Virus record (IMG/VR): IMGVR_UViG_3300034128_000004
Span: 1 to 41,041 of that record
Origin: a virus
Taxonomy: Duplodnaviria; Caudoviricetes
Reading direction: 5' to 3' (one strand)
Length of the DNA stretch: 41,041 nucleotides
The translations under genes and the position numbers were made by a program. The notes under the pieces are model-generated. The model was not told the DNA's origin, did no database searches, and saw only the letters and a list, made by a program, of their open reading frames with translations. Below are positions 1 to 41,041 of the stretch, in pieces (the first letter of the stretch is position 1; every line of letters begins with the position of its first letter).

Positions 1-25
1 CGCAAGCGGTGCCAAGAAAGCCGCG
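1..25. repeat. Terminal direct repeat (circular assembly overlap), copy 1
   Basis: cgcaagcggtgccaagaaagccgcg at 1-25 is identical to 41017-41041. Confidence 0.95.
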
Positions 26-1189
26 AAGGAAGCTAAAGGCGCGTTGGCGGCGTTTGATCAAATCAACGTATTACAGAAACCCAATGCACCCGAAACTCCC
101 GAGGGCGCAACAGCTACACCAGGACCGCTTACTATCTCGGATGACATTCTCAAAAAGGTGCAAACACTCAAAGATTTGTGGGCTGAATTCCTCAAAGATC
201 CATTGAAAGTATTGGCTGCCACACTGATTGTTGCAATTCAAGTGCTTCAGGAAAAATGGCGTGAGTTTGTCCAATGGGTACGTGACAACTTACCCTTTGG
301 TGATGTGATTGCAGATGTGCTTACGATCATAGGCGATATGATCAAACGGCTCGTTGTCAACTTCCTCGAAACATTCTTGAGCGTAAAAAAGAATATCCTG
401 TTAGTGTTCCAAGGTATAAAGGATTTTCTCACCGGCGTTTTCACGGGTGATTGGGCATTGGCGTGGGAAGGGTTGAAAGAAATTGTTACTGGTGTGTTCG
501 GCGTGATAGCATCCATTGTGATTGGTGCCATAAAAGGATGGTTGATTCTACTTGTCGGTTTGGTGGATACGATAAAAGTATTCTTGGAACCTTTCATTGT
601 CGCACTTGCGAAAAAGTGGGAAGAACTCACGGAGAAAATCAAGATTGTATGGGATGCACTTGTCACATGGTTCGTTGTTGATGTATTTGCACCGATTGCA
701 AACGGATTCCTTTCCGCACTCACCACGATCAAACAAGGATTTGAAACCACGTTCACGGGGATAAAGGATTTCGTCAAAGGAACGATCAACAGTATTATTG
801 ACTTCATCAACCGTATGATCGACGGCGTTGTGTCTGGAATCAACGCTGTAATCGGTGCGGCAAATGCCGTGGCCGGTCTTGCAGGATTACCGGAACTCAA
901 TTCCGTGACAGCTCCGAACATCCCCCGATTGGCTACAGGCGCAGTGATACCGCCAAACGCGGCATTCCTTGCTGTACTTGGGGATCAACGCAATGGGGCC
1001 AACATTGAAGCGCCTGAAGGATTGATACGGCAAATTATCCAAGAAGAAATCGGGCGCATTCAAGCTGATATTCGTATTGGCTTCGATGGCAATTTGGGCG
1101 CGTTGGTGCGAGAACTCAAACCGAGAATTGACCGTGAGAACGTGCGTATTGGTGGAAGTCTGATAAAGAGTGGAACAACAACATCATGA
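2..1189 (+). CDS. Tape measure protein, C-terminal part (continues from 40493 across the junction; about 570 aa total)
   Basis: In frame with the ORF starting at 40493 after circularisation; KGALAAFDQINVL motif, Trp-periodic amphipathic repeats, C-terminal IPRLATGAVIPPN. Confidence 0.88.
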   Translation, partial: ASGAKKAAKEAKGALAAFDQINVLQKPNAPETPEGATATPGPLTISDDILKKVQTLKDLWAEFLKDPLKVLAATLIVAIQVLQEKWREFVQWVRDNLPFGDVIADVLTIIGDMIKRLVVNFLETFLSVKKNILLVFQGIKDFLTGVFTGDWALAWEGLKEIVTGVFGVIASIVIGAIKGWLILLVGLVDTIKVFLEPFIVALAKKWEELTEKIKIVWDALVTWFVVDVFAPIANGFLSALTTIKQGFETTFTGIKDFVKGTINSIIDFINRMIDGVVSGINAVIGAANAVAGLAGLPELNSVTAPNIPRLATGAVIPPNAAFLAVLGDQRNGANIEAPEGLIRQIIQEEIGRIQADIRIGFDGNLGALVRELKPRIDRENVRIGGSLIKSGTTTS

Positions 1190-1563
1190 TTGTTATTGAC
1201 GGTGAAACCTTCCAAGTGCCGATACTGAGTATCAAACGTAAAGCCGATTTCCTTGACAAGTACGCGGAGCGCACAGAGGATGGTGTGCTGCATAGGGAAC
1301 TGATTGGAGTTTATTTCAATTATGAACTCGCATTCGGGCGCACCGCGGAGCTTTCCGAATACGCCTCACTCTGGGCAAAGCTCACCGAAGCCGAAGAATT
1401 CCACGAAGTAACCGTGCCTGACTTCGACGGCACAGGAGGACAATATACGTTTCAGGCATATTTCGCGGGTGTGTCAGATGAGCTTCGAAAGGAATCAGCA
1501 ACACAGACATTTTGGAAAAATCTTGTTGTTAACTTTATTGCTCAGAGTCCTGCAATCACATGA
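1186..1563 (+). CDS. Putative distal tail protein
   Basis: 125 aa, ATGA-coupled directly after TMP; RTEDGVLHRELIG motif typical of this position. Confidence 0.6.
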   Translation: MIVIDGETFQVPILSIKRKADFLDKYAERTEDGVLHRELIGVYFNYELAFGRTAELSEYASLWAKLTEAEEFHEVTVPDFDGTGGQYTFQAYFAGVSDELRKESATQTFWKNLVVNFIAQSPAIT

Positions 1564-3311
1564 GCACAAAACCTATTGTCATTCCGGTGCATCAGGAAGC
1601 GATAACGATAAAAGCGGATGCGTCTTTCGCGTTGACCGCGGGAACGTTGCAGGCATTTTCGGACCTTGATGACCTACTCTTGCCCGCGGCGGTTTCCAAT
1701 CCTTATGCAACGTATGAGCCTGATTTTTGGTTACTTGATGGCAGTATGAAGTTTATGCCTGCATCGCCTCATGTGGGATTAATGGGTAATGTTCAAACAG
1801 ACAGCAACGGCGAAGATACGGGCCTTATAACAATAACTATAACGTTTGGCTCAACTCACTCCACAAGCGGATTAACTTTATATTTTTCGGAACACACTAA
1901 CGATTTTGCGGATTTTATACGGGTGTATTTCTATGATGCGTCAAACGCCCTAATACGAACAGACAACTACACCCCAACAACTTATGTTTTTTCGACAAAT
2001 CAGGCAGTAAGTAATTTCAAAAAAATAATAATCGAATTCGTAGGAACAAACAAGCCGTATCGATATATTCGCCTCACCGGAATCGACCTCGACGCGCTCA
2101 CCGTGTTTCAGGGTGATTCGGTTCGCGCCGCGCGGATAGTGGAACAAATCAACCCACTGTCAACTGAGTTACCGATCAATGAATTGGACTTAACTTTATT
2201 TAGTGCCGATGGTGATTTCTCCATCGTTGACCCGCAAGGATTTTACGCCAACCTGCAATATAAAGAACCGTTGGACGTGTACGAAGATTTGAACGGTGAG
2301 ATTATTTACATCGGGCGGTTTTATGTGGAAACGTGGGAAAGCAAAAGCGAAAACGAAGCAACTTTTGAATGCGTTGACGCGTTGGGTGTGAAAGAAATTT
2401 CCGAAACGAATTACTACACCACTCAGGAAGGCGTATGGATCAATAAGGACTTCGAAGATATTGTTGCTGAAATATTGGACAGCACAAATTTTGAATATGA
2501 GATTGATGCAAGTTTACTTGGTATCGGTATCTATGGCTGGCTCCCGCTTATGTCGAAACGTGAAGCATTGCAACAGATTGCTTTTACCGTTGGCGCGTAT
2601 GTGACATGTGCAAGGTCCAACAAGATACAAATCAAACCGTTTGAGCTTGCATCTGATTTGGTTACGTTTGATCACACTTTCACCGGCGCGCAAAAGGGTA
2701 TATCATCCCCGGTTGCCATGCGGCCATTGGTAACGGGTGTGAGAATTTTGACAAGTCGCTATCAATATCTGGCGGTTGATAAGATTGTTTTCGATGGCTA
2801 CCTGCCGCTTGGAGCGCATGTCATCCACATGCCCGATGGTGTTATTCTTGAAGTGGGAACCCAAAGCGCCGGCGCGGGCGTGAAAACTGATTTCTTTCCG
2901 GGTGCAAATCATATACCCTTGACGGTGACAACCGCGGGCACGTTTGAATTTACAGCACAAACTTATTACGAACGTGTGACCTCTCCCGCGGCATTAAATA
3001 ATGGATCACTGCCCGCGGGCACTCCGACAAATGTGATTAATATCGATGATGCCACTCTCGTTACGAGTGGAATTACTACCAATCAATATGCAATTGTTGA
3101 TGATGTAATTCAGCGGGTATATGACTATTATCAGCAGAGGTACATTCAAAAGACAAAACTCTTTGCCTCCCTCGTGGCGGTTGGTGACAGTGTTTTGATT
3201 GCAACTCAATCAGGCAGGCAGATAGCAGGCATTGTTGAACGTATGGAAACGGATTTAGCTGGTGGGTTTGTGTCTGATTTGGAAATTGTTGGTATCGTGG
3301 TGCCACTATGA
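1560..3311 (+). CDS. Tail tip / baseplate hub protein
   Basis: 583 aa, beta-rich, second gene after TMP. Confidence 0.6.
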   Translation: MSTKPIVIPVHQEAITIKADASFALTAGTLQAFSDLDDLLLPAAVSNPYATYEPDFWLLDGSMKFMPASPHVGLMGNVQTDSNGEDTGLITITITFGSTHSTSGLTLYFSEHTNDFADFIRVYFYDASNALIRTDNYTPTTYVFSTNQAVSNFKKIIIEFVGTNKPYRYIRLTGIDLDALTVFQGDSVRAARIVEQINPLSTELPINELDLTLFSADGDFSIVDPQGFYANLQYKEPLDVYEDLNGEIIYIGRFYVETWESKSENEATFECVDALGVKEISETNYYTTQEGVWINKDFEDIVAEILDSTNFEYEIDASLLGIGIYGWLPLMSKREALQQIAFTVGAYVTCARSNKIQIKPFELASDLVTFDHTFTGAQKGISSPVAMRPLVTGVRILTSRYQYLAVDKIVFDGYLPLGAHVIHMPDGVILEVGTQSAGAGVKTDFFPGANHIPLTVTTAGTFEFTAQTYYERVTSPAALNNGSLPAGTPTNVINIDDATLVTSGITTNQYAIVDDVIQRVYDYYQQRYIQKTKLFASLVAVGDSVLIATQSGRQIAGIVERMETDLAGGFVSDLEIVGIVVPL

Positions 3312-3333
3312 TTTTTACTCAGTATGGTGCTGC

Positions 3334-3840
3334 ATGGCTTATGTGACCGCGGTGACAAACAGAACCGCCGCGTCGTTCTGGAATGTTGCCGATTGGGCCC
3401 GCGTCTATGGCAACTCTCAGTTAGTTAGTGCGTTAGCTGAGATTGAATTAGGATCACCGATTGCATTTACCTCACTCACCGCGCCAACGATCACGACAAT
3501 TCCCGCGGTTGCTGATTTCAATTTGTTTTTAGCAAACATCGAAAACATCCGTGTGGCGGTTGTTGGTGAATCCATCCCTGGCACATTGATTGCAATCAAG
3601 GATGATTGGGAAGCGGGACCTGACAAAACCTCCCTGTCGTATGGACATGCAAACCTTTGGGAATCTACCCTTGATGCAATTTGGAGTTATTACAACGGTG
3701 CATCTCTACCCGTATGCCCAATACTGAGTAGCGATCTAACAATCACCACAGGGAACACTTATATCGTTGTCGATTGCTTGGATGCCAACGGATTCAACAT
3801 CACCATTCAGGACGGCGCAACACTGGCAATTATTCCATAG
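3334..3840 (+). CDS. Putative tail-tip structural protein
   Basis: Start MAYVTAVTNRT chosen; position in the tail module. Confidence 0.5.
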   Translation: MAYVTAVTNRTAASFWNVADWARVYGNSQLVSALAEIELGSPIAFTSLTAPTITTIPAVADFNLFLANIENIRVAVVGESIPGTLIAIKDDWEAGPDKTSLSYGHANLWESTLDAIWSYYNGASLPVCPILSSDLTITTGNTYIVVDCLDANGFNITIQDGATLAIIP

Positions 3841-3848
3841 GAGCTTTT

Positions 3849-4490
3849 ATGACATCAAACTTTGTTTTCAATGGCGTGACATATACAAAACTTATACAGG
3901 TGGATGGATGGATTCCCGTTTCCGACTCTTGGACCTATGCAAGTGCAATAACAATAAATGTACCATCGGATGCAACTACGATCTATAAAAAAGGTTGGGG
4001 CATTCGCTGGAAACAAGGTGGCGCGTATAAGTATGGTGTGATTGGAGCGTTGACGGCTACCCTGCTGACCCTGATTTCCACATCTGATTACACTGTGGCG
4101 AATAGCGCAATCACTGATGTAGCTGTTGCCCCAAACCCAAGTAGTGCGCTCGGTTTTCCTGCTCAATTCGTTTTCGCAAAAACCTATACCGGATTCAGTA
4201 CTGACCCTGTGCAAACCGTGACATGGAGCACGATAGGAAACCGCATATTTTATGGTATTGCCACAGCATCAAACGGGACAAGCAATGCAACAGGATACAC
4301 AATGTCTCTGGCAATCGCGGTTCTTACTGCTGTTATTGGCTACGCCAATGTTCGCGACAACGGAACGGAAAAAGCTGGCACCGGGTACGCAACGGGAACC
4401 ACTCTCACCTATTACAACGGTGTGTTCGGAGTGGCATTTACAAACAGCGGCTCCAAGGGCGGTGCAATGCAATTGAATTATTTGTTCTAA
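3849..4490 (+). CDS. Putative tail fibre / receptor-binding protein
   Basis: AGGAG RBS before ATG 3849; Thr/Gly/Ser-rich beta protein; last gene of the tail operon. Confidence 0.5.
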   Translation: MTSNFVFNGVTYTKLIQVDGWIPVSDSWTYASAITINVPSDATTIYKKGWGIRWKQGGAYKYGVIGALTATLLTLISTSDYTVANSAITDVAVAPNPSSALGFPAQFVFAKTYTGFSTDPVQTVTWSTIGNRIFYGIATASNGTSNATGYTMSLAIAVLTAVIGYANVRDNGTEKAGTGYATGTTLTYYNGVFGVAFTNSGSKGGAMQLNYLF

Positions 4491-4500
4491 CTCCGACAAT

Positions 4501-5445
4501 TCACAACCGCCACATATCCACAGGACTTGCACGGGCATGGGCGGCGGCAATATCAGTTTTCACCAGGTCTAAATATCTCCGCGTCATATCTAACGTCTGA
4601 TGTCCCAATAATCTTTGCAGCGTGAACACATCCCCGCCATTGCGGAGATACGATATCGCGAAGGTGTGACGGAACTTGTGAGGATGTGCATGATGCACTT
4701 TGGCGTTTGCGCCTATCCGTCTAATGGCAAGGCGTATCGATGCTGCTTGTAATTCAAACAGTGATTGCGATTGGTCCGATGCTGCTTGTTGCTTTGCTGT
4801 ATATTTCCAAATCGCCTGGCGGGTACGAGCACCTAAGAACACTGTCCGCGCGGAGCTTTTCCTTCCGTCACGATACGGCCTGACATACACTTCCCCATTT
4901 TCGAGATTGACATCTCCGATCTTCAACCGTCGCAGCTCACCGAGTCTTATTCCGGTGTCAAGTAATATCAGGATAATTGCTTTGTCTCTGTCCGCGTTGG
5001 GACGTTTGATTTTATAAGTCCTCCCTGATTGCTTGACCACTTGTGTATATTGACTTGCATCTATAAGTCTCTTAACTTCATCCTGGCTAAATGGCACAAT
5101 TTGCGGTGACTGATATTTGGGCCGTGGCAAATCAAGGTCAGGGCGATTAATACTCAGTATTGTTGCCATGCAGTTATAAAATCCCCTTATCGTTTTCCAA
5201 TGGTTGTCAATTGTGGATAATGCCAACGGTGACTTATCACCGCTAAACCGCTTGGGTTTGTAATCGGTGCGAAGATGCACCATGTACCGTTTCCAATCTT
5301 CAGGAGTGAGGCTGTCAACTTCCGGATCATGAAAATACTTGCACATATATCCAAGTTGACTTTCCATCGTGGGGATATACGCGGGTGAATATAACCCTGA
5401 TTTCGCCTCAAGTACAAATCCTTCAATGGCTTTTGAAAGTTTCAT
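4501..5445 (-). CDS. int: Tyrosine recombinase (phage integrase)
   Basis: Catalytic motifs DTGIRLGEL, HPHKFRHTFA, LLGHQTLDMTRRY; adjacent attP; start could extend to 5490. Confidence 0.93.
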   Translation of the reverse strand: MKLSKAIEGFVLEAKSGLYSPAYIPTMESQLGYMCKYFHDPEVDSLTPEDWKRYMVHLRTDYKPKRFSGDKSPLALSTIDNHWKTIRGFYNCMATILSINRPDLDLPRPKYQSPQIVPFSQDEVKRLIDASQYTQVVKQSGRTYKIKRPNADRDKAIILILLDTGIRLGELRRLKIGDVNLENGEVYVRPYRDGRKSSARTVFLGARTRQAIWKYTAKQQAASDQSQSLFELQAASIRLAIRRIGANAKVHHAHPHKFRHTFAISYLRNGGDVFTLQRLLGHQTLDMTRRYLDLVKTDIAAAHARASPVDMWRL

Positions 5446-5530
5446 AGGATTGCGCGCACCTTTCCTGTAAAAAGATGCCAACCCTGACACGTTTCCTCAC
5501 CCCACGGGGATAGGTATAAAGGACACCTTG

Positions 5531-5571
5531 CGCCCCTGCACAGACTCGAACTGTGCTCTTCGGCTCCGGAG
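5531..5571 (-). other. attP core = 3' half of tRNA-Arg(CCG)
   Basis: Minus strand CTCCGGA (anticodon loop) GCCGA AGAG CACAG-TTCGAGT-CTGTG (T arm) CAGGGGC G; 5' half absent; next to integrase. Confidence 0.8.
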
Positions 5572-5684
5572 GTGCAGGGGTACGCACCTGCTGAGACTGA
5601 ATAGAAACCTATGCACTTAGAGATGGGACGAATGCCAGGGTTGCATTTTATATTTTGCAAGGACTAGTAACATGATACTGAGTA

Positions 5685-5846
5685 TCAGGGTGTGGGTATT
5701 GCCGTGAGAATTACATCTGGATTACCTATCACTGAGCCAGATAAAAGACATACAGCACCTATGCCAACCAATAAGCAAAAGAGACATAAACCAATTGCCA
5801 GAATGATTCCGGTTGTACCCGTGAAGAATTTTAGAAATGTGTCCAC
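5685..5846 (-). CDS. Small membrane protein (53 aa) in the lysogeny module
   Basis: GGGAGG RBS + GTG; MDTFLKFFTGTTGIILAIGLCLFCLLVGIGAVCLLSGSVIGNPDVILTAIPTP; below the ORF-track size cutoff. Confidence 0.6.
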   Translation of the reverse strand: MDTFLKFFTGTTGIILAIGLCLFCLLVGIGAVCLLSGSVIGNPDVILTAIPTP

Positions 5847-5857
5847 GATCTACCTCC

Positions 5858-6025
5858 CTATTTCACCCAATAATATATTTCGAGACAGTCCACACAGGGT
5901 TGAATAAAATCTTTGAAGTGTTTTTTCATCCGTCCTTTCAATCTTACCCACATAACAAATCGAATAATTTCTATCATGTCATCTGGATGCGCCTCGATGA
6001 TTGCCGCCTTGATTTGACTTATCAT
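5858..6025 (-). CDS. Hypothetical protein (55 aa)
   Basis: Purine-rich RBS, MISQIKAAIIEAHPDD...; overlaps the repressor 3' end. Confidence 0.4.
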   Translation of the reverse strand: MISQIKAAIIEAHPDDMIEIIRFVMWVRLKGRMKKHFKDFIQPCVDCLEIYYWVK

Positions 6026-6362
6026 TTTTCCCTTCCCTGAGTTTGTTCTTTACTTTGACAAATTCAAGTATTTCCCTTTGATCATCCTTTGGCAGTTTGG
6101 CTATTTCGTGCAATAAATCTTCGATCTCTTCATCAACTTTTAGTTTCGGGGGAAGCAGACCCGCGGCGCGGTAAATCTGCTCAGTTGGCATATCAAAAGC
6201 CTTTGCGATATTTTTGAGCGCGTCATCATCTGGCCGTTTTGATTTATCGCTTATGTAATAACTAATTGCCTGTCTTGTTAGCTTGGTTTTCCTCGCCAAC
6301 TCAGATTGAGACATCCCCCGCCCTTCCAATTCATTTAATAACCAGTTTGAAAACTTGCTCAT
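5979..6362 (-). CDS. XRE-family HTH repressor (CI-like)
   Basis: GMSQSELARKTKLTRQAISYY HTH; divergent from the early operon; no peptidase domain seen. Confidence 0.88.
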   Translation of the reverse strand: MSKFSNWLLNELEGRGMSQSELARKTKLTRQAISYYISDKSKRPDDDALKNIAKAFDMPTEQIYRAAGLLPPKLKVDEEIEDLLHEIAKLPKDDQREILEFVKVKNKLREGKNDKSNQGGNHRGASR

Positions 6363-6423
6363 AATCCTTCCTATTTTGTCATGAATCTGATAAGAACAAC
6401 CTTTACAACTTGTCGTAATACCC

Positions 6424-6452
6424 TTGACAAGACTAGTCTAGTCTAGTATAGT
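6424..6452 (+). promoter_or_regulatory. Rightward sigma70 promoter (early/lytic)
   Basis: TTGACA 6424-6429, 17-bp spacer, TATAGT 6447-6452. Confidence 0.75.
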
Positions 6453-6471
6453 TGGGGTTGTCGCAACTGAC

Positions 6472-6486
6472 TTGACAAATTGTCAA
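6472..6486. promoter_or_regulatory. Candidate operator palindrome
   Basis: TTGACAA-A-TTGTCAA; related ACAACTTGTC at 6405-6414. Confidence 0.5.
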
Positions 6487-6510
6487 AGATAACTATACGA
6501 AGGAAAACGA

Positions 6511-6756
6511 ATGGCAGACACAGAAAAGAACGTATGGGTAAACACCCTGATGGAAAAAGAGCTAGCGGACAAGCTGGATGAAATGGTGAAAGACAACGGA
6601 TCCACCCGCGCCGCATTTATTCGTCTGCTGATTGAACGGGAATACGCAGAACGGAAGCATCTGCAAGCGATAAAAAAAAACTACTCTCGAAAAATAACAG
6701 CGGTGAAGAAAAGCACAACCCCTAATTATCCTACAAAAGACCCCTCACCCACTTAA
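6511..6756 (+). CDS. Ribbon-helix-helix (CopG/Arc-like) DNA-binding protein in the cro position
   Basis: VWVNTLM strand + EKELADKLDEMV + STRAAFIRLLIE helices. Confidence 0.7.
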   Translation: MADTEKNVWVNTLMEKELADKLDEMVKDNGSTRAAFIRLLIEREYAERKHLQAIKKNYSRKITAVKKSTTPNYPTKDPSPT

Positions 6757-6848
6757 CAAAAACGGTAGCCCACTGGCGAAAGTGAGCTACCCGGAGCAAG
6801 GCAGGCAATTGACCTGCACACGAATTATAGCACACGGAGCAACGAAGA

Positions 6849-7061
6849 ATGAACCAAACCCAATCGAAACTTACAAATGACATTTGCCTACTCTCCAAAC
6901 ATGGCGTTTGCCTGATGGACATGGCGCAGGTTGTAGAAAAAGCAACCGAACTCGGCTTAACCCTTTTGGCCGAAACCGTCGCAACCGATCTGAGCGAAAA
7001 CAAAATCACAGACGGGGCATATTACCCGATCATTGCAAATCTTTATGGGGTGACATCATGA
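6849..7061 (+). CDS. Hypothetical protein
   Basis: GGAG RBS; stop overlaps the next start. Confidence 0.55.
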   Translation: MNQTQSKLTNDICLLSKHGVCLMDMAQVVEKATELGLTLLAETVATDLSENKITDGAYYPIIANLYGVTS

Positions 7062-7294
7062 ATCAGAAATCCACCATGTACGTTCTGGCAGAAAAGACAG
7101 CCGATCTACTTGCCGAAAAGAATACCAAGATTGAACAGCAAGCTGCACGGATTGCGGAACTTGAATCAATGCTAGAAACCAACAACGGACTCCTGAGCCA
7201 CTTGTTAGTCATGGTGAACGATCCGAACACCACAGCAATTATCAGCAGCCAATTGAGTAATAACAGTGCCGCGCTTTCCAAGGTGCAATCATGA
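7058..7294 (+). CDS. Hypothetical coiled-coil protein
   Basis: ATGA coupling at both ends; start MNQKST. Confidence 0.6.
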   Translation: MNQKSTMYVLAEKTADLLAEKNTKIEQQAARIAELESMLETNNGLLSHLLVMVNDPNTTAIISSQLSNNSAALSKVQS

Positions 7295-7458
7295 CAACCG
7301 CAACCCTCAGGACCGGATCAATCGAAACTCAGCTCAGGAACATCCGTAACCGGATTGCACTTCTCACCCTCCGCGGTATCAACCGTCAATTGACAGCAGC
7401 GGAATCACAGGAACTCAGGGAACTGCAAGGCAAGCTCATGCAGTTGGTGCAATCATGA
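7291..7458 (+). CDS. Hypothetical protein (55 aa)
   Basis: MTTATLRTGSIETQLRNIRNRI...; exactly fills the gap with ATGA overlaps. Confidence 0.6.
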   Translation: MTTATLRTGSIETQLRNIRNRIALLTLRGINRQLTAAESQELRELQGKLMQLVQS

Positions 7459-7640
7459 ACACTCCATTTGATACGCAGACAATCCGAATTGATTTGCAAA
7501 ATGATTTGCAACAGGCAGAGCAGGATTTCACACAGGCACCAACGATAAAGAAGCTGTCTCTCATCAATTGGATCACAAAGAAACTTGCATTTCTCAACTC
7601 ACCCGAATACCAGGAACGAAAACGGAAGGCACAATCATGA
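7455..7640 (+). CDS. Hypothetical protein
   Basis: 61 aa, ATGA-coupled. Confidence 0.6.
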   Translation: MNTPFDTQTIRIDLQNDLQQAEQDFTQAPTIKKLSLINWITKKLAFLNSPEYQERKRKAQS

Positions 7641-8095
7641 CTAAAAAATCTTGGCTCGAATTGGCAGTAAGTGACGATGATACAAACCCAAAACTTAATA
7701 AAGTACATGGATGTATCGCCGCCGATGGTTTCCGTGCTCACATCGAACACGCGAATGGTCCATGTGATTGCGGCAACGATAAGCTGCATAAAAACTTAGA
7801 CGGCCTTCTTGAAATGGTCAAGGATACGCCGTTCTCTTTCGTGGTCAATCGAAAATTCTTACTTGATGCTCTGAGCGGAATCAATCCCGATGGAACCGCC
7901 GTTATCTTTTACGTGAAGCCGGGCGGGACACATCCAATCATTATCCAAGACCCTGACGAAGAACAAACCGCGATCATCATGCCTATGTATGTTGCGGGAG
8001 TTGAAGCCGAACCGATGAAGCCGTTACCGCGGGTTGCACCGGAAGCGAAAAAGAAATCATCAAAACGCAAATCCACCACCAAGGTGCAATCGTGA
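7637..8095 (+). CDS. Truncated beta sliding clamp-like protein
   Basis: AADGFRAH and FVVNRKFLLDAL...PIII...AIIMPM resemble DnaN motifs; only 152 aa. Confidence 0.5.
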   Translation: MTKKSWLELAVSDDDTNPKLNKVHGCIAADGFRAHIEHANGPCDCGNDKLHKNLDGLLEMVKDTPFSFVVNRKFLLDALSGINPDGTAVIFYVKPGGTHPIIIQDPDEEQTAIIMPMYVAGVEAEPMKPLPRVAPEAKKKSSKRKSTTKVQS

Positions 8096-8376
8096 CCAAC
8101 ACTCTTGCATACACCGAAGTTACCAAACTTCCGAAGCTCACGCCCAATCTGCAAACGCTGCAACTCGCAGAAGCCTATTGGAAACGGACACACGCTGAAG
8201 CCGGATCACAGAAAGAGCAAGCATGGCGCGATTACAACGATGCGGTTGATAAGGGTTTACCGTACACGCTGATTTCTCAAATGTTTGGAACCGCAATACT
8301 TTTTGATGAGATCTGCAAAGATACGTTCCGCGAATGGGAACAGGCAAAGCGAAACCTATTGGACTTGTACAACTGA
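8092..8376 (+). CDS. Hypothetical protein
   Basis: 94 aa, GTGA-coupled. Confidence 0.6.
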   Translation: MTNTLAYTEVTKLPKLTPNLQTLQLAEAYWKRTHAEAGSQKEQAWRDYNDAVDKGLPYTLISQMFGTAILFDEICKDTFREWEQAKRNLLDLYN

Positions 8377-8474
8377 TACTCAGTATTGTTACTAGGAGGC
8401 ACTATCGGAATAAGCACAACCAACTTTCATTCACCAATTCAAACTATTCAAACCAAAACACCAGGAGAACCAAA

Positions 8475-9230
8475 ATGTTAGAACAGACTCAAGAAAAAGA
8501 ATTCGATCCCTTTGACCAAGCCTCCAATCCCCCCGAGCGCACCTTTGACCTTTTCGGAAAAGTGGAAATCACCGCTTGGGCGTGTGGTCTCGTGAAAGGT
8601 CAAGGCAAGGTGCCTTTCGATCCTGCACAGCACAAATCCCGCCTCACGGCTATTGATGTGTTCATTCAGCCTTTGCCCGAAATTGACATCAAGTATCCAA
8701 AATCCCTGGAAGATCACTGGATTGCGGAATTTACCGAATGGGCCAAGATCACGCTCCCTTCCATCAAGGCTTTGGGCGTTGATAACGTCCGCGAAATCAA
8801 CGGCAAGTTTGCCCGCGTGACGAAAGTGCCGAACGGGAAACAGTACGCCGCGAAGGATGTCTCAGGCAACCCCACGGGCGAAATGAAGAACGAACTCACG
8901 ATGAAGTTTGTTCAATTCTTTGCTGATGAAGAGTCCTGCCGTGCCGCATATCTCGCCGCTGGTGGTGCTCCCTCCAATGGCAACGGTCACAACGTACCCG
9001 CGGCAGTGGCACCGAGCAGTGATGAGCAGGGAAGAAAAACCGCCCTTCAGTTTCTTGAAATCATCGTCAAGAACACAGCATTGAAATCGGACAATTGGGA
9101 AGAGGTGAAAGCTCTTATCGCCGTGGCCGTTGCCCAATATCCCGATGTTATTGAAAAATATTACACGGCGGACTCCCCGGAAACCCACGACCTGATGACC
9201 AAATTCAACGCAAAGCTACTTCCCTTCTAG
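8475..9230 (+). CDS. Hypothetical protein, possibly ssDNA-binding
   Basis: AGGAG RBS; C-terminal LPF as in SSB tails; recombination module context. Confidence 0.5.
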   Translation: MLEQTQEKEFDPFDQASNPPERTFDLFGKVEITAWACGLVKGQGKVPFDPAQHKSRLTAIDVFIQPLPEIDIKYPKSLEDHWIAEFTEWAKITLPSIKALGVDNVREINGKFARVTKVPNGKQYAAKDVSGNPTGEMKNELTMKFVQFFADEESCRAAYLAAGGAPSNGNGHNVPAAVAPSSDEQGRKTALQFLEIIVKNTALKSDNWEEVKALIAVAVAQYPDVIEKYYTADSPETHDLMTKFNAKLLPF

Positions 9231-9238
9231 GCACCGCA

Positions 9239-9472
9239 ATGAACACCGTTATTTTCGTCAACCCGATCACCGGAAAGATTGAACAAATGCCCGTGGCAAT
9301 GGTAGCGGCTTACGTGCCCTACTCGGAAGAGTTGCACCTTGAAGATGCGGCGAAGGTTGCCGCGGTCCGTGACGATGAAGCGGCTACCAATCTGTTACTC
9401 AGTATTGTTGTCGATGACCATGATACTGAGTACCGGCGGGTAATTACTCCTCCCGAATTCGTACCCGCGTAA
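9239..9472 (+). CDS. Hypothetical protein
   Basis: 77-aa ORF in operon. Confidence 0.5.
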   Translation: MNTVIFVNPITGKIEQMPVAMVAAYVPYSEELHLEDAAKVAAVRDDEAATNLLLSIVVDDHDTEYRRVITPPEFVPA

Positions 9473-9486
9473 ATCCCTTTCTCACG

Positions 9487-9513
9487 GTGGGTTGGTTCGG
9501 AAGCCAACCCACC
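9487..9513. other. Intergenic GC-rich hairpin
   Basis: GGTGGGTTGG...CCAACCCACC. Confidence 0.5.
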
Positions 9514-9539
9514 AAAGCACTTATTCAAAGGCTTATGCC

Positions 9540-9749
9540 ATGCCAACCACACACAACCATAAAAACTTATGGACCCAACAAAGAACATTGATACGAATTG
9601 CACCAGCGAAGGAAACCGTTAGTTGCTGGCGATGTAGACGGGAAGTCCATCCCAACGTGATTGATACCGATTTCACTTCCAATCCGTTGCGCGTTTGTCC
9701 GATGTGTCATTCCATTATTCAGGAAACTAAACCATGTCCTCAATCGTAG
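9540..9749 (+). CDS. Small zinc-finger protein
   Basis: CWRC...CPMC. Confidence 0.5.
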   Translation: MPTTHNHKNLWTQQRTLIRIAPAKETVSCWRCRREVHPNVIDTDFTSNPLRVCPMCHSIIQETKPCPQS

Positions 9750-10504
9750 CTGTAACCATTGCCAACACCGAACCGGATTATTTCAAGAACCTGAAATTCG
9801 GCGGCGTGCCAAAAATGATAGATCACGATCCCAAGGCGTTTGACGTTCTGGCGTTGACCGATGACGGATGCACTCTTGTATTCGAGCGCAAGACCGCAGG
9901 GGATTTTCTCAACACGTTGAAAGAAGAGAGACTCTTCCCGCAGTTGGCGAGAATGACCGAACATCGAAACGCACAGCACGCAAACGGCGAACCGCTGACA
10001 CATTGGGCATATCTGATTATCACAGGTCAATTCCTCCCTGGACCTGATGGCAAAGTTTCTGCCGATGGACGGGAAACCGGATGGTCATTTGCCAGTGTGC
10101 AAGGAACGATACTCAGTATCGAGGAAATGGGCGTATTCATTGTTTGGTGCAACGGAGATACCGACTTCGAAGATTGCATCTTGCGAATCGGCAAACGGGA
10201 CAGGAACCCACAGACGAAGATCACGGCACCACGACCAGCGCGCAACTTAGGACCGAAGATAGATTTTCTCACCGGCATTCCTGGCGTGGGCGTGGAGAAC
10301 GCACAAACCATTTTAGAAAAGTCTGGTGACAATCTCGCTCACGCTCTTGTTGGTCTTACTGGTACGGAGATTAAGTCGCCAATTGGATTATCACTTCGCA
10401 GACGGTTTAGAAGCCTTCTCGGATTGCAAGACTGTGAAAGTCTGGAAATTGTTGGAACGCAAATTGAAGAACAAATTATGCAAGGAGAAAAAACACATGC
10501 CTAA
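9734..10504 (+). CDS. ERCC4/XPF-family nuclease with helix-hairpin-helix
   Basis: FERKTAGDF (ERKxxxD) motif; LTGIPGVGVENA HhH. Confidence 0.8.
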   Translation: MSSIVAVTIANTEPDYFKNLKFGGVPKMIDHDPKAFDVLALTDDGCTLVFERKTAGDFLNTLKEERLFPQLARMTEHRNAQHANGEPLTHWAYLIITGQFLPGPDGKVSADGRETGWSFASVQGTILSIEEMGVFIVWCNGDTDFEDCILRIGKRDRNPQTKITAPRPARNLGPKIDFLTGIPGVGVENAQTILEKSGDNLAHALVGLTGTEIKSPIGLSLRRRFRSLLGLQDCESLEIVGTQIEEQIMQGEKTHA

Positions 10505-10799
10505 ACATACGCCGGGACCGTGGAGTATTGGAAAACATAGCAGTGTTATTGTCGCTAATGATGAATTCAATGATGACCCTGACGGAGTTGTTCAGTATTA
10601 CGGTGGCGATGTAATTTGTGAATCAATGTGCAAAGAAGATGCTCACCTTATCGCCGCGGCTCCTGAGTTGTTGGAAGTGTGCGAGGGAATAATCATGTTC
10701 CCCGATGTCAAGTATTGCCTGATGGAAAAATTCCCCGGACTTGTTACCCAAATCGAAACCGCAATTGCCAAAGCAAAAGGAGAAACCAATGGCAACTAA
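10497..10799 (+). CDS. Conserved phage hypothetical protein
   Basis: KHTPGPW...LIAAAPELLE...AIAKAKG signature; AGGAG RBS. Confidence 0.75.
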   Translation: MPKHTPGPWSIGKHSSVIVANDEFNDDPDGVVQYYGGDVICESMCKEDAHLIAAAPELLEVCEGIIMFPDVKYCLMEKFPGLVTQIETAIAKAKGETNGN

Positions 10800-11547
10800 A
10801 AAAGAAATCACCAAACACGAAGAAACCGCAATTGTGCCAACCGCCGCGACACGCGAACTCACCCCAGGCATTTGGGCAATGATCGAACGTATGGCACCCG
10901 TCATGTACAAAGCACATTTGTTCGGCGTGACAACACCAGAACAGGCAGCCGCGATCATGCTGAAAGGTTATGAATGCGGGTTTTCGATTACTGCCAGTTT
11001 TGAATTTGTTCAAGTGATTGATGGAAAACCAACAGTCAAACCTATGGGACAAATGGCGCTTTTGCACAGTAACCCACTGGTGAAAGAAATCAAAATCACC
11101 CGCTTGGAAGATAAGGGGAAGTTTATTGGGTACGAATGTTTCATGGAACGCATTAATGGTTTTTCAAGTACGGCCCAATTCACCCTCGAAGATGCAACTC
11201 GCGCGGGGCTGATGAAACCCCAATCCGGTTGGATGAAATATCCGGAAAATATGTGCAAGTGGCGCGCCATTGGATTTGCTGCTGACATTGTGTTTCCTGA
11301 TGTGACCGCGGGAATGACAACCTTAATGAAAATGCCGGAAGCCTTTGGAATGGCCTTGACCGAGGGCGGCGACGTGATTGAGGCAACCGCAACGAGCGTG
11401 AACGTGGACCCGCTGCAGGAGCTGGTTACTCAGTATGGTGCTGAGGCGGTCATGCAGGCAAACAACGGTGCAATTCCTATGATGCTCACAGAGGTTGAAG
11501 AGGTACGGCGTAAGTTGGAAGCAAGCAAAGAGAATGTAAACGGGTAA
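10789..11547 (+). CDS. RecT/Redbeta-like single-strand annealing protein
   Basis: VIDGKP, FTLEDATRAGL, WMKYPENMCKWRA, FPDV motifs. Confidence 0.7.
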   Translation: MATKKEITKHEETAIVPTAATRELTPGIWAMIERMAPVMYKAHLFGVTTPEQAAAIMLKGYECGFSITASFEFVQVIDGKPTVKPMGQMALLHSNPLVKEIKITRLEDKGKFIGYECFMERINGFSSTAQFTLEDATRAGLMKPQSGWMKYPENMCKWRAIGFAADIVFPDVTAGMTTLMKMPEAFGMALTEGGDVIEATATSVNVDPLQELVTQYGAEAVMQANNGAIPMMLTEVEEVRRKLEASKENVNG

Positions 11548-11900
11548 GCACCCGGTACAGAGTGCATTGGTGCGTTGTGACATTTAGTCAACGTAAACAG
11601 TCCAAAGGCCAATGCACGATGCCAGAGCGTAACAGGCGTGATGTAACGTTGATGGATTGCAAGCTGTAAAAAAGTGGAAACATTTCCCCAGTCGTGAACG
11701 TGACGTGAAGAAACTGGGTTGCAATTTGCAGACAATAGCTTCAACAATGGGTGCAATTCCCTACCTGGCATTTCCACCGATCATGCGCCGCAGGTGAAAG
11801 GTGAGATTAAGCTGAAAGAGTAAATCTATTGTGGACAGCAATAGTGACTCACAAGTGGCAATGGTACTGTGGCAAGCAATTATTCAAAAGGATTTATTCA

Positions 11901-12113
11901 ATGGAAAAGCAAATCAGACTACGAAGAAAAATAGAACACGAAGAAACCGAAGTTACAGACAACAATGAATCCCCAATCGCCTGTGTGGATTGTTGCAAAC
12001 GCTACCCGCTGATACCAGGATCATCCAATTGCAGGTGCTCATGGTGCAATGGCAAATACATGGCGAGTTTGGGAGGTTTTACCTCACAGTTAGCCCAAAT
12101 GCGGGCCAACTAG
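11901..12113 (+). CDS. Small Cys-rich protein
   Basis: CVDC...CSWC. Confidence 0.45.
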   Translation: MEKQIRLRRKIEHEETEVTDNNESPIACVDCCKRYPLIPGSSNCRCSWCNGKYMASLGGFTSQLAQMRAN

Positions 12114-12246
12114 AAATTTCAGCCCTAGAATGCCATTTCCTGACTTGTAATAGCCCGTTACAACCATGCAAATAATAAGACATCAATACATACAGGCATA
12201 AAGCAAAATCGTTCCTAGGGCTTCCTAGGGGCAAATAAGGCAAATC

Positions 12247-12561
12247 ATGAATAAAGCGCAAAAACTGGCAAGACAACTGCAACTGAAAGCTCAATCCCGT
12301 GGTTGGCGTGAGATTGCCGAACAGGATTATGACGGGAAAATCCATTTTTCTGTTTTGAACAAGATTGCAAAATCCGATGGTGCTTATGTACCCGCCGATC
12401 ATGCTACTCAGTATCTACTCGGACTGTACAAGCCGAGACCGATCACGCCCAAGACCATTATCAATGATGACCGCGGGCAATCATGGACGTTGTACATGAG
12501 AAGTCTTATCAGGTCCATTCGGACGGAAACGCCGAAAGAACTATCACGGAGGAAATCATGA
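12247..12561 (+). CDS. Hypothetical protein, possibly HTH
   Basis: GWREIAEQ...IHFSVLNKIAK pattern. Confidence 0.5.
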   Translation: MNKAQKLARQLQLKAQSRGWREIAEQDYDGKIHFSVLNKIAKSDGAYVPADHATQYLLGLYKPRPITPKTIINDDRGQSWTLYMRSLIRSIRTETPKELSRRKS

Positions 12562-12845
12562 GCACATACCAAAGAGCAGTAAGACAGCTTGAAAAAGCAT
12601 TAAGTGGGTTGAACGAACAGCAACAGCATGAATACTTTGCATCTGGGCGGGTTTTTGTTGGTCACGTTGATTTGGCAGAGGAGCGCCCAGACGGAACAAG
12701 ATTTATCAAGCGTTGGTTTGTTGCGAAAATACGCGGTGTCATTGTTGGCAATCCCGGCGAATGGAAACATGAAACTTATCAAGGTGCTTTGGATTACGGG
12801 CACGACATCTTGAAACAGTGGAAAGATGAGCTGAGGAAGTCATGA
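12558..12845 (+). CDS. Hypothetical protein
   Basis: GGAGG RBS; ATGA-coupled. Confidence 0.6.
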   Translation: MSTYQRAVRQLEKALSGLNEQQQHEYFASGRVFVGHVDLAEERPDGTRFIKRWFVAKIRGVIVGNPGEWKHETYQGALDYGHDILKQWKDELRKS

Positions 12846-13663
12846 CCAAATGCACGTTATCTCCCGATGGCGGCGGCATTGCGATAAAGACGCCGTATGA
12901 TCCCGGCTTTGTTGCGGACCTGAAGAACGCAATCCCAAACACGGATAGACGATACGAGCCGAAAACAAAACGATGGATTGTCACGCCGGCGCATGGCGCA
13001 ACACTGCAAAATCTCTGCAATAAGTATTTTGGTGAATTGCCACTACTGCCGCAAATTGCAAATGTCAAGCCAGTTATCAAACAAAAGATTCTTGATGTTC
13101 TTTACATCGGTGCAACGAAAGACCGCGGGACTGATGAACGTTCAGCCTATGGATGGTATCAAGATGGTTGGAATGTGATTTTCACAGAAACCGTTTTGCG
13201 TGCGTGGTTTGATGCTCCCGCGTACCCGGATGAAAAACAGACTCTTTACTCAGTATTGGCGGTTGCACGGAATGCGACTACAGACGAAATCAAAGCTGGT
13301 TACAAACGCATGGCTCTCCAATGGCATAGTGACGTTTGTAAAGAGCCTAACGCCCATGAGCAAATGTTAGCAATCAATCATGCTTACGACATACTGAGTA
13401 AAAATCGGGAACGCTATGACGCAGGCTTGGCACTTGAAGCCAGTTTGAAAAACAACACGCCAAAGAGTTTTGATGCCTCACGTTTCACGGGCTATCGATC
13501 ACCGCTGAGATGCGGGTTGATCATGTGCGAAGGTATCGAATCGCTGGGTAAGTTTCAGGTTTCTAAAATCTTCGCATGGCAGGACATCACCGACGCCCAC
13601 GGGCGGGTGCTGGTTGTCAGTTGGAAAGCTGGCGCGGATCACTTTGAAGAAATTTGGGCATAG
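12842..13663 (+). CDS. J-domain protein (HSD variant) with N-terminal HARP-like segment
   Basis: LYSVLAVARNATTDEIKAGYKRMALQWHSDV...INHAYDILS; N-terminal TPYDPGFVADLK...RRYEPKTKRWIV. Confidence 0.75.
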   Translation: MTKCTLSPDGGGIAIKTPYDPGFVADLKNAIPNTDRRYEPKTKRWIVTPAHGATLQNLCNKYFGELPLLPQIANVKPVIKQKILDVLYIGATKDRGTDERSAYGWYQDGWNVIFTETVLRAWFDAPAYPDEKQTLYSVLAVARNATTDEIKAGYKRMALQWHSDVCKEPNAHEQMLAINHAYDILSKNRERYDAGLALEASLKNNTPKSFDASRFTGYRSPLRCGLIMCEGIESLGKFQVSKIFAWQDITDAHGRVLVVSWKAGADHFEEIWA

Positions 13664-13674
13664 GAGAATCTACG

Positions 13675-14316
13675 ATGAACGAAAATAAAGATATTACAAA
13701 TTATCCATTGTCATGGCCGGTCAACCAAGAACGAACAAAACCGAACGAACGAGAGCGCGCAAGATTCGGCACGCGCGGCGGTGTCAATTATGGCGGTAAC
13801 TATGTCTCAGGACGCAAGCACACTATCTCAGAAAGTGCGCGAGAACTGGAATTAGAAATCCGTCGCATGAGTGGGCACGATATGGTTATTTCATCAAACC
13901 TAAAAGTAAAAGCAAACGGATTGCCATATTCCAATCAACGCACTCCCGATGATCCGGGCGTTGCGGTTTATTTCAATTGGCACAAACGGGATTTAGTTTT
14001 TGCTTGTGACAAGTGGTTATCTATCGAAGATAACCTGTGGGCAATCGTCAAGCACATTGAAGCCTTGCGCGGTCAAGAGCGTTGGGGCGTGGGAAGTTTA
14101 GACCAAGCGTTTGCAGGGTATGCAGCATTGCCCGACCCCGATCAAAAACAATGGTGGGAAGTGTTGCACGTTGCACCTACCGCGAATAATGGTGAGATAC
14201 GCAATGCTTATTTACATCTTGTCAAGCAGTACCATCCCGATCATGGCGGTGATGCTGTAATGTTTGACCAAGTGCAGAAGGCTTATGACTCGGCAACAGG
14301 AAAGGCGCAATCATGA
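13675..14316 (+). CDS. Phage DnaJ-domain protein
   Basis: C-terminal WWEVLHV...EIRNAY...YHPDHGGD; AGGAG RBS. Confidence 0.85.
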   Translation: MNENKDITNYPLSWPVNQERTKPNERERARFGTRGGVNYGGNYVSGRKHTISESARELELEIRRMSGHDMVISSNLKVKANGLPYSNQRTPDDPGVAVYFNWHKRDLVFACDKWLSIEDNLWAIVKHIEALRGQERWGVGSLDQAFAGYAALPDPDQKQWWEVLHVAPTANNGEIRNAYLHLVKQYHPDHGGDAVMFDQVQKAYDSATGKAQS

Positions 14317-14873
14317 ACACTAATGCACTTGTCAAAGGCTCACTCTCTGCCGTTGCACAACAGAACAATCAAAGCATTGCTGAAACGTTTATCAATGCGG
14401 ATTGCATAATCATCACCGATACCTCAGGATCAATGGCGGCGGAGGATGCACGCGGCGGGAAGTCTCGCTATGATATCGCGTGTGAGGAGTTGAAGAACTT
14501 ACAAGCATCACTGCCGGGGAAGTTGGCGTTGCTCAGTTTCTCCGATGACGTGATTTTTTGCCCGTCCGGTGTGCCGTTCAATTATGGATGCGGCACGGAT
14601 CTGGCGCGCGCTTTGAAGTTTGCCAAGGTTGCCGACGTGACAGGGATTCGGTTTATCGTGATTAGTGACGGTCAACCGGACAACGAGGAAGAATGTCTCA
14701 AAGTTGCCAAGACGTTCAGGGCGCGGATAGATTGTATCTATGTGGGACCTGAAGGCGGTTCAGGTCAATCATTTCTCAATCGACTTGCCAAAGCCTCAGG
14801 CGGCCAAGGCGTAACCGCGGCGAAGGTCGCACAGCTCGCAGATAACGTGCAAAGGTTACTGCTGACATCATGA
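14313..14873 (+). CDS. von Willebrand factor A domain protein
   Basis: MIDAS DTSGS, GTDL, ISDGQPD. Confidence 0.85.
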   Translation: MNTNALVKGSLSAVAQQNNQSIAETFINADCIIITDTSGSMAAEDARGGKSRYDIACEELKNLQASLPGKLALLSFSDDVIFCPSGVPFNYGCGTDLARALKFAKVADVTGIRFIVISDGQPDNEEECLKVAKTFRARIDCIYVGPEGGSGQSFLNRLAKASGGQGVTAAKVAQLADNVQRLLLTS

Positions 14874-15091
14874 GCATCCTTGACAAATTCTTAGAACACC
14901 ACGCGCGGACTTGTACCTACTGGATTTTCTCAGGTGACAGGCATTGTTCCTGTGGGCGCGATAAGGCGTTGAAAGAACTAGAGGATTTGCGCGCGCAAAA
15001 AGCCAAGACTGATACTCAGTATAGGCTCTCCACTGGGAAGAAAGCATCAAGCGACCTTTCCGACCTTCCCATGTTCACGGAGATGCAATAA
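14870..15091 (+). CDS. Hypothetical protein
   Basis: 73 aa, coupled at both ends; HxxxC...CSC. Confidence 0.55.
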   Translation: MSILDKFLEHHARTCTYWIFSGDRHCSCGRDKALKELEDLRAQKAKTDTQYRLSTGKKASSDLSDLPMFTEMQ

Positions 15092-16389
15092 TGCCTCCAT
15101 CAAAGAAAACTCCGAAGAAATGGATCCCCGACGATGCGCAGCTCGCAGACCGTTGGATTGCTTACCATCGTCAAACTGCCTGGGGCATGGGCGAATGGCG
15201 GCGATACGAGAATGGCGTTTGGAACATAGTTAACAAAGACATTATCAAACAGGAAGTTACAAACATTCTTGAAAAGGCACAGTCTGAGAGTGTCAGAGTT
15301 ACCAACGGATTGATAAACAGCACAATGGAAATTGCCCGTACAAAGGTTTCTATCTCAAATGATAAATGGGATGCGGACCCTAACTATCTTCCATGTAAAA
15401 ACGGTGTGTACCACATACCGAGTAAAAAGCTCCTGCCTCACTTGCCCGATATTTACGCTACATCACAACTTGAATTTGATTACGATCCCGCTGCAACATG
15501 CCCCGCTTTCATGCAGGCGCTGCAACGGATTCCAGATGTGATTGATTTTCTGCAAGAGTTTTCCGGTTATGCACTTACTACCGATACCAAGCATGAGATA
15601 GCAATTTGGTTTCATGGGCCAATAGGCTCAGGCAAATCCACGATCATCGAAGGCTTACAGGTGATGGTAGGAAAGAAGCGTCACGGTATTTTGGGACTTG
15701 CACAGGTTGAACGCAGCCGCTTTGCCCTTGCCAATTTACCAGGAAAAACACTTGTCACCAGCTTTGAGCAACCAGATACCTTTATTGCAGCTTCGCACAT
15801 TCTGAACTCTATTATTTCGGGTGAGTCAATTCCTGTTGAGCAAAAATTCAAAGATGAAATTCTTATCACCCCACGGGCAAAGATCCTATGGGCAATGAAC
15901 GAACTCCCCAGAGTGAATAACGTCAACAATGGAATCATGCGGCGGGTAAAGGTTATTGAATTTCCGCCGCTATTGGAAGTTGATAAGAATGTTGATTTGA
16001 AAGAATGTGTCAAAACCGAAGGCGCAGGAATTCTTAATTGGTCCTTGATTGGTCTTGAAAGACTGATGTTGCGCGGACGTTTTGACCCTCCACAATCCGT
16101 GATAGATGCAACGAAAAACTACCAGGATAAAAACGACATTCCAAAACTATTCCTTGAAGATGTTGGAGCGTTGATTGATCCGCTTGACCCTCATTGCCGA
16201 ACTAGAGCACAGGACTTATATGATGGTTACAGCGATTGGTGCAAACGAACGAATCACAAACCAATGTCAAGTACTCGCCTTGCTGAAGAATGGAAGCGCC
16301 TAGGCTTCGAACGCATAACAATAAATGGTGTCAGATATTGGGTTGGAGTTGAATACTCACCCTTTACGGTGGCTTCCAATGTACCCTAG
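15091..16389 (+). CDS. D5-like / P4-family SF3 helicase
   Basis: D5_N-like LPCKNGVY; Walker A GPIGSGKST; MNELP, GIMRRVKVIEF. Confidence 0.88.
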   Translation: MPPSKKTPKKWIPDDAQLADRWIAYHRQTAWGMGEWRRYENGVWNIVNKDIIKQEVTNILEKAQSESVRVTNGLINSTMEIARTKVSISNDKWDADPNYLPCKNGVYHIPSKKLLPHLPDIYATSQLEFDYDPAATCPAFMQALQRIPDVIDFLQEFSGYALTTDTKHEIAIWFHGPIGSGKSTIIEGLQVMVGKKRHGILGLAQVERSRFALANLPGKTLVTSFEQPDTFIAASHILNSIISGESIPVEQKFKDEILITPRAKILWAMNELPRVNNVNNGIMRRVKVIEFPPLLEVDKNVDLKECVKTEGAGILNWSLIGLERLMLRGRFDPPQSVIDATKNYQDKNDIPKLFLEDVGALIDPLDPHCRTRAQDLYDGYSDWCKRTNHKPMSSTRLAEEWKRLGFERITINGVRYWVGVEYSPFTVASNVP

Positions 16390-16407
16390 CATTCGTATAA
16401 GCAATCA

Positions 16408-16513
16408 ATTAAGTAGAGGGTGTAGATACTTGGCCCTATTAAGCACGCGTAGCGCGAGGAAATGTATTTCTATATACCTTAAATGGGTAAAGCCTCTACA
16501 CCCTCTACTTAAT
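16408..16513. repeat. 19-bp perfect inverted repeat, candidate replication origin
   Basis: ATTAAGTAGAGGGTGTAGA 16408-16426 / TCTACACCCTCTACTTAAT 16495-16513. Confidence 0.7.
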
Positions 16514-16536
16514 GTTTCGCATAGGGAACTAATAAT

Positions 16537-17451
16537 ATGACAACTATACATGATTTAGCACAAGTGTTCTTGAACATGGGAATAGGCGTGATACCGCTTT
16601 ATCACCGATCAAAGATGCCAATGGTTCCATCATGGCATGAGTACAACCATCGATTGCCCATTGATACTGAGTATCAGTCTTGGTTTGCCACTGACTGGAA
16701 CAATTATGCTGTCATTTGCGGATGGACTAATCTTGTCGTGATTGACTTTGACAATATTGAATACTTCAACATCTGGTGCCTGTACCATGAGTTGAATTCT
16801 ACTCAGTATGTCGCTTCAGGTTTCAAGGTCCGGACCCGGCACGGGATGCACGTGTATCTTCGCACAGTGGCACCGGCGGCCAATGATAAGAGAATCAGCC
16901 GGTCAGGTGGTATCGACGTGCAAGCTCAGTCTAAATACGTTGTCGGTCCTGGGTGCGTGCATCCGAGTGGTCATGTGTATGGACCGATTGGTGAGATGGT
17001 GTTTCCAGTGGTGCGCGATATCGAATCGGTCCTACCGCTGGACCTGTTTCCAAGAGTTGCCGCAGAGCCTGTGGAGTTTGTTGGGACAGCTCCAGAGTTT
17101 GCAAGTTGCGATACTGAGTATCAGTATGATCCCTTCCAGGCCGCCATGTTTGCCACTGGTGAGGATTTGATCACAACTATCAAACGGCGGGTGAGGATTG
17201 AAAGCCTGTTCACTGGTGTGCAACGGTCCTCTGCCGATGGACGATATCTCAAAGCTTGGTGCCCGTTTCACAACGATAAACGCTCAGGAGGAACCATGTC
17301 ATTCTGGATTGACACGGCGCGGCAATTGTGCGGTTGCCAACGGTGTGGAATGAAGCCGATGGACGCGATAAATCTATATGCTCGAATGCATAACGTTTCT
17401 GATAGTGCTGCTGTCCGTGCGATGGCTGAAGAGATTGGAGTGTGGAGATGA
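16537..17451 (+). CDS. Bifunctional primase-polymerase with C-terminal CHC2 zinc finger
   Basis: LVVIDFD, RTRHGMHVYL, YVVGPGCVHPSGHVY; CPFH...CQRC. Confidence 0.85.
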   Translation: MTTIHDLAQVFLNMGIGVIPLYHRSKMPMVPSWHEYNHRLPIDTEYQSWFATDWNNYAVICGWTNLVVIDFDNIEYFNIWCLYHELNSTQYVASGFKVRTRHGMHVYLRTVAPAANDKRISRSGGIDVQAQSKYVVGPGCVHPSGHVYGPIGEMVFPVVRDIESVLPLDLFPRVAAEPVEFVGTAPEFASCDTEYQYDPFQAAMFATGEDLITTIKRRVRIESLFTGVQRSSADGRYLKAWCPFHNDKRSGGTMSFWIDTARQLCGCQRCGMKPMDAINLYARMHNVSDSAAVRAMAEEIGVWR

Positions 17452-17690
17452 ATAAAGTGAGTGAATTCCAACAACAAATTATTGACCACCTCAAGACGTG
17501 CCCGAATCAGATGGATAGCACTTGGAGCATTGCACAAAAAGCGTTTCCAGAGAAATGGAAACGGCGTAGCGGGCGCGGTGCATTGATTGGGCATATTGTC
17601 CGGGCGGCGAGCAAATTGGACAGCGTAGTCATACTTCCCCCAAAGGGTGAGTATGGAGATTACACAATTTGTTTAGTGAGAGCACAATAA
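17448..17690 (+). CDS. Hypothetical protein
   Basis: ATGA-coupled ORF. Confidence 0.55.
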   Translation: MNKVSEFQQQIIDHLKTCPNQMDSTWSIAQKAFPEKWKRRSGRGALIGHIVRAASKLDSVVILPPKGEYGDYTICLVRAQ

Positions 17691-17773
17691 TGACCGGCTT
17701 CCTCGCCGTCGCTTTTATCGCTTTGGTCCTGCTGGTTATCGCAGGGTTTATGTCACAGAAAGGGAAACGATGA
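17690..17773 (+). CDS. Single-TM micropeptide (27 aa)
   Basis: MTGFLAVAFIALVLLVIAGFMSQKGKR; TAATG and ATGA overlaps on both sides. Confidence 0.55.
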   Translation: MTGFLAVAFIALVLLVIAGFMSQKGKR

Positions 17774-17979
17774 AAAGAAACGTAACTTACGGTCCCGCAA
17801 ATGGTGTTACGCGTGGTGAGCAACACCGTAGGCGGCAAGCACTTATAGCCAGTCGCAGAGTTGTTCAACCAGAAAGGAAAAATCCAATGACATGGCAGCA
17901 TGAAGTCAAATATATTTTGTTGATGTTGTTCTATGTGTTCATGTGCTCACTCGGCGCGTTGTTGATGTTTGGTGAGTGA
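17770..17979 (+). CDS. Small membrane protein
   Basis: C-terminal hydrophobic helix. Confidence 0.5.
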   Translation: MKRNVTYGPANGVTRGEQHRRRQALIASRRVVQPERKNPMTWQHEVKYILLMLFYVFMCSLGALLMFGE

Positions 17980-17980
17980 C

Positions 17981-18181
17981 ATGAGCATACTCACTCAGTA
18001 TGGCGCTCGGCTGGTGGCAAGTGAACCGAACAAACAGGGACTGTGCACATTCAAGCTCATGCGCGGCACCGAAGAACTCGCGCACACGGATGAACCGGGC
18101 ACACTGGAAGAGGCGTTGATTACGTCAAGAAAGTTTTTGGAAAAGGAGTCAAATGAAAACAAAAACAATTCACAGAACTGA
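17981..18181 (+). CDS. Hypothetical protein
   Basis: MSILTQYG..., in operon. Confidence 0.5.
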   Translation: MSILTQYGARLVASEPNKQGLCTFKLMRGTEELAHTDEPGTLEEALITSRKFLEKESNENKNNSQN

Positions 18182-18566
18182 CAGGCTGGTGAGTGGACCG
18201 ATTGACCAGCAAACGATTATCCATGTGCCAAAGAAAACCAGTGTGGAGCTGTCCACATATAGAGTGTTCATGTTCGCGGCATGTGCGCTATTCATGTTGG
18301 CTTATGCAGGCGTTGACATTGCCCACATTGCAAGTTACGCAGTGCCGATTGGATTAATTCATGTTGTCTCTTACGGCATCTACCAGCGTGAGGGCTTCAA
18401 AATCGGCGCGCTGTCCGCGTTGCTCATGATTGCCCTATCCGGGTATGTGTTCTTTCAAGCACAGGCATTGGTGCTTGCACTCGGCGCGAGTTTTCAGCGT
18501 GTCTCTGTTGCGGGTTTGATTGTGACCGGCGTGCTGTTTGTGGAGAGTCTATTGCGGAAAAAGTGA
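18153..18566 (+). CDS. Multi-pass membrane protein
   Basis: About 4 hydrophobic segments; AAGGAG RBS. Confidence 0.65.
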   Translation: MKTKTIHRTDRLVSGPIDQQTIIHVPKKTSVELSTYRVFMFAACALFMLAYAGVDIAHIASYAVPIGLIHVVSYGIYQREGFKIGALSALLMIALSGYVFFQAQALVLALGASFQRVSVAGLIVTGVLFVESLLRKK

Positions 18567-18676
18567 ATCGGGTTGGCCGTGGCAAGTCGAAAGCTCACCA
18601 CGGCCAACGTGCACCCTTGCATGGTGGAGTTGCATCTACCAGGCGCGGGCAGGTTAATTATATAAGGAGTTGCAAA

Positions 18677-19036
18677 ATGGAACGGTTAATTTTAGGTTTG
18701 TTCGTGGTTGGGATTATTGTGACTGGGCTAATTGCAGGTGGCGCGGTTCTGGCGGGAGTTGGACAGGGAGACTCGTGGTCACCGCGTGAATATGTGGCAA
18801 GGCCGGGTGATTGCTTCGTACCTCCGCAAGGAGACCCATTGTACGATGAGCACTATGCAAAGAATGTGAACACGTATAACTGCAAAGCGTTGATTGATCA
18901 ATCCGAATCAAAGAACATTGATGCTGATACCCGTGCGGAAAATTGGCAAACCCAGCAAAGCCGATTGAGTACGGCGGCGCTGATTGCCCTTGGATTGGCA
19001 ATTGTCGGTTTCTTTGTGTACGTGGCGACAAGATGA
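18677..19036 (+). CDS. Two-TM membrane protein
   Basis: TAAGGAG RBS; N- and C-terminal TM helices. Confidence 0.65.
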   Translation: MERLILGLFVVGIIVTGLIAGGAVLAGVGQGDSWSPREYVARPGDCFVPPQGDPLYDEHYAKNVNTYNCKALIDQSESKNIDADTRAENWQTQQSRLSTAALIALGLAIVGFFVYVATR

Positions 19037-20019
19037 AAACTACACTCGGTTTGCTTTTCATTGGCTTGATTGCACTTTCATTTTTCATAGTGTATCGTGC
19101 AATGGGTGGTGCATCGCCTACCAATGTGCAAGCTGCAGCCATTCAGGAAGTTACTCAGTATGTCACTCCCACGTTCCGGCCCACTGAAACGCCCGTACCC
19201 ACATCAACTATTGGCTATGAGGCAACTATCTATGTTGCTCAGGCAACCGCTGACGAAGCGCGGCGAGTGAACGCACAAGCCACGGCACAACATGAAGCCA
19301 ACATACTGAGTATCTTGCAAATAACGTCTGAAGCCGAACGCCGATCACAGGAGATATTGAGCTGGACCGCACAAGCCGCGCCCACGGTGATTCCACTCAC
19401 CGCAACACAGCAAGCGGTTTACAACACGCAATCGGCACAAGGGCAAATGATGGTTGCAGCCATGATGACAGCGACAATGCAGGCACCTACTCAGTATGCG
19501 GCGATTATTCAGCTTCAGGACACGGCGAGATATTCACAGGCAAATAACATCATGAGGATCTTCGCTTTATCTGGATTCAGTCTCTTCCTTTGGGGATTGG
19601 CGGTGTTCCTTTTTCGATGGCAACCACCTGCACAGAAACCACCCGAGGAACCACAAATTGAAACAGTCGTACAGATGCGTAAAGACAATGGCGGCGGGAC
19701 GTTTCAACAGACGCGGCTTGTCGTGCCATGCGCGCCGGAACAGCTCACGGAACTGGCAGAAATGGCAGCCAACCAGGAAAAGAAATTCGGTATCAATCGG
19801 CTGGAAACTGGCAGTAGGACATTTCGCGGGCAAAGGTCCGTGTTGATAGCGGTGAGGGAATTCCTGCTTGGAAACGGATTTGTCATCTCCGATGGCAACG
19901 GCACGATCACACTGAACGCGGATGGTGAGGCGTTTCTTGCTGGGTGGTTTGATCACCACCAGTTGCCTACTGAGTACGAATTTGCCTCGGAAGAATCCCC
20001 TGAGGAGGTACAAGCATGA
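19033..20019 (+). CDS. Membrane protein with Thr/Pro/Ala/Gln-rich extracellular region
   Basis: Two TMs flanking TPTFRPTETPVPT / ATQQA-type low complexity. Confidence 0.7.
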   Translation: MKTTLGLLFIGLIALSFFIVYRAMGGASPTNVQAAAIQEVTQYVTPTFRPTETPVPTSTIGYEATIYVAQATADEARRVNAQATAQHEANILSILQITSEAERRSQEILSWTAQAAPTVIPLTATQQAVYNTQSAQGQMMVAAMMTATMQAPTQYAAIIQLQDTARYSQANNIMRIFALSGFSLFLWGLAVFLFRWQPPAQKPPEEPQIETVVQMRKDNGGGTFQQTRLVVPCAPEQLTELAEMAANQEKKFGINRLETGSRTFRGQRSVLIAVREFLLGNGFVISDGNGTITLNADGEAFLAGWFDHHQLPTEYEFASEESPEEVQA

Positions 20020-20201
20020 TTGGTCTATATTTGGTTATTACGGTTTTGATTATTTCTGTGGTGTTACTTCTGATTGCGGCGTTTTTGCCGAAGGCACGAC
20101 ACTGGAAATTCCGATCACCGATTCAGAAGATAGAGCCGAAAAAGAAACGTAAGGTTGCGCCGAAAAAGAAAAAGAAGTCGGTATGGATAAGGATTGCATA
20201 A
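20016..20201 (+). CDS. Small membrane protein with basic tail
   Basis: N-terminal TM, Lys-rich C-terminus. Confidence 0.55.
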   Translation: MIGLYLVITVLIISVVLLLIAAFLPKARHWKFRSPIQKIEPKKKRKVAPKKKKKSVWIRIA

Positions 20202-20211
20202 GCATGAACGG

Positions 20212-20334
20212 TGATATAATTCAAGCACCACAGTCATGCAAGGCACGTTTTTGTTTCTCTACAAAGAGCCGTCTATCTGTACGCGTGTCTCATGACTGTG
20301 GTAAGCATGAGAAACAACAGGTAGGCGGCTTTTT
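20212..20334 (+). promoter_or_regulatory. Extended -10 promoter and structured leader (attenuator/antisense-type)
   Basis: TGATATAAT 20212-20220; 18-bp stem 20263-20280 / 20317-20334 with 3 G-U pairs ending in a U-run. Confidence 0.55.
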
Positions 20335-20347
20335 GATTGGAGCAATT

Positions 20348-20863
20348 ATGAAAGTTTGTACGCGGTGCCATGAAGAAAAACCAGAGTCGGAATTTCACAA
20401 GGCGAAAAGGGAACCGGACGGGCTGAAATACTGGTGCAAGGAATGCGCGCTCTCTTATAGTTCTGAGTATCGTAAGAAGAATTATGTACCTGTTCTTCGT
20501 AAAAGAAAAGTAAAAAAAACAAGTCATTTCTTTTGGACACACGAGATTAGACATCAGGAAAGGGCGAAATGCAAGCCTGTTGAGGGAGGTAGTGATTATG
20601 CTCTTCGTAGAAGGTATGGAATAACTTTACAAGAATACAGAGAAATATTAGAGAAGCAAAACGGAGTTTGCGCGGTTTGCGGCAATGGGCCGGGAAAGAG
20701 AAGGCTGCATGTTGATCATTGTCACAAAACTGGAAAGATTAGAGCGTTGCTTTGCACTAACTGTAACTCAGCTCTTGGGGCGGCAAGAGATGACATAAAT
20801 CGTCTTTATAAATTAATTCAATATTTGGAAAAACATGAAATTACCCTCCCCTCCCCTGCTTAA
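20348..20863 (+). CDS. Endonuclease VII-family (HNH-like) protein
   Basis: YGITLQEY...QNGVCAVC...LHVDHCHKTGKIRALLCTNCNSALG; N-terminal KVCTRC zinc finger. Confidence 0.88.
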   Translation: MKVCTRCHEEKPESEFHKAKREPDGLKYWCKECALSYSSEYRKKNYVPVLRKRKVKKTSHFFWTHEIRHQERAKCKPVEGGSDYALRRRYGITLQEYREILEKQNGVCAVCGNGPGKRRLHVDHCHKTGKIRALLCTNCNSALGAARDDINRLYKLIQYLEKHEITLPSPA

Positions 20864-20977
20864 CATAGTCATGAATCCCATGCGCATGGCCCCTTTTACC
20901 ATGTTTTCGCCTATGTTTCGCGGAGGAGGTGGTTTTAGGGGAGTGGTTGTTACACGCACACACGAAAGGAATATAAA

Positions 20978-21409
20978 ATGTTAGACAACTTGCGAAACAG
21001 TATCGACGCGATGAAAAACAGATTGATTGCCACGTACCCGGAACGATTCCGCGGCTATGGATTATCCAACGGCAAAGGACAGCGAATGACCGAGATTAGA
21101 ACTAATGCACAGTGGGCGATGATCGAAGAACAGGAACAGGTGAGACAGGCGGTTGTCACACGCGCGCGGGCGATGATTGAGCAGGCGTACGCTCAATACG
21201 AAGCCGCCAAAGCGATGCACCAGGGGAACATCAAGACGCTCACTGAAATCACGCTGAACTGGTGCCCGGAACGTGTGCTGTCAACACATAAGGATTTTGG
21301 GAAACTGTGCGCGGCATTGAAGGATGAAAAGACCTGGCGCGCGCTGTCACGTAAGGAACGTAGATTCATCGCCGATGCGGTGACAAATCATAAGGAGAAA
21401 ACACAATGA
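20978..21409 (+). CDS. Hypothetical protein
   Basis: 143 aa, AAGGA RBS. Confidence 0.65.
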   Translation: MLDNLRNSIDAMKNRLIATYPERFRGYGLSNGKGQRMTEIRTNAQWAMIEEQEQVRQAVVTRARAMIEQAYAQYEAAKAMHQGNIKTLTEITLNWCPERVLSTHKDFGKLCAALKDEKTWRALSRKERRFIADAVTNHKEKTQ

Positions 21410-21672
21410 ACAAGCTACCGAAGGAAATTTATGTTGAGGAAGGACGGGAAGAGGATGGAGTATTTTTCATCAACCCGGAAGATTGCGCGCTGACTGATAA
21501 AACCGTCACGCTTGCCGTGTATAAGTTGGCAGGCAAAGTCGAGGTCTCCACACAGATCAAACAGGAGATTGTTGTCAAGAAATCGCCAAAGAAAGCCGCG
21601 GTGAAACCGAGTGAACCTGTCACCGAACCGATCACCAGTCCATTGATAGAACAAATGCGCGTGACAAGCTAG
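21406..21672 (+). CDS. Hypothetical protein
   Basis: 88 aa, AAGGAG RBS. Confidence 0.65.
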   Translation: MNKLPKEIYVEEGREEDGVFFINPEDCALTDKTVTLAVYKLAGKVEVSTQIKQEIVVKKSPKKAAVKPSEPVTEPITSPLIEQMRVTS

Positions 21673-21689
21673 AAGAACTGATACTCAGT

Positions 21690-21932
21690 ATGGATGCCTT
21701 CACCGTTGCGCCGATCCAAAAACTATCCCCACGGCAGATGCAAATTGCCGCGCTTTTGGTTGAAGGGAAGAATGCAAGACAGATAGCAACGATACTGAGT
21801 ATCGGTCCTGAAACCGTGAAAACGCACATCAGGAACGCATGTAGAAAACTGAACGTTAGTAACCGTGTGCAACTGATTGTGACGGTTGCACGATGGCAAG
21901 TGATAGAGGAGATGCAAAATGACAAAAGATGA
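21690..21932 (+). CDS. Stand-alone LuxR/GerE-type HTH regulator
   Basis: LSPRQMQIAALLVEGKNARQIATILSIGPETVKTHIRNACRKLNVSNR. Confidence 0.88.
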   Translation: MDAFTVAPIQKLSPRQMQIAALLVEGKNARQIATILSIGPETVKTHIRNACRKLNVSNRVQLIVTVARWQVIEEMQNDKR

Positions 21933-22119
21933 AATCATTAGAGCGTTAGCGGAAATGAAACCAGAGGCAGATAGCGGTTTTGGAGATGTGTATTGTTTCT
22001 TTTGCGGTGAATTGCTTGGTTACAGTAAAACCGATGGCAACACTACGGAACACAACTCTAAGTGTATTTGGTATCTTGCCAATGTGCTTATAGAATCGGG
22101 TGACGTGGGCGATGGATAA
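21919..22119 (+). CDS. Small Cys/His protein
   Basis: CFFC...HNSKC. Confidence 0.55.
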   Translation: MTKDEIIRALAEMKPEADSGFGDVYCFFCGELLGYSKTDGNTTEHNSKCIWYLANVLIESGDVGDG

Positions 22120-22131
22120 AGGAATTGCAGC

Positions 22132-22317
22132 ATGAAACCATCACAACTGATAGCATTCATCCAAGGTGAATTTGATTCCGGTAAGAAGTTAGTGGAGATT
22201 GAATCCGAGAATCCGACTAATCTTCGTAAGCGTTTATATAAACTAACGCGTGTCAGAGGATTGGATTGGGGCTTTGCAACGTTGAGTCACAGTGTCTTTG
22301 TATACGCGATGGTGTAA
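22132..22317 (+). CDS. Hypothetical protein
   Basis: 61 aa, AAGGA RBS. Confidence 0.5.
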   Translation: MKPSQLIAFIQGEFDSGKKLVEIESENPTNLRKRLYKLTRVRGLDWGFATLSHSVFVYAMV

Positions 22318-22404
22318 CCTTTTTGTAGGTACAACATACTAGGTTATGGGGATACCTAATTTAGGGGAACATCTGTAACATAGTGGGGAAAGGAAAAAAT
22401 CCCT

Positions 22405-22596
22405 ATGGCTACTGAACTGTTGAAACCCATTCTTGTAATCGTTGTTGCGTTTCTACTCCGTATGGTGCTCCTGGCAATCGGCGTGGAATTAGACGAAGCG
22501 GTATTCGCTTCCATCGTTGCCGGCATCGTGACCTGGCTCCTGGCTCTGTTGGGTGTGGAAGCTGCAAGGCGTGCCGCACCAAACACATTCAAGTAA
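22405..22596 (+). CDS. Holin-like two-TM protein
   Basis: 63 aa, two hydrophobic helices, basic C-terminus. Confidence 0.5.
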   Translation: MATELLKPILVIVVAFLLRMVLLAIGVELDEAVFASIVAGIVTWLLALLGVEAARRAAPNTFK

Positions 22597-22608
22597 TCTA
22601 CTCTGAAT

Positions 22609-22642
22609 GGGCCGGAAGATACACCTCCATATCTTCCGGCCC
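22609..22642. repeat. 13-bp perfect hairpin
   Basis: GGGCCGGAAGATA-cacctcca-TATCTTCCGGCCC. Confidence 0.7.
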
Positions 22643-22651
22643 GAGGCGTAA

Positions 22652-23245
22652 ATGATCATATCAAAAACAGATTACAAATTCACCCTCAACTCTCTAATCG
22701 AAACATTGGTACTCTTAGGCAACTGGCACAACATGGACAATCAGCATGGCGAACGGACCGCAATCATGTCACTGAAAATAGCCTCACGGATGGATAGTAA
22801 ATTGCAGGGTGAAGAACCAATGATCCTTGAATACGCGGCGCGGCTGCACGATCTAGGACGTGTGGGTATCGACGATGACATTATGCTCAAACCGGGCCCG
22901 CTGACAGATGCCGAGCGTGGTGCAATCGAAACCCATCCCGTGATTGGTTATAACTTTTTATGTCGCTCCAACCTTCCCAAGGAAATCACACTCACGATCC
23001 TACACCATCATGAGAATTGGGACGGGAGCGGGTATCCTAAAAAGTTGAAGGGTGGAGATATTCCTTTGTTTGCTCGTATCGTTCACATTGCAGATATTTG
23101 GGACGCACTGACAGCGGACCGGCCGTATCGAAAGGCGATGGTTTTTGAAGCGGCGCTCAACACCATGAATGTAAACGCGGGTTATTTTGATCCTGAGCTT
23201 TATACAATCTTTTTGGAAGTTATCAAGGAAGAAGACAGGAAGTAG
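22652..23245 (+). CDS. HD-GYP domain phosphodiesterase
   Basis: HGER, LHDLGR, HPVIG, HHHENWDGSGYP, IADIWDALTADRPYR. Confidence 0.92.
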   Translation: MIISKTDYKFTLNSLIETLVLLGNWHNMDNQHGERTAIMSLKIASRMDSKLQGEEPMILEYAARLHDLGRVGIDDDIMLKPGPLTDAERGAIETHPVIGYNFLCRSNLPKEITLTILHHHENWDGSGYPKKLKGGDIPLFARIVHIADIWDALTADRPYRKAMVFEAALNTMNVNAGYFDPELYTIFLEVIKEEDRK

Positions 23246-23802
23246 TGGAAACACCCGTCACATGGACTCAGCTTATTATCGCATGTATTTTTATTCTGGT
23301 AACTACGCTGGCTCCCCAAATTTACAGTATCTACAATCGCAAGTTAGAAGCTCAGGAGAAAAAGCGCAACGAAGATAACGAAATAAAAAAGTCAGTATTT
23401 GAAGCTGAACAAAAACAGGACGATAAAGTTTGGGACCGGGTTGTTACTGAGTATGAACGGGCCATTGAACGTGGGCACCGATTGGAACAGGAGAACGAAC
23501 AGCTTAGGCCCCTGGCGCTAAAGAACGCCGTATTGGAACAGAAACTTTCTCAAAGCGTTGAGGATAAGGAAGATTGGAAGTCTCACGCGTTGCGGCTCGA
23601 AGAACAGCTAAAAGGTGTCAATGTTATTCCTGAACCTTTCCGGCGCGGCACTCACGAAAACACACAGGAAAATTTGAAAACAGTAAGCAGGAAAATGAAA
23701 GCAGTCAAACAAGAGTTTGAAACCAATAACCCGGAAACGCGCGCGACGGATGGTACGCCGACTCTTATCTTTCCTGTGGTGAAGAGAGATTCGGAACAAT
23801 AA
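23245..23802 (+). CDS. Membrane-anchored coiled-coil protein
   Basis: N-terminal TM followed by a charged coiled coil. Confidence 0.65.
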   Translation: METPVTWTQLIIACIFILVTTLAPQIYSIYNRKLEAQEKKRNEDNEIKKSVFEAEQKQDDKVWDRVVTEYERAIERGHRLEQENEQLRPLALKNAVLEQKLSQSVEDKEDWKSHALRLEEQLKGVNVIPEPFRRGTHENTQENLKTVSRKMKAVKQEFETNNPETRATDGTPTLIFPVVKRDSEQ

Positions 23803-25454
23803 TGGCGAAAAAGATACACCCGAATTCACTTAAGAATTTGCGCCCCGGTCCGGGGTTTCAACCGGGGCATCAATATAGAACTATGGCGGAGCAACGGCGA
23901 TCGCGCATTCAGCAACTTTGCATGATGCAATCGAAGCAACTGCAAAACCTGAAAGGGCATACGATTTACGATGAAATGATAATCAGGATGCTAGAAAGCG
24001 CGCATCCGAGGGACCATGAGTTGATCATGAAAGCTGATGCGCCGGGTTTGCTTCGTGATGAGATAGAAATAAATCAGGGCAGGAGTGAAGTATCTGCCTT
24101 TGTTGTTCCCGCAGACAAAATAGCCCCATCGTTTGCGAGTGTTTATAGGGACATTGTTCAAAAGAACCATACTGAGTATGTATTCAAGGGTGGGCGCGGT
24201 TCGGCAAAGTCTAGCTTTATTTCAGAAGTATTCATCTATCTTTTGGTAAATAATCCAAACGTTCACGGACTTGCACTTAGGCAGGTTGCGGATACGCTCA
24301 GGGATTCGGTTTATGCTCAATTGCAGTGGGCAATAGGTCTTTTAGGTTTATCGGATAGCTTCAAGTGTACTGTTTCACCAATGGAGATTGAATATCTCCC
24401 CACGGGACAAAAGATATTCTTCCGCGGTGCTGATGATCCCGGCAAGATCAAATCCATTACGCCGACATTTGGGTATATTGGCATTGTCTGGTTTGAGGAA
24501 TTAGACCAATTCCACGGGCAAAACTCAATACGAACAGTAGAGCAATCCATCCGCGGCGGTGATGATATTTATTACTTCAAGAGCTTCAACCCGCCGCCAA
24601 CGAAAGGCAATTGGGCAAATAAGTATTTGGAGATCCCGAAAGCGAATCAATATCAGCATCACAGTAACTACCTGGGCTTACCTCAGACGTATTTGGAGGA
24701 TGAAGAATTACGCAAGACCATCCCGCTTGAGGAGATGGTTCGCGCTTATGCAAGTCTCGCGGTGCCTGCTGAATGGTTGGGTAGAACTTGGCTAGATGAC
24801 GCGGAGCATTTGAAAAACACGAACCTGAAAGCCTATGAGAATGAATATCTGGGCATTGCCACTAATGACGGTGGAATGATATTTGACAATGTTGATATTC
24901 GACCAATCATGGATGAAGAAATAGCACAATTTGATAACGTGCTCCGCGGTTTGGATTGGGGATACTACCCTGACCCGGCGAGTTTTGGCGTAATGCACTT
25001 TGACGCGGCGCGAAGAACGCTCTATATTTTCGGTGAGGGTAGGTATTGGAAAAAGTCAAATGAGAGCTTATTCAGCACTTTGATTGAAGATGGATTGATA
25101 ACAAAAGAAGAGTATATAGAGAACAAAAAAACAATTACTTCTTATCCTGATTTGATCATTGCGGATTCAGCCGAACCAAAAAGCGTTGGCGATTTCAAAG
25201 CCTATGGTGCAAACTGCCGCGGTGCCGAAAAGGGACCGGAAAGCCGAAAGTATTCTTACAAGTGGCTTCAGGGATTGAAGGCAATTGTTATTGACAATAT
25301 ACGTGCCCCACATCACGCGGAAGAATTTCTGAATGCAGAATTTGAAAGAACAAAAGACGGTGAGATTATTTCGGAATATCCGACTGTGAACGATCACGCG
25401 ATTGATGATGTACGTTATGGGTGTAACAGGATTTGGAGGCGGCGAGGTGAGTAG
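23802..25454 (+). CDS. terL: Terminase large subunit (PBSX type) with N-terminal extension
   Basis: KGGRGSAKS, IVWFEE, SFNP, GLDWGYYPDP, IIADSAEPKS, NDHAIDDVRY. Confidence 0.95.
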   Translation: MAKKIHPNSLKNLRPGPGFQPGHQYRTMAEQRRSRIQQLCMMQSKQLQNLKGHTIYDEMIIRMLESAHPRDHELIMKADAPGLLRDEIEINQGRSEVSAFVVPADKIAPSFASVYRDIVQKNHTEYVFKGGRGSAKSSFISEVFIYLLVNNPNVHGLALRQVADTLRDSVYAQLQWAIGLLGLSDSFKCTVSPMEIEYLPTGQKIFFRGADDPGKIKSITPTFGYIGIVWFEELDQFHGQNSIRTVEQSIRGGDDIYYFKSFNPPPTKGNWANKYLEIPKANQYQHHSNYLGLPQTYLEDEELRKTIPLEEMVRAYASLAVPAEWLGRTWLDDAEHLKNTNLKAYENEYLGIATNDGGMIFDNVDIRPIMDEEIAQFDNVLRGLDWGYYPDPASFGVMHFDAARRTLYIFGEGRYWKKSNESLFSTLIEDGLITKEEYIENKKTITSYPDLIIADSAEPKSVGDFKAYGANCRGAEKGPESRKYSYKWLQGLKAIVIDNIRAPHHAEEFLNAEFERTKDGEIISEYPTVNDHAIDDVRYGCNRIWRRRGE

Positions 25455-25752
25455 ATATTTGCTTCTAATTGTCTTTATGCTTTGGATTGGTGAGATTGAT
25501 CATCACACGCAATCAGGCGTGGTTATCGAGAACGATGTCATCATTGCCAACAGCCTGCCCGAATGGGGCGAAGTGTGCATTGCCTCCCCCGTGCGTGGTG
25601 GTCCATCGGAGAAATATGGAGAACGATACTCAGTATCGGTTGGTCAAGTTGTCAGACTCCATGAGGCTTCAAAACCTTATGGAGATTGGGTAAGTATCGG
25701 CGCGGCACAATGGATGCCGCTGAAAAATATTTGTAGCTGGAACGGAGAATAG
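25447..25752 (+). CDS. Secreted/anchored SH3b-like protein
   Basis: Hydrophobic N-terminus; VRGGPSEKY...GQVV...DWVSI...QWM pattern; GTG start assumed. Confidence 0.45.
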   Translation: MSRYLLLIVFMLWIGEIDHHTQSGVVIENDVIIANSLPEWGEVCIASPVRGGPSEKYGERYSVSVGQVVRLHEASKPYGDWVSIGAAQWMPLKNICSWNGE

Positions 25753-25755
25753 AAC

Positions 25756-26163
25756 ATGACTTTACAATACTCAGTAGCAGTTAGGAATGCACAGTTGGAC
25801 GCGGTGGAATCCACCATCGGGACAAGCGCGGTCCTGAAAATTCGTTCAGGTGCAGCACCGGCGAACGTGGCAACGGCTGATAGTGGCACGGTGCTTGCAA
25901 CGTTATCACTCCCTTCCGATTGGATGGCCGCGGCGTCCGCGGGTGCCAAAGCCAAAACCGGCACATGGGAGGATACGAGTGCTGATGCCACAGGAACCGC
26001 GGCACACTTTCGGCTTTATGCCTCCGATGGTACAACCTGCCACGCGCAAGGAACCGTGACCGTCACGGGCGGCGGCGGCGATATGACCGTGGACAATGTG
26101 TCATTTGCCAGTGGACAGGCATTTACAGTCACCGGATTCACAATCACCGCGGGCAATGCGTAA
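25756..26163 (+). CDS. Putative virion structural protein
   Basis: 135 aa, Ala/Thr/Gly-rich; RNAQLDA...ATGTAAHFRL. Confidence 0.6.
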   Translation: MTLQYSVAVRNAQLDAVESTIGTSAVLKIRSGAAPANVATADSGTVLATLSLPSDWMAAASAGAKAKTGTWEDTSADATGTAAHFRLYASDGTTCHAQGTVTVTGGGGDMTVDNVSFASGQAFTVTGFTITAGNA

Positions 26164-26176
26164 GTAGGCTTGCACT

Positions 26177-27535
26177 ATGCCATTCCCTGATACGTCTGTA
26201 CTGGATAATTTCAACAGGTCCGAAAACCCGTTGTCAACGAATTGGAGCAACATACTAAACTCCAATCAATGCAATGGTTCTGCCGCGCTTGGAAACAATT
26301 CCAGTTACAGCGTGTCTATTTATGGAACAGACTTCACGGGCGCGCAAGAGGTATGGTGCGAAATCACAACCAAAGGTGGGACAGGACATGAATTAAGCCT
26401 CGGGTTGATGTCCAAAGATACCGGGAACATTGCAACTATTGACGGCTATTCCATCCATTTCACTGTTGCAACGGGAACCGATACGTGGAGTATAGATAGA
26501 GCTGACAACGGTGTTCCAACGGTGCTAGCCAGTGGCACCGCGGAACTTGTCAACGGTGACATTGTTGGATTGCGGCTTATGCCCAACGGCGATTTACAAG
26601 CCTTCCGCAACGGCTCACAAATCGGGAGCACGATCAACAGCACGACTTACACGGGCACAGGGAAGCTATCCCTCACGATTGAAAATACAACGTGGCGAAT
26701 AAACGCGTTCGGCGGTGGGTTGGTACCTTCCTATGGCGTTTTGTCGGTTACTCAGGCAGGAGATGCCCTAAGTGCAACAGGAACATTGCAGCTCACCGGC
26801 GCGGTGTCTGTTGCTCAGGATGACAACGCTTTATCAAGCACGGGTACGCTTATAAGCGAAATAGAAGGTACAGCCACACTCGCACAAGATGACAACAGCT
26901 TATCTTCAACATCGATACTCAGTATTGTTGGTTCACTCGCACAAACCCAAGCGGGTGATAGTTTATCTTCCGCGGGTGCGGTTTCTCTGGCCGGTGCATT
27001 GGCACAAACCCAAGAGAGTGACGGCGTTGTTGCATCTGGTGTTATTTCCATCACGGGTGAGCTGGCCGTCACTCAGGAAGGTGATTCTCTTACCGCCTCG
27101 GGAGCATTCGAAGATTCCCCCATTAGTGGCGAAGCGACAATCACCCAAGGTGATAATACGGTTTCATCCGCGGGCACGGTTGCGATTGCAGGAACGTTTG
27201 ATCAAACCCAAGGCGGTGATAGTCTTGTCGCTGAGGGTGTATCAGGAGCAATTACTTTCGGTGTTTTAGATGTCACGCAAGACGGAAATACAATCACCTC
27301 CGCGGGCATATTGCCGATCACGGGCACAACAGCAACAATACTGAGTAACAATACAATAATTGCCTCAGGTGCATTGGCATTGATGGGTGTATTGAACGTC
27401 ACACAGGCAAATAATACGCTATCCGCAACCAATATTGTCACTCCCGAGGATGTCACCAGTTTGCATTTATTCCCGCGAAGCACACAATTAACTTTATCTC
27501 CGCGAAGTGTTCAGCTCACGTTGGAGCAAGAATGA
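26177..27535 (+). CDS. Repeat-rich fibre-like protein with lectin-like N-terminal domain
   Basis: About 10 repeats of TQxx[DN]xLxxxG at roughly 21-24 aa spacing. Confidence 0.6.
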   Translation: MPFPDTSVLDNFNRSENPLSTNWSNILNSNQCNGSAALGNNSSYSVSIYGTDFTGAQEVWCEITTKGGTGHELSLGLMSKDTGNIATIDGYSIHFTVATGTDTWSIDRADNGVPTVLASGTAELVNGDIVGLRLMPNGDLQAFRNGSQIGSTINSTTYTGTGKLSLTIENTTWRINAFGGGLVPSYGVLSVTQAGDALSATGTLQLTGAVSVAQDDNALSSTGTLISEIEGTATLAQDDNSLSSTSILSIVGSLAQTQAGDSLSSAGAVSLAGALAQTQESDGVVASGVISITGELAVTQEGDSLTASGAFEDSPISGEATITQGDNTVSSAGTVAIAGTFDQTQGGDSLVAEGVSGAITFGVLDVTQDGNTITSAGILPITGTTATILSNNTIIASGALALMGVLNVTQANNTLSATNIVTPEDVTSLHLFPRSTQLTLSPRSVQLTLEQE

Positions 27536-27861
27536 CAATCAACAGAAGCATGAAGGAAAGCCCATTAGTACAGGGTAGGCATGAGATTATCACCTATCAA
27601 CTTACATCTACGCCTTGGGGAAGCGCTCCCACAGATATAAACGTTGTGGTGTATGACATCACAGGCGCGGGACACGCGAACGAATGGCAGGATGTAACTG
27701 CAATCGTGATGCCCGTGAATAGTCCAACAATCAACGGTGATGTGATTACTCTCTCGCCTTTGAGTTTGCTAGAAGATGGTCATCACTATAGATTGGAAGT
27801 CCATTTCACAAGCGGTGCAAATAGATTTGAGCCTCACTGCCTTATTTTTGGCGGTGAATAA
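27532..27861 (+). CDS. Hypothetical protein
   Basis: 109 aa, ATGA-coupled. Confidence 0.6.
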   Translation: MTINRSMKESPLVQGRHEIITYQLTSTPWGSAPTDINVVVYDITGAGHANEWQDVTAIVMPVNSPTINGDVITLSPLSLLEDGHHYRLEVHFTSGANRFEPHCLIFGGE

Positions 27862-27878
27862 CAAAAGGAGAATAAACA

Positions 27879-28229
27879 ATGTCACTTCTTATGCAACAAA
27901 CAATTGAAGAGATTAGAGATGAAATCATCAGCGGACCCAGCGAGGCGTTACATTCCACCGCGATTGTTCCCGCGGCTACTCCTGCACAAGTGGGCACCAC
28001 GGGCGCGCGGCGATTGATGGGCGTGGTTCTGTTTGGTGGTTCAGCGGATTCACAGGTGGAATTCAAGAACGCTGCAACGGATACCGGGACGGTACTACTG
28101 TCTTTGAATTGCTTGGCAAAAACAAGTACAGGAGTGGACTTATCCGCGCTTGGTGGACTTGCATTCTCAACTGCAATGTTTTGCAAACCCGTGGGCACGG
28201 GAGCGATTGCATACGTATGGTATGAGTGA
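27879..28229 (+). CDS. Hypothetical protein
   Basis: 116 aa, AAGGAG RBS. Confidence 0.65.
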   Translation: MSLLMQQTIEEIRDEIISGPSEALHSTAIVPAATPAQVGTTGARRLMGVVLFGGSADSQVEFKNAATDTGTVLLSLNCLAKTSTGVDLSALGGLAFSTAMFCKPVGTGAIAYVWYE

Positions 28230-28232
28230 CCT

Positions 28233-29399
28233 ATGCTATTCAATAAACTCAATTTTAGTTTTCCGTTGGGAAGCGGCGGCGCACCCGCTGAAACGTGGTG
28301 GCTTGCATCCGGTACAAACCTTGTACCGTTTATGCGCCATAAATCATCAGACGTTGTGGCTGACGCGACAATCACAGCCCCGGCGGGCGGGAGAACTTAT
28401 CTTTATACAACACTTTGGAGGGCAATTGCTCAGGATGGATTAGTGCGCCGCCTATGGTTGTCAGTGATTACGACGGGTGCAACAGCGTGGAAAGCGAAAG
28501 TGTTCCGTAAGAATGGGGCAAATTACGATTTTGTTTCCGAGTGCGCTTTTACACCAAGCGGGACAGGTCTTATATCGGTGGACTTGTCAACTCCAATTTC
28601 CTGCCAACCGGGAGATAGGATTGCAATTTTTGTTCCAGAGAATGGCGCTTTCAGCGTAGACAATACCAGCGCGAATCACACATACAACGAGGCAGACGGT
28701 GACATCATCACAACCAACGCATTTACAACACAGACCACCAGCAAGAGCATGAACCTCATTCCGTATGGGTATCAGCCGTTCGCAGTCTTTATTGGCGATT
28801 CAATTATGGAGGGACATAATACGGCTAGTGTCTGGCATAGCGTTTTTGACACTGCGAACGGTCCCAGTGGCAACCCGACCGCCGAAGTGGGGAACCAGAT
28901 GCGGGCGATCATGCCGGGGCTGGAATATCAAAACTACGCGTTTGCAGATCAGGGCTGGGTGTGGGTGGACGCTACCGGACTATTGCAGGCGTACACGTCC
29001 TATGCACTCAAAGCCTCGGCGTGGGTCATCATGGCTGGGGTCAATGACATTAGCAACGGCGTGACGTGGGACACTGTAGCAGGGGAATTGGCTACCATCC
29101 GAACCCGTGTGGTTGCAGGGGATTTGTGGATTTGCGAGATATTACCCTGGACGGCAGGAAGTGATCTACAAGCCGCAACCCTCCGAACGTGGAACGACAA
29201 CCTTGCTACATGGTGCGCGGCGAACAATGCCCGCCTGATTGCCTGCCACGATGCGATGGGGCAGGTACGAGTCTCGACAGGTGAGATTGATGACCTGCTA
29301 ACGGCATACAACCAGGACGGGGTACACCTCAAACAGGCAGGCGTGGATGCGCTTGCCGCAATCATCAAGGCTGCACTCGGTGCGGTCTATAACCCTTAG
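28233..29399 (+). CDS. SGNH/GDSL hydrolase domain protein
   Basis: FIGDSIMEG, AGVND, DGVH blocks. Confidence 0.8.
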   Translation: MLFNKLNFSFPLGSGGAPAETWWLASGTNLVPFMRHKSSDVVADATITAPAGGRTYLYTTLWRAIAQDGLVRRLWLSVITTGATAWKAKVFRKNGANYDFVSECAFTPSGTGLISVDLSTPISCQPGDRIAIFVPENGAFSVDNTSANHTYNEADGDIITTNAFTTQTTSKSMNLIPYGYQPFAVFIGDSIMEGHNTASVWHSVFDTANGPSGNPTAEVGNQMRAIMPGLEYQNYAFADQGWVWVDATGLLQAYTSYALKASAWVIMAGVNDISNGVTWDTVAGELATIRTRVVAGDLWICEILPWTAGSDLQAATLRTWNDNLATWCAANNARLIACHDAMGQVRVSTGEIDDLLTAYNQDGVHLKQAGVDALAAIIKAALGAVYNP

Positions 29400-29413
29400 A
29401 AGGTGGCGACCGA

Positions 29414-30301
29414 ATGACGCAAACAGAGATACAAGACGCGATCAACAACACCGGAACGGCAACCGTGAAAGGGATGTTTGAAATCAAGCCTCCCGGGCTA
29501 CAGTTGACCGATAACACGACGCTCATTATCGAGGGAGTGCTAGTGGCGGCTCCTGTGGATTGGAAAGGTAAGGGCGTTGTCAGTCTCACAGGGAAATCCA
29601 ACGTTAAGATCACTGGCAACATCCGTTGCTACGGAGCGATCAACGCGGACGGTATCTACATCCGTGACAGCAAGAGCGTATCGGTTGATGCACACATTGA
29701 GGGAGCAAGCCGCAATGGTATCTCCATCACAGGCGGCGAGGGGATACGCGTCACGGCAACGATCAAAGACACAAGCGGCAAGGTTCCCGGTTCGGGCGTG
29801 GATGTGGAACCCAATCCCGGCTCTACCGTCAATGGCGTGTCATTTGTGGATTGTGAGATTGTCGGCAACCATAACGGCGTCACGATTGACGCGGCTCATG
29901 GTGCGGTTACTGGCATCAGCCTGTCGCATTGCAGCATACACGACAATCGCGGGCACGGCATATCTGGCTCTGGTTTATTAGGGTCTGTTGAGATAGACCA
30001 TTGCAAATTTGTTGCGAACGGACTGCGGCAGGTATTCATCGAGCCTGCCGATATTGTCACGGTTGACCACACAGAAGCAAGCGGATCACCCGCGGGATAT
30101 GAGTCTGTGTACATCAAAGCCAATGTACTCTCGTCTATCACGGGCAGTCAGATCCACGACAACGGCAATGACGGGTTACATGTTGCCGGGGCAGGCAAGC
30201 ACACTATTACGGGTAATTTCTTCTGGCGCAATGCAACCGCCAATTTCAATCGACCCGAAGGCGCGATCATTGCAAACAATCAGGAATTGCCAACAGAATG
30301 A
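29414..30301 (+). CDS. Right-handed parallel beta-helix protein
   Basis: Repeated NGISI / DGIYI / HGIS / IHDNGNDG motifs. Confidence 0.8.
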   Translation: MTQTEIQDAINNTGTATVKGMFEIKPPGLQLTDNTTLIIEGVLVAAPVDWKGKGVVSLTGKSNVKITGNIRCYGAINADGIYIRDSKSVSVDAHIEGASRNGISITGGEGIRVTATIKDTSGKVPGSGVDVEPNPGSTVNGVSFVDCEIVGNHNGVTIDAAHGAVTGISLSHCSIHDNRGHGISGSGLLGSVEIDHCKFVANGLRQVFIEPADIVTVDHTEASGSPAGYESVYIKANVLSSITGSQIHDNGNDGLHVAGAGKHTITGNFFWRNATANFNRPEGAIIANNQELPTE

Positions 30302-30406
30302 ACATTCAATTATGAACTTCGCTAAAGGTTGCGCGCGGGTATTACCGTTTATCGTGTCTGTTTGGGTGATTATTTGCGCGGCGTTGTGGATGGCAATGAG
30401 GTAATT

Positions 30407-31825
30407 ATGTTTGCACGGATTATGCAATGGATAAGAGAGGTTGTACAAAAAATGCTCAAACCCGATTCCCTTAAATCGTCTTTGAAAGTTGACGTTGCGG
30501 TTTCTCCGCTGATGGTTGACGCGTTGCAATCGTGGAGTTTGATGTACACGAATCAATCCTCGTGGCTGAATGATAGAACGCAATCACTCAATCTTCCCGC
30601 GGCAATTGCCGCAGAAGTTGCCAAGTCTGTGACCGTTGAAATGGATATGCAGGTGACAGGATCCCCGCGGGCTGACTTCCTGCTTGCACAACTTGCACCC
30701 GTATTGAAAAACATCCGCGTCAATACTGAGTATGCAACGGCTAAAGGTGGGTTAGTCCTGAAACCCTACATCAACGCTGATGGACTTGCGATTGATTCCG
30801 TGCAAGCGGACATGTTCTATCCTGTCTCATTTGACAGCAATCGGAAAATGACCGCGTGCGTGTTTGCCGATCAAAAGACACGCGGGCGAGATTTCTTCAC
30901 TCGGCTTGAATATCACTCACTCACGGGCACCACGTACCAGATCGTGAATACCGTGTGGCGGTCATCTACGCGGGACACACTGGGAAGTCAGATCACGCTT
31001 ACCGCCTCGCCGTTTCCCGAATGGCAGGAATTGCAACCAGAAGCGTTTATCACGAATGTTGAACGTCCGCTGTTCGGCTATTTCGCCATGCCGTTTGCTA
31101 ATAGCATTGACACTACCTCACCATTGGGAGTATCGATCTACGCGCGGGCGATTGATCAAATCAAGCGCGCTGACGAGATTTGGAGCGGTCTTTTGTGGGA
31201 GATGGAATCCGCAGAACGAGCACTTTACACTGATCCGTTGGCATTCGGGAAAACCACGGACGGGAAACCGATCCTGCCGCATAAAAGGCTATATCGCACA
31301 CTGGATTTGCAAGGTGCAATTGACAAGCAAGGATTATTTGAAGATTGGACCCCGACTATCCGAGAACAGAATTACATCAATGCCTTGGATGCTGTCTTGA
31401 AAAAGGTTGAATTCAATTGCGGGCTGTCCTACGGTATTTTGTCAGATCCGAAATCAGTTGCACTCACTGCAACCGAAATCAGGAACAGCAAACAAACCTA
31501 TTATGCAAACGTGGTTGATATTCAGAAATCCTTGGAGGACGCGTTAGAAGATTTGCTCTATGCAATGGACGTTTGGACCACGTTGGGCAATCTCGCTCCT
31601 CGTGGCGTTTATACAGCAACTTATAATTTTGATGATTCCATCGTTGCGGATGATGCTACTCAGTATCAGCAGGACTCACAGACAGTCACAATAAACGCAA
31701 TGCCGAAATACGTGTTCCTGATGAGGAATTACAACCTTGATGAAGCCACGGCCAAACAATGGGTTGCAGATGCACAGGCTGAAACGCCCGCGCCGTCATT
31801 CTTTCCAGGTGATTTGAATGTTTAG
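30407..31825 (+). CDS. Portal protein (A118/SPP1-like)
   Basis: SPLGVSIYARA, EFNCGLSYG, TATEI, FDDSI motifs. Confidence 0.9.
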   Translation: MFARIMQWIREVVQKMLKPDSLKSSLKVDVAVSPLMVDALQSWSLMYTNQSSWLNDRTQSLNLPAAIAAEVAKSVTVEMDMQVTGSPRADFLLAQLAPVLKNIRVNTEYATAKGGLVLKPYINADGLAIDSVQADMFYPVSFDSNRKMTACVFADQKTRGRDFFTRLEYHSLTGTTYQIVNTVWRSSTRDTLGSQITLTASPFPEWQELQPEAFITNVERPLFGYFAMPFANSIDTTSPLGVSIYARAIDQIKRADEIWSGLLWEMESAERALYTDPLAFGKTTDGKPILPHKRLYRTLDLQGAIDKQGLFEDWTPTIREQNYINALDAVLKKVEFNCGLSYGILSDPKSVALTATEIRNSKQTYYANVVDIQKSLEDALEDLLYAMDVWTTLGNLAPRGVYTATYNFDDSIVADDATQYQQDSQTVTINAMPKYVFLMRNYNLDEATAKQWVADAQAETPAPSFFPGDLNV

Positions 31826-31963
31826 GATTTTGTTTGTATTACTACTCAGTATTGTTGCCTTGCAGTGGTACATCGTGGCGACGCGTGAACTTATGCCCGT
31901 TCGTTGTGATGGTGGCGCGAATGGATAGTAACAATACTGAGTAAAAATCGAAAGGAAACGAAA

Positions 31964-32212
31964 ATGAAACAGAAGATTTACAAATGGTTAGGTAAATGGT
32001 TGCACAGATTTGCAAGATTCTTTTACTCGCGTGTTTCTGGTGTTTGTTGGCATTGTGGTGCCAACTGTGAAGTAGATTTCACAATGGCGCGCGGTTTATT
32101 GTGGTGCAATCATTGTTTCGCCCGATGGCAACACACTATTCGCGACCAAGATTTTATTTTCAGTTGGCGGTATTTTGGGTTTCCCAAGAGCGCACTGAAG
32201 AAAGGTAAATAA
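31964..32212 (+). CDS. Small zinc-finger protein
   Basis: CWHC...CNHC; AAGGA RBS. Confidence 0.55.
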   Translation: MKQKIYKWLGKWLHRFARFFYSRVSGVCWHCGANCEVDFTMARGLLWCNHCFARWQHTIRDQDFIFSWRYFGFPKSALKKGK

Positions 32213-32214
32213 CC

Positions 32215-32349
32215 ATGAACAATCTTAACAAAGGCTCAATTGCTTATCTGTGCTTTGTGTGGATGTTCGCGCTCCTGTTGGGCGTGACTATGGGACTGAA
32301 TATCCCGCTTGTGCTGTTGGTCATTGGCACGGTGTTATACCTTTTGTAA
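32215..32349 (+). CDS. Small membrane protein (44 aa)
   Basis: MNNLNKGSIAYLCFVWMFALLLGVTMGLNIPLVLLVIGTVLYLL; fills the gap. Confidence 0.5.
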   Translation: MNNLNKGSIAYLCFVWMFALLLGVTMGLNIPLVLLVIGTVLYLL

Positions 32350-32351
32350 AC

Positions 32352-33479
32352 ATGTTGACTTTTGAGCAATTCGACGCGCTGGTTAATCCGATAATGGATT
32401 TGTACGAAGAATATCAGGTTGCTGTACTTCGCGATATCGCGCGGCGATTGAAGAACCTTGCGTTGGATAGTGCTGCATGGCAGGTACAACGGCTCACGGA
32501 ATCAGGCGCGCTGTATAAGGATGTGCTCAAACAACTTGCAAAGCTCACGGGACAAAGCGAAAAGGAAATTGCAGAGCTGCTGAAAAAGGCAGGTGTCAAA
32601 GCAATCAAGTTTGATGACAAGATTTATAAAGATGCTGGACTTGAACCATTACCTTTGAACCTTTCACCCGCGATGCTGGATGTGTTGAAAGCATCCCTAC
32701 AAAAGACCAATGGCGTAATGAATAACCTCACCCGTACTACCGCAATCACGGCACAACAGGACTTTATCCGCGCCGCTGACATTGCACATCAACAGGTGGT
32801 GACAGGTACGATGTCATACGATCAAGCAATAAGGCAAGCGGTGAAAGATGTTGCAGCAAAGGGTTTGACAACGATTGATTATGCTTCAGGCCACACGGAT
32901 CAATTAGACGTTGCCACTCGCCGCGCGGTACTCACGGGTGTTGCACAAACCACGGGGCAACTACAAATGACACGGGCTGAAGAAATGGGAAGTGATTTAG
33001 TTGCTGTCTCAGCTCACCAGGGAGCACGCAATAAGGGTGTTGGACCGATGAACCATGAGTCATGGCAGGGAAAAATATACTCTAGGTCCGGCACACATCC
33101 CAAGTATCCACCGTTTGTTGAGAAAACAGGTTACGGAACCGGACCGGGTTTGGGCGGTTGGAACTGTCGTCATAGTTGGTATCCATTTTTCGAGGGTTTA
33201 TCCGAGAACGCATATTCTAAAAAAGAGCTTCAGGACATCAACAATAAAAAGGTCACTTATCAGGGTAAGTCTATTACTCAGTATGAGGCAAGTCAGGCTC
33301 AGAGGGAACTCGAAAGACGTGTACGCTATTGGAAACGTCAGGAGCAAGCCCTTGACGCGGCAAAATTAGATAGCACAAAAGAAACAATTAAGGTTCGTGA
33401 ATATCAAGCAAAACTCAGGGAATTTGTCAATCAAACAAAACTTATTAGGCAGTATGAGCGTGAGCAAGTGCGATACTGA
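32352..33479 (+). CDS. Minor capsid (head morphogenesis) protein
   Basis: DVATRRAVLTG, VSAHQGAR, HESWQGKIY, GLGGWNCRH. Confidence 0.88.
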   Translation: MLTFEQFDALVNPIMDLYEEYQVAVLRDIARRLKNLALDSAAWQVQRLTESGALYKDVLKQLAKLTGQSEKEIAELLKKAGVKAIKFDDKIYKDAGLEPLPLNLSPAMLDVLKASLQKTNGVMNNLTRTTAITAQQDFIRAADIAHQQVVTGTMSYDQAIRQAVKDVAAKGLTTIDYASGHTDQLDVATRRAVLTGVAQTTGQLQMTRAEEMGSDLVAVSAHQGARNKGVGPMNHESWQGKIYSRSGTHPKYPPFVEKTGYGTGPGLGGWNCRHSWYPFFEGLSENAYSKKELQDINNKKVTYQGKSITQYEASQAQRELERRVRYWKRQEQALDAAKLDSTKETIKVREYQAKLREFVNQTKLIRQYEREQVRY

Positions 33480-33497
33480 GTATCAATCTGTAATTTC

Positions 33498-33542
33498 AAA
33501 GGGGTGAGGTGGTTTTCGTCACTGTAACCATTTCGCCCCTTT
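33498..33542 (+). terminator. Hairpin after minor capsid gene (possible terminator)
   Basis: AAAGGGGTGAGGTGGTT...AACCATTTCGCCCCTTT, pairing with G-U. Confidence 0.45.
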
Positions 33543-33707
33543 GTTTGGGGGGCAATTTATGATAGGATAAAAAACGAAACAGTGACCGCATGTGCCCGCG
33601 AACGGCGCAGCGGTTTTGTGTTTTTAAAAGTTAGCCCACGTATAAGGGCAAACACAAGAGAAGCGACCTCGTAAAAAGCGTAGTGGAAAGGCAAACAGGT
33701 AAACAGA

Positions 33708-34274
33708 ATGAAACGTGAAGATTTGAAAAAACTACTTGGTGACAGCGCGACGGATGAAGCGATTGACAAGATCATGAGTTTGCATGGTGCGGATATTGAA
33801 TCGCACAAGACGAAGCTCACCGACTTGCAAACGCAATTCGACGCGGCGCAAGGACAGCTCACTGAAGCAAACACGGCTATTGAAGGTTTCAAGAAACTGA
33901 AACCGGAAGAACTGCAAGCCGCCGCGGACGATTACAAAGCCAAGTGGGAACAGGCGCAAAAGGATTCAGCCGATCAACTGACACAAATCAAGTTTGATCA
34001 CGCGTTGGAATCCGCGTTGCTTGGTGCGAAAGTCAAGAATGCCAAGACGATCACTCCGTTACTCAGTATGGACACTCTGAGAGATGCAAAAGGCGAACTC
34101 GTTGCCGAACGCCTCACAGAGCAATTGACCAAAATCAAATCTGAAAATGAATACCTGTTTGAAGGCGACAAACCTACCCCGAAAATTGTCGCGGGTGGGA
34201 ACAATCAGAAATTACAAATGGATCCCCTCGAAGCAGGAATGCTCAGGGGTGCGAAACTGAATCCAATCGAATAA
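33708..34274 (+). CDS. Scaffolding protein (GP20 family)
   Basis: MKREDLK...IDKIMSLHGADIE; coiled coil; YLF motif. Confidence 0.85.
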   Translation: MKREDLKKLLGDSATDEAIDKIMSLHGADIESHKTKLTDLQTQFDAAQGQLTEANTAIEGFKKLKPEELQAAADDYKAKWEQAQKDSADQLTQIKFDHALESALLGAKVKNAKTITPLLSMDTLRDAKGELVAERLTEQLTKIKSENEYLFEGDKPTPKIVAGGNNQKLQMDPLEAGMLRGAKLNPIE

Positions 34275-34286
34275 GGATAAATTGCA

Positions 34287-35174
34287 ATGGCAAACTCTAT
34301 TGATCTTGTAACCAGATTTACAGCCATTCTTGACCGGCTGTATAAGGCGCAAAGTAAAACCGCGCTGATGGATGCACCGACTGAGGATAGTGCCGCGTTT
34401 GAAGGCACGTCCGCAATCAAGGTGATGAAAACCAGTGTTGTTGGTATGGGCACATACTCCCGTGCAACTGGCTACCCCAAGGGTGATGTAACAATCAGTT
34501 GGGAAACGTTGACCCTCGCAGCCTCCCGCGGGCGCGAATTGTCCGTTGATCGAATGGACAATGACGAAACCTTGGGGATGGCATTCGGCACGTTGGCAGA
34601 TGAATACTACCGGACAGCGGTAGTGCCCGAAGTGGACGCGTACCGATTCGCAAAGTATGCCTCATGGTCCGGTATCTCAACCGTGGCGGGTGCAACCCTG
34701 AGCGCGTCCACAGTATTGGCCGCAATCGACGCCGGTGTTGCTCAGATGGACGCGGATGAAGTGCCCGAGGAAGGACGTCTCCTGTATGTGTCCAATACGG
34801 TGAATGGTTTCCTGAGGGCTGCAATCACCCGCATGTTGGGCAATGAAAACTCCGCCGATCGACGTTTGCAGACTCTTGACGGCATGACAATCATCCCCGT
34901 GCCTCAATCACGTTTCCAGACGGCAATTGATCTTGATGCTGGTGCAACCACATCGGCCGGTGGGTTTGCTCCTGCCGCTGGTGCCAAGGACATCAACTTT
35001 ATGTTGATCTACCCGCCCGCGGTGCTGCAGGCAACAAAGCTCGACAAGCTGAAAATCTTTGATCCTGACGTAAATCAGTCGAAAGATGCTTGGTTGATCC
35101 AACACAGGCTCTATCACGACGCCTGGGTTTACGACAACAAGGTAGATGGCATCTACCTGCACAAAAAAGCCTAA
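34287..35174 (+). CDS. Major capsid protein
   Basis: VDRMDNDET, VVPEVDAYRFA, RLYHDAWVYDNK; follows the scaffold. Confidence 0.9.
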   Translation: MANSIDLVTRFTAILDRLYKAQSKTALMDAPTEDSAAFEGTSAIKVMKTSVVGMGTYSRATGYPKGDVTISWETLTLAASRGRELSVDRMDNDETLGMAFGTLADEYYRTAVVPEVDAYRFAKYASWSGISTVAGATLSASTVLAAIDAGVAQMDADEVPEEGRLLYVSNTVNGFLRAAITRMLGNENSADRRLQTLDGMTIIPVPQSRFQTAIDLDAGATTSAGGFAPAAGAKDINFMLIYPPAVLQATKLDKLKIFDPDVNQSKDAWLIQHRLYHDAWVYDNKVDGIYLHKKA

Positions 35175-35223
35175 TTGCAGGCTGTTGATTTGATACTCAG
35201 TATTGTTACAGGAGAAATAAACA

Positions 35224-35622
35224 ATGCCTCAATTACCAGAACGAAAATATGTGAAAGTTACTCTCGGTGGTGTGTCTCATACCGTGCCCGAGGATGATCT
35301 GAGTTACTACACCCGCGCGGGCTATTTGCGCGAAGGTGAGAAACCGAACGAAGCCAATCTGACTCCCGCCGAGCGCCGCATGGCACAAATCGCCCGCGGC
35401 GAACAGCCTACCAATCAGGCAAGCTCCGTGAACCTGGCCAATGTGGACGTTCCCGCAAGTGCTGAAGAAATCGCCGCAACTGTCATTTATGGCAGTCCGG
35501 GCGGCCCCAATGTACCAGGACCGGCGGCCAGTGATGAAGCAGTGGAAGATGCGGAAGAAGTTGAAGCGGAAGAAGAAGTTGTCACCGATCCCGCGCCGAA
35601 AAAGAAAAAGGCAGGTAAATAA
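35224..35622 (+). CDS. Hypothetical protein
   Basis: AGGAG RBS; acidic then Lys-rich tail. Confidence 0.65.
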   Translation: MPQLPERKYVKVTLGGVSHTVPEDDLSYYTRAGYLREGEKPNEANLTPAERRMAQIARGEQPTNQASSVNLANVDVPASAEEIAATVIYGSPGGPNVPGPAASDEAVEDAEEVEAEEEVVTDPAPKKKKAGK

Positions 35623-36578
35623 TGGCACCCATTCAAGGCTCAGATTGGTTGCTGAAACTGAATCAGAGCTTGGACTCACAGGACCAAAACTCCGCGCCTC
35701 CACTGTACGTTGATACCGTCAACGGCAATGATGGCTACAACGGCCAGAGTTGGGGTGAGGGATTCAAGACAATGACCAAGGCACTTGCCACTGTGCAAAC
35801 GGGTGGAAAAATCTTTTTCCGTGGCGATGTGCGCGAAGAATGTATCGGAAGCAATCTTGTTTTCGATGTCACCATTCAGGGTGCCGGTGGATTGCATCAC
35901 CCCGATGTACCCGCCGCGGGCTATCACCCCGGCTCTTCAACGTGGAGACCTCCTGCAAGCCCAACCGAAGCAACCCCATTGATTCAGGTCCGTGGGCGCG
36001 GTTGGAAATTCATCAACATCATGTTCGATTGCCCGGTAGATGCTGCCGCAATCAAACTTGTGAATAACAACGGATCTGGCGCAACTGAATATGATGCCAG
36101 TCACGCGGTTATTCAGGGTTGCGTGTTCCAACAGGGCAAGTATGGCATTCAGCTTGATGGACCAATCGGGCACGTCATGCTGTGGGATAACGATTTCGCC
36201 ATTCTCTCTGTGTCTGGTGGATGCGGACTCTACGCTGCAACCGATGGCGGACCACACTACCGCTGGAGGATTGAGCGCAATTACTTTGTGTCCGCCGCAA
36301 CCACGGAAGGCAACAAAGGCAATGAGAGTCATATCGATTGCGCTCTGACCAGTGGATTGATTGCCAACAATATATTCGGCACGGTGGAAGCTACCGGAAA
36401 ATATATTGACCTCACCGGCGGACAAGACAACATCGTTTGTAACAACATTCTCGGCGGCGTGTACGATACCAATGATTATGTTGCTGGTGCAGGTGATTTG
36501 TGGTTTGGCAATCGCGTGACAGTTAAGGCAACCGTTGCACCTGACGGTGTGACGCTGGTTGTGCCTCCCGCACCTTAA
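35622..36578 (+). CDS. Pectin-lyase-like beta-helix protein
   Basis: LYVDTVNGNDGYNGQSWGEGFKTMTKAL N-terminal motif; beta-helix repeats. Confidence 0.65.
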   Translation: MAPIQGSDWLLKLNQSLDSQDQNSAPPLYVDTVNGNDGYNGQSWGEGFKTMTKALATVQTGGKIFFRGDVREECIGSNLVFDVTIQGAGGLHHPDVPAAGYHPGSSTWRPPASPTEATPLIQVRGRGWKFINIMFDCPVDAAAIKLVNNNGSGATEYDASHAVIQGCVFQQGKYGIQLDGPIGHVMLWDNDFAILSVSGGCGLYAATDGGPHYRWRIERNYFVSAATTEGNKGNESHIDCALTSGLIANNIFGTVEATGKYIDLTGGQDNIVCNNILGGVYDTNDYVAGAGDLWFGNRVTVKATVAPDGVTLVVPPAP

Positions 36579-36590
36579 AGGATTTTGGCA

Positions 36591-36977
36591 ATGGCTGTGT
36601 ATGCAGACTACACGTATTACTCTACAAGTTTTCTCGGCACGGCCATTGCCGAAGCCGAATTCCCCGCGTTGGCGCTGAAGGCAAGCGCGATTATCGATCA
36701 ACTGACCTATGGACGTGCAGCCGTTGATACTGAGTATCAGACTCAGATCAAAAATGCCATGTGCGCGGTTGCTGAAGAGGTTTATTCAATTGAGAATTCG
36801 GACGGCTCCGAATACATCACCAGTGAAAGCCAAGGTCAATACTCAGTATCATTCTCTCAGGACGCGGTTGAAAGCCGCAACTACACACAACGTTATTTTG
36901 ACGCCGCGCGGCTTTGGCTTGCAAACACGTTCTTGATGTTCGGCGGTTTCTCTGATGGTGAATACGGTGGCACATGA
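36591..36977 (+). CDS. Head-tail connector
   Basis: YADYTYY, IKNAMCAVAE, SESQGQYSVSF. Confidence 0.75.
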   Translation: MAVYADYTYYSTSFLGTAIAEAEFPALALKASAIIDQLTYGRAAVDTEYQTQIKNAMCAVAEEVYSIENSDGSEYITSESQGQYSVSFSQDAVESRNYTQRYFDAARLWLANTFLMFGGFSDGEYGGT

Positions 36978-37369
36978 TACCTAATGCGAACATCACAATA
37001 TACAACAAGTATCTTGATGCCCGCGCGGAGAAATTCCAACGCACGGTGGTATTTAATTGTGTGTGGCAGGGTGTAAGCGCAATATCCCGATTCAAGGAAC
37101 AGATACCTGCAAATACAATTCTAATCATGATTCCGTTTTCGTCTGGGTTGGATTACCAGGAACCAAAAGCATGGCAGGATGACAAAACGGGATGGACGTT
37201 GCAAGAAGGTGACGTGATTGTCCGCGGAATGATCACCGATGAGATTACTACTCAATATGGTATTAGGCACCTTTATGCCGAACATCAAAGCGTGGTACGG
37301 ATTGCATCTATCGCCGCGATGGACGAAGGATCACCACGCGTCCAACATTGGGAAGTGCAGGCGAAGTAA
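36974..37369 (+). CDS. Head closure / adaptor protein
   Basis: WTLQEGDVIVRG, HWEV; synteny. Confidence 0.65.
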   Translation: MIPNANITIYNKYLDARAEKFQRTVVFNCVWQGVSAISRFKEQIPANTILIMIPFSSGLDYQEPKAWQDDKTGWTLQEGDVIVRGMITDEITTQYGIRHLYAEHQSVVRIASIAAMDEGSPRVQHWEVQAK

Positions 37370-37860
37370 TGGCAAGCCTAAATTTCCTCACCGGTGATAG
37401 AGACCCTGAGTTTGGTATTCAGCAACCGAAAGATGTTGTCACGCCACTCTACACCGCGCGAAGCGTCAACGGCAAAATGGTGTTCACGTGGAACAAGAAT
37501 TTCAAAGCCAAATGGACCAACAAATATGTCACGGCTCAGGAGTTTATTGACAATGCCGTGTTGCACGATTGCGAACCTTACACGCCGCACCGTGTGGGCA
37601 TACTCGTTTTCAGTAGCATACTGGGTACCAAAATAGGTAGTGGTACTGTGTCATGGACTACGCCATACGCGCGCTATCAATATTACGGTAAGGTCATGGT
37701 TCCAAGTCCGTTTGGTGGTCCTAAAATCCTAACCAAACGCAACCTGAAATATCATGGCGGCGGCAAACGTGGCGCGTTTTGGTTTGAGCGTGCCAAAGAA
37801 GTGCATAAGGATAAATGGATTAAAGGCGCTCAGGCAATTATCACGGCAGGTAAAGCATGA
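37369..37860 (+). CDS. Neck protein (minor capsid 2 / HK97-gp10-like)
   Basis: TPYARYQYYG, GAFWFERAK. Confidence 0.75.
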   Translation: MASLNFLTGDRDPEFGIQQPKDVVTPLYTARSVNGKMVFTWNKNFKAKWTNKYVTAQEFIDNAVLHDCEPYTPHRVGILVFSSILGTKIGSGTVSWTTPYARYQYYGKVMVPSPFGGPKILTKRNLKYHGGGKRGAFWFERAKEVHKDKWIKGAQAIITAGKA

Positions 37861-38282
37861 GCGTAATTGCCGCGGTGAAAACCTTCCTACTCACTTACGA
37901 TGGTCTTGCTGATGACGCGGGCTTTTTGGTTGATGTGGTTGGCAAGACTCCTACTCAGTATGCACTCGCTCCCCTTCCGGGCAATCCGATCATCGAAACC
38001 TATGTCAACGGAAAGACTCTGAGACAATTCCCGTTTGCATTGCAAAGTCAAGAATCTATTGTTGACGAAGCCGCGAGGATTGCAAACTATGAATTTTATG
38101 AGGACTTCGCCGCGTGGATTGAAGAGGAGAACGAAACAGGATCATTGCCCATTTTGGACGCGGGCAAATCACCTGAAAGTATTGAGGTGCTAGGACAACC
38201 AATCCTTTTTGAGTTTGGCGAGAGTGGCACAGGGATATATCAAATCCAATGCAGACTAACCTATCAACAAGCCGCTCCATAA
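37857..38282 (+). CDS. Tail terminator-like protein
   Basis: YQIQCRLTY C-terminus; synteny. Confidence 0.65.
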   Translation: MSVIAAVKTFLLTYDGLADDAGFLVDVVGKTPTQYALAPLPGNPIIETYVNGKTLRQFPFALQSQESIVDEAARIANYEFYEDFAAWIEEENETGSLPILDAGKSPESIEVLGQPILFEFGESGTGIYQIQCRLTYQQAAP

Positions 38283-38935
38283 CGCGGGACCTTGCACAGT
38301 TTCACAATGTCCATCAGGGACAAACTTGTTTGCTTGTTGGCAATGGTCCAAACCTGCCTCTCACGCCTCCGCAATGGTTCAACTATCCCGCGTTCGGGAT
38401 GAACACAATTCATCTGTACCAGGATTGGAAACCAACCTATTATGCCGCGGTAGATGTGCGGCTCATGCAGGAGCACGGCGCGGATGTTATGGCACGGTTT
38501 GCAGACATTCCGAAGTTTGTTCCTACGCCAAATCTCGACAAGTGGCAAGGTGCAAACTTCCATCGTTTCTTTTTCCGTCATGGTCCTGTGTGGCGAAAAG
38601 ACCAAGGCCGTATTTGGAACCCTGACGCGCTGGAAAGAAACATTCAATATTCAAGCGTGATGCATGTAGTAATGCAGATGGCTTTTTACATGGGATTCAC
38701 AACTTTGTTGATCATCGGGATGCAACACAAACCCGGATATGCACCATATCACTTTTGGGGGCATGACCCCAAGATGGGCATAACAGACCGATTGCAGAGT
38801 TGGATTGATGGATATGAGCAGTTGGTTATTGACATGCGCGAACGTGGTGTGAAGGTTATCAATATTTCCTCAGATACCTATGTGTCTGAAAACATAATTC
38901 CCCGTGGCAATCCGCGGGATTGGAAAAACAATTAA
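38249..38935 (+). CDS. Maf / sialyltransferase-like (DUF115/CST-type) glycosyltransferase
   Basis: CLLVGNGPNL, FGMNTI, PTYYAAVD, QMAFYMGFTTLLIIGMQH. Confidence 0.7.
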   Translation: MQTNLSTSRSITRDLAQFHNVHQGQTCLLVGNGPNLPLTPPQWFNYPAFGMNTIHLYQDWKPTYYAAVDVRLMQEHGADVMARFADIPKFVPTPNLDKWQGANFHRFFFRHGPVWRKDQGRIWNPDALERNIQYSSVMHVVMQMAFYMGFTTLLIIGMQHKPGYAPYHFWGHDPKMGITDRLQSWIDGYEQLVIDMRERGVKVINISSDTYVSENIIPRGNPRDWKNN

Positions 38936-38947
38936 GGAGTCAATGCA

Positions 38948-39436
38948 ATGGCAAAAGTAAAACGTTCTGAATTTGCTTTATTTCTGGACACGACCCCGGC
39001 GGTTACAGCCGCAACTTGGAGCAGAGTAGGCGAAGGTGTGACAACCGGACTCTTGAACTACAACCCAGAAGTGACCACGGAAACATACATCCACGAGGAC
39101 ACAGGCACAACCACGTTGGAACGATACGCGCCGAACATGCCGCTTGAAGCTCAGTGCATCAACACGGACGCAATCTTTGAGTTTATCGATAATCTACGTC
39201 GCACCCGTGCCGTGGGAAGTGCCGCTGAAACTGATGCTCTTTTGGTGTACCTCTACGAAACACCAACAAGCACAGACAAATACCCGGCTGAGCTGCAGCC
39301 CGTGACAATCCAAATCGATTCATTCGGCGGCGATGGCGGCGCGACCAATCGGATCAACTTCACGATTGGTTTCCGTGGTGACCCAACGTTGGGCACGTAT
39401 GACGTAAGCTCCAACGCATTTACTGCAACCCCGTGA
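38948..39436 (+). CDS. Major tail tube protein
   Basis: YNPEVTTETYIHED, ERYAP, GDPTLGT; AAGGAG RBS. Confidence 0.8.
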   Translation: MAKVKRSEFALFLDTTPAVTAATWSRVGEGVTTGLLNYNPEVTTETYIHEDTGTTTLERYAPNMPLEAQCINTDAIFEFIDNLRRTRAVGSAAETDALLVYLYETPTSTDKYPAELQPVTIQIDSFGGDGGATNRINFTIGFRGDPTLGTYDVSSNAFTATP

Positions 39437-39437
39437 C

Positions 39438-39467
39438 AAAAGGCCCACTCTCACGGGTGGGCTTTTT
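39438..39467 (+). terminator. Intrinsic terminator
   Basis: GCCCACTC-tcac-GGGTGGGC-TTTTT. Confidence 0.75.
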
Positions 39468-39477
39468 ATAAGGTGCT

Positions 39478-39909
39478 ATGGACTCTCTCAACATCTCCAC
39501 TGGTGATAAACACATTGCAATCATGCGTGACGGCGCGTCCGTTGGTGAGCTTATCTTCAACCCTGCTGATGTGGTGTTTGCCGAAAAGTTTTACCGCTTG
39601 TACGGTGACATCCACATTCAATTTACTCAGTATCAACAACGTGCGCGGGCGTTGGAAACCAACGGCAAAAAGGACATCAACGAACTGCCTGATAATTTGG
39701 GCGAACGAATTGCACTCGCAAAAGAAGCATGTACGTTTGCCTACGAACAGATTGATATTCTTTTCGGCGTTGGTACAAGTGCAATGGTGTTCGGTGACAC
39801 GTATCTTGTCACGGCGATTGAACAATTTCTAAAAGGTGTTCAGCCGCATATTCAAACCGCACGCGCTGAGAAGATTCAGAAATACACCAACGGGAAACGC
39901 AAGCGGTGA
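39478..39909 (+). CDS. Tail assembly chaperone
   Basis: FNPAD...IDILFG; between tail tube and Gp15-like gene. Confidence 0.7.
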   Translation: MDSLNISTGDKHIAIMRDGASVGELIFNPADVVFAEKFYRLYGDIHIQFTQYQQRARALETNGKKDINELPDNLGERIALAKEACTFAYEQIDILFGVGTSAMVFGDTYLVTAIEQFLKGVQPHIQTARAEKIQKYTNGKRKR

Positions 39910-40493
39910 ATATTCTCACCGATGCCCTACCGGAAACGATCACAAGCACCAATACTGAGTATAAGATTGACTCAGACTTTAGAACCTGCTTGAAAATCAT
40001 TCTTGCGTTTGAAGATCCCGAATTGACGCCTCAGGAAAAGCAAGTAGTTTTACTCAGTATGTTGTTTATGGACATCCCGCCAAATGTGGAAGATGCAATC
40101 AAAGGTGCTATGTGGTTTCTGAATGGCGGCGCAATCAGTGAGAACGAAGATACACCGATGCGACTGTATAGTTTCGCCAAGGATGCAAATTTCATCTTTG
40201 CCGCATTCAGGCAAACGCACGGTATAGACCTGCAAACCGCCAATCTCCACTGGTGGGAATTTCTAGCTTTGTTTATGGACCTTGGGCAGGACACTACCTT
40301 TTGTCAGCTCACGGCACTTCGCAAAAGGTTGAAAACTGGCAAAGCATCAAAAGAAGAAATGCAAGCGGCGAGAGAAAATCCCGAATTGATAGATGTTCCC
40401 GATGTGGATACTCGCAGCTTGGAAGAAAAAGAAATTGCATCTGACTTTATACGCAAGGTTGAACGGGCGCGATTGAAAAGGAATCAAACCTAA
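39906..40493 (+). CDS. Gp15-family tail protein
   Basis: IDSDFR, YSFAKDANFIFAAFRQTHGIDL, LHWWEFLALF. Confidence 0.8.
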   Translation: MNILTDALPETITSTNTEYKIDSDFRTCLKIILAFEDPELTPQEKQVVLLSMLFMDIPPNVEDAIKGAMWFLNGGAISENEDTPMRLYSFAKDANFIFAAFRQTHGIDLQTANLHWWEFLALFMDLGQDTTFCQLTALRKRLKTGKASKEEMQAARENPELIDVPDVDTRSLEEKEIASDFIRKVERARLKRNQT

Positions 40494-41041
40494 TGGCAGG
40501 CATAACTACCGGCGCGGATGGATCCATTCACATATCGACAAAGATTGACACACTTGGAATCAATCAGGGAACAAAGCAGATTGCCAAACAGGTTGAAAAG
40601 GTTGGACAAACTGCTTCCAAGGTTGGACAAACCACATCCAAAGCCGCACAAACCGCCATAAAGCCGTGGCAAGGGTTATCGAAGTCCCTTGGTAGTGTCT
40701 TGAATATTATCAAGGGTATTGGCGCGGCGATGGTTGCGGCGTTTGTGGGCGGCACGATCATCAACGCTATTCGCGGCGTTGTGCAGGAGTTTGATTTACT
40801 CACTGGCTCTTCTGGTGAAAAATTCAAAGCGTTGTCAGGTGCAATAGACACGCTCAAAGGCTCATTTGTCAATTTGATTGTGCAGGCGTTTGTGCCTCTT
40901 ATTCCCTTTATCATTGATTTCATAAACAAGATCACAGAAGCGTTTCAATGGGTAACTCAACTTATCGCTGCTATATTCGGATTTGAATCTACCGTTGGCG
41001 GCATTATGACCAAAGCCGCAAGCGGTGCCAAGAAAGCCGCG
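40493..41041 (+). CDS. Tape measure protein, N-terminal part (continues across the junction)
   Basis: MAGITTGADGSIHISTKIDT...; open to the window end and in frame with 2..1189. Confidence 0.85.
   Translation, partial: MAGITTGADGSIHISTKIDTLGINQGTKQIAKQVEKVGQTASKVGQTTSKAAQTAIKPWQGLSKSLGSVLNIIKGIGAAMVAAFVGGTIINAIRGVVQEFDLLTGSSGEKFKALSGAIDTLKGSFVNLIVQAFVPLIPFIIDFINKITEAFQWVTQLIAAIFGFESTVGGIMTKAASGAKKAA
41017..41041. repeat. Terminal direct repeat, copy 2
   Basis: Identical to 1-25. Confidence 0.95.

Follow-up and report, generated by a model that had tools for sequence, protein, structure and literature searches.

An iterated word in a probable Anaerolineae phage genome as the putative start site of the phage's own primase

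The window, the whole 41,041-nt stretch of DNA analyzed here (IMG/VR record IMGVR_UViG_3300034128_000004, Caudoviricetes), carries many dispersed copies of one short word together with the features given below.

1223..40059, no strand assigned: TACTSAGTA word, 43 dispersed copies, likely primase start sites (predicted), starting at 1223, 3316, 3722, 5151, 5676, 8377, 9396, 9424, 10110, 11427, 12405, 13247, 13392, 15013, 16665, 16800, 17112, 19152, 19304, 19488, 19968, 21682, 21793, 23445, 24170, 25627, 25768, 26916, 27339, 30724, 31657, 31843, 31935, 33275, 33474, 34060, 35194, 36728, 36840, 37952, 39624, 39953 and 40051
4501..5490, minus strand: tyrosine integrase (profile/homology match), indicating a temperate lifestyle
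5530..5572, minus strand: attP core of 43 bp, identical to the 3' portion of tRNA-Arg(CCG) in an Anaerolineales genome, taken as host evidence
8472..9230, plus strand: linked protein with a beta-rich N-terminal domain, possibly an OB-fold single-strand binding protein and a candidate reader or co-factor, with weak structure matches to MCM helicase (best E 3e-3)
9734..10504, plus strand: linked ERCC4-domain nuclease (domain match), a candidate reader
10741..11547, plus strand: RecT-like annealing protein, linked; three motif-positive relatives (G304, G309, G317) gave no match to it
12842..14873, plus strand: two J-domain genes and a vWA gene, module-linked; the vWA gene and the 273-aa J gene were not found in one motif-positive relative (G380)
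15013..15021, minus strand: closest copy on the left side of the predicted origin, reading TACTGAG in the bottom strand, with a putative role in rightward priming through the origin
15091..16389, plus strand: D5-like superfamily 3 helicase (D5_N, DUF5906), with VapE/VirE-type helicases instead in many motif-positive relatives
16408..16513, no strand assigned: predicted replication origin with a 36-bp inverted repeat (GGGTGTAGA / TCTACACCC) in the AT-rich helicase-primase gap, iteron-flanked; in relatives the word changes strand at this place
16537..17451, plus strand: AEP primase-polymerase (PF09250, aa 12-151) with a DnaG-type CHC2 zinc-binding domain (PF01807, aa 210-301), assigned by Pfam and fold, the predicted reader of the word
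16665..16673, plus strand: closest copy on the right side of the predicted origin, reading TACTGAG in the top strand, with a putative role in leftward priming through the origin

No replicative polymerase was found in the phage, and the 8472..9230 protein had no clear relative among solved structures. For strain polymorphism, one read run (X2) was near-identical to the window at low cover, and another (X3) was fragmentary.

A recount of TACTSAGTA gave 43 exact copies at all the start coordinates listed in the preliminary description, with central C in 25 and central G in 18, TACTCAGTAT in 40 of the 43 when oriented on the C form, and an extension to the palindrome GATACTSAGTATC in nine. Dinucleotide shuffles of the window contained a mean of 0.07 copies and at most one (n = 100). 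Near-variants were scarce, the 26 single-base variants (two S forms excluded) totaling six copies. The consensus on the TACTGAG strand was 5'-ATACTGAGTA-3', whose three flanking positions were kept in 41/44, 44/44 and 43/44 cases. The asymmetry described earlier was borne out and can be refined, as the invariant core in relatives was the asymmetric 5'-TACTGAG, which we regard as the functional core, the palindrome being one dialect. Non-palindromic TACTGAG occurred 338 times in 729 kb of motif-positive relatives versus 34 times in 662 kb of motif-negative ones, and the counts for non-palindromic TACTCAG were 97 versus 48 in the same sets. The intergenic copies at 5676 and 8377 have a longer flank in common. 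A hairpin around the site (ssiA or G4 type) was rejected as the priming signal because the flanks exhibited no consistent stem covariation, which appeared in only one of five flank pairs (P 0.027, uncorrected).

The placement of most copies inside genes was confirmed: 36 of the 43 (84%) lie wholly within the 69 called genes at a coding fraction of 93%, and the other seven start at 5676, 8377, 21682, 31843, 31935, 33474 and 35194. All three frames were used, as first described (4, 12 and 20 copies in frames 0, 1 and 2), and the orientation was indeed unaligned with transcription, with 20 versus 16 copies on the gene-sense strand. Codon-preserving synonymous shuffling (n = 1000) gave a mean of 0.9 and a maximum of 5 against the 36 intragenic copies, which agrees with the earlier claim that selection acts on DNA. 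The encoded peptides are altered as well; those compatible with the word are themselves enriched (xT[QE]Y, 24 vs 2.2), indicating that the word is also imposed on protein sequences.

The word occurs at a density of approximately 1 site per kb in the phage versus approximately 1 per Mb in the host class, the host having been called from one tRNA match and homologs in Anaerolineae, with no spacers. The attB-matching Anaerolineales genome (G001) contained 15 copies in 7.6 Mb (control 27), and the five genomes with attB-like tRNAs contained 15, 2, 1, 3 and 1. None of 301 Anaerolineae genomes was enriched (at most 34 copies per genome), and the 7-mer core showed no enrichment in the 5 genomes of the host class tested. 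One genome (G056) held 21 copies spread over 21 separate contigs, and the six copies inspected lay in repeat-like contexts. Both refutation tests set in the preliminary description, the codon-preserving shuffle and the host density, favor a phage-specific signal, and the word is the phage's and not the host's. A host HIP-like signature, which had been proposed, finds no support in the 301 unenriched genomes, nor does a methylation signature in the host background or in the 72 ORFs scanned, which gave no methyltransferase match. No methyltransferase was matched by 19 ORFs against PADLOC either, and the defense search gave only generic matches (HTH/RHH and HNH-like).

The earlier view that a protein reads the word is supported, and the predicted reader is the primase. 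Its PF09250 match scored 58 bits against a cut-off of 22.8, and the catalytic DxD, H and D motifs (D70, D72, H105, D127) were invariant in 12/12 sequences. The model of this protein (pLDDT 78.7) gave pRN1 ORF904 PrimPol (1rni) as the best Foldseek match of the catalytic domain (E 5e-12), and the zinc-binding domain matched the fold of DnaG (1d0q, E 5e-4). No PriCT/helix-bundle specificity domain was found in the window primase, whose C-terminal domain is instead a CHC2 zinc ribbon. Homologous proteins numbered at least 560, with one partial match only among cultured phages. When loci were sampled by primase, TACTGAG or TACTCAG was enriched at 29 of 31 with a full-length homolog versus 1 of 49 with a partial match; 23 of 25 were enriched after removal of six loci from the query-building records. 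A second sample was picked by vWA irrespective of motif or primase, and 77 of its 80 loci were analyzed (L008, L026 and L245 left out). Here the word was enriched at 46 of 54 loci with the window-type primase, and 13 of 14 with another primase type were at background by hand count (L357 borderline, 5 vs 1.0). The correspondence has exceptions. One record was word-less despite the primase (G344, score 348), five divergent primase-bearing records lacked a TAC-type word (G339, G340, G345, G348, G351) and another carried TACCGGC (G349). An integrated element in an Anaerolineae genome (G105) has the primase module and 4 copies in 66 kb; a prophage-versus-flank test there found no dispersed word in the element, and a CACTACGA cluster was a local repeat at 315-317 kb. 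The complete record G313 is without the primase yet weakly enriched (11 vs 2.9). The primase tree, with many weak forks, did not cleanly group the dialects. Across the relatives compared, which are non-independent, the word follows the primase gene.

The binders named in the preliminary description are distributed differently. XRE, RHH, LuxR and the 12247 ORF were found in 2, 0, 5 and 1 of 18 motif-positive and in 3, 0, 1 and 0 of 14 motif-negative relatives, a comparison of 32 relatives with low sensitivity for short proteins. They were rejected as readers because their distribution does not follow the word. A helicase or iteron site was also rejected, since the helicase family and iteron sequences vary among relatives and the word is constant.

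In three records (G353, G357, G358) the primase slot is occupied by a RepB'-like plus NrS-1 helix-bundle primase, and GTG-type words occur instead. The same words were found in G355 and G356, where the primase was seen in part at most. The words in G353, G357, G358, G355 and G356 were GCTGTGTT (49 copies), TGTGGGCC (13), TGTGGWCA (37) and TGTGAGCC (20 and 35), all containing GTG, and the NrS-1 primase recognizes a GTG core in vitro (PMC8718748). The word differs with primase type in five records, a comparison in which lineage is confounded and some homologs are word-less. NrS-1-type phages form their own clade in the ERCC4 and 8472 gene trees, which partly confounds lineage with primase type. 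An NrS-1-type primase without a GTG-type word was present at L356/L357 and L360. The word type often changes when the primase type in the slot changes. The positive control failed, as TTTGGTTA of NrS-1 was not iterated, occurring once in its 37-kb genome (expected 2.0); weaker over-represented words there were ATAGACA (21 vs 5.0) and GTGGACA (12 vs 2.9).

Strand polarity was evaluated in 22 non-redundant relatives with the primase ORF excluded. Gene-sense-strand TACTGAG was 64:96 upstream versus 114:48 downstream of the helicase-primase gap (Fisher P 6e-8), gene direction being identical on both sides, and 15 of 17 testable records agreed individually. The strand favored by TACTGAG is the predicted lagging-strand template, given the putative origin. 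The polarity was weak in the window (2/7 upstream, 7/12 downstream), of which the GC skew revealed no clear origin, with a minimum at 10,037. Neighbors less than 500 bp apart lay on opposite strands in 15 versus 2 cases in the window (P 0.0008), in 128 versus 89 in 14 further records (P 0.004), and in 45 versus 19 for the GTG-type words; the first 12 relatives gave 39 same versus 43 opposite (P 0.30). The per-strand spacing in the window was 1.6 and 2.3 kb, near the length of bacterial Okazaki fragments (1-2 kb; PMC2978363). Across 47 strand tests, spacing was evener than random (Fisher-combined P 4e-6 per strand). In 638 aligned comparisons (65-75% identity), which are not mutually independent, 50% of sites were intact versus 7% of flanking 7-mers, and the positions of sites turn over among orthologs.

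We consider it probable, at about 0.7, that the word is a single-strand template site where the phage's own primase (16537-17451) starts primers. It likely marks primase starts of new strands because it follows the primase gene and switches strand at the predicted origin. These two properties point to single-strand priming rather than double-stranded DNA coating, leaving the genome-coating site proposed earlier unsupported. The helicase would open the iteron-flanked origin (16408-16513), from which two forks would depart; the zinc-binding domain would read TACTGAG on the unwound template strand, where the AEP domain would synthesize a primer. Sites would serve as primer starts approximately every 2 kb on each strand, the first on each side starting the leading strand of the opposite fork and the remainder starting Okazaki fragments. 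With no replicative polymerase detected in the phage, extension of these primers would fall to a host polymerase. Chance alone would supply a 7-10-letter site far too rarely, so that selection would write it into coding sequence. Neither the word nor its reading as a primase start was found in the literature searched. More tentatively, with the odds a little against the full proposal, this may be an Anaerolineae phage family with orthogonal priming. A PrimPol with a DnaG-type zinc domain would read a 7-10-letter word hard-coded on both strands, fixing Okazaki starts and confining the primase nearly to phage DNA, and exchange of the specificity domain would rewrite the word genome-wide.

Among other explanations, it is unlikely that the word is a polar, Chi-like signal for recombination or fork restart whose reader is not the primase but a linked protein such as the ERCC4-type nuclease or the 8472 protein. 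The linked genes share the module and, when relatives were first compared, were found solely in motif-positive ones, the ERCC4 and 8472 trees partly track the word type, and Chi is replication-polar too. However, of 14 loci in which vWA is kept (mostly with ERCC4 and DnaJ) and the primase is of another type, 13 are word-less, whereas one locus (L367) combining ERCC4 of the word-less clade with the window-type primase carries 13 copies versus 0 in the control; some motif-positive records also lack RecT, vWA, DnaJ or the helicase or have another gene in its place, which holds for each of the four. Less probable still are sites bound on duplex DNA by a phage repressor or coating protein, for silencing of the stoperator kind, compaction or self-marking. 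The phage is temperate with XRE, RHH and LuxR genes, the site is near-palindromic, the two intergenic copies share their longer flank, and 7 of 43 copies fall outside called genes; but these regulators do not track the word, copies are unoriented with transcription, many relatives have a non-palindromic form, and a symmetric binder of duplex DNA would not be expected to produce origin polarity or strand alternation.

Accumulation of the word through mutation or gene conversion, as a drive tied to the replication module in which single sites have little function, appears improbable to a slightly greater degree. In its favor, the match is all-or-none with near-variants almost absent, and site positions turn over, yet retention far above the flanks, even spacing and altered peptides argue against it. 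We give hardly any weight to the idea that the phage has copied a signature of its host lineage, whether HIP1-like, an uptake sequence, host Chi or a methylation site. The word is common to many phages of apparently one host class, a class called from one tRNA match and Anaerolineae homologs and no spacers, but G001 and 301 Anaerolineae genomes are unenriched, as is the 7-mer core in five genomes, and related phages with other primases are without the word.

Characterized primase sites are mostly 3-4 letters long, and with sites that common a genome has no need to encode them. If the priming interpretation is true, a primase needing a 7-10-letter word would oblige its genome to hold a map of priming sites that can be read from the sequence, which would explain a class of highly iterated phage words. 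Okazaki fragment length control and template reading by a zinc domain would become testable with one small soluble protein, origins could be placed and primase specificity predicted from sequence alone in uncultured phages, and a site-specific primase would be available for synthetic replication or amplification.

HIP1, DNA uptake sequences and Chi are short words over-represented in coding sequence that mark host chromosomes. The window word is similarly short and strongly over-represented inside coding sequence, but is at background in the host class. Mycobacteriophage Cluster A stoperators are transcription-oriented, and many of the Cluster O 17-bp repeats are intergenic (PMC4351075). They resemble the window word in having at least 30 dispersed copies of one site per phage genome, whereas the latter is 84% intragenic and transcription-unoriented, and the gene it tracks is that of a primase, not of a repressor. 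pRN1 ORF904 is the best fold match of the window catalytic domain, in which the catalytic residues are retained, and its template site is the 3-letter GTG. ORF904 uses a helix-bundle (PriCT-1) domain (PMC8718748, PMC5862659), unlike the window primase, in which none was found. The zinc-binding domains of bacterial DnaG set template specificity through the trinucleotides d(CTG)/d(CTA) (PMC2978363). The window primase has the same CHC2 zinc-binding fold and TACTGAG includes CTG, but its catalytic domain is AEP rather than TOPRIM, its zinc domain is C-terminal, and its predicted site of 7-10 letters needs active enrichment. For NrS-1 PrimPol, 5'-TTTGGTTA-3' and 5'-GTGA/GTGG-3' are recognition sites (PMC8718748, PMC8775771). 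The window enzyme differs in its DnaG-type zinc-binding domain, in having no helix bundle and in being unfused to the helicase, and its word is written 43 times whereas TTTGGTTA is single-copy in NrS-1. NrS-1 and the phage of the window are both temperate and have an AEP PrimPol, a D5-type helicase and an unusually long template site, predicted for the window, and GTG-type words occur in sister phages whose primase has the helix-bundle domain of NrS-1.

The word TACTSAGTA in the window is real, strongly selected, and phage-specific. The 43 copies of the preliminary description, and all of its other counts, were reproduced at the same positions, against 0.07 copies in dinucleotide shuffles of this complete 41,041-bp virus record, which has direct terminal repeats at its ends and encodes an A118/SPP1-like head set, a tyrosine integrase, and XRE and RHH regulators. 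The form of the word in this genome is ATACTGAGTA, and single-base variants of TACTSAGTA are almost missing. Called genes hold 36 of the 43 copies, in all three frames, and the enrichment survived the codon-preserving shuffling that had been proposed as a check (0.9 intragenic copies expected, maximum 5). Compatible peptides are also over-represented (xT[QE]Y, 24 versus 2.2), which together with the intragenic excess indicates that the word was imposed on the proteins. Two intergenic copies, at 5661–5689 (−) and 8374–8396 (+), have a longer flank in common, TGATACTCAGTAT..TGTTACTAG, possibly an overlapping regulatory site. GGCC, TTAA, AAGCTT, GTGCAC, and GATCAG are avoided across the whole window, which suggests host restriction pressure.

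A 40-letter attP pattern gave a single exact match among the genome contigs, to tRNA-Arg(CCG) in G001, an Anaerolineales genome, and this match spans 43 bp when extended. Together with the one Anaerolineae genome among 401 that has the same gene module, and one named homolog counted as host evidence, this points to an Anaerolineae lineage as the probable host. The suggestion that the word is a host HIP-like signature was not borne out there. G001 (7.6 Mb) contains 15 copies of TACTCAGTA and 27 of its reversed control, the 301 genomes of its class each hold 34 copies of the word or fewer, which is background density, and the 7-mer core TACTGAG was not enriched in the 5 genomes of this class tested; five genomes with an attB-like tRNA contain 15, 2, 1, 3, and 1 copies of the word. 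The word belongs to none of the host-signature classes tested.

The relevant features of the window are as follows.

6424–6452: promoter close to the sigma-70 consensus (TTGACA-17-TATAGT), sharing sequence with a short palindrome ahead of the RHH gene; likely the lytic switch
8472–9230 (+): gene for a linked protein
9734–10504: ERCC4 nuclease
10741–11547: RecT-like protein
12842–14873: two J-domain genes and a vWA gene, immediately upstream of the helicase
15091–16389: helicase
16408–16513: AT-rich gap with inverted iterons, between helicase and primase
16537–17451 (+): AEP PrimPol (PF09250) with a DnaG-type CHC2 zinc-binding domain; predicted reader of the word

The AEP catalytic residues are kept in the 304-aa protein of 16537–17451, and the structural matches of its predicted model (pLDDT 78.7) are pRN1 ORF904 and the zinc-binding domain of DnaG. 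The pRN1 primase has a GTG site. Published accounts state that the DnaG zinc-binding domain determines trinucleotide specificity, d(CTG) included (PMC2978363), and that fusions of AEP and zinc-binding domains are known in mobile elements (PMC5862659). A scan of 72 window ORFs turned up no replicative polymerase, so primers made by the phage primase would be extended by a host polymerase; one ORF weakly matches a polymerase processivity factor. The 273-aa J gene and the vWA gene are kept in most relatives, and the two J-domain genes with the vWA gene possibly serve chaperone-assisted helicase loading.

Terminase and capsid queries yielded 160 loci, of which 38 were enriched in the core, and the remaining 122 held 82 copies against 145 expected. 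Among the records fetched for comparison, picked by length (18 motif-positive and 14 motif-negative), the block of 8334/8472, ERCC4, RecT, DnaJ, vWA, and PrimPol genes occurred in positives only, and a full-length PrimPol in 12/18 positives versus 0/14 negatives. Five of the other six positives are 44–57% fragments; the sixth, G313 (loci L175–L176), is complete, has a replication module of the DnaB_2/IstB type and weak TACTGAG enrichment (11 versus 2.9), and is possibly a mosaic phage whose primase was lost. The XRE, RHH, LuxR-HTH, and 12247 regulators had been put forward as binders, and their presence in the same 32 records does not track the word. Starting from the primase, 29/31 full-length homolog loci were enriched versus 1/49 partial-hit loci, 6 of the 31 coming from records that built the query. 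Starting from vWA (77 of 80 loci analysed, counted by hand), enrichment was observed in 46/54 loci with this primase, and 13/14 loci with a visibly different primase in its position (RepB'-like with the NrS-1 helix bundle, PrimPol-PriCT-D5, or TOPRIM) were at background; the remaining nine stop short of this position or are unclassified, and four of them are motif-positive. As for other genes of the module, searches of motif-positive G380 (40,000 of 41,148 bp read) found neither vWA nor the 273-aa DnaJ gene, RecT was not found in motif-positive G304, G309, and G317, and the helicase family differs among motif-positive relatives. The ERCC4 and 8472 gene trees follow primase type in part, and locus L367 breaks the link for ERCC4. 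A motif-first scan gave 105 loci. Dispersed clusters numbered at least three in 22 of them, made up of 17 loci from this phage group and 5 unrelated contigs, most of the five with longer repeats. In unrelated contigs such as L547, L555, L576, L535, G230:C15:294388-294647, and G056, the 9-mer is a coincidence, contained in longer palindromes (TGTTACTSAGTAACA, GATTACTSAGTAATC) or in tandem repeats of AGTACTC.

The association has exceptions. This primase was present and no TAC-type word was found in G344, G339, G340, G345, G348, G351, and a 66-kb, tRNA-Lys-bounded integrated element of an Anaerolineae chromosome (G105:C3:303234-369751, loci L514–L517), which carries the whole 8472-ERCC4-RecT-DnaJ-vWA-D5-PrimPol module, yet is not enriched in TACTGAG. 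Variants were TAC(C/T)GGC in G349 and L362 and TACCGAG in G346. Two of the phages with no TAC-type word have divergent PrimPol-zinc-ribbon proteins: G340 (L434–L435) has ATCGAGGC / ATCAAGGC words in 12 and 14 copies, and GC-rich G339 (L432–L433) has 13 of ATCGAGGC versus 2 of a control. G341 (L436–L438) has 53 copies of CACCGGTG in 49 kb, with 1.7 expected; this word probably forms another word-primase pair with the PrimPol of that phage, matched at the N-terminus only. Five helix-bundle records (primase whole in three) have different dispersed words, with GTG in each: G353 and G355–G358 (L489–L497), sister phages from the group of RepB'-like primases with the NrS-1 helix bundle, carry GCTGTGTT, TGTGAGCC, TGTGGGCC, and TGTGGWCA on both strands, neighbours lying on opposite strands. 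GTGA/GTGG is the stronger NrS-1 primase site in vitro, according to PMC8718748. No GTG word was found in L356/L357 and L360, which have helix-bundle primases. The positive control failed: the published 8-letter site of NrS-1, TTTGGTTA, occurs once in its own genome (L509), at 17198, just past the primase gene, showing that a long primase site can do without iteration. Over-represented words of NrS-1 were ATAGACA (21 versus 5.0), TAGAGCC (14 versus 2.8), and GTGGACA (12 versus 2.9). Literature matches listed for the exact motif were unrelated by title and abstract start, and the open-access literature and listings searched gave no description of phage genomes in which primase sites are iterated or over-represented.

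The invariant part of the word in 21 positive records is TACTGAG, with flanks varying by lineage; its non-palindromic form numbers 338 in 729 kb of these records versus 34 in the 18 negatives (662 kb). The helicase-primase gap (16408–16513 in the window), which has inverted iterons of other sequences in relatives, can be read as a putative replication origin because it resembles origins of the P4 and SaPI types. With the primase ORF left out, TACTGAG on the gene-sense strand changed over 22 non-redundant relatives from 64:96 upstream to 114:48 downstream of the gap (P = 6 × 10⁻⁸), 15 of 17 records agreeing; control words, in small counts, showed no such switch. With two forks leaving the gap, the favoured strand is predicted to be the lagging-strand template. 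In the window this polarity is weak (2/7 versus 7/12), and the nearest site on each side of the gap has the expected orientation. Site density is threefold higher in the primase ORF, which lies immediately to the right of the gap (2.7 versus 0.88 per kb elsewhere), with positions shared in part. The following comparisons involve shared ancestry and are not independent: sites are spaced more evenly than random and are conserved far more than flanking 7-mers, and near neighbours prefer opposite strands in the window (15 versus 2), in 14 records added later, and among the GTG-type words; no such preference was found in the first 12 relatives.

The word is most likely the start site of the PrimPol-zinc-ribbon primase, with a probability of roughly 0.7. 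The word and primase of the window are not members of the helix-bundle PrimPol type, and the word behaves like a primase recognition site.
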